Source of the DNA: an uncultured Acidobacteriota bacterium
Lineage (GTDB): Bacteria > Acidobacteriota > Thermoanaerobaculia > Multivoradales > SZUA-115
Direction of reading: 5' to 3'
Assembly: GCA_963805975.1 (NCBI GenBank)
Contig: CAWDVR010000001.1
Location: 736,001-800,000, forward strand
DNA length: 64,000 nt
This document shows, piece by piece, positions 1 to 64,000 of this stretch. The notes beneath the pieces are model-generated. The model worked only from the letters and a program-made list of their open reading frames with translations, had not been told where the DNA came from and searched no databases. Both the position numbers and the translations under genes were made by a program. Within the stretch, counting starts at the first letter, position 1. Each line of letters opens with the position of its first letter.

Positions 1-489
1 CTCCGCGAGGAGAGCCAGGTAGCGCTCGCCGTCGGCGGGCGTGGCGAAGCGGTGCTCGGTGAAGACGCGGTGGATGATGGGCAGGGGCGAGGCGTAGGGG
101 GTGATGGGGAAGGTGAGCCAATGGAACTCGTGGCCCTCGATCGCGTCGGCGAGCTGCCAGGCGACGATCGCCCGCGAGAGCTCCTCCTCGTGCGCGAGGC
201 CGGTGGCGTCGATGCGGTCGAGATCCGCCAGCGCTTGCCGGGCGAGCGCCGTCTCGGCCTCGGCTTTGGCAAAGGAGAGGTCCGGCAGGTGCTCGACGGG
301 CAGGCCGCTTTGCAAGCGAAGGTAGATGGACTCGGCTTCCTCGTGCTCCCAGAGCCGGTCCATCAGCGCCGCGAGCTCGCGCGAGGCCGCGGTCGCCCGC
401 ATCGGCTCCTTGACGCCGGGAGATGCGCAAGCCAGGAGGCCGATGACGAGCAGGACGAAGAAGCTGAAGGCGAGCGATCCGCGGCGCAT
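1..489 (-). CDS. DUF885-family lipoprotein, 5' part only (runs off the left edge)
   Basis: Read by hand; not in the ORF track. ATG at 489 gives MRRGSLAFSFFVLLVIGLLAC (lipobox LLAC), then LMDRLWE...LPDLS...LDRIDATGLAHEEELS...ITPY, which resembles DUF885 N-termini. Confidence 0.65.
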   Translation of the reverse strand, partial: MRRGSLAFSFFVLLVIGLLACASPGVKEPMRATAASRELAALMDRLWEHEEAESIYLRLQSGLPVEHLPDLSFAKAEAETALARQALADLDRIDATGLAHEEELSRAIVAWQLADAIEGHEFHWLTFPITPYASPLPIIHRVFTEHRFATPADGERYLALLAE

Positions 490-649
490 CGGAGGTTCCT
501 TTCGAAGCGAAGGCGGCGAGCCTACCACCGCCGTCGGCTGTCCGAAGGGAGCCACCGGAGAGGGTGGCCGAGGCTGCAAGTCGGCTCGCTCCACTCGATC
601 ACGTTGCGCTCGCCGACTTGCGGCCTCGGCGCCAGGAAGAGCGCTGCCC

Positions 650-1981
650 CTACGGCACGGTGAGAGACCAGGCGCTGGTGTCGCCGCTCTCGAAGCCGTC
701 GATGAAGATGTCGCCCAGGGCCGCCCAATCCGTGCAGCCGCCACCCTCGTGGATGCAGCTCACGTTGCCGTTCCAGTTCGACAGCAGGTACAGCTCGCCC
801 AACTGGTCCTGGCCAAATCCGAAGGGCCCCTGGCTCGAGCCCACCAGGGTGCTGGCCCAGGGGACCGGTCCCGGTGATGCCAGCCAGACCTGGCCGTTGC
901 TGGCGTCGCCGTAGATGTAGCGGCCGCCCAGGTCGTTGGCGGCGAAAGTGCCGCGATACAGGAAGCCGCCCATCACCGAGCGCCAGTTCCCGCCGGCGCC
1001 GGCGTTGGCTTCCTGGCGCACCGGATCAGTGAAGCTGGCACCGCAGCCCTGTGGCGGGTTGCTGCAGCCGGAGGCGTCGAAGCCTTCGCGGCAGGGCCAG
1101 CCGAAGTTGATCGGCGCACCCGCGGTCACCGAGCCGGCCACTAGCCGGTTGACCTCCTCCCAGTCGTCCTGGCCCACGTCGCCGATGTAGATGTCGCCGT
1201 TCGAGCGGTCGAAGTTGAAGCGGAAGGGGTTGCGCAGGCCGAGCACCCAGATCTCGTCGGCACCGGCGACGCCCACCAGTGGGTTCCCCGGCGGGAGCGC
1301 GTAGTTGCGCAGGGCGTCGGCGGGATAGGCATCGGCGCCGTCGACGTCGAGCCGCAGCATCTTGCCCAGGAGCTGGTTCACGTCCTGGCCGCTGTGCGCC
1401 GTCGAGTCGCAGCTTCCGCCACCGTCGCCGAGGGTGATGTACAAATAGCCGTCCGCGCCGAACTTCAGGTCGCCGCCGTTGTGGTTGCTGTCGGAATGGC
1501 CTACCACGAGGATGATCTGGGCGGTGGCCGGGTCGAGGCGCTCGGGGTTGCCCGCGTCCCGCGTGTAGCGCTCGATGACGATGTCGCCGGTGTTGATGCC
1601 GCCCGCGCCGTCCCAGTTGCGGCTGGTGTAGTAGAGGTAGGCGAAGCCGTTGCTCGCGTAGTCCGGGTGCACGGTCATCGCCAGCAGGCCGCGCTCGCCG
1701 CCATAGAGCACCTTGCGCTGGGCCTCGGGCACCGCGGCGTCGTTGCGCAGGTCGAGGAAGGGCGTCGCGAGCACGGTCGAGCCGTCCCACACCATGATGT
1801 CGCCTTCCTGCTGTGCCACGAAGCGGTGGGAGCGGCCGTCCGGCGGGTCCAGGAAGGCCGTGGGCTCGTCGAGCCCGGTGATGAGCGGGGTGAAGGTGAC
1901 CGCGGCCCGGGCCGGAAGAACGGCCGCCGCCACGAGGGCTACGGCCAGGAGGCCGATTCTCTGCGTGGGAGCTGATCTCAT
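650..1981 (-). CDS. Secreted PQQ-dependent sugar dehydrogenase (GSDH/sorbosone type) with C-terminal IFxDGFESGD tag
   Basis: Signal peptide; motifs GERGLL, NHNGGDLKFGADGYLYITLGDGG, GLRNPFRFNFD, DVGQDDWEEVN, NFGWP; ends IFIDGFESGDTSAWSLTVP. Confidence 0.88.
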   Translation of the reverse strand: MRSAPTQRIGLLAVALVAAAVLPARAAVTFTPLITGLDEPTAFLDPPDGRSHRFVAQQEGDIMVWDGSTVLATPFLDLRNDAAVPEAQRKVLYGGERGLLAMTVHPDYASNGFAYLYYTSRNWDGAGGINTGDIVIERYTRDAGNPERLDPATAQIILVVGHSDSNHNGGDLKFGADGYLYITLGDGGGSCDSTAHSGQDVNQLLGKMLRLDVDGADAYPADALRNYALPPGNPLVGVAGADEIWVLGLRNPFRFNFDRSNGDIYIGDVGQDDWEEVNRLVAGSVTAGAPINFGWPCREGFDASGCSNPPQGCGASFTDPVRQEANAGAGGNWRSVMGGFLYRGTFAANDLGGRYIYGDASNGQVWLASPGPVPWASTLVGSSQGPFGFGQDQLGELYLLSNWNGNVSCIHEGGGCTDWAALGDIFIDGFESGDTSAWSLTVP

Positions 1982-2097
1982 GGGAACTCCTCGTGAGAAT
2001 TGAGGAAATAGATGGGCTGCAATCTAAAGGCCAGGACGACAGAAGACCCTTCGATCAGAGCACAGCCTGCCAGAGGCCGGAAGTGAGGTACTTCACA

Positions 2098-2123
2098 GGC
2101 ACGCTCACGCTGCGGAGCGTGCC
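2098..2123. terminator. Hairpin downstream of lpdA, possible terminator
   Basis: GGCACGCTC-8nt-GAGCGTGCC perfect 9-bp stem; no clear U-tract. Confidence 0.3.
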
Positions 2124-2185
2124 CATACTTGCCGGGTGGACCTGACGGTTTTTCCGGGCGGTGACTCAGAGCGTTCCCGGCGCGT

Positions 2186-4012
2186 CTACCGTTTCTTCCT
2201 CGGCAAGTACAGATCCGTCACCGTCCCCTCGAACATCTCTGCCGCCATGGCGATGGTCTCTGACAGCGTCGGATGCGGGTGGATGGTGAGAGCGAGGTCT
2301 GCGGCTTCGGAGTTCATCTCGATCGCCAGCGCGGCCTCGGAGATGAGGTCGCCGGCGTTGGGGCCCACGGCGCCGGCGCCGAGCAGACGGCGGGTCGTAG
2401 GGTCGAAGAGCAGTTTGGTGGTGCCTTCGGTGCGCGCGAGGGACATGGCCCGTCCGCTCGCGGCCCAGGGGAAGCTCGCCTTCTCGTAGGCGACCTTCTT
2501 TTCCTTCGCTTCTTTCTCGGTCAGGCCCACCCAGGCGATCTCCGGGTCGGTGTAGGCGACCGACGGGATCACCCGCGCATCGAAGTAGCTCTTCTCACCG
2601 GCCGCCGCCTCGGCCGCCACCTTGGCCTCGTGCTGCGCCTTGTGCGCCAGCATGGGCGGTCGGGCCACGTCGCCGATGGCGAAGATGTGTGGCACGTTCG
2701 TGCGCATCTGGCGATCCACCGGCAGGAAGCCCCGGTCGGTGACCTCGAGCCCCGCGGCCTGGGCGTGGATCTGGTCGCCGTTCGGCCGGCGGCCCACGGC
2801 CACCAGCACGCGGTCGAACTCCCCCTGGGCCGGCGCCTTCGGGCCGTCGAACGAGGCGACGAGGTGCTCCTTCTTCGCCTCGAGCCGGGTCACCTTGGTC
2901 TCGAGATGGATGGCGTCGTAGCGGCCCGCGAGCCGCTTGGCGAGCGGCTTCACGAGGTCGGCGTCGCACTCGGGGATGAGCTGCTTCATCAGCTCGACGA
3001 GGGTCACCCGCGAGCCGAGCGCGGAGTACACGCAGGCCATCTCGAGGCCGATGATGCCGCCGCCCACCACCAGCAGGCGCTCCGGCACCTCCTCCAGGAG
3101 CAGGGCGCCGGTCGAGTCCATGACCCGCGGGTCGTCGAGGTCGAAGGCCGGGAGCTTCGTGACCCGCGAGCCCACCGCCACGATGGCCTGGTCGAAGGAG
3201 AGGGAGCGCGTGCCGCCGTCGCCCGTGACCTCGATCGCATGCGGGCCGGTGAAGCGGCCGGTGCCGTGGACCACGGTCACCCCGCGGCGCTGGGCCAGCA
3301 CGGCGAGGTTGCCGGTCATCTTGTCGACCACTCCCTGCTTCCAGCCGGCGAGCCGTGGCAGATCGATCCGCAGCTCGCCGAAGGTCACGCCGTGGGCCGC
3401 CAGGTCCGCGGCCTCGTCGATCACCTTGGCCGCGTGCAGCAAGGCTTTGGACGGGATGCAGCCCACGTTGAGGCAGACGCCGCCGAGCGACGGATAGCGC
3501 TCGACCAGCGTCACCTCGAGCCCGAGGTCCGCGGCGCGGAAGGCGGCGGTGTAGCCGCCGGGGCCGGAACCCAGAACCAGCAGTCGGCGGCCCGGTGACG
3601 GACCGGCCGCGGGCTTGGTGGAAGGTGCCGACTGCTCTTGGGCGGGTTGGGGAGGCTCGTCTTCAGAGACCACTGTCTCGGGAGCCTCTTCCGGCTGGCG
3701 CGCCTCGGCGGCGGGAGCCGGCTCCCGGGTCTCGGCCTGGTCTCGCGCCGGCGCCTCGGCCCCCTCTTCGGCGGCCAGGGTCAGCACCAGGTCGCCTTCC
3801 TTGACCTTGGCCTGCAACGCGACCCGGATCTCCTGCACCACGCCGGCGGCGGGAGCGGGCAGGTCCATGCTCGCCTTGTCGGTCGCCAGCACTACGAGGC
3901 CGTCGTCCTTGGCCACGCGCTGGCCGGGCGAGACCAGGATCTCCACCACGTCCACCGCGTCGGCGCCGCCGACGTCGGGAACCCGGACTTCGATCAAGTT
4001 TCCTGCGCTCAT
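2186..4012 (-). CDS. lpdA: Dihydrolipoyl dehydrogenase (E3) with N-terminal lipoyl domain
   Basis: GSGPGGY FAD motif, CLNVGC redox disulfide, GGGIIG NAD motif, HPHPTLSE; N-terminal DKASM lipoyl-Lys domain plus Pro/Ala linker. Confidence 0.96.
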   Translation of the reverse strand: MSAGNLIEVRVPDVGGADAVDVVEILVSPGQRVAKDDGLVVLATDKASMDLPAPAAGVVQEIRVALQAKVKEGDLVLTLAAEEGAEAPARDQAETREPAPAAEARQPEEAPETVVSEDEPPQPAQEQSAPSTKPAAGPSPGRRLLVLGSGPGGYTAAFRAADLGLEVTLVERYPSLGGVCLNVGCIPSKALLHAAKVIDEAADLAAHGVTFGELRIDLPRLAGWKQGVVDKMTGNLAVLAQRRGVTVVHGTGRFTGPHAIEVTGDGGTRSLSFDQAIVAVGSRVTKLPAFDLDDPRVMDSTGALLLEEVPERLLVVGGGIIGLEMACVYSALGSRVTLVELMKQLIPECDADLVKPLAKRLAGRYDAIHLETKVTRLEAKKEHLVASFDGPKAPAQGEFDRVLVAVGRRPNGDQIHAQAAGLEVTDRGFLPVDRQMRTNVPHIFAIGDVARPPMLAHKAQHEAKVAAEAAAGEKSYFDARVIPSVAYTDPEIAWVGLTEKEAKEKKVAYEKASFPWAASGRAMSLARTEGTTKLLFDPTTRRLLGAGAVGPNAGDLISEAALAIEMNSEAADLALTIHPHPTLSETIAMAAEMFEGTVTDLYLPRKKR

Positions 4013-4019
4013 CGTCGTC

Positions 4020-5447
4020 CTACAGCAGCAGGCGCCGGATGTCGCCGAGCACCTTGCCCAGGAAGGTGGTGAAGCGCGCGGCCGCGGCGCCGTCGATCAC
4101 CCGGTGGTCGTAGGAGAGCGAGAGCGGCAGCATCAGGCGCGGCACCCACTGGCCGTCTTTCCACACCGGCCGCGTGGCGGTGCGGGAGACGCCCAGGATC
4201 GCCACCTCCGGCGCGTTGACGATCGGCGTGAAGGCCGTGCCGCCGATGCCGCCGAGGCTCGATATGGAGAAGGTGCCGCCGCCCAGGTCGTCGAGCTTGA
4301 GCTTGCCCTCGCGGGCGCGGGCCGAGACCTCCGCGAGCTCGCGCGCCAGCTCGATCAGGCCCTTCTGGTCCACATCGCGGATCACCGGCACCACCAGGCC
4401 CTCCGGGGTGTCGACGGCGATCCCGAGATGGAAGTACTTCTTGACCACCAGGCTAAGACCGTCCGGTGCCAGCGACGAGTTGAAGTCCGGATACTCCGCC
4501 AGCGCGGCGGTCGAGGCTTTGAGCAGGAAGGGCAGGAAGGTGAGCTTGACTCCTCTGGCCTCCGCTTCCTCGCCCTGCTGCTTGCGGAAGGCCTCGAGGT
4601 CGGTCACGTCGGCCTCGTCGTGCTGCGTGACGTGCGGCACGTTCAGCCAGGAGCGGTGGAGGTTGGCACCGGTGGCGCGCCGGATGCGCGACAACGGCTT
4701 GGACTCGACAGGGCCGAACTTCGAGAAGTCCACGGCCGGGATGGGCGGGATGCCCATGCCACCGGCCACCGCGCCCCCGGTGGAGGCCGCAGCCGCCGGC
4801 TCCGCGTTGAGCGCCAGCTTGACGAAGCCACGCACGTCGTCCTCGGTGATCCGCTCTTTTCGACCGGTGCCCCGCATCCGTCCGAGGTCCACACCCAGCT
4901 CGCGCGCGAACCTGCGTACGGCCGGGCTGGCGTAGGCGCGGGCCGTCTCGAGGTCGAACGCGGGGTAGGGCGCCGCGGTGGGCAATCCGGCCTGTTGGGG
5001 TGCGGGCGCCTGCTGCGGTGCGGGGGCGGATTGGGGCTCGGGCTGGGGATCGGGCGGCGGCGCGGATGCAGGTGCCGGCTCCGGCTGGGGTGTCGACGCC
5101 GGGGCCAGCTCCGACTTCGGAGGCTCCGCCGGCTGCTCTCTCGTCTCCTGTTTCTCCTGTTGCTTGGGGGGGGCAGGGGCGGGCGCGGCTGGTGCAGCCT
5201 TCTCGTCTCCCGCTTCGACGAGCAGGAGGAGCGTGCCCTCGCTGACCTTGTCGCCCTTCTGGACCTTCACCTCCCGGACCACGCCGCCGAACGGCGCGGG
5301 CACGTCCATGCTCGCTTTGTCGCTCTCCAGGGTGACCAGCGAGTCGTCCTTCCCGACCGAGTCTCCCGGCTTCACCAGGACGTCGATCACGTCCACGGTG
5401 TCGAAGCCCCCGATGTCGGGGACGGTCACTTCTTTCAGTTGCGCCAT
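4020..5447 (-). CDS. aceF: Pyruvate dehydrogenase E2, dihydrolipoyl acetyltransferase
   Basis: Single lipoyl domain (ESDKASM), ASPAVRRFARE binding domain, SYDHRVIDG catalytic motif. Confidence 0.96.
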   Translation of the reverse strand: MAQLKEVTVPDIGGFDTVDVIDVLVKPGDSVGKDDSLVTLESDKASMDVPAPFGGVVREVKVQKGDKVSEGTLLLLVEAGDEKAAPAAPAPAPPKQQEKQETREQPAEPPKSELAPASTPQPEPAPASAPPPDPQPEPQSAPAPQQAPAPQQAGLPTAAPYPAFDLETARAYASPAVRRFARELGVDLGRMRGTGRKERITEDDVRGFVKLALNAEPAAAASTGGAVAGGMGIPPIPAVDFSKFGPVESKPLSRIRRATGANLHRSWLNVPHVTQHDEADVTDLEAFRKQQGEEAEARGVKLTFLPFLLKASTAALAEYPDFNSSLAPDGLSLVVKKYFHLGIAVDTPEGLVVPVIRDVDQKGLIELARELAEVSARAREGKLKLDDLGGGTFSISSLGGIGGTAFTPIVNAPEVAILGVSRTATRPVWKDGQWVPRLMLPLSLSYDHRVIDGAAAARFTTFLGKVLGDIRRLLL

Positions 5448-5463
5448 CGCTTCACTCTCCCGC

Positions 5464-8145
<2,682 letters not shown>

Positions 8146-8300
8146 GTAGATCCTCTGGGGCACTGGAACAGTCAGGGGCCGCAGGCGGCGACGCTCTCAC
8201 CGCGCCGCGCGGAACAGGCATTATGTCAGGATGCACCAGCGGCACGAACCGGAGGCCCGCCCTGCTCAGATTGAGAACACCGTCTTCCGGCAATGGAGTA

Positions 8301-9554
8301 GTGAGCATACCGCTGCTGGCCCTGGCGGGACTGGCCCTCGTGGGAGTGGGCTGCGGCGGTGTCCTGACCCCGGACGGAGCCCTGACCGCCAACACGTCCG
8401 ACCACGGCGCCGCCGAGGACCGCTGGCGGGTGCGCCGCGGAGATTTTGCCGAGCGCCTGGTGCTGACCGGCGAGCTGGCCGCCGAGGAAGGCGTACAGAT
8501 CGCCGTGCCGCGCACTCCCTCCTGGCAGGTGCAGATCCGCTGGCTGGTCGAGGACGGCACCCGCGTCGAGGTGGGGGACAGGATCCTCGATCTCGACAAC
8601 TCCTCCTTCACCTCCGATCTCGAAGAGACCCGCTCGAAAGCGGGCGACAAGGCGGGCGAGCTGGTCCACCGGCGCGCCTCGCTCGCCGCCGACGAGGCGG
8701 ATGCCCGGTTCACCGTGGAGCAGCGCCGCGCCGACCTCAGGAAGGCCGAGCTCAAAGCGGCGGTGCCTGCCGACCTCGTCGCACGCCGTGACGTCGAGGA
8801 GCGCCAGCTCGCGCTGCGTAAGGCCGAGCTGGCGCTGGCCAAGGCCGAGGCGGACCTCAAGGCCAAGCTCGCCACCGCCGCCGCCGAGCTGGCGCAGATC
8901 GAGCTCGATCTCGCCAGCCAGCGGCGGGAGATCGCCGCCGCGGAGCAGGCCATCCAGGCGCTGTCGGTCACGACGCCCGCCGCCGGCGTGGTGCTGGTGG
9001 CGGACCATCCCTGGGAGCGGCGCAAGATCGAGGAGGGCGACCGGGTCTACGTCGGGCTGGTGGTCGCCACCATCCCCGACGTCTCGAAGATGACGGTCCG
9101 GGCGTCGCTCTCCGACGTCGACCACGGGCGCCTCGCCACGGGCCAGGAGGTCGAGTGCGTGGTGGACGCCTATCCCGACTCGCCGTTCGGCGGGCGGGTG
9201 ACGGCCTTGACGCCGGTGGCGCGGGAGGCGGGCCGGGGGTCTCTGCGCCGCTTCTTTGCGGTGGCGATCGCTCCCGAGCCCGGGGCCCGGGGCTCTGGGG
9301 CCCTGGACCCCGAGCGGCTCCGGCCCGGCATGTCGGTCAAGGTGGTGGTGCGCTCCAACCCGCGGCCGGCTGCCCTGCTCGCGCCCCGCGCCGGCCTCGA
9401 CCTCGCCGCCGCGCCGCCGCGGGCCCGGCTCGCCGACGGTGGCTGGGCGGCGATCGCCGTCGGTCCCTGCAACGCGGGCGAGTGCGTGGTCGAGAGTGGT
9501 CTCGACGAGGGCACGCTGCTGGCCTCGGCCGATATCGGCGGAGACCGCTCGTGA
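8301..9554 (+). CDS. HlyD/MacA-like periplasmic adaptor (MFP) 1, probable lipoprotein; start uncertain
   Basis: LVEDGTRVEVGDRIL barrel-sandwich half, coiled coil, PAAGVV, LRPGMSV; lipobox-like VGVGC. Confidence 0.8.
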   Translation: MSIPLLALAGLALVGVGCGGVLTPDGALTANTSDHGAAEDRWRVRRGDFAERLVLTGELAAEEGVQIAVPRTPSWQVQIRWLVEDGTRVEVGDRILDLDNSSFTSDLEETRSKAGDKAGELVHRRASLAADEADARFTVEQRRADLRKAELKAAVPADLVARRDVEERQLALRKAELALAKAEADLKAKLATAAAELAQIELDLASQRREIAAAEQAIQALSVTTPAAGVVLVADHPWERRKIEEGDRVYVGLVVATIPDVSKMTVRASLSDVDHGRLATGQEVECVVDAYPDSPFGGRVTALTPVAREAGRGSLRRFFAVAIAPEPGARGSGALDPERLRPGMSVKVVVRSNPRPAALLAPRAGLDLAAAPPRARLADGGWAAIAVGPCNAGECVVESGLDEGTLLASADIGGDRS

Positions 9555-10759
9555 AGCGCCGCACCGCTCTCCTGCTCGCCGCGCTGGTGGTTCTCGCGGG
9601 CGGTGGCTGGGCCTGGTCACGGCTGGCGTGGGGCTCCTCCGAAGACCGGGAGGAGGGCTGGGTCGCGGTGAGCCGAGGCGATCTCACGCTCGGCGTCGAG
9701 CTCACGGGCGTGCTCAGGGCGGCGCGGTCCACGAGCCTGGGGCCGCCGACGGTCGAGGGCCTCTGGGAGTACAAGATCTCCTTCCTGGCGCCCGAGGGAG
9801 CGGAGGTGGAGGCTGGCATGCCGGTGCTGGGCTTCGACGCCTCGCAGCTCGAGCGCCAGCTTCTCGAGCGCCGGAACGAGGGCGAGCAGGCCGAGACCGA
9901 GCTCGAGCAGAAATCCGCCGAGCTCGAGCGCCGGCGGCAGGATCTCGCCCTGCGGCTCACCGAGGCCCGGGCCCAGGCCCGGCGCCTCGAGCTCGCCACC
10001 GCCATGCCCGCCGAGCTGGTGGCGGCCAAGGAAGCGGACGAGAAGTCGATCGACAGCTCCGTGGCCAGCCGCGAGGTGCAGTTCCTGGAGCGCAAGATCG
10101 AGCTCGACCTCGAGCAGGCGAGGGCCGAGCTGGGGGCGGTGCGGGGCCGCCGCGACCGTGCTCTCTCCCGCGTTGCCGAGCTCGAGCGCGACATCGGCCG
10201 GCTGATGGTGCCGGCGCCGCGGCCGGGCACGGTGCTCTACGCCGGCGACGATCGCGAGCGCAAGGTCAAGGTGGGCGACTCGGTGTGGCAGGGCCGCACG
10301 GTGCTCGAGATCCCCGACCTGGTCGAGATGAGAGGCGACGGCGAGATCGACGAGACCGACGTCGGCCGCGTGGCCGTGGGCCAGCCGGTCACGTTCACCC
10401 TGGACGCTTTTCCCGACGTCGAGTACCGCGGGCGCGTCGAGCAGATCGGTGCCGCCATCACCTGGCGGGGCGGCGGCTCGCCCGGCAAGGTGGTGAAGGT
10501 CGAGGTGGCGCTGGACGAGACCGACCCCACCCGCATGCGGCCCGGCATGCGCCTGCGCGGCAAGGTGGTGACCGAGCAGGTGGAGGAGGCGCTGCTCCTG
10601 CCCCTCGACGCGGTGAGCATGACGGCGGCCGGCCCGCGCGTGCTGCGGCGCCGGCTGCTGGGCGAGGAAGAGGTGCCGGTCGAGCTGGGCCGGCAAGCCG
10701 AGGGCAAGGTCGAGGTGGTGGCCGGGCTCGCCCCCGGCGACCGGGTGAGGAGGCCATGA
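9551..10759 (+). CDS. HlyD/MacA-like periplasmic adaptor (MFP) 2
   Basis: GTGA overlap with the upstream gene; N-terminal TM; APEGAEVEAG, APRPGTV, MRPGM, GLAPGDRV. Confidence 0.85.
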   Translation: MKRRTALLLAALVVLAGGGWAWSRLAWGSSEDREEGWVAVSRGDLTLGVELTGVLRAARSTSLGPPTVEGLWEYKISFLAPEGAEVEAGMPVLGFDASQLERQLLERRNEGEQAETELEQKSAELERRRQDLALRLTEARAQARRLELATAMPAELVAAKEADEKSIDSSVASREVQFLERKIELDLEQARAELGAVRGRRDRALSRVAELERDIGRLMVPAPRPGTVLYAGDDRERKVKVGDSVWQGRTVLEIPDLVEMRGDGEIDETDVGRVAVGQPVTFTLDAFPDVEYRGRVEQIGAAITWRGGGSPGKVVKVEVALDETDPTRMRPGMRLRGKVVTEQVEEALLLPLDAVSMTAAGPRVLRRRLLGEEEVPVELGRQAEGKVEVVAGLAPGDRVRRP

Positions 10760-12085
10760 CCGCGACCGGAAGGCGCCGGCTCGCCTGGGCGCTCGGCGGG
10801 GCCGCGGCCGTGGCCCTCGTCGCCGCGGCGCTCTGGGCCCTGGCGGCGGGCGGCGCGCCCTCCGCGGTGCCGACCTGGACCGTGGTGCGGCAGGACTTCG
10901 CGCACGTGGTGACCGCCGACGGGGCCCTGGTGGCTGTCGAGTCGGTGCCGGTGGTGGTGCCGCAGGACGCGCCGACCCCCGCCCGCCTCGCCTGGCTGGC
11001 GCCCGACGGCAGCGCCGTCAAGGCCGGCGATGTGGTGCTGCGCTTCGATCCCTCGGAGCTCGAGAAGCAACGGCTGACGGCGACCGACGAGCTGGCGCGC
11101 AGCCGTTTCGAGCTCGAGCGCAAACGGGCCGAGGACGAGGCCAAGCTCGGCAACCTCGGCCGCGACGCCGAGGCCGCGCGGCTCGAGGCCCGCCACGCCG
11201 GCGAGTTCACCAGCCGCGACCCGGAGATCTACTCGCGGCGCCAGATCATCGAGTCCGAGATCGACGCCGACCTGGCGCGCGGCCGGCTGGAGCACTCCGA
11301 GCGCTCCGCCGCGACCCAGGGCCGCATGGCCGGGCTCGAAGGAGAGCTCCTCGGCCTCAAGCGCAAGCGGAGCGAGCTCGAGCTGGCGCGCACCCGCGAG
11401 GGCCTGGCCGCGCTCACCGTGACGGCGCCTTTCGACGGCATCCTGATGCTGGAGCGCGGCTGGCGCGGCGAGCTGCCGCAGGTGGGCGACAGCCTGTGGC
11501 CGGGCCAGGCGATCGCCGAGATCCCGCGCCTCGGGGAGATGGCGGCTGAGGTCTACGTGCTGGAAGCGGATGCCGGCGGCCTGGCGGCCGGCCAGCACGC
11601 GATGGTCCTCGTCGAGGCCCACCCGGAGCACCGGTTCGGCGCCACCGTCGAAGCGGGTGGGGAAGATCGCGCAGGCACGCATCCCCGGCTCGCCGGTGCA
11701 GTACTTCACCGTCACCCTGGCGCTCGAGCGCACCGACCCGAACCTGATGACCCCCGGCCAGCGGGTGCGGGCGGATCTCGAGCTCGAGAGAGAGCCGGGT
11801 GCCCTGGTGGTGCCGCGGCAGGCGATCTTCGAGCGCGGGGGAGAGCTGGTGGTCTACCGGGTGGAAGGCGACGGCTTCGAGCCGGCGACGGTGACCCTCG
11901 GTCCGACCGGGCCCGGCAAGGCGGTGGTCGCCTCGGGCCTGGCGGAAGGGGACGTCGTCGCCCTCGTCGATCCCGGGAAGCGGGCCGCGGACCTCGTGCC
12001 CGCACCCCAGCCCGCGACTGCGCCGGCCGCGCCCGCGGGTCCGACTACGCGGGGCTCGGAAGCAAGGGGATCCGGCAGCCCATGA
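10756..12085 (+). CDS. HlyD/MacA-like periplasmic adaptor (MFP) 3, with +1 frameshift near 11650
   Basis: ATG 10756; APDGSAVKAGDVV and APFDGIL in one frame; the C-terminal half (RVGKIAQ...MTPGQRV...GLAEGDVV) continues in the 11570..12085 frame. Confidence 0.78.
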
Positions 12086-13320
12086 TGAGCCCCGGTGAGG
12101 CGGTCTCGACCGCCCTCGAGGACCTGGCGGCGCACAAGCTACGCTCGCTCCTCACCATGCTCGGCATGATCTTCGGCGTCGGCGCCGTCATCGCCATGCT
12201 CGCCATCGGCGCCGGTGCTGAGCGCCAGGCGCTGGCGCTGATCGAGCGCCTGGGCCTCTCGCAGGTGCTGGTGCGCGCCCGGGAGCTCAAGGGCGAGGAG
12301 GTCGAGCGGGTGCGCGCCAAGTCGCTGGGCGTCTCGCTGCGCGACGCCGAGGCCATCGCCGCCGCCCTGCCCGAGGTCGAGCGGGTGGTGCCGCGCATCA
12401 GGGTCGAGCCCTACAAGGTCTACTCGGCGGCCGGCAAGTCGGGCGCCCAGGTCTTCGGCGTCTCGCCGGACTATGCCCGCGTGGCGGGGGTGCGCCTCGC
12501 CGAGGGCCGCTTCCTCGATGCCCGCGACGAGGCCACGCATGGCCAGGTCTGCGTGCTCGGCGCCGGCGCGCGGCGCGACCTCTTCGGCTACGGCCCGGCG
12601 GTGGGCCAGGACGTGAAGGTCAACGACGTCTGGCTCGAAGTGATCGGGGTCGCCGAGGCCGGGGGCGGCGGGGCCGATTCCTTTCAGGGGGTCTCGATCG
12701 GCTCCTCGACCGAGGAGATCTTCGTGCCCGCCTCGACCGCGGCGCGCAAGTTCGACGTCAACTCCCTGGCCTCGCCGGTCGACGAGCTGGTGGTGCGGCT
12801 CCACGAGGGGCGCTCGGCCGAGAGCGCGGCGGCGCAGATCGAAGCGCTGCTGAGGCGCCTGCATGCCGGCGAGCGCGACTACGAGCTGATCGTGCCGGCA
12901 CTCCTCCTCGAGCAGAGCCGCCGCACCCAACGGCTGTTCAACGCCGTGATGGCCTCGATCGCCGGCATCTCGCTCCTGGTGGGTGGCATCGGCATCATGA
13001 ACATCCTGCTCGCCACCGTGCTCGAGCGCACGCGCGAGATCGGCCTGCGCCGCGCGGTGGGGGCCCGGGCGCGCGACATCCGCTTTCAGTTCGTGGTCGA
13101 AGCCTTCACCATCAGCCTGATCGGCGGCACGGCCGGCATCCTGCTCGGCCTGGGGCTCGCCCGCGGGGTGGCGGCCTGGGCAGGCTGGGAGACGCTGGTG
13201 ACGCCGGCCTCGGTAGTTCTCGCCACCGGGGTCGCGACCCTGGTGGGCCTCGCCTCCGGGTTCTATCCCGCGCATCGCGCGGCGTCGCTCGACCCCATCG
13301 ATGCCTTACGCTACGAATGA
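12082..13320 (+). CDS. MacB/FtsX-family ABC transporter permease
   Basis: KLRSLLTMLGMIFGVGAVIAM; ISLLVGGIGIMNI; ERTREIGLRRAVGA; DPIDALRYE. Confidence 0.92.
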   Translation: MMSPGEAVSTALEDLAAHKLRSLLTMLGMIFGVGAVIAMLAIGAGAERQALALIERLGLSQVLVRARELKGEEVERVRAKSLGVSLRDAEAIAAALPEVERVVPRIRVEPYKVYSAAGKSGAQVFGVSPDYARVAGVRLAEGRFLDARDEATHGQVCVLGAGARRDLFGYGPAVGQDVKVNDVWLEVIGVAEAGGGGADSFQGVSIGSSTEEIFVPASTAARKFDVNSLASPVDELVVRLHEGRSAESAAAQIEALLRRLHAGERDYELIVPALLLEQSRRTQRLFNAVMASIAGISLLVGGIGIMNILLATVLERTREIGLRRAVGARARDIRFQFVVEAFTISLIGGTAGILLGLGLARGVAAWAGWETLVTPASVVLATGVATLVGLASGFYPAHRAASLDPIDALRYE

Positions 13321-13338
13321 CCCCGAGAGGATGAATCG

Positions 13339-14332
13339 ATGCGTCTCAAGCTGCCCCTGATCCTGATCGGTGCGACTCTGCTCTTGGCCTCCGCAGTCCC
13401 GGGCGCCGCCCAGCCCGAGCCCGACTTCCAAGACGAGCGTGCCTGGCCCGCTACCCCTGGCGGGCGCCTGGTTCAACCTCGGCTCGATGAACAAAATGTT
13501 CACCGCGGTGGCCGTCGCCCAGCTCGTCGCGCAGGGCAAGCTCGGGTTTGACGACCCCGTCAGCAAGTGGCTGGGGCCGGACTGGCTGAAGAAGGAGTAC
13601 GCCGACGCCATCCAAGTGCGGCACCTGCTGTCGCACACCTCGGGCCTGGGCAGCTTCTTCACGGAGAGCTGGGACCGCGCTTCCCGGGCCCTGTACCGCA
13701 CCGTCGAGGACTACAAGCCCCTGGTCGCCGCCGAGGTCCCCGCCTTCGCACCCGGCCAGGGCTGGCAGTACAGCAACACGGGCTTCGTCGTGGCCGGTGC
13801 GATCGTCCAGAAGGCCAGCGGCCAGGACTATTTCGACTACGTCCGGCAGCACATCTAGAAGGCCGCCGGGATGGAGCGTTCCGACAGCTACGCCATGGAC
13901 GAGCCGGTCGAGAACCTGGCGATCGGCTACTTCAAGGACATTGGCCCGGGCGGCATGCGCTGGAAGAACAACCTCTTTGTGCATGTCATCCAGGGCGGGC
14001 CGGCCGGCGGCGGGTACTCGACTGTCGGCGACCTGGTGCGCTTCGGCCAGGCACTGCGCTCGGGCAAGCTGGTGCGGCCCGAGATGGCCGAAGTGCTGTG
14101 GAGCCCGAAGCCCGAGCTGGGCTCGCCGGAGTACGGGTTCGGCTTCGGCGTGCGCGGGGGGCCGGGCAACCGCATCGTAGGCCACAGCGGCGGGTTCCCC
14201 GGCATCAGCGCGCAGCTCGATCTGTTCCTGGACCGGGGCTACAGCGTGGCCGTGCTTGCGAACTACGACACGATCGCGGGCCGGGTCGCCGAGCGGATCC
14301 GCGAGCTGCTGTCGCGAGTACCGGTCAACTGA
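13339..14332 (+). pseudogene. Serine hydrolase (beta-lactamase class C/PBP family), disrupted
   Basis: Signal peptide in one frame; SMNK (SxxK), LLSHTSG, YSN and HSG in another frame; N-terminal region missing; in-frame TAG at 13856-13858. Confidence 0.8.
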
Positions 14333-14461
14333 GGGTGAGAGCCGACTGATCTCCGGCGGCGGCGAGCGGCCATTCCTCCACGGCTTACGTCGGCTGTTGC
14401 AAGGACATCAATAGCTCTCGGCAGGCCGCTCCAAGGGCTTTTTCCCTGTCATAATCGCCGG

Positions 14462-16273
14462 ATGCTTCGCCTGGTAGCGTACGCACCGGACGGTGTGCGG
14501 CGGTTCCCCATCCATCGCAACGAGCTGATGATCGGCAGCGAGCCCGGCTGCGACGTCTATCTGCCCTACACCGGCGTGGCGCAGAACCACGCCCGGCTGC
14601 GCTTCGACGGCGAGCGCCTGCGCATCGAGGATCTGGGCAGCCGCCGCGGCGTGACGGTGGGCGGCCGCCGGGTGAAGGACGCGGCGCTCGAGCTGCTGGA
14701 CGAGGTGCGCCTCGGCACGGTGACCCTGCTGGTGGAGGACATCGCACCCGAGGCCCGCCTGCCGCAGCTCCCCTCGCCTTCCGCGCGGGCGGTCGCGGCC
14801 CGCGAGCCGCGCATCACGCCCGAGGTGATGCTCCATCACCTGTCGCAGATCTCGAACTGGGTCCTGGCCGACGTCGAGAGCCGCACGCCGCTCGAGAGCC
14901 TGGTCACGGCGCTCCTCGCCGACCTCGGTGGCGGCGCCCTCTTCCTGCTGCACGGGGACCTCTCCGTCGAGCTCGGGAGCAAGTTCGTTGCCGCCACCCA
15001 CTCGGCATGGCTCTCGGCCGGGGTGGAGCTCCTGGAGCAGGTCCGCCGGCACGCCGAGGGGCGCCCGGTCCCCTACCGCCAGGAGAGCTTCCCGGGAGCG
15101 CTCGGCGGCGCGCCCGCGTGGGTCGCCTACCACGCCTTCGAGGCCGTGGAGCGGCCCTATCTGCTCGTGGTGGCGCTGCCGCGGTTCACCGGCGAGGGCT
15201 GGTCGCCCTCCGGCTCGCTCCAGGTGCTCGGCGACCTCCTGGTGCTCGGGCTGGTGCACCACGTCGGCTGGTACGAGCCCATCCTGCCGGGCCGCCTGGT
15301 GCAGCGCGACCTGGTGCTAGACCCGGCGCTGGTGGTGGGGGAGTCCGAGACGATGAAGGCGGTGGTCGAGCAGCTCCGCCTGGGGCTCGACCCGGAGGTC
15401 CACGCTCTGCTGCGCGGCGAGCCGGGGGTGGGCAAGGAGCTGGTGGCGCGCTCGCTCCACGCGTCGAGCACCCGCCGCGAGCGGCCGTTCGTGGTGGCCA
15501 CCTGTGCCGGCGCGCCGCCGCCGGTGCTGGAGGCGGACCTCTTCGGCGCCGAAGTGGCGGGCAAGGACACCGTGGTGCGGCGCGAGGGCAAGCTCCTGCT
15601 CGCCAACGGCGGCACGCTCTTCCTGGCCAACGTCGAGAAGCTGCCGCTCGAGCTGCAGGCGCGGCTGGTGCGCTTCCTGCGCTCGGGCGAGGTGGAGCCG
15701 ATGGGAGGCTTGGGCGCCGTCAAGGTCGACGTGCGGCTGATCGCCGCCTCGTCCGGCCCCCTCGAGCCGCACGTGGCCCGCGACACCTTCCGCGTCGACC
15801 TCGCCTACCGCCTGTCGCAGTTCATGATCGACGTGCCGGCGGTGCGCGAGCGGCGGGAGGACCTGCCGCTGCTCCTCCAATCGTCGATCAACCGCTGCTG
15901 CCACGAGACCGGCAAGCGCATGCAGGGCATCACCGTCAAGGCGATGTCGGCACTCCTCGCCTACGACTACCCCGGCAACCTGGCCGAGCTCGACAACGTC
16001 GCCCGGCAGCTCGTCTACCTCTGCCCGGCGGGCAAGCCCATCGACCTCAACATCCTGCCGGAGAAGATACGGCTCGCGACCGTGCAGTCCGCCGGGCGCG
16101 TGGACGCGACCTCCGACCTCGACCTCGAGCACCTGCTCGCCGCCACCGAGCGCTCCGCCATCCGCGAAGCCCTGCGCCGCGCCAACGGCACCAAGTCCCA
16201 GGCCGCCCGCCTCCTGGGCCTGTCGAGAAACGGCCTGGCGATGAAGATGGAGCGCTACGGGATCAAGGCGTAG
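14462..16273 (+). CDS. FHA-domain sigma54-interaction/Fis-family regulator with degenerate AAA+ domain
   Basis: FHA-like region (IGS...VAQNHA...DLGSRRG), GEPGVGKE Walker A, RERREDLP, YPGNLAEL, C-terminal HTH AARLLGLSR. Confidence 0.88.
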   Translation: MLRLVAYAPDGVRRFPIHRNELMIGSEPGCDVYLPYTGVAQNHARLRFDGERLRIEDLGSRRGVTVGGRRVKDAALELLDEVRLGTVTLLVEDIAPEARLPQLPSPSARAVAAREPRITPEVMLHHLSQISNWVLADVESRTPLESLVTALLADLGGGALFLLHGDLSVELGSKFVAATHSAWLSAGVELLEQVRRHAEGRPVPYRQESFPGALGGAPAWVAYHAFEAVERPYLLVVALPRFTGEGWSPSGSLQVLGDLLVLGLVHHVGWYEPILPGRLVQRDLVLDPALVVGESETMKAVVEQLRLGLDPEVHALLRGEPGVGKELVARSLHASSTRRERPFVVATCAGAPPPVLEADLFGAEVAGKDTVVRREGKLLLANGGTLFLANVEKLPLELQARLVRFLRSGEVEPMGGLGAVKVDVRLIAASSGPLEPHVARDTFRVDLAYRLSQFMIDVPAVRERREDLPLLLQSSINRCCHETGKRMQGITVKAMSALLAYDYPGNLAELDNVARQLVYLCPAGKPIDLNILPEKIRLATVQSAGRVDATSDLDLEHLLAATERSAIREALRRANGTKSQAARLLGLSRNGLAMKMERYGIKA

Positions 16274-16591
16274 CTGTTCAGGCCGAAAAGCTCTCCGCTC
16301 CCCTCCAGAGTGCAAGGTTGTCTGCTGCACAGTTTGCCAAGCCACAGGAGGGATTGGAGCCTGCGTGCCGGTCCAGTAACTAGGAGAGAAACGAAGCGCA
16401 TACTTCTCACCTTGGCTCGCCACCTGTCATCCCCAGCTATCGCGGTAGGTCGCGCCGTCAGCTTCCCGGGGCGCTAACCCCTCGGCCGCATATTCAGGGC
16501 CGTAAGCTCTGGCTGACCTACCATCGCGAGCCGCGGCAGGTTCGAAACACCCCAACGGCGTGAGTCAGGGGCACCTGCGCAGCAGCCTTCG

Positions 16592-17113
16592 CTACGAGCT
16601 CACGCCGTAGCGTTCTCTCAGAATCCCCAAGTGGTGGTTGGTGTGCCCGGCCATGATGAAGGCCAGGGCGCGGACCGAGACTGGGTGGCCGTTGGCGGTG
16701 CCGACCCGCTGCCAGGCTTCCGGAGGCAGGTTGCGGAACAGGGCGAGGTTGGCCTTGCGGACCAGGCCCAGCTCGTCGACGAGCGTCGCCAGCGGCAGCT
16801 CGTGGTAGTTCGAGGCCACGATGTACTGGTTCTCGTCGAAGCCCGGGAGGGGCGTCTCGTCGCCACGGCCGATGCGGAACGCGCGTTGGCCGAAGATCCG
16901 CTCGGCGTCGATCAGGTGGCCCATCACCTCGCGCACGCTCCACTTGCCGGGCGCGTAGCGATGCTCCTCCTGTTCGGCGGAGCAGGCGCCCGCGAGGCGG
17001 CGGACCTCCGACTCCTGCTCGGTGAGAAGCTGCAGCACATCCCCGTCCGGCACTTTGGAAATGTAGCCGGCGTAGAAGGTCGCGTACTCGGACGTCTCGG
17101 GCCTCTCGACCAT
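16592..17113 (-). CDS. DinB family protein
   Basis: RPETSEY...YAPGKWSVREVMGHLIDAERIF...GHTNHHL; GGAGGGG ribosome-binding site before ATG 17113. Confidence 0.9.
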   Translation of the reverse strand: MVERPETSEYATFYAGYISKVPDGDVLQLLTEQESEVRRLAGACSAEQEEHRYAPGKWSVREVMGHLIDAERIFGQRAFRIGRGDETPLPGFDENQYIVASNYHELPLATLVDELGLVRKANLALFRNLPPEAWQRVGTANGHPVSVRALAFIMAGHTNHHLGILRERYGVSS

Positions 17114-17310
17114 CGTTCCCCTCCCGTCTGTTGGAGCCGAAGTATAGCGGCGCGCGCGGGTCCGACCTGAAGGCCGGCGTGTAACAAAAAGAGGCAGCCC
17201 GGTGCCCACCTTCATCGGCTGTCCTCCCATCGGGCGCTCGGCCAACCAACGCAGGGATCTGCGCCGTGCCTCCTGGCCGTTGCACCGGAGAGGTGTTGCG
17301 GACAGGAGAG

Positions 17311-18705
17311 ATGATGAAGAACCGTACGGCACCCCGTTCCATCGCGACCGCGGCGCTCGTTCTCGCCGTCCTCTCCTCCGGCCCGGCCCTGTTCGCCCAG
17401 GCTCCCGTGCGGGTGAACACGCCCGGAACCGCGTTCTCCCCGGAGGGGCGTGGCGGGCAGGTGGTGGTCGAGGACGTGGGGGACGGGCGCCGATTTCGCG
17501 GCCAGGCCTTCGCAACCGTGACGTTGAGAGCCGTGCTCCAGATGCCTCCATCCAGCTCGGCCGAGCCCAAGATGCAGCGGCTCGCTGTCCACTTTCGCAC
17601 CAGCCCGTCAGGCCCGTCGCTGCGGTCCGTGGAGCTGCGCAACGGATCGAAGGTCGAGTTTCACATCGAAACCCACCTCGCGGGAGACTTCACCGCGAGG
17701 GAGACGACCCAGCCGGAGGCCGTGGCCAATACGTGGGTCTTCGACCGGGCGCCGATCAGTGTGAGCTCGCAATCGGTCCTTCGTCTGGAGGTGCAGTTCC
17801 CCGGCGGCTTCGACAGTCAGATCGATCCCGGAGAGCTCTTCCTCACCGCGGTCACGGTTGATTTTCCGCGCAAGCTCGGAACGGTTTCGGAGACGTTGCC
17901 TCTGAACGAGCCGTTCCAGCGGCTGGCGACGCCACGAGTGGTTCCGCCAGCGTCTACCGGTGTCCTCTACGCGCTGGCCGAGAACAACGACCTGCTGTGG
18001 TACGGCCACAGTGGATGGGCTGACGGCAGCTTCCGGTGGGCGGCCCCGGTCGGGAAGATGGTGGGGACGGGGTGGGGCTTCAAACAGGTGTTCTCCGGCG
18101 GCGACGGTGTGATCTATGCGATCACGTCGAGCGGCGACCTGCTGTGGTATCGCCACGACGGGCGCGCCGATGGCAGCGTCCGGTGGGCAGCCCCGGAAGG
18201 AAAGAAGGTCGGCACAGGGTGGGACTTCGAACAGGTGTTCTCCGGCGGCGGCGGCGTGATCTACGCCATTACCGCCAGCGGCGACCTGCTGTGGTATCGC
18301 CACGACGGGCGCAGCGATGGCAGCGTCCGGTGGGCGGCCCCGGAAGGAAAGAAGGTCGGCACGGGGTGGAACCTCCCACACGTCTTCTCCGGCGGCGGCG
18401 GCGTGATCTACGTCGTGACGGCCAACGGCGACCTGCTGTGGTATCGCCACGATGGGCGCGACGATGGCACTTTCCGGTGGGCAACCCCGGAAGGAAAAAA
18501 GGTGGGCACCGGCTGGACCTTCAAGCGGCTCTTCTCTTCCGGGGGCGGCGTGATCTACGGCGTGACGGCCACCGGCGATCTGCTGTGGTATCGGCACGAT
18601 GGACGCAGCGATGGCAGTTTCAGATGGGCGGCATCCGAAGGAAGGAAAGTCGGCACGGGGTGGACCTTCCAGGACGTCTTCTCCGGGGAAAGCCTGGCAC
18701 CATGA
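17311..18705 (+). CDS. Secreted tachylectin-related carbohydrate-binding beta-propeller protein with N-terminal beta domain
   Basis: Signal peptide; five 49-aa repeats GVIYAIT..GDLLWYRHDG...W...GKKVGTGW.F..VFSGG. Confidence 0.82.
   Translation: MMKNRTAPRSIATAALVLAVLSSGPALFAQAPVRVNTPGTAFSPEGRGGQVVVEDVGDGRRFRGQAFATVTLRAVLQMPPSSSAEPKMQRLAVHFRTSPSGPSLRSVELRNGSKVEFHIETHLAGDFTARETTQPEAVANTWVFDRAPISVSSQSVLRLEVQFPGGFDSQIDPGELFLTAVTVDFPRKLGTVSETLPLNEPFQRLATPRVVPPASTGVLYALAENNDLLWYGHSGWADGSFRWAAPVGKMVGTGWGFKQVFSGGDGVIYAITSSGDLLWYRHDGRADGSVRWAAPEGKKVGTGWDFEQVFSGGGGVIYAITASGDLLWYRHDGRSDGSVRWAAPEGKKVGTGWNLPHVFSGGGGVIYVVTANGDLLWYRHDGRDDGTFRWATPEGKKVGTGWTFKRLFSSGGGVIYGVTATGDLLWYRHDGRSDGSFRWAASEGRKVGTGWTFQDVFSGESLAP
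17959..18690 (+). repeat. Five tandem 147-bp intragenic repeats (tachylectin blades)
   Basis: Units start at 17959, 18106 and so on, with high nucleotide similarity. Confidence 0.9.
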
Positions 18706-18722
18706 GCTCGCGAACGTGAGTC

Positions 18723-19079
18723 TCATCCACCCACTGCGAAGGCCTGCCCGAGAAGAGGACGAGGCGAGGGCGGCGGCACAGGGCGGGTCGAGCGCCGGAA
18801 CTCGGACGGCGTGCAGCCGAAGGAGCGACGAAACGCGGCCGAGAAGTGACTGTGGCTGGAGAACCCGCTCTCGAGCGCCAGGGCGGTGAGATCGTTCGCG
18901 TGGGGAAGCTCGGCCAGCGCGTGGGCGAGACGAAGCTGGATCAGGTACTGGTGGAGCGAGGCGCCCTCGACGCGGCGGAACACGTCCGTCAGATAGGCGG
19001 GGGAGGCCCCCACCGCGCGCGCCACGTCGGCGAGCCGCACCGGGTTCTCGAGCTCGGCCTCGAGAAACTCCTTGGTGCG
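18723..19079 (-). pseudogene. AraC-family regulator, C-terminal HTH fragment only
   Basis: RTKEFLEAELENPVRLADVARAVGASPAYL...GFSSHSHFSAAFRRSFGCTPSEFRR; no N-terminal domain. Confidence 0.8.
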
Positions 19080-19467
19080 GCGGGAAGAAGGCGGCGCAGC
19101 TCCAGCTCTCGCCCAGCGGGTCCGGCGTTTCGGTCTGGGCGATCCCGGCCAGCAGGCCGCGGTTGTTCTTGACCGGCCACGCCACGTTGCTGTTGGGCCC
19201 GCCCAGGGTGCCGAGGTCGAAGCGCGCCCCGTAGAGCCAGAGCGTCGCGTGCCGGCTCTGGTCGCCGGACAAGTTCGAGTAGCCGGCCACCCAGGCCAGA
19301 TCGTTGATGCTGTTGCCTCGGCTGTTCGTCCCGCCGAGAGAGGAGAGGTTGAAGATGGAGTAGGTCGAGGAGCCGTGTTCCGCCGATGTCTCGCCCGGGT
19401 CGCCCAGGACGCTGATCGCCACCAACGCTACGGCAGGCACCATGAACCACGCGAGTCGCTTTCTCAT
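19080..19467 (-). pseudogene. Secreted HAF-type extracellular repeat protein, N-terminal fragment
   Basis: AGGAGG ribosome-binding site, signal peptide, LSSLGGTNSRGNSINDLAWVAGYS, DLGTLGGPNS; breaks abruptly into AraC sequence. Confidence 0.72.
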
Positions 19468-19669
19468 AGGTCCTCCTTGTTGTAAGCCTCGGAAGTCGAC
19501 ACCGGTGCAGTGTCCGCGATCCAAGTCGGAGCGGGCTATCAGAATCTTTCGGCGAACCCATTCCGTTCTCTAAAGCATGCCCATCGGCACCTTCCTGACT
19601 AACCGCCTTGGCGATCGCGCGTCCAATCCGCTGATGCCTGGAACGAGCACGCCCCGAGAGGAGCGCCGG

Positions 19670-21426
19670 GTGGTGAACGAGCCCCTCGCACGGCGCTCGC
19701 GGTGGCGTGCGTCGCTGGCGGCTCTCGCGTTGGCCGGCCCGCTCTCGGCGGCTGCGGAGCCGATCGAGCGCGTTCCAGCGCCGGCCGCCTTCGTCGGCGT
19801 TGGGGTCATTCCCCTGGACGGGCCGCGGGTGCTCGCCGATCACACCGTGATCGTCGAGGGCGGCCGCATCGTGGCCCTGGGGCCCGCGGCGCAGATGCAG
19901 GTTCCGGAAGGCGCGCGGGTGATCGACGGTCGTGGCCGCTACCTGCTGCCGGGCCTGGTGGACATGCACGTCCATCTCGACCATCGGCTCGGCTCGCGGC
20001 CGGACTTCGGTGACGCGCCGCTGTACCTGGCGCACGGCGTCACCACGGTGCTCAATCTGCGGGGCGAGGCGGAGCACCTCGCCCTGCGCGAGCGGATCGC
20101 CGCCGGAGAGCTCTTGGCGCCGACGCTCCTCACCTCCGGAGACTTCATCAACGAGCCGCGGGTGAGGACCCCCGAGGAAGTGGAGCAGGAGGTCGAGCGC
20201 CAGGCCGGGGCGGGCTTCGACGTGCTCAAGTTCCACGAGGTCTTCGATCTCGAGACCCGAGCGATGCTCACCACCGAGGGCCTGTCGCGCGAAGCGTATC
20301 GACGGCTGATTGCCAGCGCCCGCGAGCGCGGGATCCTCCTTCTCGGGCACCTCCCCGAGCGTTTCGGGGTCGAGGAGGCACTCGCGGCGCGGCAGTCGCT
20401 GGCCCACGCCAACGCCTACCTCTTCGGCTACTTCTGGCCGCACAAGACACGCGCCTTTGGCATCTTCCGCTGGCTCGCCCTGGTTTCGGCCGGCATGCTG
20501 GCCACCGCTGCCGTCGCCTGGCTCGGCATCGCCGCCGTCGGTCGCGGCCGGCCCGGTGGGCCCTCTGCCGGACGGTCCGTCGGCTTGGCCCTCGTCGTCC
20601 TGGCGATGATCGCGACCGCGGCCCTCCTCGGCCGCGAGCTCGCGGACCTCGACTGGCTGGGCGGCCGCCGAGAGCTCCGCGCGTTCACGGCGGCGGGCGC
20701 CTTTCTCCTCGTGCTGGCCGCGACGACCCTGCGGCTCGGCGCCGCTTCCCTACGGCGAGGCGCGAAACGCGTCGTCCGCGCGTCGGCCCTTGCCACGATC
20801 CTGGGCGCCGTGGGCCTCTCCGCCTCGCTGGCCTACTGGCTGCCTCTCGCCTGGCGATCGAGCGAGCGCGGGCTCGAACACGTTGCCGTCGCCACGGCGA
20901 GGTCCGGAATCTCCGTCGTCACCACGCTCACTGTCGAGAACGTCTTCGCCCCGGGTGAGAGGCCGGAGGTCCGCTACCTGGTCCCTAAGCTCGGGAACGC
21001 TGGCGCCAGTTCACCGCCCGCGCCGATCCCTTCCGCGTCGAGCGCGCGCGCCGCGGCATCGGCTTCTTCCAGAGCCTGGCCGGCGCCCTGCACCGCGCCG
21101 GGGTGCCCCTCCTCGCCGGCACCGACGCCATGGGCTTCCCGTGGATGATCCCGGGAGCCTCGCTCCACGAAGAGCTGGGCCTCCTTGCCGGCGCGGGCCT
21201 CAGCCCCTACGAAGCTCTCCGCACCGCAACCGTCAACCCCGCGATCTTCCTCGGCCGCGAGAACGACCTCGGCATCCTCGCTCCCGGCAAGCGCGCCGAT
21301 CTCCTCCTGGTCGACGGCAACCCGCTCGAGTCGCTCTCTCACCTCCGCGACCCAGCGGGTGTCATGCTCGCCGGCCGCTGGCTGCCGCGCGAAGAGCTGG
21401 TGGCTATGCTGCGGAGGATCGAGTAG
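19670..21426 (+). CDS. Amidohydrolase family protein with inserted transmembrane segment; frameshift near 20992
   Basis: LLPGLVDMHVH; after the shift LLAGTDA, SLHEEL, ATVNPA, GKRADLLLVDGNPL. Confidence 0.78.
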
Positions 21427-21525
21427 CTACCGAGGTGCGGGATCCAACCAGTTCTCCACCACCAGGCCCGGCACACGAGAGAACTCGCGCACGTTATCGG
21501 TCACCAGGATCAGATCGAGATCCAA
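21427..21525 (-). pseudogene. VapC/PIN toxin C-terminal remnant
   Basis: Manual translation LDLDLILVTDNVREFSRVPGLVVENWLDPAPR*, matching the VapC C-terminal LVTxNxREFxRVPGLxxENW pattern. Confidence 0.75.
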
Positions 21526-21546
21526 GCGGGGTTGCCTGCTCCTGCC

Positions 21547-21996
21547 TCAAGGCAAGCCCTCGAGGTCGCTCAGGTCCTTGAGCCTGCCGGTGGCTCGTTT
21601 GTTGGCTTTGAGGTGTTCCAGGTCGATGAAGTTGGCGGGAGTGCCGTCGACCACGTCAACAATTCGGTTCTCGAAGCATGCGTCGAAATCGACGCCGGAG
21701 ATCGAAGTCAGGAGCTCGATCCGCACCGGCGGAAAGCCCATGCGAATCACCTTGCCCGGTACCTGCAGACCCTCCTGCGTGATGCCCACGGAGCCGAAGC
21801 CAAACTCTTCGAGCACCTGTAGGAGGTGCTCCGCGTTCTTGGGCGTGGTCGCGACCCAGAGGTCGAGGTCGCCAGTGGCGCGAGGATACCCGTGATAGCC
21901 GACGGCGTAGCCACCGACGATCAGGTACTGAACCTCATGCGAGTGCAGCAACTCCAAGAACTCTCTGAAGTCGCGAGGAAGCTGCATCGTCGCCAT
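21547..21996 (-). CDS. Nucleotidyltransferase-fold protein (DUF6036-like, putative toxin-antitoxin component)
   Basis: DFREFLELL...YLIVGGYAVGYHGYPRATGDLDLW...NKRATGRLKDLSDLE. Confidence 0.8.
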   Translation of the reverse strand: MATMQLPRDFREFLELLHSHEVQYLIVGGYAVGYHGYPRATGDLDLWVATTPKNAEHLLQVLEEFGFGSVGITQEGLQVPGKVIRMGFPPVRIELLTSISGVDFDACFENRIVDVVDGTPANFIDLEHLKANKRATGRLKDLSDLEGLP

Positions 21997-22147
21997 ACAT
22001 CACCCGGCGGAGGTATTCCAATGCCTCCAGTCGCTCCTGGGGCGTCCGTGCCTTCCAGAAGTTCTTCTCGTCCGACTCGTCCGACAGCGACGCCACGGCA
22101 AAGTGGCTGCGATCCAACCGAGCGATATCCAGGGCTTTCATTGGCAT
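21935..22147 (-). CDS. Small partner protein of the nucleotidyltransferase (antitoxin-like)
   Basis: 70 aa, FWKARTPQERLEALEYLRR; lies upstream of and overlaps the nucleotidyltransferase gene. Confidence 0.6.
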   Translation of the reverse strand: MPMKALDIARLDRSHFAVASLSDESDEKNFWKARTPQERLEALEYLRRVMYGDDAASSRLQRVLGVAALA

Positions 22148-22237
22148 CCACCTAGCTCAAGGTCAAGGCAGTCTAGCAACACTGGTTGCACCGGCGCGAC
22201 TCCGGGTGGCCCCTTCCACTGCTAGACTTCGTATCGC

Positions 22238-23917
22238 ATGCCCCAGCTCGAAACTCCGTCCCTTCCCCGGACCATCCGTGCCCCTCGCGGCACTGCTCTG
22301 TCCTGCAAGGGCTGGCAGCAGGAAGCCGCGTTGCGCATGCTGATGAACAACCTCGATCCCGAGGTGGCGGAGCGTCCGGCGGACCTCGTGGTCTACGGCG
22401 GCTCGGGCAAGGCGGCGCGCAACTGGGAATGCTTCGAGGCCCTGGTCACGACCCTCCGGCGCCTGGAGGGGGACGAGACGCTCCTCGTCCAGTCCGGCAA
22501 GCCGGTGGCGGTGTTCAAGAGCCACGCCGAGGCGCCCCGCGTGCTGATCGCCAACTCGCTGCTGGTGCCGCACTGGGCCACGGCCGACGAGTTCCGCCGC
22601 CTCGAGGGCCTGGGCCTCACCATGTACGGCCAGATGACCGCCGGCTCCTGGATCTACATCGGCACCCAGGGCATCCTGCAGGGCACCTACGAGACACTCG
22701 CCGAGTGCGCGCGCCAGCATTTCGGGGGCTCGCTCGCCGGCCGCCTGACGGTGACCGCCGGCCTGGGCGGCATGGGCGGCGCGCAGCCGCTCGCCGTGAC
22801 CCTGAACGGCGGCGTCTGCCTGGCCGCCGAGGTGGACGCGAGCCGCATCAGGCGCCGCCTCGAGACCCGTTATCTCGACGTGTGCGCCGCGAGCCTCGAG
22901 GACGGCATCGAACGGGCGCTCGCGGCGCGGGACGCCAAGCAGGCGCTGTCGATCGCCGTCGAGGCCAACGCGGTCGATCTGCTGGCCGAGCTCCTGGCTC
23001 GCGGCCTGGTGCCCGACGTCCTCACCGACCAGACCTCGGCGCACGACGCGCTCCAGGGCTACGTGCCGCACGGCCTGCCCTACGCCGCGGCGCTCACCCT
23101 GCGGGCCGGCGACCCGGAAGGCTACGTCGCGCGCTCCATGGCCTCGATGGCCGAGCACGTGCGGCTGATGCGGGCGCTCCAGGAGCGGGGCGCGGTGACC
23201 TTCGACTACGGCAACAACCTGCGCGGCCAGGCGCTGGCGGCGGGGGTGGCCGATGCGTTCGAGATCGGCGGCTTCGTGCCGCTCTTTATCCGGCCGCTGT
23301 TCTGCCAGGGCAAGGGACCGTTCCGCTGGGCCGTGCTGTCCGGCGACCCGGAGGACCTCGCGGTCACCGACCAGGCCATCCTCGACACCTTCCCGGAGGA
23401 CGAGGCCCTGGGGCGCTGGATCCGCCTGGCTCGCGAGCGCGTGGCCTTCCAGGGCCTGCCGGCCCGCATCTGCTGGCTGGGCTACGGCGAGCGCGCCAAG
23501 GCCGGCCGGGTGTTCAACGAGCTGGTCGCCTCGGGCAAGGTCAGGGCGCCGATCGTCATCGGCCGCGACCACCTCGACTGCGGCTCGGTGGCCTCGCCCA
23601 ACCGCGAGACCGAGGGCATGCTCGACGGCTCGGACGCGATCGCCGACTGGCCGATCCTCAACGCCCTGATCAACGCCGTGAACGGCGCCACCTGGATCTC
23701 CGTGCACCACGGTGGCGGGGTGGGAATCGGCTACTCGATCCACGCCGGCATGGTGGTGGTGGCGGACGGCACGCCGGAGGCCGGGCGGCGGCTGGACCGG
23801 GTGCTGGCGAGCGACCCGGGCATGGGGGTGGCGCGCCACGCCGACGCCGGCTACGACGAGGCCGTAGAGTTCGGCCGTCGGCACGGGGTCGATCTGCCGA
23901 TGCTCCCAGGTCCATGA
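22238..23917 (+). CDS. hutU: Urocanate hydratase
   Basis: [53 protein letters not shown]. Confidence 0.98.
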
Positions 23918-23967
23918 TTTTAGGGCCGATGATCTAGCAGCCCTCCCGCCGGGGAGCCCTGAGGCTC

Positions 23968-26900
23968 GTGCCGCGCAACCCTCCCCTCACCGAGACTCTG
24001 ATCTCCCGGCCTTCGGCCGTCGAGACCGTGCTGCTCGCGGCCTCGGCGGCGACCCCGCTCCTGCCCGCGCCGTGGGGTGCTCTCGCCCTGGTCGTGCTCG
24101 CGGCGCTCTGGTGGCGCCGCCGGCCCTCGCGCCGCGAGCTCGCCGTGGCCCTCCCGGCGCTGGCGCTCGCCGCCGTTCTCCTGGCGGCCGGCTGGCTCGC
24201 CTCGCGGCCGGACGTCCGCACCCTCGAAGCGTGGGACGTGGCCGCCACCCGCCAGTACGGGCGCCTGTGGGCGGAGCTGGACGACCTGGCGCGGGAGGCC
24301 CGGGAGGCGGTGGGCCGGGCGCCGGTGACGCGCGCCGAGCGCCAGGCCGCCTTCGCGCGCCTGGCCGAGGTGGCGACCCCCGGCGGAACCGACCGCGCTT
24401 CGGTGCTGCTGGTCGATCCGGACGGCGAGGCGAGCGCCTGGTCGGGGAGCGGCCTGCTGCACGAGCCCACGCCCGAGGAGCTGCCGCCCCGCGGCCGGCA
24501 CTTCCGTGCCGGGTTCACGGCCGTGACGCTGATGGTGATCGAGCCGCTGGACGATTCGCGGCGCCCCTGGCGCGTGGTGGCGGGCAGGAGCTTCCCGACC
24601 GACCGCCTTCCCTTCCCGCCGCCGGGCGGCGAGGCGGACACCGACTTCCGCTGGTCGGTGGTGGAGGAGACGCGCGATCCGGCCGGCGCCGAGGGCCTCC
24701 GCCTGGCTCCGGCTCTCCTGCCGGCCATGGTGATCACCCCGCGCCCGCTGCTCGCCCGCGGTCTCGCGGAGGCGAGCCCGATCTGGGGGAGAGCAGCCTG
24801 GGCGGCGCTCGCCGCGGCCCTGCTGGCGGTAGTGGTGCTGCGGGGCGTGGGGCTCCTGCTCACCGGCGGGGCGCGTGGCAGCCACGCCGGCTCGCTGACG
24901 GCTCTGGCGCTCGCCGGCACGGCCGCCGCGGCCAGCGCCGCGGGTGCGCCGGGGACGGCGGTGGCGGCCCTGGGCCTCGGCGTGCTCCTCGCGGCCCTGG
25001 GCCTCGCCTGGCAGGCGCCGGAGATGCCGCCCTGGGCCACGGCGGTTGCGGGAGGCTCCGCCGCGCTCGCCGTAGGCTTCCTCGCCTGGCTCTTCCAGGA
25101 GGCGCTGGGGCCGCTCGATCTGGGCTCGGACCTCTGGGCCGGGACCGAAGTCTTCTGCCTCCGTCTCGCGGCCGGGGTCGCGGCCTTCGGCCTCCTGGCC
25201 CTGGCGGGCCGGCGGCGGAAGCCGAGTGTCGAAGCCTCGGTCGCTGGCTCCTCGGTCGGGGGAGGGGGCCATGCGCTCGCCTGGTGGGCGGCCGGCCTGC
25301 TACTCCTGGCGTCCCTCGCCGCCGACCGCCCGCCGATCGCGCTCCTCCTGCTGGCGCTCTCCGGCGTGGCGATCGCCCTGTGGCTCGCCCACCGGCGCCT
25401 GCTCGCCGAGGCGGGGTCGTTCGCCGCCTTCGTGGCCCTCGCCTGGATCACAGGTGCCGTGGGCTGGGAGGTGGCGTACCGCCAGCTCCTGCGGCTCGAG
25501 GTCGAGCGGCAGGTGCTGCCGCGGCTGGCGCCGCCGAGCAGCGCGGAGATGGACGCCGTCGCGAGCGAGGTCTCGGGTTTCCTCGATGCGCTGGACCTCG
25601 AGTCGCTGACCGCGCGCCCGCTCGACGGCATGGACCGCCGCGACCTGGCCTACGCCGTGTGGCGCCAGTCGCCGCTCGCCCGACGCAGTGCGCTCTCCGC
25701 CGTCAAGCTGGTGCCGGCCGACCCCGAGGTCCTTCCCAGCCTGGGGGCCTTTCCGGAGCGCACCGTCTTCTCCTTCGGCCTGCCCCTCTCCGATGCCGGG
25801 GAAGCGGTCTGGGAGCCCGCGAGCTCGCCGGACCCGGTGCTCCCGGCCTGGGACGATCTGCTGGTGAACGGCGAGGTCCGGCTGACGGCGGGCGGCAGGC
25901 CCTGGGGCACGGCCCGCTGGTGGCTGGTGCCGCGGCCGGGCTTCGGCCTGGGCCGGAGGGAGAGCGCCGAGCAGGTGGTGGTGGGCCTGCTGCGCGGCGC
26001 GCCCGGCGATCCCCAGTCGGCGATCGGCCTGCCCGAGCCGGTGCTCTACGCCCTCTACCCGGGCGACGGCAGGCCGCTGGTCTCACCCTGGCAGGACGAG
26101 CCGCCGGCGCCGGCGCCGGTGGTGGCCGGCGACCGCTTCTCCGGCCTGGTCGAAACGCCGGAGGGGCCCACCTGGGCGTTTGCGCGGCGCGGGGCCGACG
26201 GCTACGAGGCTCTCTACCTGCCGCGGCTCCAGGGCCTGGAAGCGCCGGAGCGGGTGGGCACGGCGGCGGCCACCGCGCTGCTGTTCGTGGCCGTCGCGAC
26301 CCTGATCGCGCTGCTCCTGGCGCTGCCGCGGCCCGCCTTCCGCGACCTGGTGACCCGCGCCGTGCGCTCCTACTCGCGGCGGCTGCTGCTGGTGTTCACG
26401 GCGCTCCTGGTGGTGCCCTTCCTGCTCCTCGACCTGGTGCTGCTGCGCACGGTCGAGGCCTCGCTGTCCCGCGACCAGGAAGCGCGCGGCGAGCAGGCGA
26501 TCGTCGCCGCGCAGCAGGCGGCGCTGGCCACGATCGCCGGCCAGGAGCCCGGCTTCGGCATCGACACGGCGCTCTCGACCGAGTACCTGAAGGACCTGTC
26601 GCGCCTGGTCGACCACGACGTCAACGTCTACTTCGGCTCGGCCTTCCTCTCCTCGTCGAGCGGCGAGCTGTTCACGGCGGGCCTCCTGCCGCGGCGCATT
26701 CCGGGCGAGGTCTACGCCCGGCTGGCGCTCGAGGGCTACGGCATCGCCGAGCGCACCAGCCGGGCCGTGGACACACCCTACCTCGAGCTCTACCGCCCCA
26801 TGGCGCTCCCCGGCGCGGCCGAGGGCGAGGCGGACGAGCCGCGCATCTTCCTCTCGGTGCCGCTCCTGGCGCAGCAGGAGGAGGCGGCCGGGGTGCTGGC

Positions 26901-28242
26901 GGGCCTGCGGCGCCGCGTCGTGGTGGCCACCACCTCGCTCTTCGCGCTGCTGATCGCGGTCGGCGGCCGGCTGGCCCGCAACTTCACGAAGCCTTTGCAG
27001 GAGCTGGTCGAGGGCACGCGGCGGATCGCCGCCGGCGCGCCCTCGCTCGACCTCGCGCCCTCCGACCTCGAGCTCGCCGCGCTGGTCAAAGCCGTGGACG
27101 AGATGGCGCGGCGCATCGCGCGCTCGCGCGGCGAGCTGCTGCGCGAGAAGGCGGTGGTGGAGCGGATGGTCGAGAGCATCACCTCTGGCGTGGTGTCGCT
27201 CGACGCCCGCCACCGCGTGGTGATGCACAACCGGGTGGCGGCCGAGCTCCTGGGCGTGGCGATCGGCGACCAGCTCGAGCAGGTGGCGGCGGCGCGCGAG
27301 CGCCTGCGCCCGCTCTCGACCTTTCTCGCGAGCCTGCCCGCGGCGAGCGACGGCAATCCGCGGCGCGAGACCGTCCGCTTCGGCGGCTTCGCCGGGGGCG
27401 AACGGGAGTGGACGCTTGTCTGGGTGCCGCTGCCCGCGGTTTCCGGGGCGGGGGTTTCCGGGGCGAGTGTCTCCGGGGCGCCGGCCGAGGGCTCCGGGGA
27501 GCCCGCCGCGCTCCTGGTGGTGGAGGACGTGACCGAGGTGTTTCGCGGCCAGCGCCTCGCCGCCTGGGCCGAGATGGCGCGCATGATCGCCCACGAGATC
27601 AAGAACCCGCTCACCCCCATCCGCCTCTCGGCCGAGCACATGCGCCAGGTGCGGGTCCGGGACCCCGAGCACTTCGACGAGATCTTCGAGCGCTGCACCA
27701 CCAACATCCTGCACCAGGTGGACGAGCTGCAGCAGATCGCCTCGGAGTTCTCGACCTACAGCCGCATCCCGCGGATCGAGGTGCGCGAAGGCGATCTGCG
27801 GCCGGCGCTCGCGGCGCTGGTCGAAGGCTACCGGGCGGCGCCGCCGCCGGGGCTCGAGGTGGCGGGAACGCTGCCGGCGGAGCCGGTGGTGGTGCGTTTC
27901 GACGAGCGGCTGCTCTCGCGCGCGGTGCGCAACCTGCTCGAGAACGCGGTGCGCGCCGCCTCGGCCACCCGGGAGGTCAGGAACGGCGGCCGGGTGGAGC
28001 TGACGCTCGAGGCGCAGCCCGCGGCCGGCGAGGCGCGCCTCGCGGTGCTGGACACCGGGCCGGGCGTGGCGCCGGACCTCCTGCCGCGTATCTTCGATCC
28101 CTACTTCTCGACCCATGACACCGGCACCGGCCTCGGGCTGCCCATCGCGCGGCGCATCGTCGAAGAGCACGGCGGCACGATCGCGGCCCGCAACCGGCCG
28201 GGCGGCGGGCTCGAGGTGGAGATTAGAATCCCGCTCGCATGA
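23968..28242 (+). CDS. Large multi-TM sensor histidine kinase (HAMP-PAS-HisKA-HATPase, NtrY-like core)
   Basis: AHEIKNPLTPI H-box, NLLENA, DTGPG, FDPYFST, GTGLGL; about 1000-aa membrane-rich N-terminus; start uncertain. Confidence 0.88.
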   Translation: MPRNPPLTETLISRPSAVETVLLAASAATPLLPAPWGALALVVLAALWWRRRPSRRELAVALPALALAAVLLAAGWLASRPDVRTLEAWDVAATRQYGRLWAELDDLAREAREAVGRAPVTRAERQAAFARLAEVATPGGTDRASVLLVDPDGEASAWSGSGLLHEPTPEELPPRGRHFRAGFTAVTLMVIEPLDDSRRPWRVVAGRSFPTDRLPFPPPGGEADTDFRWSVVEETRDPAGAEGLRLAPALLPAMVITPRPLLARGLAEASPIWGRAAWAALAAALLAVVVLRGVGLLLTGGARGSHAGSLTALALAGTAAAASAAGAPGTAVAALGLGVLLAALGLAWQAPEMPPWATAVAGGSAALAVGFLAWLFQEALGPLDLGSDLWAGTEVFCLRLAAGVAAFGLLALAGRRRKPSVEASVAGSSVGGGGHALAWWAAGLLLLASLAADRPPIALLLLALSGVAIALWLAHRRLLAEAGSFAAFVALAWITGAVGWEVAYRQLLRLEVERQVLPRLAPPSSAEMDAVASEVSGFLDALDLESLTARPLDGMDRRDLAYAVWRQSPLARRSALSAVKLVPADPEVLPSLGAFPERTVFSFGLPLSDAGEAVWEPASSPDPVLPAWDDLLVNGEVRLTAGGRPWGTARWWLVPRPGFGLGRRESAEQVVVGLLRGAPGDPQSAIGLPEPVLYALYPGDGRPLVSPWQDEPPAPAPVVAGDRFSGLVETPEGPTWAFARRGADGYEALYLPRLQGLEAPERVGTAAATALLFVAVATLIALLLALPRPAFRDLVTRAVRSYSRRLLLVFTALLVVPFLLLDLVLLRTVEASLSRDQEARGEQAIVAAQQAALATIAGQEPGFGIDTALSTEYLKDLSRLVDHDVNVYFGSAFLSSSSGELFTAGLLPRRIPGEVYARLALEGYGIAERTSRAVDTPYLELYRPMALPGAAEGEADEPRIFLSVPLLAQQEEAAGVLAGLRRRVVVATTSLFALLIAVGGRLARNFTKPLQELVEGTRRIAAGAPSLDLAPSDLELAALVKAVDEMARRIARSRGELLREKAVVERMVESITSGVVSLDARHRVVMHNRVAAELLGVAIGDQLEQVAAARERLRPLSTFLASLPAASDGNPRRETVRFGGFAGGEREWTLVWVPLPAVSGAGVSGASVSGAPAEGSGEPAALLVVEDVTEVFRGQRLAAWAEMARMIAHEIKNPLTPIRLSAEHMRQVRVRDPEHFDEIFERCTTNILHQVDELQQIASEFSTYSRIPRIEVREGDLRPALAALVEGYRAAPPPGLEVAGTLPAEPVVVRFDERLLSRAVRNLLENAVRAASATREVRNGGRVELTLEAQPAAGEARLAVLDTGPGVAPDLLPRIFDPYFSTHDTGTGLGLPIARRIVEEHGGTIAARNRPGGGLEVEIRIPLA
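27439..27480 (+). repeat. 15-bp tandem repeat x3 (VSGAG/VSGAS/VSGA)
   Basis: GTTTCCGGGGCGGGG-GTTTCCGGGGCGAGT-GTCTCCGGGGCG. Confidence 0.8.
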
Positions 28243-29702
28243 GAGGCCGTCACCCGTCGTTCTCGGCGCTCGCCCAGGCCGCCGCACTGGCGGCGGCAGT
28301 GCTGGCGCTCGCGGCCTGCCCGGGCGGACGGGGGCGGCTCGAGAAGCCCGAGCGCTCCGTGCTCTGGGTGACGCGAGGCGGCACGCTCGACTACGCCGAC
28401 TTCGCGGCCCTCGGGCAGCGGGGCGTGGGAGAGCTGTTCGTCGAGGCCGGGCGCCTCTCCTGGCAGGGCGCCAGCCCGCGCATCGAGCCGGTGCCGACTC
28501 TCTCCCTGCCGCGGCGTACCGAGGTCACGCTGGTGATCACCGGCGCCTGGCCCCAGGAAGAGCTGGAGGCCGGAGAGACCGCGGCGCGGCTCGCCGGGGA
28601 GCTGGCCAGGGTCGCGGCGCGTGCCCGCGAGGCCAATCTCGAGGCCCTGGGCTTCCACTTCGATGTCGGCGCCAGGCGCTCGCTCGCCGGCTACGGCGCG
28701 ACGCTCGGGGCGCTGCGGCGCGAGCTCGAGCCGCCGGCCTTCGTGTCGGCGACCGTGGAGCGCACCTGGCTCGGCGAGAAGGCCCTTCCCGACCTGGCAC
28801 GCGCGGTGGACTTCCTGGTGCCCTTCCTCTACGGCCAGCGGCCGGGCGAGCCCGAGGACGCCGCGGCCTGGGACCTGCGGCGGGTGGAGGAGAACCTGCG
28901 CCAGGTCGAGGCACAGGGCAGCCGCTACCTGGTCGGCGTGGTGACGCTGGCCCGTACCCTGGAGATCGGCGGCCGGGGCGCCGAGACCACCCGTGTGTCG
29001 CTGCCCGCGCTGGTGCGCAACCCGGCGCTCGAGCTGGCCATCGGCTTCAGCCTCGAGGGCCTCGACCGCTCGGTCTACCAGTTCAAGGCGCGGGAGGCGG
29101 TGACGGTCGGCGGGCTCGAGCTGAAGCGCGGGGCAGGCATCCGGGTGATGGGCCTCGCCACCCACCACGTGGAAGAGCTCGAGCGCCGGCTCGGGGCGCT
29201 GGACCTCGGGCGCAAGCTCGGCACCGCCTACTACCGTCTGGCCGGGCCCGAGGAGCGGATGTCGCTGTCGCTCGCCAACCTCGAGCTGGCCCTGGCGCCG
29301 GAGCCGGCCCTCGCCGCGCCGCACCTTCGCCTGCTCCCGGCCGGCAACCGGCGCTACACGGTGGAGGTCGAGAACCAGAGCTCCGAGCGCTCCGACGTGA
29401 TGGTGCTCGCCGGCAACTTCGTCGAGCTGCGGGTGGCGGGCGGCACCTTCCTCCGTGCCGATCCCGGCGCCTTTCTTCGCTGGGAGCTCCTGGAGGAGCG
29501 CGGCGGCGAGCTGGTGCGCTCCTTCCGCCGCGCCACCGTGCTCCGTCTCTACGCGCCCATCCTCGACGGCGGCGAGACCCTGGCAAGCGGCGCGATCGAC
29601 GTGAGCGGCGGCACGGTCACGGCCTCCGGCTCCTTCGTGGTGCCGGGCGGCAAGGCGGTGGCGGCGGTGGTGGACGTGGCGCCCTCGACCCGGCCCGAGT
29701 AA
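28239..29702 (+). CDS. Hypothetical lipoprotein, possible GH18/DUF3142-like TIM barrel plus beta domains
   Basis: Lipobox LAAC; ATGA overlap with the kinase; GFHFDV and VDFLVPFLYG resemble GH18-like strands. Confidence 0.6.
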   Translation: MRGRHPSFSALAQAAALAAAVLALAACPGGRGRLEKPERSVLWVTRGGTLDYADFAALGQRGVGELFVEAGRLSWQGASPRIEPVPTLSLPRRTEVTLVITGAWPQEELEAGETAARLAGELARVAARAREANLEALGFHFDVGARRSLAGYGATLGALRRELEPPAFVSATVERTWLGEKALPDLARAVDFLVPFLYGQRPGEPEDAAAWDLRRVEENLRQVEAQGSRYLVGVVTLARTLEIGGRGAETTRVSLPALVRNPALELAIGFSLEGLDRSVYQFKAREAVTVGGLELKRGAGIRVMGLATHHVEELERRLGALDLGRKLGTAYYRLAGPEERMSLSLANLELALAPEPALAAPHLRLLPAGNRRYTVEVENQSSERSDVMVLAGNFVELRVAGGTFLRADPGAFLRWELLEERGGELVRSFRRATVLRLYAPILDGGETLASGAIDVSGGTVTASGSFVVPGGKAVAAVVDVAPSTRPE

Positions 29703-29750
29703 CGAACGCGGCGCAGGGCGGCCCAATCTTCCTCCAGAGGAGGTTTCACC

Positions 29751-32700
29751 ATGCCGCTACGCCGCACGGGTTTCCCGCGCTCCGGCCTTGCTCCGCTCGC
29801 CGCCGCCGTACTGCTCGCCTTCGCCTTCGCCTTCGCCTCCGCCGAGCCCGCCCGTGCCCAGACGTGCTGGGCGTACGTGAACACCCCGGCCTCGGCGCCG
29901 ATCAGTTGCGTGGATCAGGGCGACCTCTCGCCCGGCTGCTTCTGGAATGGCGACTGCCACGACGATCTCGACCTTTCGGACTGCTGCACGACCATCCCCG
30001 GCGGTCCGCAGAGCGTCCTCCAGATGCACTCCGCCTGGCATAGCTGCTTCGGCGCCATCGGCGACTCGGACGGCGACAACCCGCCCATGCGGGGCAACCG
30101 TTGGTACGCCTTCCATCGCCAGATCGAGCACGACTACAACCTGTGGCGCGAGAGCGGTAACTTCTGCAACCCCACGGCCGGCAGCCCCCAGGGGTGCAAG
30201 ATCGAGTCGGTCGACTGGTGCCCGAATATGCTGCTGCCGTACGGCTTCGACTGCGACCTCGCGGCCGGCGGCACCGGCTGCGGCACCCAGGGCTTCGTCG
30301 CCGACAACTCGGCCCAGGACTGTAACCCCACCCTCGGCAGCACCAATCCCTGCCGGCCCAACAACGCCGCCTGCCCCGGCTGCCAGGCCTTCCCGCAATG
30401 CCTGTTCCTGGGCGGCGCCGGCCCGGCGGCGTGCCCGCTGGCACCCAGCGCCTCCTGCTCGGGCACCGGCGTCAACCTGCCCCACACCGAGCTGGCGGAC
30501 TTTCCGGACGTCGAGGAGCTGACCACGCTCCTGGACTCGAGCTTCCACGGCAACATGCACGGCGCCGTGGGCACCGCCGGCCCCTGCGGCGACATCAACA
30601 GCTCCGGCTGCTCGGTGCGCGATCCCATGTTCTGGCGCCTGCACAAGGCGATCGACGACGTGGTGCGCGCCTGGCAGGACATCAACGCCACCGACGTGAT
30701 GGTGGTGGTCGACCGCTCGGGCAGCATGAACGAGCTGGACTCGACGGGCGACAGCAAGCTCACCGCCGCGCTCGAGGCCGCCGACCTCTTCGCCGACCTG
30801 ATGGAGGACGCCCGCGCCGACGGCCAGACCAACCGCATCGGCGTCGTCTCCTACGCCTCGAACGCCGGCGACGCGGCGCGCAACCTGGCGCCGATCGCGG
30901 CCGGGCCCACGCTGCGCGATCCCGGCCAGCCGTTCCCCAATGTGCTCGCCGCGATCGGCGGCGCGGGCGGCGGCGGCTGCACGGGCATCGGCAGCGGCAT
31001 CCAGGCGGCGGCCGACCAGATCTGCCCCGGGGGCGACTGCGGCGCCGTGCCCGATCCGCCGCCGGCCGGCACCAACCGCCGCAAGTCCATCCTGCTGCTG
31101 ACCGACGGCATCGAGAACGTGCCGCCGTGCCTGCAATCGGCCGGTCCCGCCGGCGCGACCTGCGGTGGCCAGTGCTTCGGCGCCACGCTCGATGCGACCC
31201 GGCTCTACGACACCCAGGTCTGCGCCGTGGGCTTCGGCGACGCCGGCTCGCTCAACGGCGATCTCCTGACCCTCTTCGCCGAGCGCCAGGGCGGCATCTA
31301 CATGCAGAACCCGGCCCTCGACCCGGACGGCGAGTGGATCGATCTCAAGGACTTCTTCGCCAAGTGCTTCGGCCAGTTGACCGACGAGTTCCTGGGGCTC
31401 GATCCCAAGGGCATCCTCGCCCCCGGCCAGGCGGCCAGCGAGGCCATCGAGTACACCTCCTGCGGCGACGGCAAGCTGACCTTCGTCGGCGGCTGGAAGA
31501 CGGCTGTCGACCGCGGCGAGCTGCGCCTGCTGATCCACGCCCCGAACGGCGACCTGGTGCGACCGGGCGCCGGCGTGGAGACCTCGACCCAGGCCACCTG
31601 GGACTTCTCCCGGCTGCGCCTGCCCTACGGCACGGCCTCGACCGGCCTCTGGCAGGCCCACCTCGTGCGCCCCCACCGGGCCTTCGTCAACGGTTTCACG
31701 AGCGACGCCTTCGCCGACCCCAAAGCCGGAGTCGAGCTGGTGCGGCGCGAGATCCAGCGCCTGTGCCCGACGGGATGCAAGCGGGTGCTCTACTTCGAGG
31801 ACCAGACGCTCGGCACCTCGGTCTACGACAAGGCGATCCAGGTCGAGCTCGGCACGCGCCTCCTGGGCACAGTCTCCCGCACCAACCGGCCCGACGAGCT
31901 GGCGGGCCTGCTGCGCCGCGAGTGGGACCTGCTGGTCTACGCCCACCAGAAGGGCGAGGCGCCGGAGCCCTACGACGGCCCCCTTGCCGAGCGGATCTGC
32001 GGCGGCCAGCGCGCCATCCTGACCGACACCCGCGGCCAGGCCGCGGCCTCGATCCTCAAGTGCGCGGGCGCGGCCTACGACGAGGGCCGCAACCACAGGC
32101 TGCTGGCGGTGGACGGTGAGCTGCTCGCCGGCCAGCACAAGCTCCACGACCCCGGCCATGCGATCTGGAGCTATGGCCTGCGGCCCGCGGGGAGCACCGC
32201 CCAAGCGCGGCTGGACGGCCGGACCCACGGCATCGTGGCTGCGGTCCAGCGCGGGGCCGAGCAGCGCTGGTTCGTGGACGTGCTGGTGCGGGGCCTGAAC
32301 AAGCTCGAGGCCCACAAGCCGGTGTCGCACTTCGAGACCGGCAGCGATCTGCTGCCGAGCGTGCGGATCTCGCCCTTCACCGTCACCGCCGGCGGCTTCG
32401 ACCGCGTCCAGGCCAGGGTGGAGATCGAGCGCCCGCTCCTCGGCCTCGGCACGCTGCTGGCCCGCACCGGTCTCGCCAAGGAGGTGCGGATCGGCGAGGA
32501 GCGGCTCGACCCGCGCGCCGCCACGCTCCTGGCGCTCGAGCAGGCGCGCCGCGGGCCGGTGATCCCCACCACCACCGAGACCTACCCGCTGTTCGACGAC
32601 GGTACGAACGGCGACCTGGTGGCGGGCAACAACTACTTCTCGGCCCAGCTTCCGCGCGCCGCCTCGGCGGACGGCATGTACCGCTATCGCTACATCCTGG

Positions 32701-33347
32701 ACCTCGAGAAGAACGGCTGCACCACGCGGCGCGAGCTGACGCAGTCGGTGTTCGTCGAGGTGGGTGTCGACCCCACGGCGAGCGGCGTACAGGCCACGCC
32801 GCACCAGCCCGGGGCCGCCGGGGGCTACGACGTGACGCTCACTCCCCGCGACCGGCTGGGCAACCTCTGGGGCCCCGGCCGTCCCGGCGCCATCCAGTGC
32901 CGCGCCGACGACGGCTGCCGCTGCGACGCAGGGAAGGTGACCGACCGCGGCGACGGCTCCTACGTGATCCCGGTGGCGGTCAAGGCGAACGCCCGGCAGT
33001 GCCGCATCGACGCCTTCGGCACGGTCTTCGACCTCGCCTGGAACCGCCGGCCGGCCTCCTGCGCGGCGCTCCTCAAATCGCTCGACAATCCGCGCATCGA
33101 CGGCGCACTGCGCAACAAGCTTCGCTTCAAGGTCGAGGCCGCCTGCGAGCAATGGCACGCCGTCGAGGGCGACTGGAGCCTGGCCACCACCCAGGCCAGC
33201 TCGACCCTGGCCGAGGTGCTACACGAGATCGAGTCCCACGCCGGCGCCGACCTGCCGGCAGCCGACGTCGCGGAGCTGAAGCGACGAGTGCAGGAGCTGG
33301 CGAAAGAGGGCGGGCTCGAGGTGGGGGAGGCGCATCCGCATCACTGA
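29751..33347 (+). CDS. Secreted Cys-rich tyrosinase-like (type-3 copper) plus vWA multidomain protein
   Basis: GAGGAGG ribosome-binding site; signal peptide; HSAWH, AFHR, HGNMH and DPMFWRLH; vWA MIDAS DRSGS..T..LTDG; LFDDGTNGD motif. Confidence 0.8.
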   Translation: MPLRRTGFPRSGLAPLAAAVLLAFAFAFASAEPARAQTCWAYVNTPASAPISCVDQGDLSPGCFWNGDCHDDLDLSDCCTTIPGGPQSVLQMHSAWHSCFGAIGDSDGDNPPMRGNRWYAFHRQIEHDYNLWRESGNFCNPTAGSPQGCKIESVDWCPNMLLPYGFDCDLAAGGTGCGTQGFVADNSAQDCNPTLGSTNPCRPNNAACPGCQAFPQCLFLGGAGPAACPLAPSASCSGTGVNLPHTELADFPDVEELTTLLDSSFHGNMHGAVGTAGPCGDINSSGCSVRDPMFWRLHKAIDDVVRAWQDINATDVMVVVDRSGSMNELDSTGDSKLTAALEAADLFADLMEDARADGQTNRIGVVSYASNAGDAARNLAPIAAGPTLRDPGQPFPNVLAAIGGAGGGGCTGIGSGIQAAADQICPGGDCGAVPDPPPAGTNRRKSILLLTDGIENVPPCLQSAGPAGATCGGQCFGATLDATRLYDTQVCAVGFGDAGSLNGDLLTLFAERQGGIYMQNPALDPDGEWIDLKDFFAKCFGQLTDEFLGLDPKGILAPGQAASEAIEYTSCGDGKLTFVGGWKTAVDRGELRLLIHAPNGDLVRPGAGVETSTQATWDFSRLRLPYGTASTGLWQAHLVRPHRAFVNGFTSDAFADPKAGVELVRREIQRLCPTGCKRVLYFEDQTLGTSVYDKAIQVELGTRLLGTVSRTNRPDELAGLLRREWDLLVYAHQKGEAPEPYDGPLAERICGGQRAILTDTRGQAAASILKCAGAAYDEGRNHRLLAVDGELLAGQHKLHDPGHAIWSYGLRPAGSTAQARLDGRTHGIVAAVQRGAEQRWFVDVLVRGLNKLEAHKPVSHFETGSDLLPSVRISPFTVTAGGFDRVQARVEIERPLLGLGTLLARTGLAKEVRIGEERLDPRAATLLALEQARRGPVIPTTTETYPLFDDGTNGDLVAGNNYFSAQLPRAASADGMYRYRYILDLEKNGCTTRRELTQSVFVEVGVDPTASGVQATPHQPGAAGGYDVTLTPRDRLGNLWGPGRPGAIQCRADDGCRCDAGKVTDRGDGSYVIPVAVKANARQCRIDAFGTVFDLAWNRRPASCAALLKSLDNPRIDGALRNKLRFKVEAACEQWHAVEGDWSLATTQASSTLAEVLHEIESHAGADLPAADVAELKRRVQELAKEGGLEVGEAHPHH

Positions 33348-33384
33348 GCGGTGGAGCCTGTGACGCTGGCCCTCGAGTCGCGGC

Positions 33385-34663
33385 TCAGGTTCCGTCCACC
33401 ACGAGGCTCCAGGCGGAGAGGTCGCCGGTCTCGAAGCTGTCCTCGAAGATCGATGAGGGCGTGGCGTAGGCCACGAAGGCGCCGGTGCCCCACTCGATCT
33501 GGTTGTCGGCAGGCGGGGTGAGGGTGGCGGCGAAGGAGACGTCGCCCGCTTCGTTGATCGCCACTCCGCCGCCGAAGACCGGGCTCGAATCGTTCTGGTC
33601 GACGCGCGCCGTGCCGAGGTCGGTGGGCAGGAGGTCGTGCTCGCGGACCACGCGCGCGGAGCATGGTGCCGTCGCCCACGAAGACGGCGCGCAGGCCACT
33701 CTCGTCGAAAGCGCGGAAGGCGACCAGACCGGTCTCGTTGACGGCGGGCGCGAAGAACTCGAGCTCCGAGAGGTCGGGCCCGGACTCGACCGCGATGGTG
33801 ACGGTGGTCACTCCGTCGGACAGGAACACGCCACGCCCGCCGGCGACCAGGGTGGCGAGGAAGACCACGCGGCCGTCGTTGGTGAGCGCCACGCTGTTGT
33901 CGAAACGCGCGTAGGGCGAGGCGGCGTTGGAATCGACGTCCTCGGCGATCAGCACCGAGCTGCCGTTGGGTTCGAAGATGCGGATCTGGTCCGGCCGGCT
34001 CTCTGCGATCTCCCCCGCGGCGCCGAGCCGCACTTTGCCGGCGATCTGCCGCGCGTCGTTGAAGGCGGGGGTGAAGAGGAAGGAGTAGGGGCTCCCCACC
34101 ACGACGCCGGCTTCGGCGGCGTGGATCGGCACGGTGGAGGTGCCGTCGTAGGAGACCCAGGTCTGGCCCGAGCCCGAGAAACCGGCCCGGTAGCCCACCT
34201 GCCCGAGGTCGTTGATCGAGGGCGACCCCCATGAGGAAGCACCCAGGGGCAGGTTGGTGAGGAAGCCGGCGGTGTCGGTCTTCGAGTCGTAGGTGTAGAG
34301 GCCTTGGGGGCTCGAGAACGCCTCGTCCCACACCGCGACGCCGGCGTTGTTCAGGCCCACGGAGAGCACGAAGGCCTCCTCGTCGCTCTGGTAGACGATC
34401 TCCCCCTGGGCCTGGCCTCCGAACCACACCCCCTGGCCGGTCGAGCTTGGCAGCACCTCCAGGTCGAAGGCCATCTGTCCCAGGTCGTTCAGCCGTGGCG
34501 TGGTGTTCGAGAAGAAGGCGCTCCCCGGCAGGTTGAAGGCGCCGCTGAAGTTGGCTCTCGCCTGGAGCTCGAAGGTTTCGTAGGTCGGGACCTCGGCCGT
34601 GGCGCCAGAGGCTAGCGCCGTGGCGAGGAGAAAGCTGGAGGCAGATCGCAGGGTGGGTTTCAG
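33385..34663 (-). CDS. Secreted NxxGxxAF-repeat (beta-propeller-like) protein with C-terminal IFxDxFETGD tag; probable CTG start; frameshift near 33657
   Basis: Repeats LNDLGQMAF, LNNAGVAVW, INDLGQVGY, TNDGRVVF, VNETGLVAF, INEAGDVSF; the tail IFEDSFETGDLSAWS lies in the 33385..33699 frame. Confidence 0.75.
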
Positions 34664-34759
34664 AAGGGGCTCCTTCCCGAAGACGTCTGGATCCTAGCGC
34701 AGCGCCGGGAGGGTGCCGTGCGCCCGGCCGCGGCACGCCCAACTGCTAAGCTTCGACAG

Positions 34760-37234
34760 ATGTCGTTGCTCCCGAAGCTGCCGGCTGCCGTGCTGGGCGC
34801 CGGCCTCGCCGCCTCGATCCTCGCGCCCGTGCTCTCGTCCGCGCAGCCTCTGGCGCTGCGCCTGCCGGTGCTCTCGCTCCGCGAGGCGGCGATCACGGTC
34901 GCCCCGACCCTTGCCGCGAGGCCCGATGCGAACGCCGAGGACGTCGCCGAGCCGCTACCCCCGAGCTCCGAGGTGCTACCGCGGGCGCTCGCCCTGGAAG
35001 AGGAGGCGGAGCGGACCCGTGCCGAGCTCGCGCAGTCGTTCGGCCAGGCTGCCGGGGACCCGGAGCTGGCGGAGCTCCAGGAAGGCTTCGCGCGCCTGCG
35101 GCGGCGGCTCGCCGCGGTGGTGGGCGAAGGACCGATCGACGGCGACCGCGTGGCGCGGCTCCGGGCGCGGGCCCGGAAGGCGGGCGCCCATCTCGAGCAG
35201 GAGCTGGAGGCCACCTACGGCCGCTACCGCCGGCTGGAGCAGCTCGCCTCCGACTGGGACGGCCACCGCGACTTCTTCGCCCGCTGGCAGGCGGCGCTGC
35301 TCGCCGACCCCAGCTACGGCTCGCTGCGCGACGAGCTCACCGAGACCCGCCAGCGCATCGAGGTCGTGCGCGCCGAGATCGCCGCCGCGGTGCCGGCGGC
35401 CCGCGAGGCGCAGCAGCGGGCGCAGGGCCTGGTGCGGGAGCAGCGCGAGATCGAGGTCGAGGTCGAGCGCACCCTGGACGAGTGGGAGGCGAGCCTGCGG
35501 CGCCCGAGCGGCCCGGCCATGGTCACGCCGGCCTTCCTGGCCGAGCTCGAGCAGACTCAGGTCCTCGAACAGATTGGGGTCAGCGTGCCTCGCGATACCA
35601 GGCTCACGCCCCCCGGGCTGGATGCCGATTTTCTGCGAGACCACGCGTTCACCCTCCTGCTCCAGATCGCGGTGGGCCTGCTGGTCGCTTTCGGAGCGCG
35701 CTGGCTGCACCACGCGGCAGGCCCGGAAGACCCCTGGCACGGCCTCCTCGCACGCCCCTGGGCTCTGGGCCTGTTCGCTGCCGTGGCCGGCTTCGGCTCG
35801 CTCTACGACCCGGCGCCGGGCGTGTGGCGACTGCTGCCGGCGGTGCTGCTCGCGGTCTCGCTGGCCCGCTTGGCCGGCGCCACCTTCACCCGGCCGCGCG
35901 CCCGCTGGGCGGTCTACCTGCTCGCCCTGCTGCACGTCGCCTTCGAGGGCGCGGAGACCCTGGGCCTGGCCGAGCCGGTGGCGCGGCTGGTGCTGCTCTC
36001 CCTGGCCCTCGTGCCCCTCGCCCTGCTGCTACCGAGCGTGCTCCGCGAGCATCGCGAGCACGACCGCCTGACGCTCTTCGGCGTGGCGCTGCGGCTGGGA
36101 GTGGCGCTCCTGGCGGTGCTCGCTCTGGCCGAGGTGGCCGGTTTTCATCCGCTGGCGCGCTGGTTCTACCAGGCCGGCCTGCGCAGCACGATCGTGATCT
36201 TCGTCACCTCCTTCATCCTGCTGCTGGCGGCCAAGCTCAGCCGCCTCCTGCTGGCCTCGCCGGCCGTTGCCCGCCGTCGCCTCCTGTCCCAGCGGCGCGA
36301 GGAGCTGGCACGGCGCTTCCGGCGCGCGCTCACGGTGGTGGTGGTCGCGGTCGCGGCGCTGTTCATGGCCGATATCTGGCACCTGGCGGACTCGCCGTAC
36401 TCGGCGTGGCTGTCGCTCCTACGCTGGAACGCGTCCTTCGGCAGCTACCGGGTGACCGCCGGGCAGGCGCTCTTCGCCGCCGGGGCGCTCTACCTGGCCC
36501 TGGTGGTCTCCTGGCTGCTGCGCGCCGCGCTCGACGAACGGGTGGCGCACGGCGGCGGCCTGGACCGCGGCGCCGGCGACTCGGTGAAGACCCTGATCCG
36601 CTACTCGTTCATCGTCGTCGGGTTCTTTCTCGCCCTCTCGCTCCTGGGGATCGACCTCTCGAACTTCGCGATCCTGGCCGGCGCCTTCGGCGTGGGCATC
36701 GGTTTCGGGCTGCAGAACGTGGTCAACAACTTCGTCAGCGGCCTGATCCTGCTCTTCGAGCGACCGGTGCGCGCCGGTGACTCGGTGGTGGTGGCGGGCG
36801 ACAGCGGGGTCATCCGGCGGATCGGCCTGCGCTCGACGGTGATGCAGACCGGCGACCGCGCGGAGATCATCGTGCCGAACAGCCAGTTGATCGCCGAGAA
36901 AGTGACCAACTGGACGCTGTCCTCGCGCTCCGCCCGCTTGGCGGTGCCGGTGCGCGTTGCCTACGGCAGCGACCTGCGCAAAGTGCAGGAGATCCTGGAA
37001 ACGCTCGCCCGGGAGCACCCCAAGGTCTTGCCGGAGCCCAAGCCCCAGGGCCAGATCGTGGCGCTGGGGGAGAGCGCCATCGCTTTCGAGCTGCGCGCCA
37101 CCGTGGCCGACGTCGAGCAGCGGGGGGACGTGCAGCACGACCTCATGGCCGCCGTGGCCGAGCGTTTCGACGCCGAGGGCATCGCCATCCCGTTCCCGCA
37201 ACGGGAGGTGCATATACAGAAGGAGGATGGATGA
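34760..37234 (+). CDS. Mechanosensitive channel MscS family (MscK-like, periplasmic coiled coil)
   Basis: GVGIGFGLQNVVNNFVSGLILLFERP, IVPNSQL, VTNWT, IPFPQREVH. Confidence 0.92.
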   Translation: MSLLPKLPAAVLGAGLAASILAPVLSSAQPLALRLPVLSLREAAITVAPTLAARPDANAEDVAEPLPPSSEVLPRALALEEEAERTRAELAQSFGQAAGDPELAELQEGFARLRRRLAAVVGEGPIDGDRVARLRARARKAGAHLEQELEATYGRYRRLEQLASDWDGHRDFFARWQAALLADPSYGSLRDELTETRQRIEVVRAEIAAAVPAAREAQQRAQGLVREQREIEVEVERTLDEWEASLRRPSGPAMVTPAFLAELEQTQVLEQIGVSVPRDTRLTPPGLDADFLRDHAFTLLLQIAVGLLVAFGARWLHHAAGPEDPWHGLLARPWALGLFAAVAGFGSLYDPAPGVWRLLPAVLLAVSLARLAGATFTRPRARWAVYLLALLHVAFEGAETLGLAEPVARLVLLSLALVPLALLLPSVLREHREHDRLTLFGVALRLGVALLAVLALAEVAGFHPLARWFYQAGLRSTIVIFVTSFILLLAAKLSRLLLASPAVARRRLLSQRREELARRFRRALTVVVVAVAALFMADIWHLADSPYSAWLSLLRWNASFGSYRVTAGQALFAAGALYLALVVSWLLRAALDERVAHGGGLDRGAGDSVKTLIRYSFIVVGFFLALSLLGIDLSNFAILAGAFGVGIGFGLQNVVNNFVSGLILLFERPVRAGDSVVVAGDSGVIRRIGLRSTVMQTGDRAEIIVPNSQLIAEKVTNWTLSSRSARLAVPVRVAYGSDLRKVQEILETLAREHPKVLPEPKPQGQIVALGESAIAFELRATVADVEQRGDVQHDLMAAVAERFDAEGIAIPFPQREVHIQKEDG

Positions 37235-39804
37235 TTCGGAAGGTGATCGTCTGCAACGTGGTGCTCGGTTTCGCCCTGGCCGGCTCGCTGCCGGCCGACG
37301 AGCCGGCGAAAGACGCCAGCGCTCTGCCCACCGTGGCGGCGAAGACCTCCGGGCTGACGGCCAGGCCCGGCCTCTTGACGCTCTACGCCGACGAGGCACG
37401 GGGCAAGCTGTGGCTCGAGGTGCCGCCGGCCGGCAAGAACGGCGTGGTGGCCGAGCTGCTGTACGTCGAGGGCATCACCACCGGCGTGGGCTCGAACCCG
37501 ATCGGGCTCGATCGCGGCCAGCTCGGCGACGGCCGGGTGGTGACCCTGCGGCGGGTGGGCGGCCGGCTGCTGATCGAGGAGCCCAATCTCTTCTTTCGGG
37601 CGTTGTCGAGCGATCCGCGCGAGGTGGAGAGCGTGCGTCAGTCGTTCGCCACCTCGGTGCTGTGGGGCGCCGAGCTCGCGGCCCTCGACGCGGACGGCCG
37701 CGCACTGGTGGACTTCACACCCTTCCTGCTGCGCGACGCGCACGGCGTGGCCGCGACGCTCAAGCGCGCGGGCCAGGGCGCCTACGCGCTCGACGCCGGC
37801 AGGAGCGCCGTGGACCTCGCCTCCTGCCTGGTGTTCCCCGAGAACCTCGAGCTCGAATCGCTGCTGACCTTCAGTGCCGCCGAGCCCGGGCGGCTGGTCT
37901 CCGACGTGCTTGCGACCCCCGAGCTGATCACCGTCACCCTCCACCAGTCCTTCCTCCGCCTGCCCGAGCCGGGCTACCAGCCGCGGCGCTTCGACCCCCG
38001 CGCCGGCTCCTTCTCGATCAGCTTCCAGGATTACGCGGCGCCGCTCGGCGCGCCCATCGAGACGCGCTGGATCGTCCGCCACCGCCTGGAGAAGGTGGAC
38101 CCCAGGGCGGCGCGCTCGCGGGCCAAGAAGCCGATCGTCTACTACGTGGACCCCGGCGCGCCCGAGCCGGTGAAGAGCGCGCTGATCGAGGGCGCCTCGT
38201 GGTGGGCGCGGGCGTTCGAGGCAGCGGGCTTCATCGACGGCTTCCGCGTCGAGGTGCTGCCGGAAGGGGCCCATCCGCTCGACGCGCGCTACAACGTGAT
38301 CCAGTGGGTGCACCGCTCGACGCGCGGCTGGTCCTACGGCGGCGGCCTCATCGACCCGCGCACCGGCGAGATGCTCAAGGGTCACGTCACCCTGGGGTCG
38401 CTCCGCGTGCGGCAGGACCGGCTGCTGTTCGAGGGCCTGCTCGGCACCGAGCACACCGGGAGCGGCGCCGACGACGACCCGACCCGGCTCGCGCTGTGGC
38501 GGATCCGGCAGCTCGCGGCGCACGAAGTGGGCCACGCGCTGGGCTTCTCGCACAATTTCGCGGCCTCGACCTACGGCGGCCGTGCCTCGGTGATGGACTA
38601 CCCGGCGCCGCTGGTGGGCATCACCCCCGCCGGCGAGCTCGACCTGTCCCGGGCCTACGGCGTGGGGGTCGGCGCCTGGGACGTGCACGCGGCGCGCTTC
38701 GCCTACTCCCAGTTCCCGCCCGGCGCGGACGAGGCCGGCGAGCTCGAGCGCCTGTCGGCGGAAGCGGTGGAGAAGGGCCTGCTGTTCCTCTCCGACGCCG
38801 ACGCCAGGCCCCTGGGCTCGGCCCATCCCCTGGCGCATCTATGGGACAACGGCAGCGACCCGGTGGCGGCGCTCGAGCACACGATGCGCGTGCGGGCGGT
38901 GGCGCTCTCCCGCTTCGGCAAGCGCAACCTCGCGGCCGGCCGGCCGCTCGCCCTGCTCGAGGAGGTGCTGGCGACCGTCTACCTCCATCACCGCTACCAG
39001 GTGGAGGCGACCTCCAAGCTGGTGGGTGGCGAGGACTACCGCTACGGCGTCAACGGCGATGCGCAGCCGGCGGCGCGGCCGGTCGACGGGGACACCCAGC
39101 GGCGGGCCCTCGCCGCCGTGCTCTCGACTCTCGCCCCGGCGGCGCTCGACCTGCCGGAGGAGGTGCTGGGGCTGCTCTTGCCGCGGCCCGCGGACTACGA
39201 GCCCTCGATCGAGCAGTTCGCCTCGGCCACCTGGCCGGCGTTCGACGCTCTGGGCGCGGCGGCCACCGCCGCGGACCTCGCGGTGGCGCCGCTCGTCGAG
39301 CCACGGCGGGCGGCGCGGCTGGTGGACCAGCACCGCCGCGAGGCCTCGCTGCCGGGTCTGGAGGAAGTGGTCGCGGCCCTGGTCGAGCGCGTCTTCGAGC
39401 GTACCCCCGCGCCGCCGCGGCTGACCGAGATCCAGCGCACCGTGCAGGCGGTGGTGGCTTCACGGCTGATCGGCCTCGCCGGCGACCGCTCGACCACTCC
39501 CGCGGTGCGCGCGCGGGTGGGTGCCGCCCTCGCCGATCTGCAACAGCGACTGCGTCTGCCGGTCGATTTGCTCGTGCTGGATGACGAGGGCGAGAGCGCG
39601 TTTCGCGCGTACCTGGCCGCCGAGATCAGCCGCTTCCTGGAGCGGCCGGCTGCACCGGTGGAACGAGTGCTGCCCGCGCCGCCCGATCCGCCGCCCGGCA
39701 GCCCGATCGGAGCGGCCACGGCGGGCGGCGGCCCGGGGTACGAGGCATGGCGCCTCGCGGACGACGACGGTTGCTCGCTCGGACGGATGGGGGATGGCCG
39801 CTAG
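37231..39804 (+). CDS. Secreted zinc-dependent metalloprotease (EcxA/DUF4953-type)
   Basis: HEVGHALGFSHNF zinc motif, SVMDYP Met-turn, DPRTGE. Confidence 0.9.
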   Translation: MIRKVIVCNVVLGFALAGSLPADEPAKDASALPTVAAKTSGLTARPGLLTLYADEARGKLWLEVPPAGKNGVVAELLYVEGITTGVGSNPIGLDRGQLGDGRVVTLRRVGGRLLIEEPNLFFRALSSDPREVESVRQSFATSVLWGAELAALDADGRALVDFTPFLLRDAHGVAATLKRAGQGAYALDAGRSAVDLASCLVFPENLELESLLTFSAAEPGRLVSDVLATPELITVTLHQSFLRLPEPGYQPRRFDPRAGSFSISFQDYAAPLGAPIETRWIVRHRLEKVDPRAARSRAKKPIVYYVDPGAPEPVKSALIEGASWWARAFEAAGFIDGFRVEVLPEGAHPLDARYNVIQWVHRSTRGWSYGGGLIDPRTGEMLKGHVTLGSLRVRQDRLLFEGLLGTEHTGSGADDDPTRLALWRIRQLAAHEVGHALGFSHNFAASTYGGRASVMDYPAPLVGITPAGELDLSRAYGVGVGAWDVHAARFAYSQFPPGADEAGELERLSAEAVEKGLLFLSDADARPLGSAHPLAHLWDNGSDPVAALEHTMRVRAVALSRFGKRNLAAGRPLALLEEVLATVYLHHRYQVEATSKLVGGEDYRYGVNGDAQPAARPVDGDTQRRALAAVLSTLAPAALDLPEEVLGLLLPRPADYEPSIEQFASATWPAFDALGAAATAADLAVAPLVEPRRAARLVDQHRREASLPGLEEVVAALVERVFERTPAPPRLTEIQRTVQAVVASRLIGLAGDRSTTPAVRARVGAALADLQQRLRLPVDLLVLDDEGESAFRAYLAAEISRFLERPAAPVERVLPAPPDPPPGSPIGAATAGGGPGYEAWRLADDDGCSLGRMGDGR

Positions 39805-40696
39805 GAAGGCCCGACCCGTTGCGCCGGTGGCGCGCGCGCGGCCGGCGCGACGCTGGCTGCCGTTCGCCCTGGGCGGTGCGCTGGCGGCGGCCGGGCTGGC
39901 GCTGGCCGCCGGTCTCGGGCTCGGAGGCAGCCGTGCCGGCGAGACTCAGGCGGCTCCCCCGGCGCCCCCTCCGAGCTTGCCGAGGGCGGCTCGGCTGCGG
40001 GTGGAGGTAGTGGCCACCTACCCCCACGACCCGCAGGCTTTTACCCAGGGCCTGATCGAGAAGGGCGGCATCCTCCTGGAGAGCACGGGTCTCTATGGCG
40101 GTTCGGGCGTGCGCCGCGTGGAGCTCGAGACCGGCAAGGTCCTCGCGGAGGCGCGCCTGCCGCGCACGCTCTTCGGCGAGGGCTTGGCATGGGTGGACGC
40201 ACCGGGGAAGGCAGGGCGGCTGGTGCAGCTCACCTGGCAGGAGGGCAAGGCCTTGGTGTGGGACGCGGCGAGCTTCCGGCCCGAGGGCGAACATCAGTAC
40301 CAGGGCGAGGGTTGGGGCCTGTGCTTCGACGGCCGCCGCTTCGCGATGAGCGACGGCAGCGATCTCCTCACCTTCCGGGACGCCGACACCTTTGCCACGC
40401 TCTCCCGCGTGCAAGTCACGCGGGACGGCCTGCCCGTGGGCAGCCTGAACGAGCTCGAGTGCGTGGGGGAGGAGATCTACGCCAACCGCTGGCAGTTCGA
40501 GGAGATCGTGCGGGTGGACGCCGCCAGCGGGAGGGTGACGGCGACCATCGACGCCTCGGGCCTGCTCACCCCCGCCGAGAGAGACGGTACGGATGTCCTG
40601 AACGGCATCGCCTACCGTGCGAAGACCGGCACGTTCCTCCTCACCGGCAAGCTCTGGCCGAAGGTGTTCGAGGTCCGGTTCGTCCCGGTGCCGTAG
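39794..40696 (+). CDS. Glutaminyl-peptide cyclotransferase (bacterial/plant type)
   Basis: YPHDPQAFTQGL, ESTGLYG, FGEGL, EGWGL, LNELE, VLNGIA, TGKLWP; N-terminal TM anchor. Confidence 0.93.
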   Translation: MAARKARPVAPVARARPARRWLPFALGGALAAAGLALAAGLGLGGSRAGETQAAPPAPPPSLPRAARLRVEVVATYPHDPQAFTQGLIEKGGILLESTGLYGGSGVRRVELETGKVLAEARLPRTLFGEGLAWVDAPGKAGRLVQLTWQEGKALVWDAASFRPEGEHQYQGEGWGLCFDGRRFAMSDGSDLLTFRDADTFATLSRVQVTRDGLPVGSLNELECVGEEIYANRWQFEEIVRVDAASGRVTATIDASGLLTPAERDGTDVLNGIAYRAKTGTFLLTGKLWPKVFEVRFVPVP

Positions 40697-40701
40697 CGAA
40701 C

Positions 40702-40724
40702 AGGGCGCACCGCGTGCGCCCTTT
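40702..40724. terminator. Probable intrinsic terminator between convergent genes
   Basis: AGGGCGCAC-CGC-GTGCGCCCT followed by TT. Confidence 0.6.
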
Positions 40725-40729
40725 CCCCT

Positions 40730-41080
40730 TCAGTTCGCCGCCACCGGTGCGGTGGCCTCTTCGAGGATCTCGAGATGGCCCCAGCCTTCGAGCTTCGCGA
40801 GGTCGATCTCCGCCACGCAGCGCACCGGCACTCCGTCGAGCTTCAGGTTGCCGGCCAGCTTCACCTCGCCCTGGCCGTTGTCGAAATCGGCCTTCGAGAG
40901 ATCCGAGTGCTGGTGGTCCAGACGGAAGCCGAGCTCCGTGCCGCCACGGGTCTCGGTGAACTTGACGTGGACGTAGTTGCGGTCGATCGCGGCCTTGAGC
41001 TCCTTCAATGCGTCGTCGCGCACGGCGCCGATCACCACCCGGTGCTCGCCCTTGGCCAGCTTGTACGGCAGTTCGCTCAT
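40730..41080 (-). CDS. Small soluble protein of the family often labelled 'MbtH domain protein' (C-terminal-domain type)
   Basis: IDRNYVHVKFTETRGGTELG...ADF..G.G.V.L.G.L.LD.V.VRC.A.IDL..LEG.GHL; GAGGAG ribosome-binding site; family recalled from memory. Confidence 0.65.
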   Translation of the reverse strand: MSELPYKLAKGEHRVVIGAVRDDALKELKAAIDRNYVHVKFTETRGGTELGFRLDHQHSDLSKADFDNGQGEVKLAGNLKLDGVPVRCVAEIDLAKLEGWGHLEILEEATAPVAAN

Positions 41081-41228
41081 CACAATCTCCTCTGTTGGAT
41101 ACACCTCGACGGCGGGGCCTTGCGTGCCCACCCCTAAGAAATGCGCCAAGCGCCCGGTTGGGGACAAGCCGAGCGTCCTGGCTCCCGGCCGCGAGCCGGG
41201 AGAATGGGCTAGCATAGGCCATACAAGA

Positions 41229-41717
41229 ATGCGCCTCGAGAGGAACCTGCCCTTCTGGCTGCTGGTCGCGGGCGCAAGCCTGTGGGTCGGCTCCGTGTTC
41301 CTGGCACCACTCGCCAGGGCCAACGGCTGGGCGGCGGGCTCCTGGGTCTACGCTTTCTTCGACCCCGTCTGCCACCAGCGGCCGGAGCGCTCGTTCGCCC
41401 TCTGGGGTGAGCCGCTCGCCGTCTGCCATCGCTGCCTCGGCCTCTACACGGGCTTCCTGGCCGGGCTCCTCGTGCTGCCCGTCTGGGAGGGCCTGCGGCG
41501 GCGCCTCCTCGATCGCCCGCGCCTGCTTCTCGCTTTCGCCGCGCCCATGCTCGTGGACGTGGCCCTCTTCGCCGTGAACATCCCGGCGAGCCGCTACGCG
41601 ACCGGCTTCGTCGCCGCGTTCCCCCTGGCCGTGCCGGTGTGGGCGGCCGCCAGCGAGCTCTATTCGCGCGCCCTCAGAGCGGGGGCGCGCCCTCGACTTC
41701 AGGGAGAAAGACCATGA
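41229..41717 (+). CDS. DUF2085 membrane protein
   Basis: VCHQRPERSF...AVCHRCLGLYTG. Confidence 0.85.
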   Translation: MRLERNLPFWLLVAGASLWVGSVFLAPLARANGWAAGSWVYAFFDPVCHQRPERSFALWGEPLAVCHRCLGLYTGFLAGLLVLPVWEGLRRRLLDRPRLLLAFAAPMLVDVALFAVNIPASRYATGFVAAFPLAVPVWAAASELYSRALRAGARPRLQGERP

Positions 41718-42262
41718 ACGGATCGAACTCGAAGCTCAGGCCCGCGCTGATCGGCGGCGCGGCGTTGGGGGCGGCCTCCGCCATCCCGCCGATCAACTTT
41801 CTCAACTGCGCCTGCTGCGCGCTGGTGATCGGCGGCGGCCTGCTGGCGATGTACCTCTACATGAAGGACTCGCCCCCCGCGCCGCAGCCGCCCTACGGCG
41901 ACGGCGCCATCCTGGGCCTGATGGCCGGCGCCATCGGCGCCGTGGTGGCCACCATCGTCACCATCCCGGTGCAGCTGATCATGGCCAGCTTCATGAACCC
42001 TGAGGGCCAGGCGCAGCAGATCCGCGAGGCCTTCGACCAGGCCGACCTGCCGCCCGCTGTCGAGCAGTTCGTGATCAACATGGCGAGCCCGACGCTCAAC
42101 GCCACCAAGCTGCTGATCGGGCTGGCGATGAACCTGGTGATCTTCGGCATCTTCGCCATGATCGGCGGCATCATCGGCGCCGCGGTCTTCCACAAGAAGG
42201 GCCGGCCCATGGCCCCGGCGCCGTACGAGCCGCCTCCGCCGCCGCCGGTCATGAACGTGTAG
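41714..42262 (+). CDS. Hypothetical 4-TM membrane protein
   Basis: PALIGG...NCACC; Pro-rich C-terminus; ATGA coupling to the upstream gene. Confidence 0.75.
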   Translation: MNGSNSKLRPALIGGAALGAASAIPPINFLNCACCALVIGGGLLAMYLYMKDSPPAPQPPYGDGAILGLMAGAIGAVVATIVTIPVQLIMASFMNPEGQAQQIREAFDQADLPPAVEQFVINMASPTLNATKLLIGLAMNLVIFGIFAMIGGIIGAAVFHKKGRPMAPAPYEPPPPPPVMNV

Positions 42263-42292
42263 GCTGGGGAGCCACGCGGCGGAGCCGCCCGG

Positions 42293-43936
42293 ATGGACAA
42301 ATCGAACCGCGCCCTCTCCGTCGCTTCCGGGATCTTCCTCTCACGCCTGGCCGGCTTCCTACGCGGCCGGGCGATCGCCCACTACTTCGGTGTCGGGCCC
42401 TTTGCCGATGTGTTCGCCACCGCCCTGCGGGCGCCGAACGCGCTGCAGGTGCTGCTCGGCGAGGGCACGCTCTCGGCCTCGTTCATCCCGGTCTACGTGC
42501 GGCTGCTCGAGGCGGGCCGGAAGGAGGAGGCCGGGCGCTTCGCCGGCGCCGTCCTGGGGCTGCTGGTCGCCGTCACCGCCGCTGCCGTGCTCCTGGGGAT
42601 GGCGTTCGCCGGGCCGCTCGTCGCGCTGCTGACGCCCGGCTACCTGGCCGACGCCGGCCGCGTGGCGGCGGGCGAGGCCACGGCCGACCGCTTCGCGCTC
42701 TCGGTGCAGGCGGTGCGCATCGTGTTCCCGATGACCGGCTTCCTGGTGCTCTCGGTCTGGGCGCTGGGCGTCCTCAACAGCCACCGGCGTTTTTTCCTGG
42801 CCTACTTCGCGCCCGTGCTGTGGAACGCGGCGATCCTCGCCGCGCTGGTGGCGGCGGGCCGCGGCTGGTGGCCGGGTGTCGGCGCCGCCAACCTCGACGG
42901 CCTGCTCTACGCCGCCTGCTGGGGGGCGCTCGCCGGAGGGGCGCTGCAGTTCCTGGTGCAGTTGCCTACCGCGCTCTCGCTCCTCGGTGGGCTCCGGCTC
43001 TCGCTGAGCCCGGCCGTGCCGGGAGTGAGGGAAGCGCTGGCTGCCTTCGGCCCGGTGGTGGCGGGCCGGGGCGTGGTCCAGCTCGCCGGCTATCTCGATC
43101 TGATCCTCGCCTCGCTTCTTGCGACTGGCGCCGTGGCGGCGCTCGCCAACGCGCAGGTGCTCTACCTGCTGCCGATCTCGCTTTTCGGCATGTCGGTGGC
43201 GGCGGCGGAGCTGCCGGAGCTGGCGCGGGCGGGCGCCGCTTCGCGCGGCCGGCTCGCCGAACGGCTGTCGGGGGGGCTGGGGCAGGTCGCCTTCCTGACC
43301 GTGCCGGCGGCGCTCGGCTACCTCTTCTTCGGGTTTCTGATCGTGGGCGCTCTCTACCGCACGGGCCGCTTCGGCGAGGCCGAGACCTGGCTCGTCACCT
43401 GGGTGCTCGCCGGCTACGCCCTGGGCCTGCCGGCGAGCACGCTGTCGCGGCTGCTCCAGAACAGCTTCTACGCCCTCTCCGACACCCGCACGCCGGCCCG
43501 TATCGCCGGGCTGCGGGTAGCCGTGGCCGCTGCCGCCGCGGTGCCGCTCATGGTTTGGCTCGACCGCTACACGGTACCGGGCTCGGAGCTGCGGCTGGGT
43601 GCGGTGGGATTGGCCCTCGGCGCCTCGCTCGGCGCCTGGCTCGAGCTCTGGCGGCTGCGGAAGGCGCTCGCCGTAGAGGTCCCAGATCTCGCGTGGCCCT
43701 GGCCCGAGCTCGGCCGGATGCTCGCCGCCGCGGCGCTCGCGGCGCTGCCGGCCGCGCTTCTCTGGTGGCTCGCCGCCCGGCTGCACCCGGTGCTCGCCGC
43801 GGCCCTGGTGCTGGCGCCCTTCGCGGTGCTGTACTTTCTGATAGCGCGCTGGTTGGGGCTCCGGCAGACTGAGCGGTGGCTCGGGAGCCGCTTTCGTCGC
43901 GGCGGAGGGAACAAGCGCGGGGGGGGCCGCGTTTAA
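42293..43936 (+). CDS. murJ: Lipid II flippase MurJ (MviN)
   Basis: SRLAGFLR, LRAPN..LLGEGTLSASFIP, LPISLFG, FYALSDTRTP. Confidence 0.92.
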   Translation: MDKSNRALSVASGIFLSRLAGFLRGRAIAHYFGVGPFADVFATALRAPNALQVLLGEGTLSASFIPVYVRLLEAGRKEEAGRFAGAVLGLLVAVTAAAVLLGMAFAGPLVALLTPGYLADAGRVAAGEATADRFALSVQAVRIVFPMTGFLVLSVWALGVLNSHRRFFLAYFAPVLWNAAILAALVAAGRGWWPGVGAANLDGLLYAACWGALAGGALQFLVQLPTALSLLGGLRLSLSPAVPGVREALAAFGPVVAGRGVVQLAGYLDLILASLLATGAVAALANAQVLYLLPISLFGMSVAAAELPELARAGAASRGRLAERLSGGLGQVAFLTVPAALGYLFFGFLIVGALYRTGRFGEAETWLVTWVLAGYALGLPASTLSRLLQNSFYALSDTRTPARIAGLRVAVAAAAAVPLMVWLDRYTVPGSELRLGAVGLALGASLGAWLELWRLRKALAVEVPDLAWPWPELGRMLAAAALAALPAALLWWLAARLHPVLAAALVLAPFAVLYFLIARWLGLRQTERWLGSRFRRGGGNKRGGGRV

Positions 43937-43960
43937 TTGCTTTGAGGAGCCTCATCGACC

Positions 43961-44542
43961 ATGGACACTCTGCTCAGCGTCTGTCTCGGCATCGGTCTCG
44001 CGGCGGCTTGCGGCTTCCGCATCTTCGTGCCGTTCCTGCTCATGAACCTGGCGGCGCGAGCGGGCTACCTGTCGGTGGCGGGCGGCTTCGAGTGGATCGG
44101 CTCGACGCCGGCGCTGATCCTCTTCGCGGTCGCGACCGGCCTCGAGATCGCGGCCTACTACGTTCCCTGGCTCGACAACGCCCTCGACACCGTGGCGGGG
44201 CCGCTCGCGGTGGTGGCCGGCGTGGTGATGATGGCCTCGTCGGTCACCGGCATGAACCCGATGCTCAAGTGGACGCTGGCGCTGATCGCCGGCGGGGGCG
44301 CGGCCGGGCTGGTGGCCGGCCTCACGGGCGCCGCCCGCGGCGCTTCGAGCCTCACTACCGGCGGCGCTGCCAACTTCCTGGTGGCGAGCGTCGAGGCGGT
44401 GGGCTCGGTCGCCATGTCGGTGCTGGCCATGGCCCTGCCGCTGGTTGCCGCCGTGCTCTTCGCGGTGGCCGTGTTCCTGGCCTTTCGCTGGCTCGCGACG
44501 CGGGTCGCCGGGGGATCCCCGGCGGCCGCCGCGAGCGGATGA
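43961..44542 (+). CDS. DUF4126 membrane protein
   Basis: GIGLAAACGFRIFVP...EIAAYYVPWLDNALD. Confidence 0.88.
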   Translation: MDTLLSVCLGIGLAAACGFRIFVPFLLMNLAARAGYLSVAGGFEWIGSTPALILFAVATGLEIAAYYVPWLDNALDTVAGPLAVVAGVVMMASSVTGMNPMLKWTLALIAGGGAAGLVAGLTGAARGASSLTTGGAANFLVASVEAVGSVAMSVLAMALPLVAAVLFAVAVFLAFRWLATRVAGGSPAAAASG

Positions 44543-44546
44543 GGAC

Positions 44547-45671
44547 ATGGGCCGGTCTCCCGCAGCCGGGCTCGCGTGGATGCTCCTCCTGGGCGCCGGC
44601 TGCGCCTCGGCGCCGCCGCCCGCCAAGCCCTGGCGCCAGGCCCTGGAGGCCGAGCTCGCCGGCCGCGGCTTCTCTCCGACCGCCCTGACCATCCCTTTCG
44701 AGATCGATCCCTCCGGCCGCGCCTGGCTGGCCCAGGAGAAGCCGCTCTCCGAACCCGACGCGGACCCTCTGCAACGCCTGCTCGATCGCATGGTGGCAGA
44801 GGACGGCCTCGGCATCACCTACCTCCGGAGCTTCACCGGCACGGCAACGGAGGTGATGGAGCAGCGCAAGGCCAACTGCCTGGGCTTCGTCAACCTGTTC
44901 GTGGCCATGGCCCGGGAGCTGGGCCTCGAGGCCTTCTTCGTGGCGGTCGAGGATCGCCCGGTCTACGACCGTGCGGGGGACCTGGTGCTGATCTCCGACC
45001 ACGTCTCGGCCGGTTTCTTCAGCGCCGGCGAGCTTCGGCTGCTCGACTTCCAGGCGGGGGAGGACCCCTCGTACAAGCAGGTGCGCCCGGTCTCGGACCT
45101 CGACGCGCTGGCCCGGTACTACTCGAACCGCGGCGCCGAGCTGGTCCGCGAGGGCAAGGCCCGGGAAGCCAAGGGGTGGCTGGAGACGGCGGTGCGGATC
45201 GCGCCTTCGCTGCCGGCGAGCTGGGTGAACCTCGGCGTGGCGCGGCGGCGGATCGGGGACCTGCCGGGAGCCGAGGCGGCGTATCGCACGGCGCTCGAGA
45301 CGGACCCCGCTACGCTCTCCGCCTACCAGAACCTGGCCGCGCTGCTGCGCTTGCGCGGGCAGGAAGAAGAGGCCATCCGGCTGCTCGCCGCGACGGAGAA
45401 GGCCGGCAACCGGAACCCGTACAGCTACCTGTCGCTGGGCGACTGGAACCGCGAATCGGGCCGGCTGGAGGAGGCCCGGCGCTGCTATCGGCGGGCGCTG
45501 TTGCTGGACAGTCTCAAGGCCGAGCCCTACGCGGCGCTGGGGGAGCTGGAGCTCGAGGGCGGCCACCTCGACCGCGCGCGCCGCTGGTTGCGCAAGGCCA
45601 AAAAGCTCGACCCCGCGGACGAGCGCACGTCGAGCCTCGAGCAGCGGCTGGCGGGGCGGCAGGCGAGCTGA
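44547..45671 (+). CDS. Transglutaminase-like plus TPR lipoprotein
   Basis: Lipobox GAGC; ANCL, HV and LDF candidate Cys-His-Asp triad; C-terminal TPR repeats. Confidence 0.78.
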   Translation: MGRSPAAGLAWMLLLGAGCASAPPPAKPWRQALEAELAGRGFSPTALTIPFEIDPSGRAWLAQEKPLSEPDADPLQRLLDRMVAEDGLGITYLRSFTGTATEVMEQRKANCLGFVNLFVAMARELGLEAFFVAVEDRPVYDRAGDLVLISDHVSAGFFSAGELRLLDFQAGEDPSYKQVRPVSDLDALARYYSNRGAELVREGKAREAKGWLETAVRIAPSLPASWVNLGVARRRIGDLPGAEAAYRTALETDPATLSAYQNLAALLRLRGQEEEAIRLLAATEKAGNRNPYSYLSLGDWNRESGRLEEARRCYRRALLLDSLKAEPYAALGELELEGGHLDRARRWLRKAKKLDPADERTSSLEQRLAGRQAS

Positions 45672-45676
45672 CCGGC

Positions 45677-45800
45677 GCCCCTCACCCCGTCCCTCTCCCC
45701 GCTAACGCGGGGCGAGGGCGCCACCGCCCGCCCCTGAGAACCACAGGCCACCCTCCGGTCCCCTCTCCCCGCTTGCGGGGAGAGGGCCAGGGTGAGGGGC
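45677..45800. repeat. REP/REPIN-like palindromic element (CCCTCACCC...CCCTCTCCC...GGGAGAGGG type)
   Basis: Terminal inverted repeat GCCCCTCACCC/GGGTGAGGGGC enclosing two hairpins; related copy at 54886-54970. Confidence 0.75.
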
Positions 45801-45850
45801 CCTGGATCCACTCTTGACGCCCTCCCCTCCCTCTGCTTTGCTCCGCCCGC

Positions 45851-48088
45851 ATGGCTCAGCCCTCGACGTGGCGTATCTGGGTCGACACCGGCGGGACGTT
45901 CACGGACTGCCTGGCGGTCGACCCCGGCGGTGCGCTGCACCGCGCCAAGGTGCTCTCCACCAGCGCGCTGCGCGGGCGCGTGGTGGCGGTGCTCGACGGC
46001 CGGCACGTCGAGATCGAAGCGCCGTGGCAGGCGCCGGACGGTTTCTTCGCCGGCTTCGAGTGGCGGCGGCTCGGGGGCGGGGAGACGACCGCGGTCTCCG
46101 GCTACGACGCGGCCTCGCGCGTGGTCGAGCTGGCCGCCGAGCCGACGCCGGAGCCGGTGGCCGGAGAGGGTTTCGAGCTGCTGTCGGAGGAAGAGGCGCC
46201 GGTGCTCGCGGTGCGGCTGGTCACCGGCACGGTGCCGGGCCGGTCCCTGCCGCCGGTCGCGCTTCGCCTCGCCACCACCCGCGGCACCAACGCCCTGCTC
46301 GAAGGCAAGGGCGCGCAGACGGCGCTGTTCATCACCCGTGGCTTCGGAGACTTGCTCGAGATCGGCACCCAGCAGCGGCCGGACCTCTTCGCGCTGGCGG
46401 TGGTCAAGCCGCGGCCGCTGCCGGCAGTGGTGGTGGAGGTCGAGGAGCGGCTGGCGGCCGACGGCTCGGTGCTGGTGCCGCTCGACCCCGCCGCGGTGGA
46501 GCGCGCCGGAATCGAGCTCAGGGCGCGAGGGATCGAAGCGGCGGCCGTCGCTTTCCTCCATTCCTACCGCAACCCTGCCCACGAGCAAGCCGCGGCGGCG
46601 GCGCTCCGGCGAGCCGGCATCGCCCAGGTCTCGGCCTCGGCGGAGCTCGCGCCGCGCATCAAGATCCTGCCGCGCGCCGAGACCGCGGTGGTGGACGCCT
46701 ACCTCGGACCCGTGATCCGCGGCTATCTCGAGCGCGTGGCCACGGCCCTGGGGAGCGGCAGCAGCCTGCACGTGATGACCAGCGCCGGGGGCCTGGCCCG
46801 TGCCGAGTCCTTTCATCCCAAGGACAGCCTCCTCTCCGGGCCGGCGGGCGGCGTGGTGGGAGCCGCGCGCGCCGGGCGGCGGGCCGGCTTCCGGCGGCTG
46901 ATCGGCTTCGACATGGGCGGCACCTCGACCGACGTGGCCCGCTACGACGGCGACTTCGACTACACCTTCGAGCACCAGGTGGGCCGGGCGCGGCTGGCGG
47001 CGCCGGCGCTCGCGGTCGAGACCGTGGCAGCGGGCGGCGGCTCGACCTGCGCCTTCGACGGCACGCAGCTCCTGGTGGGCCCGGAGAGCGCCGGGGCCCG
47101 GCCGGGCCCCGCCTGCTACGGCGCCGGCGGGCCGCTGACCCTGACCGACGTCAACCTGCTCCTCGGCCGGCTGGCGCCCGGCTTCTTCGGCATCCCGCTC
47201 GACCAAGAGGCGGCCGAGCGGGCGTTCCGGGAGCTGCTGGCCCCCCTGCACCGCTCCTCGCCGGCCGTCGAGCCCGAGGCCGTGCTGGAGGGCCTGCTCG
47301 CGATCGCCGACGAGCGCATGGCCGGCGCCATCCGCACCCTTTCCGTGGCGCGCGGCTACGACCCCGCCGACTACGCTCTGCTCGCCTTCGGTGGCGCCGG
47401 CGGCCAGCACGCCTGCGCGGTGGCGGCTCTGCTGGGGATCTCGACCGTGATCGTGCCTCCGGACGCGGGCCTCCTGTCCGCCGCGGGGCTGGGCGCGGCC
47501 GTGGTCGAACGGTTCCGGGAGCGGCAGGTGCTGGCGCCGCTCTCCGAGGTCGAGGCGGAGCTTCCGGCCTGGCTGGCGAGCCTCGGGCGCGAGGCCGCCG
47601 CGGCGGTTGCGGCCGAGGGCGTGGCGGAGCAGGAGATCGTCGTCCGGCGCCGCATGGTGCACCTTCGTCTCCTCGGCCAGGAGGCGTCGCTCGCCGTCGA
47701 ATGGAGCGAGGGCGAAGACTTGGCCGCGGCTTTCGTCACTGCCTACCAGAGCCTCTACGGCTACCGGCCTCTGGCCGGGTGCGCGGTGGAGATCGAGTCG
47801 CTGCGGGTGGTGGCCTCGTCGCGGCCGGAGCCGGAGCTTGCGGTCGGTCCCGTCCCGAGCGGCCATGCGGCCCGGGCGAGCGGCCGGAGCCGTGCGTTCT
47901 TCGATGGCGCCTGGCGCGAGACGGCGGCCTTCGCCCGCCACGAGCTCGAGCCCGGGGCGGAGCTCCTTAGCCCGGGCCTGGTGCTGGAGGCCCACGCCAC
48001 CACGGTGGTGCCGCCCGGCTGGCAGGGGAGAGTCGACGCGAGCGGCGCACTGATACTGACTTTGAGCGAGATCAAGGAGATCCCATGA
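45851..48088 (+). CDS. Hydantoinase A / ATP-dependent 5-oxoprolinase, N-terminal half
   Basis: VDTGGTFTD, TTRGTNALLE, LSGPAGGVVG, DMGGTSTDV, GPESAGA.PGPACYG. Confidence 0.92.
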   Translation: MAQPSTWRIWVDTGGTFTDCLAVDPGGALHRAKVLSTSALRGRVVAVLDGRHVEIEAPWQAPDGFFAGFEWRRLGGGETTAVSGYDAASRVVELAAEPTPEPVAGEGFELLSEEEAPVLAVRLVTGTVPGRSLPPVALRLATTRGTNALLEGKGAQTALFITRGFGDLLEIGTQQRPDLFALAVVKPRPLPAVVVEVEERLAADGSVLVPLDPAAVERAGIELRARGIEAAAVAFLHSYRNPAHEQAAAAALRRAGIAQVSASAELAPRIKILPRAETAVVDAYLGPVIRGYLERVATALGSGSSLHVMTSAGGLARAESFHPKDSLLSGPAGGVVGAARAGRRAGFRRLIGFDMGGTSTDVARYDGDFDYTFEHQVGRARLAAPALAVETVAAGGGSTCAFDGTQLLVGPESAGARPGPACYGAGGPLTLTDVNLLLGRLAPGFFGIPLDQEAAERAFRELLAPLHRSSPAVEPEAVLEGLLAIADERMAGAIRTLSVARGYDPADYALLAFGGAGGQHACAVAALLGISTVIVPPDAGLLSAAGLGAAVVERFRERQVLAPLSEVEAELPAWLASLGREAAAAVAAEGVAEQEIVVRRRMVHLRLLGQEASLAVEWSEGEDLAAAFVTAYQSLYGYRPLAGCAVEIESLRVVASSRPEPELAVGPVPSGHAARASGRSRAFFDGAWRETAAFARHELEPGAELLSPGLVLEAHATTVVPPGWQGRVDASGALILTLSEIKEIP

Positions 48089-48639
48089 ACGGACGCGGAT
48101 GGAGAGCCTGGATCCTGGCCCTGGCGTCGAGCGGCATCGTGCTCGCCGCGGCGGCGCAGCCACCGGCCCCGCCGGGCGAGACGAGTGTCGGCGTCGAGGT
48201 CGCGCGCCTCAACGCCAGCCTCCAGGAGCTGGTGGCGCTGATGAAGAAGCAGCTCGACGGGCAGCGGATCGAGCTTCTGATGCGCCAGGTGGAGCTCAAG
48301 CGCAGCAAGCTGGCGCCGTTCGAGGCCGAGCTGCGCTCGACGCGTGCCGCGCGGGACGGCGCCGAGCAGGAGCTGCAGAACCTGAAGGTCAACCAGGAAC
48401 AGATGGAGCAGAGCCTCGAGGCCGAGCTCGGGTCCACGGACGGCACGCCCGAGCAGGCGGAGCAGATGGAGAAGATGGTCGAGCAGAGCCTGCGCCATTT
48501 CGTCCTCCAGACCAAGATGACCAGAGACCGCCTGGCGAGCCTGGAGCAGAAGCTGCAGATCCTCGACAGCGACGCGGCGACGGCCCGTGCCGAGGTCGAG
48601 CACTGGGAGGCGCTCGTCGAACGCGAGCTGCAAAGGTAG
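48085..48639 (+). CDS. Secreted coiled-coil hypothetical protein
   Basis: Signal peptide; heptad-rich E/Q/L sequence; AAGGAG ribosome-binding site. Confidence 0.75.
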   Translation: MNGRGWRAWILALASSGIVLAAAAQPPAPPGETSVGVEVARLNASLQELVALMKKQLDGQRIELLMRQVELKRSKLAPFEAELRSTRAARDGAEQELQNLKVNQEQMEQSLEAELGSTDGTPEQAEQMEKMVEQSLRHFVLQTKMTRDRLASLEQKLQILDSDAATARAEVEHWEALVERELQR

Positions 48640-48653
48640 CTCGACAAAAAAGA

Positions 48654-48671
48654 GAACGGTCGTGCTATTCT
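48654..48671 (+). promoter_or_regulatory. Putative TetR operator overlapping the -10 box (TATTCT) of a leaderless tetR gene
   Basis: GAACGGTCGTGCT (reverse complement AGCACGACCGTTC); near-identical site at 49313-49325. Confidence 0.65.
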
Positions 48672-48677
48672 GGCGGC

Positions 48678-49268
48678 GTGTCCAAGGGTGAAGAGACCCG
48701 GGCCGCGATCCTCGATGCGGCGCTCGCCTCGGCCAGCCGTGTCGGTCTGGGGGCGCTCAGCCTGGGGGACCTCGCCCAGCAGGTAGGCCTGTCGAAGAGC
48801 GGCCTCTTCGCCCACTTCGAGTCGAAAGAGCATCTGCAGTTGGAGGTGGTGCAGCGCGCAAAGGATCGCTTCGTCGAAGTGGTCATCGGCCCCGCCTTGC
48901 GCCAGCCACGCGGCGAGCCCCGCGTCCGCGCCCTCTACGAGAACTGGTTCCGCTGGTCGAGCGCCAGCGAGCTGCCCGGCGGCTGCGTGTTCATCGCCGC
49001 GGCCAGCGAGCTCGACGATCGGCCCGGCCCGCTCCGGGACTCGATCGTCGCCGCACAGCGGGACTGGCTGGGGGTGCTGGCGCAGGCCGCCCGCATCGCC
49101 ATCGAGGAAGGCCAGTTCCGCGCCGGGCTCGACGCCGACCAGTTCGCCTGGGAAGTGAAAGCCACGATCCTCGCCTACCATCACTTCGCCCGCCTGCTCC
49201 AAGCCGAGGACGCGAAGGCCCGTGCCTTCCGCGCCTTCGAAGCCCTGCTCACCTCCGCCCGCGCCTGA
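48678..49268 (+). CDS. TetR/AcrR family regulator
   Basis: TRAAILDAA...LAQQVGLSKSGLFAHFESKEHL; GGCVF. Confidence 0.93.
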   Translation: MSKGEETRAAILDAALASASRVGLGALSLGDLAQQVGLSKSGLFAHFESKEHLQLEVVQRAKDRFVEVVIGPALRQPRGEPRVRALYENWFRWSSASELPGGCVFIAAASELDDRPGPLRDSIVAAQRDWLGVLAQAARIAIEEGQFRAGLDADQFAWEVKATILAYHHFARLLQAEDAKARAFRAFEALLTSARA

Positions 49269-49279
49269 AGGAGATCCCC

Positions 49280-50194
49280 ATGGTCGAGACGGTCCTCGCC
49301 GGAGCAGAAAAAAGCACGATCGTTCGGTCTCATTTTGACGCGCCACCCCCGCCGCCACCCGGCGCCGGCCTGCTCGGTGCGGTGGTGCGCGCCGCGGACC
49401 AGCTCTCGCCCGCCTGGGGCGCGAGCCTCGCCGCCCGGCTCTTCACCACGACCCGGCGCCGTCGCACGCCGGCCCGCGAAGCGGCGTGGCTCGCAACGGC
49501 CGAGCGCTCGACGCTCGTCGTGGGCAGCCACCGGCTGGCGGCCTGGACCTGGGAGGCCATGGGCGACGGCGAGGGCGGACCCACCGTGCTCCTGATCCAC
49601 GGCTGGGAGGGCCGTGCCTCGCAGCTCGGCGCGGTCGCCTCGGCGCTCGCCGGGGCCGGCTGCCGTGCGATCGCGGTGGACCTTCCGGCGCACGGCGAGA
49701 CCGCCGGCCGGCGCACCAATCTCTACGAGATGGCCTCGGTGGTCGAGGGCCTGGCCACGCGGCTGGGCCCGCTCGCCGGCATCGTCGCCCACTCGTTCGG
49801 AGCGGCGGCCACCACGGTGGCTCTGCGCCGTCCGCTCGACGTGGAGCGGCTGGTCTACCTGGCGCCGTCCGAGGACTTCAATCATTTCACCGGCCTCTTC
49901 GGACGCTGGCTCGGCCTCGAGGCCTCGCTCGTCGAGCGCATGCAGCAGTCGATCGAGCGCCGCATCGGCATCGGCTGGAACGAGCTCCGTGCCTCCCACC
50001 TGGCGCCGTCGATGACTAAACCGCTGCTGATCTTCCACGACGAGCAGGATGCCGACGTGCCCGCCAGTCACGGCCTGACCTATGCCGCGCGCTGGCCCGG
50101 CGCGCGGCTCGTTACCACCCGCGGCCTCGGGCATCGGCGCATCCTGCGCCAGCCGGAAGTGGTGACGGCGGTGGTGGACTTTCTTCGAAGATAG
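49280..50194 (+). CDS. Alpha/beta hydrolase
   Basis: LIHGWEG, AHSFG nucleophile motif, HDEQDADVP, GLGHRRIL. Confidence 0.9.
   Translation: MVETVLAGAEKSTIVRSHFDAPPPPPPGAGLLGAVVRAADQLSPAWGASLAARLFTTTRRRRTPAREAAWLATAERSTLVVGSHRLAAWTWEAMGDGEGGPTVLLIHGWEGRASQLGAVASALAGAGCRAIAVDLPAHGETAGRRTNLYEMASVVEGLATRLGPLAGIVAHSFGAAATTVALRRPLDVERLVYLAPSEDFNHFTGLFGRWLGLEASLVERMQQSIERRIGIGWNELRASHLAPSMTKPLLIFHDEQDADVPASHGLTYAARWPGARLVTTRGLGHRRILRQPEVVTAVVDFLRR
49313..49325 (+). promoter_or_regulatory. Second putative TetR operator, inside the 5' end of the hydrolase ORF
   Basis: AGCACGATCGTTC, 12/13 identical to the inverted upstream site. Confidence 0.6.
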
Positions 50195-50331
50195 GAATCG
50201 CAATTTGGCTATTTAAGGTCACGAAAGTGCAGGTAGGCGCACTCCTGTGGTTAGAGCACACGAGAAACCACCTCGGCCGGACGTGGACGGACAAGGCCCG
50301 CCCAGGCCGGCCCTCAACAAGGAGAAGCTCC

Positions 50332-50997
50332 ATGCTGCGCAAGATCCTGCTCGTCGCGTCCGTGTCCCTGCTCGCGGCTTCGGCTGCCTGGGCCAAGCCG
50401 CCGGTCTACTTCAGCTTCGCCTCGGACGACTACCACGAAGGGCCGACCTTCAAGGCCAGCGGCGCCCTGTTGTATGGCCAGGGTCGGGTCGACCTGATGG
50501 TCGATCAGCAGAGCGATTTCGAGGGCGGGGTGGTGATCTTCCCGAGCTTCTTCGAGCTCAAGGCCCAGATGCACTCGTACAACGTGGTGGCGGTCGGCCC
50601 TGCCTTCCTCCACATCTGGGAGTATGAAGGCGAGCTCAGCTTCACCCACTACGACACCGCGTTCGGCTTCCCGCTGTTGCTGACGACCCGGTTCAAGTAC
50701 GCGGTGCTGACCAGCCAGTCGCCCTCCGCCACGCAGGCGGGAGAGACGATGACTCTCCAGGCCTCGCAGAGCGTGGACTCCAACGTGGTCTTCCGGGACG
50801 GTGCCGGCCTCGAGGCGGTGCTGAATCTGGTCTACCCGGACGACTATGTCGGCTACAGCTCGGACTTCGCCTTCACCTTCACCAACGTGCGCAGCGGCGG
50901 CCTCGTCGGCCCGCCGCCGAACGTGGACCCCGGCGGCAAGTTCCGCGACGATTGGGAGTCCGAGGGCAGCTTCTCGGCCTCGGGCGGGAACGGCTGA
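50332..50997 (+). CDS. Secreted beta-rich hypothetical protein
   Basis: AAGGAG ribosome-binding site; signal peptide MLRKILLVASVSLLAASAAWA; aromatic-rich beta strands. Confidence 0.78.
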   Translation: MLRKILLVASVSLLAASAAWAKPPVYFSFASDDYHEGPTFKASGALLYGQGRVDLMVDQQSDFEGGVVIFPSFFELKAQMHSYNVVAVGPAFLHIWEYEGELSFTHYDTAFGFPLLLTTRFKYAVLTSQSPSATQAGETMTLQASQSVDSNVVFRDGAGLEAVLNLVYPDDYVGYSSDFAFTFTNVRSGGLVGPPPNVDPGGKFRDDWESEGSFSASGGNG

Positions 50998-51107
50998 CGT
51001 TCGTAGCGATCGGATAGGAAACGGAAACCGGTAGTAGTCAATCGATACGCCCCCTCGGGCCGTGAGGACGGCAGCGGCGAAATCGATACACTGTCTCCGG
51101 TTTCCCC

Positions 51108-52694
51108 ATGCCCCGCCCCGAAGCCGTAGACCTCGAGCTCTTCACCCACCGATTCGCCGCCGTGGCGCGCGAGATGGGGGAGATGCTGCGGCGCACGGCG
51201 CTGTCGGTGAACGTCAAGGAGCGTCTGGACTTCTCCTGCGCGGTGCTCGACGCGGCCGGCCGGCTGGTGGTGAACGCGCCGCACATCCCCGTGCATCTCG
51301 GGGCCCTGGGCCTCTGCGTGCGGAAGGTACGGGAGGCGCTGCCGCTCGGGCCCGGGGACGTGGTGGTGACCAACCACCCGGCGTACGGGGGCTCGCACCT
51401 GCCGGACGTGACGGTGGTCACGCCGGTCCATCTGCCGGGTGCCGTCCACCTGCCGGATACGGGCGCGCTGCTGGGCTACGTGGCGAGCCGCGCACACCAC
51501 GCGGAGATCGGCGGCGCGCGGCCGGGCTCGATGCCGCCCGCCGCCACCTGCCTGGCGGAGGAGGGCGTGGTGATCCCGCCGATGTACCTGCTGCGCGGCG
51601 GCGTGCCGGCGTGGGGCGAGATCGAAGCACGGCTCGCCGCACCGCCCTTCCCCTCGCGTGCGGTTGCAGAGAACCTGGCGGACTTGGCGGCGGCGGTGGC
51701 CGCGAACCACCGTGGCGCCGCGGAGCTCGGGGCCCTCGCTGCCGCGCACGGCGCCGGCACGGTCGCGCATTTCATGACCGCCCTGGCGGAGCGCGCCGCC
51801 GACCGGGCCCGAGCGGCCCTCGGCCGCCTGCCCGAGGGCGAGCACCGGGCGGAGGAGCGGCTGGACGACGGCTCGCCGATCCGTGTCCGCATCGCCGTCA
51901 GCGAAGGCCGAGCGGTGATCGACTTCACGGGCACTTCCGGCGCCCATCCCGGCAACCTCAACGCGCCTCCGGCCGTGACCCGGAGCGCCGTGCTCTACGT
52001 GCTGCGGCTGCTGGTGGGCCAATCCGTACCGTCGAGCTCGCTGCCGTTGAACGAGGGCCTGCTCGAGCCGGTGGAGCTGATCCTCCCTCCCGGCCTGCTC
52101 AACCCGGACTTCCCGGCGGATCCGGCCGCGGCTCCGGCGGTGGTGGGCGGCAACGTCGAGACCAGCCAGCGGGTGGTGGACACGCTGCTCAAGGCCCTCG
52201 GCCTCGCCGCCTGCAGCCAGGGCACGATGAACAACGTGCTCTTCGGCAACCCCGGCTTCGGCTACTACGAGACGGTGGCGGGCGGCTGCGGCGCGACCGA
52301 GGGCTTCGACGGTGCCTCGGCCGTCCACAGCCACATGACCAACACCCGAATCACCGACCCGGAGGTGCTCGAGCTGCGCTACCCGGTGCGCCTGGAGCGG
52401 TTCGCGGTGCGCCGCGGCTCGGGAGGGCGCGGGCGCTTCCGCGGTGGCGATGGCGCCGTCCGCGAGTACACCTTCCTCGAGCCGGTCTCGCTCTCGATCC
52501 TCTCCCAGCACCGCAACGAAGGCCCCTACGGCGCCGACGGCGGCGAGCCTGGGGCGCCGGGCCGTCAGCGCGTGGTGCGCACGGACGGCGAGGTGGTGGA
52601 GCTCGCCGCGATCACGGCGTACGACGCCGAGGTCGGTGATCGGCTGCTCCTCGAAACACCGGGCGGAGGGGGATGGGGCAGCGAAAGGGGATAA
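51108..52694 (+). CDS. Hydantoinase B / 5-oxoprolinase, C-terminal half
   Basis: [57 protein letters not shown]. Confidence 0.93.
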
Positions 52695-52739
52695 ACTTTC
52701 GCCACGGTTCTCGTATCCATCCTGGGCAAGGAGGCCACC

Positions 52740-53339
52740 ATCCTCACCATCGCGTACCTCGCGTTGACGGTCTTCGGCTGCGGCTACGTGCTGGTCTCGT
52801 TGCTGCTGGGCCACGGAGATTTCGGTCACGAGGGTGACCATGCCGGGGGCCTGCACGAGGTGCACGTGGACTACGGCGTGAACCACACCGGCCACGGCAC
52901 GGCCGAAGCCGGGCACGGCTTCTCGGACTTCCATTTTCCGTTCTTCTCGCCGCTGGCGCTGGCCACCCTCCTGGGCTCGGTCGGTGCCTTCGGCCTCATC
53001 ACCCGCCACGGGCTCGGGGTGTCGGAAGGCTGGAGCCTCGCCCTCGCCCTGCCCGCGGCGCTCGCCACCACCTACGTCATCACCTACGCCGGCTGGCGGC
53101 TGGCCTCGGGCTCGCGGGGCACCAGCCAGATCTCGCCACGGGATCTCGAAGGAGCGGCCGGCGAGGTCATCACGCCGATCCCGGCGGGTGGGGTGGGAGA
53201 GGTGGCGGCGATGGTCGGCGGCCAGCGCTTTGCCAGCGCGGCGCGCGAGGAGCACGGGCGCGAGGTGCCGCGCGGCGCTCGGGTGACGGTCAAGTCGATG
53301 GTTGGGACCACGCTTCTGGTGAGCAAAGGGGAGAGTTGA
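52740..53339 (+). CDS. NfeD/YuaF-like membrane protein; probable ATC start (first canonical start is TTG 52764)
   Basis: TM helices, His-rich loop, GEVITPIP..GVGEV OB-fold; directly upstream of flotillin. Confidence 0.8.
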   Translation: MLTIAYLALTVFGCGYVLVSLLLGHGDFGHEGDHAGGLHEVHVDYGVNHTGHGTAEAGHGFSDFHFPFFSPLALATLLGSVGAFGLITRHGLGVSEGWSLALALPAALATTYVITYAGWRLASGSRGTSQISPRDLEGAAGEVITPIPAGGVGEVAAMVGGQRFASAAREEHGREVPRGARVTVKSMVGTTLLVSKGES

Positions 53340-53340
53340 G

Positions 53341-54870
53341 ATGCAATTCAGCACCGCCACGCTGTTGCTCTGGGGCGCGGGAGCGCTCGGAGTCCTGATC
53401 CTCGGCTATGTGCTCGCCTACCTCGCCTTTCTCAAGAAGGTGGGGCCGAACGAGGTGCTGGTGGTCTCCGGCCGCGGCAAGGTCAAGTTCATCACCGGCG
53501 GCGCCGACATGGTGATCCCGCTCTTCCACACCTGGAACACTCTCTCGCTCCAGGTGATGACCCTCGACGTCACCACCCCCGAGGTCTACACCTCGCAGGG
53601 CGTGCCGATCCTGGTGGACGGCGTGGCGCAGATCAAGGTGAGGAAGGACGAGGCTTCCCTGCACTCCGCGGCCGAGCGCTTCCTGGGCAAGAAGCCCGAG
53701 GAGATCGCCCGCATCGCGCTCGAGACGGTGCAGGGTCACCTGCGCGCCATCCTCGGCACGCTGTCGGTCGAGGACATCTACAAGAACCGCGACCAGTTCG
53801 CCCAGAAGGTGCAGGAGATCTCGGCCGGCGACCTGGCCAACATGGGCCTGGGGATCGACTCCTTCACTATCCGCGACATCCGCGACAAGCACGGCTACCT
53901 CGAGGCCCTGGGCAAGCCGCGCATCGCCGAGGTCAAGCGCAACGCGGCGATCGCCGAGGCGCAGGCCAACCGCGATGCGTCGATCGCCCAGGCCGACGCC
54001 GAGCGCGAGACCCGCCAGCGCCAGGCCGAGGCCCAGAAACTGTCGCAGGAGGCCGAGGCCATGCGCGACGCGGCGGTGGCCGAGGCCAACGCCGACCGGG
54101 CGCGGCGCCAGGCCGAGGCCGACGCCTCCGCCTACCGCGCCGCCGAGGTGGCGAACCAGCAGGCGTCCGAGGCCATCGCCGACCAGCAGCGGACCGCCAA
54201 CCTGAAGAAGGCCAACGCGGACATGGCCTACGAGCTGCAGAAGAAGACGATCGAGATCCAGGTCCAGGAGCAGGAGATCCAACGCCGCGAGAAGGAGCTC
54301 GACGCCACCATCCGGCGCCAGGCGGACGCCAAGCGCTACGAGATCGAGACCCTGGCCGAGGCCGACCGCAAGCGCATCGAGACCCAGGCGCAGGCCGAGA
54401 AGAACCGGCTGGTGACAGTGGCCGACGGCGAGAAGGCGCGCGGCTTCGCGGCGGCCGAGGTGCAGGCGCGGCAGGGCCAGGCCGAGGCCGCGGCCCGGCA
54501 GGCTGTGGGCCTGGCCGAGGCCGAGGCGAAAAAGGCCCAGGGCTTGGCCGAGGCTCTGGCGATGGAGAAGAAGGCCGAGGCCTGGCAGAAGTACAACGAG
54601 GCGGCGGTGATGCAGATCCTGGCGCCGCTGCTCCCCGAGATCGCCCGCGCCGTGGCCGAGCCGCTGACCAAGGTGGACCGCATCACGCTGGTCAACACCG
54701 GCGGCGGCGAGGTCGGCGTCTCGCGCATCACCGGCGAGGTGGCCAAGATCATCGCCCAGGTGCCGCCGGTGCTCGAGTCGCTGACCGGCATCAAGCTCGA
54801 GGACTTGGTGAAGGGGCTCAAACCGGGTGGCGGGGGCGCGAGCCCGAAGCCCGAGACGACCGAGCCCTGA
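53341..54870 (+). CDS. Flotillin / SPFH domain protein
   Basis: GPNEVLVVSG, GHLRAILGTL, GYLEALG, AEA-rich flotillin coiled coil. Confidence 0.93.
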   Translation: MQFSTATLLLWGAGALGVLILGYVLAYLAFLKKVGPNEVLVVSGRGKVKFITGGADMVIPLFHTWNTLSLQVMTLDVTTPEVYTSQGVPILVDGVAQIKVRKDEASLHSAAERFLGKKPEEIARIALETVQGHLRAILGTLSVEDIYKNRDQFAQKVQEISAGDLANMGLGIDSFTIRDIRDKHGYLEALGKPRIAEVKRNAAIAEAQANRDASIAQADAERETRQRQAEAQKLSQEAEAMRDAAVAEANADRARRQAEADASAYRAAEVANQQASEAIADQQRTANLKKANADMAYELQKKTIEIQVQEQEIQRREKELDATIRRQADAKRYEIETLAEADRKRIETQAQAEKNRLVTVADGEKARGFAAAEVQARQGQAEAAARQAVGLAEAEAKKAQGLAEALAMEKKAEAWQKYNEAAVMQILAPLLPEIARAVAEPLTKVDRITLVNTGGGEVGVSRITGEVAKIIAQVPPVLESLTGIKLEDLVKGLKPGGGGASPKPETTEP

Positions 54871-54885
54871 TCCGCGCGAAAGCTG

Positions 54886-54970
54886 CCCTCACCCCGCCCC
54901 CTCGCCCAGCAGACCCTGCCGTTCTCCGGTCCCCTCTCCCGCTCGCGGGAGAGGGCAGGGGAGGGTACCC
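54886..54970. repeat. Second REP/REPIN-like element (partly degenerate)
   Basis: CCCTCACCCC...CTCCGGTCCCCTCTCCCGCTCGCGGGAGAGGG, similar to about 45753-45786. Confidence 0.7.
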
Positions 54971-55071
54971 CAAGCTCGCCGTGCACTCGCGCCCTCCTTC
55001 CGATAGAATGATGCAAATTTACTGCTAGTTCTTCGGCAAGCGTTCGCTCGCTGAAATGAAGGGAGGTTCCC

Positions 55072-55755
55072 ATGGCATCCCGTCGGTTGCTGGTGATCGG
55101 TGCTTGGTCCCTCAGTGCAGTGATGGTTCTGGGTCTCGTGGCGCTCCCGGTCAGCGCCCAGGAGACGACGGTGAAGAACGACTCGGTGAGCGACTTCGAG
55201 CAGGTCGCCATCCAGGCCGGCTTTGCCGCCAACGAGCGCGCCGCCGTCTGGCTGACCTCGCCCTGCGACGGCAAGCTGGTGGCCGTGCAGATCCTCTGGC
55301 GCTCCCTTTTCGGCGGCACCGGCGACACCCTCGGCGAGTCGATCCTCATCCAGGAGGCGGGCACGTTCCCGACTCCCGGTACGACGCTCTCCACCCTTTC
55401 CGGGCCGCTCCTCACGGACGGATTCCTGAACGAGTACCGCTTCCTGGACCAGGGCGGCACCGTGCCGCTCTCCGTGCCGCTGGCCCTGGACCAGGTCTTC
55501 GTGGTCTCGTTCCGCTTCCTCACAGCGACGCCCGGCCTCGGCCCCAGCCTGGTCACCGACGTCGACGGCTGCCAGGCGGGCAAGAACGCCATCTTCGCCA
55601 TCCCGCCTTCGACCTGGTTCTCGGCCTGCTCACTCGGCGTGTCCGGGGACTTCGTGATGCGGGCCGTGGTGGACTGCAGCGTGGTGGAGGAGGAGATCTT
55701 CTCCGACGACTTCGAGACCGGCGACACGTCGCTCTGGACGGTCACCGTTCCTTAG
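55072..55755 (+). CDS. Secreted hypothetical protein with C-terminal IFxDDFETGD tag
   Basis: GGGAGG ribosome-binding site; signal peptide ending VSA|Q; four Cys; ends IFSDDFETGDTSLWTVTVP. Confidence 0.82.
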   Translation: MASRRLLVIGAWSLSAVMVLGLVALPVSAQETTVKNDSVSDFEQVAIQAGFAANERAAVWLTSPCDGKLVAVQILWRSLFGGTGDTLGESILIQEAGTFPTPGTTLSTLSGPLLTDGFLNEYRFLDQGGTVPLSVPLALDQVFVVSFRFLTATPGLGPSLVTDVDGCQAGKNAIFAIPPSTWFSACSLGVSGDFVMRAVVDCSVVEEEIFSDDFETGDTSLWTVTVP

Positions 55756-55866
55756 CGACCTCCGCCTCGGTTCCAGCGGGCTCCTTGTAAGGTTTCCTCC
55801 GCTTCCGGGACTACCAGGACAGGCGGGCGGTGAATCACCGCCGCCCGCGGCCCTGGGAGGCCTGGG

Positions 55867-57345
55867 ATGGCTCGTTCTCCCGCGTTCCGACGCGTTCTGC
55901 TCTTCGCCGGCCTCGCGCTAGCCTCTTCGATCTGGGCGGCAGCCAGTGCGGCGGAGCCCGCTCGCTCGCTCCAGCTCTCTCCCTGCCACCTCGACGGCCT
56001 CGACCAGGAGGTGCGCTGCGGCGTGCTCGAGGTGGCGGAGGATCGCGCGGCGGCCGGCGCGGGGCGTCGGCTTTCCATCCACGTCGCCGTGATGCCGGCG
56101 CGGCGGCGCGACGCCGAGGCCGATCCGCTCTTTTTGCTGGCCGGCGGGCCGGGGCAGGGAGCGCAGACCTTCGCGCCCCTCCTCGAGCCCTTCTTTCGCG
56201 AGGTGCTGCGCCGGCGGGACATCGTGCTCGTGGACCAGCGCGGCACCGGGGACTCGAGCCCGCTCGCCTGCGCGTCTCCGGCCGACGAGCTGGCGGGCCT
56301 GGCGGGCGGCGCGATCCTCGAGACCGATGTCGCCGCCTGCCGCGCCAAGCTCGATGCGGACGTGCGGTTCTACGCCTCCGAGCCCGCCATGCGCGACCTC
56401 GACCAGGTCCGCGCGGCCCTGGGCTACGAGCGCATCAATCTCTGGGGCGGCTCCTACGGCACCCGCGCCGCCCTGGTCTATGCGCGCCTCTTTCCCAGCC
56501 GGGTGCGCACCGTCGTGCTCGATGGCGCCGCGCCCTTCGAGCTGCGCTTCCCGCTCTCCATGGCGGCAGACAGCCAGCGCGCGCTCGACCGCCTGCTCGC
56601 GGCCTGCGCGGCCGAGGCCGCGTGCCGCGCCGCCTACCCGCGGCTCAGCCCGGACCTCGACGAGCTGCTGGCCCACCTGGCCAAGAGACCGGCACGGGTC
56701 TCGGTCCGCCATCCGCGAACCGGGATCGCGCAGACCGTCGAGATCGGCCGCGACGCCTTCGCCGCCGGCCTGCGCGGCGGCCTCTATTCGCCCGGCCAGC
56801 AGAGCCTTCTCCCGCTGGTCATCGAACGGGCGACGCAGGGGGACTTCGAGCCCTGGGCCACGATGCAGCTCGCGACGGCGGCCTGGTCGCGGGACACCAT
56901 GGCGCTCGGCGTCACGCTCTCCGTGCTCTGCACCGAGGATCTCTCCCGCGTCCGCGAGGCGGAGATCGAGAGCGCCAGCGCGCGCTCGTTCCTCGGCACG
57001 CTGGAGATGGAGGGCTGGCGCCAGTGGTGCGGGGCTTGGCCGGCGGGAGAGCTCGATCCCCGGCTCCTCGAGGCGCCGCCCGTGGCCGTGCCGGCGCTGG
57101 TCCTCTCGGGCGACCTCGACCCGGTGACGCCGCCGCGCTGGGGCGAGGTGATGGCCCGGCACTTCACTCCGCACCGGCACCTGGTGGTGCCCGGAGCGGG
57201 CCACAACGTTTCCTTTTCCGGCTGCCTGCCGGAGCTGATCGCGGAGTTCATCGCGCGCGGCAGCGCGGACGGCCTGGATGCCGCCTGCGTCGAAGCCGTC
57301 CGCCGCCCGCCGTTCGTGCTCGACAGCGCCGGCACCGCGCCCTGA
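55867..57345 (+). CDS. Secreted alpha/beta hydrolase (TAP-like peptidase)
   Basis: LAGGPGQG, DQRGTG, GGSYGT, GDLDPVTP, GAGH. Confidence 0.9.
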   Translation: MARSPAFRRVLLFAGLALASSIWAAASAAEPARSLQLSPCHLDGLDQEVRCGVLEVAEDRAAAGAGRRLSIHVAVMPARRRDAEADPLFLLAGGPGQGAQTFAPLLEPFFREVLRRRDIVLVDQRGTGDSSPLACASPADELAGLAGGAILETDVAACRAKLDADVRFYASEPAMRDLDQVRAALGYERINLWGGSYGTRAALVYARLFPSRVRTVVLDGAAPFELRFPLSMAADSQRALDRLLAACAAEAACRAAYPRLSPDLDELLAHLAKRPARVSVRHPRTGIAQTVEIGRDAFAAGLRGGLYSPGQQSLLPLVIERATQGDFEPWATMQLATAAWSRDTMALGVTLSVLCTEDLSRVREAEIESASARSFLGTLEMEGWRQWCGAWPAGELDPRLLEAPPVAVPALVLSGDLDPVTPPRWGEVMARHFTPHRHLVVPGAGHNVSFSGCLPELIAEFIARGSADGLDAACVEAVRRPPFVLDSAGTAP

Positions 57346-57359
57346 AGGGAGAGCAACCG

Positions 57360-58091
57360 ATGATCGAAGCACGGCAGCTCCACAAGCGCTTTGGTTCTTT
57401 GACCGCCGTCGAGGAGGTCAGCTTCCAGGCGGATGACGGCCGCATCACCGGCCTCCTGGGCCCCAACGGCGCGGGCAAGACGACCTCGATCCGCATGCTC
57501 ACCGGGCTGCTGCGGCCGGACCGCGGCAGCGCCACCGTCGGCGGCGTGGACGTGGCCCGCGAGCCGGAGGCCGCGCGGCGCAAGCTCGGCGTCCTGCCCG
57601 ACGCGCCGGGCCTCTACGCGCGGCTCACGGCCCGCGAGCACCTCGTCTACGCCGGCCGCCTGCAAGGCCTCGCCGGCCGTGACCTCGAGCGCTCGGTGGA
57701 CGGCCTCATCGAGCGGCTCGGCATGCAGGGCATCGCCGGCCGCCGCGCCGCCGGCTTCTCCCAAGGCGAGCGGCGCAAGGTGGCGCTCGCCCGCACCCTG
57801 GTCCACGACCCGCAGCACGTGCTGCTCGACGAGCCCACCAACGGGCTCGACGTGGTGGCCGCCCGTGCCGTGCGGCAGGAGATTCGCGGCCTGGCCGAGG
57901 CCGGCCGCTGCGTGGTGTTCTCGAGCCACGTGATGTCCGAGGTCGCCGCGCTCTGCGACCGCATCGTGATCGTGGCGCGGGGGCGCGTCGTGGCCGCCGG
58001 CACGGTCTCCGAGCTCAAGGCCAGGGCCGGGCGCGAGGATCTCGAAGACGCTTTCATCCAACTGATCGGCGACGGGGAGGGACTCCAGTGA
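57360..58091 (+). CDS. ABC transporter ATP-binding protein (NatA-like)
   Basis: GPNGAGKT, FSQGE signature, LLDEPTNGLD, SSH. Confidence 0.93.
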   Translation: MIEARQLHKRFGSLTAVEEVSFQADDGRITGLLGPNGAGKTTSIRMLTGLLRPDRGSATVGGVDVAREPEAARRKLGVLPDAPGLYARLTAREHLVYAGRLQGLAGRDLERSVDGLIERLGMQGIAGRRAAGFSQGERRKVALARTLVHDPQHVLLDEPTNGLDVVAARAVRQEIRGLAEAGRCVVFSSHVMSEVAALCDRIVIVARGRVVAAGTVSELKARAGREDLEDAFIQLIGDGEGLQ

Positions 58092-59257
58092 TGCGCGCAC
58101 CCATGTTCGTCGTCTTCGCCAAGGAGCTCAAGGACGGCCTGCGCGACCGGCGCTCGCTCACCTCGGCGTTCCTGTACTCGTTCTTCGGCCCGCTGGTGCT
58201 GAGCTTCGCTCTGCTGGCGGTGGGCCGCCAGGCAGACGAGCGAGGCCCGCTGCCGCTGCCGGTGGCCGGCGCGGAGCACGCTCCCGGCCTGGTGCTCTTT
58301 CTCGAGCAGCACGGCGCCGTGGTCGAGCCCGCGCCGGCGGATGCCCCTGCCGCGGTGCGCTCCGGCCAGGCAGCCGCGGTGCTGCGCCTGCCCTCGGGCT
58401 ACGGTGAGGACTTCCGCAGCGCCAGGAGCGCAGAGGTCGAGCTGCTCTTCGACTCGGGGGCGCGCCAGAGCCGCGCACGGGCCGAGCGGGTGGCCGGGCT
58501 GGTGGAGCGCTACGGTGCGGAGACGGCCCGCCAGCGCCTGCTGGCCCGCGGCGTCTCGCCCGAGGTGATCCGGCCGCTGACCCTCCGCGAGCGCGACTAC
58601 GCTGCGCCGGGGGCGAGGGCCGCCGCGACCCTCGACATGCTGCCCATGTTCCTGCTCGCCGCGGTGTTCATCACCTGCATGAGCGCGGCGATCGACGCCA
58701 CGGCCGGCGAGCGCGAGCGGGGCTCGCTCGAATCGCTGCTCGTCCATCCCGTGCCGCGCTCCGCCTTCGCGTGGGGCAAATGGCTGGCCGCCGCCGTGCT
58801 GGCCGCCCTGGGGCTCGCGCTCACGCTCGCGGTATCGCGCGCCATGCTCGGCGCGGAGAAGATGCAGGCGCTCGACGTGGTACCCGGCCTCGACCGCGCC
58901 ACGGTCACCGCGCTGCTGGCGGTGCTGCTGCCGGTCGCTCTCCTGGCGCCGGCCCTCCAGATGCTCATCGCGCTCTTCAGCCGCAGCTTCAAGGAGGCGC
59001 AGACCTATCTCTCCCTCTTCCTCTTCGTGCCCATGCTGCCCGGTTTCTTCTTCAGCTTCGGCAGCAGCGAGCCGGCGCGCTGGATGGAGTGGGCGCCGGT
59101 GGTCGGCCAGCAGTTGCTGGCTTCGAAGGTGCTGCGCGGCGAGCCGCTGGGTCTCGAGGCGGTGGGCCTGGCCGCGGCCACGGTGGCGGTGGCGGTGGTC
59201 TCGGCGACCGCCACCGGTTGGTTGCTGGGCCGCGAGCGCGTGGTGCTCGGACGGTAG
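58088..59257 (+). CDS. ABC transporter permease (NatB-like)
   Basis: KELKDGLRDRRS, AGERERGSLESLL, SFKEAQTY. Confidence 0.9.
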   Translation: MMRAPMFVVFAKELKDGLRDRRSLTSAFLYSFFGPLVLSFALLAVGRQADERGPLPLPVAGAEHAPGLVLFLEQHGAVVEPAPADAPAAVRSGQAAAVLRLPSGYGEDFRSARSAEVELLFDSGARQSRARAERVAGLVERYGAETARQRLLARGVSPEVIRPLTLRERDYAAPGARAAATLDMLPMFLLAAVFITCMSAAIDATAGERERGSLESLLVHPVPRSAFAWGKWLAAAVLAALGLALTLAVSRAMLGAEKMQALDVVPGLDRATVTALLAVLLPVALLAPALQMLIALFSRSFKEAQTYLSLFLFVPMLPGFFFSFGSSEPARWMEWAPVVGQQLLASKVLRGEPLGLEAVGLAAATVAVAVVSATATGWLLGRERVVLGR

Positions 59258-59318
59258 GATGGACGAGATCGTGGTCCTGGCCGGCTGGTTCCGCGCGGCT
59301 CGGCATGAGGAGGAAGAG

Positions 59319-59825
59319 TTGCAGCGCGCTGCCGACGTGGAAGCCCGCCTGGCGGCGATCCTGGCCCGTGAGGGTCCCGCCCTCCGGCGCGTGGCTGCCT
59401 CCTATGCCAGGGATGCGGCGCGGCGGGAGGATCTGTTCCAGGACATCTGCCTCGCCCTCTGGACCGCGCTGCCGCATTTCCGGGGCGAGTCTTCGGAGCG
59501 CACTTTCGTGTTCCGCATCGCGCACAACCGCGGCATCGCCGCCGCGGCCCGGCGCCGCGAGGTCACCGAGGATCTCACCGCGGCGGAAGAGGTGGCGGAC
59601 GCCGGGCCCAACCCGGAGGCCGCCGCCGACCACCGCCAGCGCCGGGCGCAGTTGCAGGAGGCGGTGGCGGGCCTGCCGCTCGCCCTGCGCCAGGTCCTCA
59701 CGCTGGCGCTCGAAGGCCTGTCGCACCGTGAGATCGGTGAGGTGATCGGTATCTCGGAAGGCAACGTCGCGGTGCGCCTGACGCGCGCCCGGAAGCAGCT
59801 CCAGGCAAGGCTCGGGAGGTCGTGA
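59319..59825 (+). CDS. ECF RNA polymerase sigma factor; start uncertain (TTG 59319 or ATG 59259)
   Basis: EDLFQDICLALW, TFVFRIAHN, EGLSHREIGEVIGIS..NVAVRLTRAR. Confidence 0.9.
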   Translation: MQRAADVEARLAAILAREGPALRRVAASYARDAARREDLFQDICLALWTALPHFRGESSERTFVFRIAHNRGIAAAARRREVTEDLTAAEEVADAGPNPEAAADHRQRRAQLQEAVAGLPLALRQVLTLALEGLSHREIGEVIGISEGNVAVRLTRARKQLQARLGRS

Positions 59826-60439
59826 GCATGGCGATGAACGATCGTGAGCTCGAGAGCTGGCAGGCCGACTGGCGAGACGAGCCGCCGGGCGAGAGCCCGG
59901 CCCGAGCGATCGACATCGCGGCGATCTCGCGGCGGGTGCGGCGGCAAACCGTGGGCTTGGCAGTCCAACTGGCGGTGTCCGTCGCGCTCACCGTGGGCGG
60001 CCTCGCCGTGCTCGGCTGGGTGGCGGCGCGGGCCGCCAACGCCTGGGACTGGCTCCTCCTCGCCGGCTTCGCGGCGCTCTTCGGCCTCGCCCTCGCCTTC
60101 GAGGCCGGCAGCCTCCGCGGCCTCTGGCGGCCGGCAGCCGAGAGCACCTCCGACTTCCTGGACCTCTCGATCCGCCGTTGCCGGCGCCGCCTCAGAACCC
60201 TCCGTGCCGGCGCCTGGCTCCTCGCCGGCGAGTGGCTGCTCTTCCTGCCCTGGATTCACCTGCGATCGGTGGAGAAGGCCGGCCAGCCCGGCGGCGGCGC
60301 CGGCACCTACCTCCTGGGCCTCGGTCTTCTCGTGGCCTTGAGCCTGGCCTGCGCCGCGGCCAGCACCTGGCTGGGCCGCCGCACCCGCCGCGAGCTGGCG
60401 GCATTGGAGGCGATGCAGCGGGGGTTGGAGGGTGAGTGA
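59822..60439 (+). CDS. Putative 4-TM anti-sigma factor
   Basis: GTGA overlap with the sigma gene; N-terminal ELESWQADW; four hydrophobic segments. Confidence 0.7.
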   Translation: MSMAMNDRELESWQADWRDEPPGESPARAIDIAAISRRVRRQTVGLAVQLAVSVALTVGGLAVLGWVAARAANAWDWLLLAGFAALFGLALAFEAGSLRGLWRPAAESTSDFLDLSIRRCRRRLRTLRAGAWLLAGEWLLFLPWIHLRSVEKAGQPGGGAGTYLLGLGLLVALSLACAAASTWLGRRTRRELAALEAMQRGLEGE

Positions 60440-60468
60440 GAAGCCTGCGCAGCCACAGGTGCCTTATT

Positions 60469-60655
60469 TCATCCCGCGTCGCCCAGCGCTTTACTCAACA
60501 GCTCACCCAGCCCGGCTTTTTTCCGCGTCGTGCCGCATCTCTTCGATGTCCAGCTCGCCACGCCGCACCTTGAGAACACCAAGGTAAGGGACTTCAAGCT
60601 CGTCGAGAACCCGCACGACCTCCAGAGTGGCTCGGAGCGCGTCGGCGAGGGGCAC
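60469..60655 (-). pseudogene. Nucleotidyltransferase-like gene with internal deletion and frameshift
   Basis: Manual translation MPLADALRATLEVVRVLDELEVPYL|GVLKVRRGELDIEEMRHDAEK/AGLGELLSKALGDAG*: family-like N- and C-termini joined, with the core missing. Confidence 0.6.
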
Positions 60656-60656
60656 C

Positions 60657-60917
60657 TCAGTAGCCTTGGACCTCGGGATCCCAGCCGAAGCCGCGGATCA
60701 TGGTCTCGCGGTCGAGCCAGAGCGCGGCCAAGCGGAGGCTGCGTTCCTGCTCCGAGATGCCGGCCCCGTACTTGGCGAGAATGCGAGCCAGCGCCAGCTG
60801 ACGGGCCGCGCGATTCAGGTCCATCACGCGATCGAGCTTCTCGCGTGGGGTCATACGACGGTAGCCCTCGATCAGGATCGCCTCGACCTCGGGCGCCGTG
60901 TCGGAGAGCGGAAGCAT
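60657..60917 (-). CDS. Small antitoxin-like hypothetical protein (86 aa)
   Basis: LSDTAPEVEAILIEGYRRMTPREKL...LRLAALWLD...GWDP; TATACT 6 nt upstream of the ATG. Confidence 0.72.
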   Translation of the reverse strand: MLPLSDTAPEVEAILIEGYRRMTPREKLDRVMDLNRAARQLALARILAKYGAGISEQERSLRLAALWLDRETMIRGFGWDPEVQGY

Positions 60918-60964
60918 GCCGGCAGTATAGCTTCCACCCCATGATGGGCCGCGAGGCGGCGGCC

Positions 60965-61462
60965 TCATCGCCGACCCGCGGAACGCTGCCGCATCACCTC
61001 GTAGAGCGCCACCGCCACGCTGGTCGAGAGGTTGAGGGAGCGGACCTCGCGATCGATCATCGGGAGCGTGACCAGGCGGTCGGCGTGGCGGCGCCGCAGC
61101 TCGGGCGGCAGGCCGGTGCTCTCCTGACCGAAGACGAGCACCGGGTTGGGTGGGAAGGCGACGCTCCAGTGGTCCCGGCCACCTTCGGCCGAGAAGAAGA
61201 ACGGCTCGCCGAGCGTAGGCAGCTCGGCCTCGAAGCTCTCCCAGGACGGCCAGAGCACCGGCGCGACGCGTGGCCAGTAGTCGAGGCCGGCGCGCCGCAC
61301 CTCGCGCTCGTCGAGCGAGAAGCCCAGCGGTTCGACGAGGTGCAGGCGGGCGCCGGTCGCGAGGCAGGTGCGGCCTGCGTTGCCGGTATTCCAGTGGATC
61401 TCCGGCTGGACGAGGACGACGTGGGCGAGAGGTGCCGGGGACGGCGGGGCGGCGTCGGGCAT
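60965..61462 (-). CDS. trmL: tRNA (cytidine(34)-2'-O)-methyltransferase
   Basis: PEIHWNTGNAGRTC, PLGFSLD..VRRAGLDYW, VFGQES.GLP, RSLNLS. Confidence 0.92.
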   Translation of the reverse strand: MPDAAPPSPAPLAHVVLVQPEIHWNTGNAGRTCLATGARLHLVEPLGFSLDEREVRRAGLDYWPRVAPVLWPSWESFEAELPTLGEPFFFSAEGGRDHWSVAFPPNPVLVFGQESTGLPPELRRRHADRLVTLPMIDREVRSLNLSTSVAVALYEVMRQRSAGRR

Positions 61463-61514
61463 GCGCGGAGTATGGCGGGATCCGCGCCACCCGCCGCCGC
61501 TCCCTCCGGAGCAA

Positions 61515-63140
61515 CTACTTCACGAGCTCCAGGCTGTCGATTTGGACCGAGCCGGCCTCGAAGCCGGGCACGTCGAAGTAGAAGTAGACGTAGCGCAGAT
61601 CTGTCAGGTCCGTGACGCCGAAGGCCGAGAGCGGGATGCGGATGGTCTCGAGCGCGCTCATCGTCAGGTCTTTGATGCCGTCGGTTCCGAGGTGATTGAA
61701 GACGTAGGGATAGGGAACCGAGCCGTAGTCGCTGGCCTTGACCTTGGACGACCACCCGGCGCCGGTGTAGAGGCGCACGTGGAAGTCCTGGGCCTGGTCC
61801 TCGGTGTTCCAGGCGTCGTCGTAGTTCTGGCCGACGCGCAGGCCGAGATGGGTGTAGGTGCTGACGTTGCGTTGCGCGCCCACGAACGGCAGGTTGGCCG
61901 CGGGGATCGTCCACCGCACGTAGGGTGTGAGGCCGGTGTCGTTCCACTTGATGCGCATGCCGCGCGTGTCGTGGGGCGCCGCCGGGTCCATGTCCTGGAG
62001 CTCGTCGACGGCGAGGACGGCGATGGTGTCCGACTTGGTCACCGAGCCGCCCATGGTGTTGGTGCTCCAGCCGACGTGCTCGAAGTTGTCGATCACCCGC
62101 CGGGGGATGTCGCTGAACTGCTGCGTGAGCACCACGGCGGCCGAGGCCGCCGGCCGGGCGGTGCCGTCGAAGAAGGCGCGGTAGTCCGCCTGGTTCCAGA
62201 CTTGGAGGCGCAGAAACGCGTTGATGTAGCCCAGCGCCACGTTGCGGTGGTCGGTGCAGGACAAGGTGCCGTCTCCCACCGGGCACGGGCCCTCATCCGT
62301 GAAGCCCACGTGGTTGGCGCGCTCCAGGAAGACCATCGCCTTGCGGATCTGGTGCGCGGGGTTGAGGACGCCCTCGACCGAGGTCTCGCTGCCGGCCCGG
62401 TCGTAGATCGCGAAGGCGGTGCGCTCGGGCGAGGTCGGCCAGGGCTCGATGGGCTCGCCGTTCACGTCGGGATCGCGCGAGCCGTAGATCGCCAGAAAGC
62501 CCGGGACGATGGTGCCGTCGAGGGTCTCCTTGGGGTCGTCTCCCCCGTTGCCGCCGTCGGTGGGGGCGATCGAGACCACCGCCCGCACGTCGTACTCCAG
62601 GTGGCCCAGGCCGGGGTTGTCCGCCAGCATGCGCGCCGCGGTGACCGCCGCCTCGCCGCCGCGGCTGTGGCCGACGAAGGCGACCTTGCCGCTGAGCTTC
62701 GCCTTCCAGGTCCAGAACGCGTTTACGGAGTTGAGGAAGGAGATGGCTTCCTGGGCACGGCCCTCGTTGGAGCCGCTGTCGAAGGCGCCGTTCGAGAGGC
62801 TCGCCACCACGAAACCGTTCTTGGCCAGGTGGTCGAACAGGTAGTCGTGGTCGTTCTTGGTCATGCCGTTGCCGTGGGTGAAGACCACGATCGGCCGGCC
62901 GCTCGGCGGGCCGTCGGCCGAGTCGCAGGTCGAGGAGGGCCAGCGCAGGTAGCCGGAGATCGCGGGCACGCCGTCCCCGCCGTAGTTCCAGTAGGGGTTG
63001 CTGGAATAGGCGCAGGGATAGGTCTGATAGGTGGTGGGGTCGGACGGGAGGGCGAGGGCGGGCATGGCGAGGGCCGAGCCGAGGGCCACGGCGGCGAGCG
63101 CCGGCCAGCCGCCATGGCGAGAGTGGGTCGTCGGGCGCAT
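61515..63140 (-). CDS. Secreted alpha/beta hydrolase (chlorophyllase/cutinase-like) with C-terminal beta-sandwich domain
   Basis: Signal peptide; FTHGNG, GHSRGG, DPDV, ANHVGF; TIRIPLSAF...DL..LR C-terminal domain. Confidence 0.85.
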   Translation of the reverse strand: MRPTTHSRHGGWPALAAVALGSALAMPALALPSDPTTYQTYPCAYSSNPYWNYGGDGVPAISGYLRWPSSTCDSADGPPSGRPIVVFTHGNGMTKNDHDYLFDHLAKNGFVVASLSNGAFDSGSNEGRAQEAISFLNSVNAFWTWKAKLSGKVAFVGHSRGGEAAVTAARMLADNPGLGHLEYDVRAVVSIAPTDGGNGGDDPKETLDGTIVPGFLAIYGSRDPDVNGEPIEPWPTSPERTAFAIYDRAGSETSVEGVLNPAHQIRKAMVFLERANHVGFTDEGPCPVGDGTLSCTDHRNVALGYINAFLRLQVWNQADYRAFFDGTARPAASAAVVLTQQFSDIPRRVIDNFEHVGWSTNTMGGSVTKSDTIAVLAVDELQDMDPAAPHDTRGMRIKWNDTGLTPYVRWTIPAANLPFVGAQRNVSTYTHLGLRVGQNYDDAWNTEDQAQDFHVRLYTGAGWSSKVKASDYGSVPYPYVFNHLGTDGIKDLTMSALETIRIPLSAFGVTDLTDLRYVYFYFDVPGFEAGSVQIDSLELVK

Positions 63141-63223
63141 CTTCGTCTCCCAGGAATCGTGCGGAGGCCGGGTGCCAGCCTCGCGGTTCGGGGACGAAGA
63201 TAGGCACGGGCCACGGGGAAGTT

Positions 63224-63263
63224 GTTACCGCGGGCTTACCGAGCCCTGAGGACAGGCTTACCG
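63224..63263 (-). promoter_or_regulatory. Phased direct repeats upstream of the secreted hydrolase
   Basis: TTACCG at 63225, 63236 and 63258 (11 and 22 bp apart); GGCTTACCG occurs twice exactly. Confidence 0.5.
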
Positions 63264-63318
63264 GGCGGCCCGGAAGCGAGGACTGGATCACCACGCGGAT
63301 GGCGCCCACGCCGGTGTC

Positions 63319-63435
63319 AAGCTCGACGAGCTGATCGATCTCGAAGAGCTGGATGAAACAGAGCTCGATCGCATTCGCGATCAATACGAGAAGCTGACGA
63401 AGCTAGGCGCGAAAAGTAAGGAAAAAAGAGGCTGA
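63319..63435 (+). pseudogene. Low-affinity iron permease family C-terminal remnant
   Basis: KLDELI|DLEELDETELDRIRDQYEKL...; matches the recalled family tail KLDELI...DLEEL.E.EL; no start codon or TM part. Confidence 0.55.
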
Positions 63436-63510
63436 AAGGGCTTGGAGCGGGATCGCGGCTGGCAGAGAATCGGATACCGCTTGTCGCGGCCCAACTTCCA
63501 AGGAGAAGCC

Positions 63511-63831
63511 ATGAAGCGATCTCTCGTCCTCGTGCTGTTCCTCGCCTTGACGTTTGGTACCGCCTCGTCCTTCGCCGCACCCTGCGGGCCGCCGAACCCG
63601 ATGTCGACGCTACTCTGGCTCGAAGAAGAGAACGCTCCCATCGCCACGCCGGCGGTCGACCTCTTCCCGCCGACGGCTGCTCCGCGCGCCGGAGGCGCCT
63701 GCACCGCCGACGATCGCGCCGCCTGCCGACAGGACTGCTGTACCGAAGGTGGATGCGAGGGCTTCCAGGTGCTGTGGTCGTACTACTTCGGCTACTGCAT
63801 GTGCAACTGCCTCGGCTACTGCTCGGGCTAA
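63511..63831 (+). CDS. Small secreted cysteine-rich peptide precursor (106 aa)
   Basis: AAGGAG ribosome-binding site, signal peptide, acidic/Pro-rich spacer, 9 Cys in the last ~43 aa; has its own terminator. Confidence 0.78.
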   Translation: MKRSLVLVLFLALTFGTASSFAAPCGPPNPMSTLLWLEEENAPIATPAVDLFPPTAAPRAGGACTADDRAACRQDCCTEGGCEGFQVLWSYYFGYCMCNCLGYCSG

Positions 63832-63844
63832 CGAAACGGGGAAC

Positions 63845-63877
63845 GAAAAAGGGCGAGCCGTCGGCGCGCCCTTTTTC
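63845..63877. terminator. Bidirectional intrinsic terminator
   Basis: GAAAAAGGGCG...CGCCCTTTTTC between convergent genes. Confidence 0.85.
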
Positions 63878-63899
63878 CTGCTGCGCGCTTCTCGGCCTG

Positions 63900-64000
63900 C
63901 TAATCGACCGTGACCCGGATGTCGCCCACGCCGCAGTCGACCTCGAGGCGGGAGGCGCCCTTGCCTCTGTTCCACTCGAGCCCCTTGCCCACCAAGCCGG
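63900..64000 (-). CDS. 3' end of a hypothetical beta-strand-repeat protein (partial)
   Basis: ...GLVGKGLEWNRGKGASRLEVDCGVGDIRVTVD* ending at TAG 63900-63902. Confidence 0.55.
   Translation of the reverse strand, partial: GLVGKGLEWNRGKGASRLEVDCGVGDIRVTVD

Follow-up and report, generated by a model that had tools for sequence, protein, structure and literature searches.

The C-terminal domain (CTD) of T9SS cargo is a folded domain of ~80 residues that is removed by a sortase, and in cellulosomes many enzymes dock non-covalently, through the calcium-linked cohesin-dockerin pair, on an envelope-anchored partner. Tripartite signals, namely LPXTG, PEP-CTERM, GlyGly-CTERM and MYXO-CTERM (bioRxiv 10.1101/2023.06.07.544157), form another group of sorting elements. 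A different principle operates in chaperone-usher pili and archaeal cannulae, where a donor strand completes the groove of another chain, reinforced by Ca2+ and without any enzyme (bioRxiv 10.1101/2024.12.30.630787).

We analysed a 64,000-nt stretch of DNA (the window) from an uncultured acidobacterium, in which three proteins had been noted to end in almost the same tail. All three tails translate as described, with a stop after each: tag 1 has 19 residues (650..709, − strand), tag 2 has 21 (33385..33450, − strand) and tag 3 has 19 (55696..55755, + strand). The proteins carrying them, claimed by the original prediction to be non-homologous, gave a best pairwise BLAST E of 0.74 or worse. Cargo 1 (443 aa; 650..1981, − strand) belongs to the glucose/sorbosone dehydrogenase family (PF07995, E 6.8e-29) and begins with a signal peptide, recognized by eye, of about 26 aa (1904..1981, − strand). 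Cargo 3 (227 aa; 55072..55755, + strand) is of no known family and also has a signal peptide by eye; its homolog in genome G115 is 59% identical and is tagged too. Cargo 2 (33385..34663, − strand) is an MXAN_5453-like, choice-of-anchor NxxGxxAF-repeat protein of about 425 aa, whose two frames matched NF045523 below the curated cut-offs (E 1e-46 and 1e-25), with a further match to TIGR05002 (E 5e-11). The family that it resembles by this sub-threshold match is MYXO-CTERM-anchored elsewhere.

The second tag had been placed on the repeat protein, and both protein and tail are real, but in this assembly the body (ORF 33341-34474) and the tag (33385-33807) are in different frames. The frameshift lies at 33645..33660 (− strand), where a CG run contains one extra base near 33653. 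Contigs of relatives from two independent runs (X1 and X4) lack this base, so that body and tag of gene 2 fall into one ORF of about 425 aa. The extra base is either an assembly error or a strain mutation, and the gene probably starts with the CTG at 34663, 6 nt after AAGGAG.

Three copies in 64 kb had been taken to imply many in the whole genome (5.36 Mb, 70% GC, 6 contigs), and 45 tagged proteins were indeed found there. In six-frame translation, the pattern F.[DN][GSDN]F[ED].G matched 44 ORFs, and in 44 of 44 the match lay 17-23 residues from a stop, although only 22% of ORF positions are within 30 residues of one; the reversed motif matched once. A tag HMM recovered 45 full copies and one broken copy, after which the score dropped from 24.6 to 9.1 bits. 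A chance origin of the tag is contradicted by the C-terminal placement, the reversed-motif control and this score gap. In the 45 tags, two Phe and one Glu never vary, and D, G, G and W hardly do. As had been claimed in setting the tag apart from sortase and exosortase signals, membrane helix and basic tail are both lacking in all 45: over the final 40 aa of the tagged proteins, the hydropathy of a 17-residue stretch reached 1.4 at most (0 of 45 above 1.6), none had two or more K/R within the last 8 residues, and the mean tag charge was −3. Library searches matched no Pfam or NCBIfam model to the tag, two 31-aa tagged tails matched no NCBIfam model, and the tag profile, when run against PDB sequences, returned weak matches only (E 0.03-0.6). 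This genome also holds one orphan mini-ORF in addition to the broken tag.

The 44 tagged bodies that were compared fell into 33 clusters and included subtilases, M14 and trypsin peptidases, nucleases, FG-GAP, PKD, DUF11 and choice-of-anchor B proteins and oxidases; one was a Tat-type DUF1501 protein (signal judged by eye). Signal peptides, scored by a loose heuristic plus inspection by eye, were called by the heuristic in 35 of 45 tagged frames, a weak score because 1140 of 2541 background ORFs were positive as well. In seven of the ten misses a signal was visible by eye, either in that frame or in one upstream, and in three none could be assigned. About 42 of the 45 tagged proteins thus have an apparent signal peptide, in keeping with the predicted co-occurrence as far as a weak heuristic and the eye can tell. 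Taken together, the findings support the view that exported proteins unrelated to one another share a C-terminal targeting tag throughout the genome.

The tag is patchily distributed among 201 genomes of the phylum, and a protein of one of them, the low-copy genome G156, pointed to a possible reader. In this protein the tag is internal rather than terminal, standing between a signal peptide and a domain of ~190 aa. With the domain behind the tag as query, exactly one match was obtained in our genome, P0004 (E 2e-8, 28% identity over 196 aa). This predicted receptor (contig C6, 244914-245555, or 9915-10556 of locus L056; + strand, outside the window) consists of a signal peptide and the domain without the tag, and the domain starts right behind the signal peptide, where the tag would end. 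Their alignment, together with natural fusions described below, shows tag and receptor to be complementary parts of a single predicted jelly-roll domain of ~200 aa, of which the tag represents the first two strands. The original prediction envisaged a dedicated translocon or protease as the reader; what we found instead is a soluble exported jelly-roll that lacks exactly the strands of the tag. It had also been considered that the tag might be merely the last strand of a larger shared domain. The tag does belong to a larger domain, but as a detached first strand pair, which is best explained as the mechanism of the tag rather than as its refutation.

P0004 matched no Pfam or NCBIfam family, and a locus search from the receptor alignment gave no usable conserved stretch. 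An Atlas lead for the receptor is PF21340, present on 48% of the members of a 0.95 match. The gene lies just upstream of genes for an arylsulfotransferase, PMT_2, Wzz-like and Sat/APS-kinase proteins and a nucleotide-sugar dehydrogenase. An RNA-run contig of 742 nt covers just the receptor gene, with a depth of 27 against 2.3-4.4 for small neighbouring pieces; contig depths cannot rank expression, and we do not use this run, which came to light through the stretch itself, as evidence.

Among 121 genomes of the class, the tag was matched in 18 and the domain in 17, all 17 of them among the 18, and 103 had neither. The one tag-only genome, G208, has a single weak tag, while G201 combines the receptor with one tag. 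All 14 genomes with at least five tag matches encode a tagless copy of the domain behind a signal peptide, in one case with an insertion. Tag and domain keep to this pattern inside single families as well (7 of 14 genomes in family f10 and 2 of 19 in f5). Of the 17 positive genomes, 12 had served to build the receptor profile, and related genomes are not independent. Seven genomes were chosen by the receptor alone and later confirmed, which makes for a partly prospective test of co-occurrence: six have from 19 to at least 70 tag matches and one has a single match. Tagless G242 was discarded as a receptor genome, its weak single-query match not being confirmed by the profile. Across the 121 genomes, the gene found to be co-distributed with the tag is a jelly-roll.

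A shorter tag, ending at FE or FD, is found in genomes of Lysobacterales and Marinicella (Dokdonella, Rudaea, Marinicella, Aquimonas and relatives), and the five short-tag genomes tested have exactly one receptor homolog each. At their own N-terminus the gammaproteobacterial receptors still carry what forms the second half of the tag in its long version, with W38 invariant in 25 of 25. Of the 151 genomes of the gammaproteobacterial order, 72 have at least three strict tags, and 61 of these encode the receptor; it was also present in 12 of the 20 genomes that have one or two such tags and in 16 of the 59 that lack them. Retesting of seemingly tagless receptor genomes revealed variant motifs, mostly FxDRFE or FxDSFE, in 9 of 11, and the loosest pattern gave 15-52 matches in receptor-positive genomes compared with 3-7 in five receptor-negative controls; five of eight such matches inspected were C-terminal and three were not. 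Conversely, of the 11 tag-rich genomes (out of 72) without a receptor match, ten were retested with a better profile, which found a receptor in four, two of them weak. Two genomes, G314 and G368, encode a receptor although stop-anchored tags do not exceed the background there. In cultured strains, the receptors are listed at NCBI as 'hypothetical protein': WP_380022628 of Dokdonella ginsengisoli, WP_099017618 of Marinicella litoralis and WP_395373949 of Marinicella sp. W31.

Tag and domain also occur joined in one chain. Homologs of cargo 1 in G127 and G295 (34-41% identity over about 400 aa) carry the tag and the full domain, and in these genomes and G166 the whole domain closes many cargo chains. 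The domain family comprises 4101 clusters at 50% identity, and the intact domain is also found as tandem repeats. Among the 25 domain copies that stand beside a signal peptide in the 162 stored proteins, 24 lack the tag; of the 272 internal copies, 200 have one in front of them (at least 8 bits), and most of the others a visibly degenerate tag strand. Standalone receptors have no tag strand at either end. In a quick tree the fused forms of this class nest among tagless receptors (support 85); these forms could be either ancestral or re-fused.

Structure prediction and fold comparison assign the intact domain to the jelly-rolls, with a PL20/Cip1-like fold; it matched the PL20 lyase 2zzj (Z 18.4, rmsd 2.6, 190 residues aligned) and Cip1 3zyp (Z 15.8, rmsd 2.9, 178 aligned). 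In Cip1 (PMC3764139), the structural Ca is held by Asp5, Glu7, a grip loop and Asp206, and strand 1 (Ile2-Asp4) is followed by a Phe6-Trp15 loop. The tag maps onto this strand 1/loop segment, and the invariant Asp183 of the receptor onto Asp206. The tagless receptor alone is predicted to be well folded (pLDDT 93.6), while the tag strands are of low confidence in a single-chain fused model (pLDDT 45-55). The predicted complex of the receptor and tag 1 scored 0.92, against 0.01 for the best of three controls, by a mark reached by 116 of 157 solved pairs and 2 of 215 mismatched ones, although the use of our own alignments and of a ligand falls outside the calibration of the score. The runs agreed in at least 97% of contacts with a partner pLDDT of at least 77, placing tag residues 13-18 against receptor residues 183-187 and 17-19, and tag residues 25-28 against 32-35. 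Because halves of a known fold pass easily, such a pass shows likeness, perhaps to intact jelly-rolls of solved structure, more than binding. Beta-strand addition and, as a probable feature, acidic metal binding, suggested earlier as possible ways in which the tag is read, are supported, the strand pairing by prediction and the Ca site by homology to Cip1. We dropped the idea of a tag that completes a MAM domain in the protein carrying it, since two or three such domains already have their own first strand.

Some receptors carry recognizable anchors. That of G227 is fused to SLH (PF00395), and a dockerin continues the receptor in G216 and in a gammaproteobacterial clade (Dockerin_1 in three of nine tested receptors of that type). 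In this clade the genes after the dockerin-receptor encode cohesin-like, choice-of-anchor D and IPTL-CTERM proteins; over the curated cut-offs were Cohesin in one neighbour and IPTL-CTERM in three, the others being below. Most receptors of the class, P0004 included, have no anchor domain. Receptor loci of the class contained sulfatase-like genes in 10 of 15 cases and glycosyltransferases in 7 of 15, as compared with 9.4% and 5.3%, respectively, of 20-kb windows of our genome, an enrichment for which the query families came from the same loci and the baseline from one genome. Membrane enzymes of the PMT_2 and Wzy_C families lie beside some receptor genes, but there is no one enzyme family that every receptor locus contains. 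A basic glycan-binding cleft on the standalone receptors was considered and rejected, their net charge being mostly negative; the mostly acidic receptors thus give no charge signal for binding of an anionic glycan.

We consider it likely that the tag plugs into the exported socket protein and that this tethers dozens of enzymes and adhesins, unrelated to one another, to the envelope without proteolysis. Cargo and socket, judging by their signal peptides, would be exported by the Sec or Tat route. In the modelled complex the F-x-D-G-F-E part of the tag would pair with the last strand of the socket and W-S-L-T with another of its strands. By analogy with Cip1, the invariant Glu of the tag and the invariant Asp of the socket would likely share a Ca2+. 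The socket may then be held in the envelope, in some genomes through the fused SLH or through a dockerin that would bind the product of an adjacent cohesin/IPTL-CTERM gene. The anchorless socket of the present genome may most plausibly bind, or be linked to, the glycan made by the neighbouring genes, which is the weakest step of the scheme.

Docking could instead act as a secretion pass or chaperone signal for a type II-like system, the cargo being released and not anchored. The closing of many cargo chains by the whole domain in G127, G295 and G166, as the CTD does in T9SS, would suit such a role, as would the missing anchor domain of most receptors in the class; GspD-type secretins score over cut-off in Dokdonella and Marinicella, and our genome has secretin matches and, by eye, a T2SS-like gene cluster. 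Secretin matches, however, also occur in tagless G175 and are not specific to tagged genomes, the SLH and dockerin fusions and the cohesin/IPTL-CTERM neighbours are anchors, and the tandem repetition of the intact domain fits a binding module, all of which makes this route unlikely.

We give even less credence to covalent processing, that is, cleavage of the tag or its attachment to a lipid or glycan, for which a neighbouring GT-C or ligase might be the enzyme, with the tagless domain as a related bystander or helper. The PMT_2/Wzy_C-family enzymes beside some receptor genes and an exosortase-family match in this genome speak for it, but no enzyme is needed to account for the exact complementarity in sequence, for a split point that is reciprocal or for fusions in nature, none of the 45 tags has the membrane helix or basic tail, and the receptor loci share no enzyme family; cleavage of the tag finds no support here. 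That the tag is a non-functional remnant of a once complete C-terminal domain, spread by recombination, is very improbable: intact domains at cargo C-termini do exist, as do the orphan mini-ORF and the broken tag, yet F, F and E are invariant over 45 tags on 33 unrelated cargo clusters, and in two phyla the tag goes together with one complementary gene.

The proposed plugging of the tag into a socket resembles donor-strand complementation in that the acceptor lacks the strands that the donor supplies, with a predicted placement here. Unlike pili and cannulae, whose subunits donate mutually and build a filament, many unrelated cargo proteins would donate to one receptor; no subunit with both donor and groove is seen, the standalone receptors being without the tag strand and the cargo carrying the tag only. 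With the tripartite signals the tag shares its shortness and C-terminal position, its occurrence on many unrelated exported proteins, choice-of-anchor cargo among them, and a single partner gene, often near polysaccharide genes. It falls outside their definition because it has neither membrane helix nor basic tail; its predicted partner is a soluble jelly-roll rather than a peptidase, and no cleavage is implied.

Like the T9SS CTD (TIGR04183), the tag is a membrane-free C-terminal targeting element on varied cargo, but it does not match TIGR04183. Consistent with the earlier view that it is not of the T9SS type, the 41 tagged frames searched gave one internal TIGR04183 match, in a repeat region, and none at the tail; SprA (PF14349) had no match in five genomes, and none in any control genome either. 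The non-covalent, calcium-linked docking predicted here recalls the cellulosome, and in some gammaproteobacteria dockerin and cohesin (PF00404, PF00963) even continue the chain of attachment. In contrast to a folded domain of ~70 residues, however, the tag is an unfolded piece, 9-21 residues long, of the receptor's own fold, each receptor chain has one socket, and Dockerin_1 was found neither in 42 tagged frames of this genome nor in the proteins of the window. PL20 (2zzj) and Cip1 (3zyp) have the same fold, and in Cip1 the tag is equivalent to strand 1 together with the Phe6-Glu7...Trp15 loop at the Ca site; both are single intact chains, with 13-14% identity to the receptor domain, and we claim no lyase activity for the receptor. 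The tag would work like calcium donor-strand complementation in the role of a sorting signal and, by the features compared here, belongs to none of the pilus, tripartite, T9SS and cellulosome families.

The literature that we searched, mostly titles and abstracts without most subscription journals and supplements, held no published description of the tag. The plug-and-socket tag appears to be new as a sorting system, in that no earlier description was found in print, which does not prove absence. On balance, we favour the wider view that a lectin-like jelly-roll has been split into a universal plug, borne by tens of exported proteins and in some genomes by over 70, and a single socket whose tie to the envelope can vary between surface glycan, SLH and dockerin-cohesin-IPTL-CTERM. 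This would be an enzyme-free, calcium-locked and exchangeable display of the whole secretome, a class of sorting system common to Acidobacteriota and Gammaproteobacteria with a lineage-specific split point.

Short C-terminal sorting signals so far described with a known reader pair with a peptidase, whereas this tag would be read by completion of a fold. The results name a specific candidate receptor for a tail that is very common, yet unexplained, in Dokdonella, Marinicella, Rudaea and their relatives as well as in this acidobacterial class, and the plug-and-socket reading can be tested directly in cultured Dokdonella and Marinicella strains. If it is true, dockerin and cohesin genes would have a role outside cellulosomes, a natural tag/catcher pair with a tag of 9-19 residues would be available for protein display, and the tagged secretome of these environmental bacteria would be predictable from sequence.

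On a contig of a relative from sequencing run X3, we found that both the tag end of gene 2, the NxxGxxAF-repeat protein of the window (window 33398-33578), and the region upstream of this gene (34715-35340) are kept, while between them lie 670 different bases versus 1136 in the window. The relative carries the tag of gene 2 on a different or shorter cargo body. In the assembly of the window's own genome (G000), the tagged genes at C2:1222244, C6:218658 and C6:116568 are frameshifted, as is gene 2 (window 33653). That several tagged genes are affected suggests that single-base errors are common in this assembly.

We noted several unusual forms of the tag. Four G000 tags (C1:1140867, C2:31122, C6:116568 and C6:216767) contain two cysteines and finish in W-T-x-C-x-G-x-C-P-P, an end that is probably closed by a disulfide. 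In a small protein family the tag is not terminal, being followed by 24-47 more conserved residues that include a cysteine (extracted loci L036:6698-7201; L037:6843-8591 and 6920-7447; L045:1669-2760; L047:6560-7135); transposase-like genes adjoin some copies. G000 also has an orphan mini-ORF consisting of almost nothing but the tag (C5:644425-644592; L031) and a tag remnant with a frameshift (C3:303651-303749).

About 6 kb upstream of the G000 receptor gene lie two large secreted paralogs in tandem (L056:1-3643; C6:231324-238642), which lack the tag and share a conserved C-terminal domain different from it. Genome G260 has a broken second receptor gene (C4:71498-72051; L071, L073, L090, L095) besides an intact copy elsewhere. 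In tandem-domain proteins (P0056, P0094, P0100, P0123, P0124, P0128, P0132, P0138, P0145 and P0151), the later jelly-roll copies are without the first strand, each directly abutting the preceding copy; these proteins form a separate subgroup, which might be multi-socket scaffolds or phage structural proteins.

Directly 3′ of the receptor gene, Dokdonella-type genomes encode small proteins with signal peptides, recognized by eye, and the C-terminus L-P-V-x-L-x-x-F-x-[VIA]-x (L237:9283-9789 and 7272-7799; L235:9925-10479; L238:10045-10530). Such proteins occur in 12 of the 30 loci L253-L282, and the gene is followed in these genomes by a conserved gene of ~470 codons whose product matches no Pfam family. 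A single G000 protein (C1:628156-628968) carries this tail, encoded away from the receptor gene. The tail is possibly a second tag, and the system may represent a further split-domain pair and the anchor of the Dokdonella-type receptor clade.
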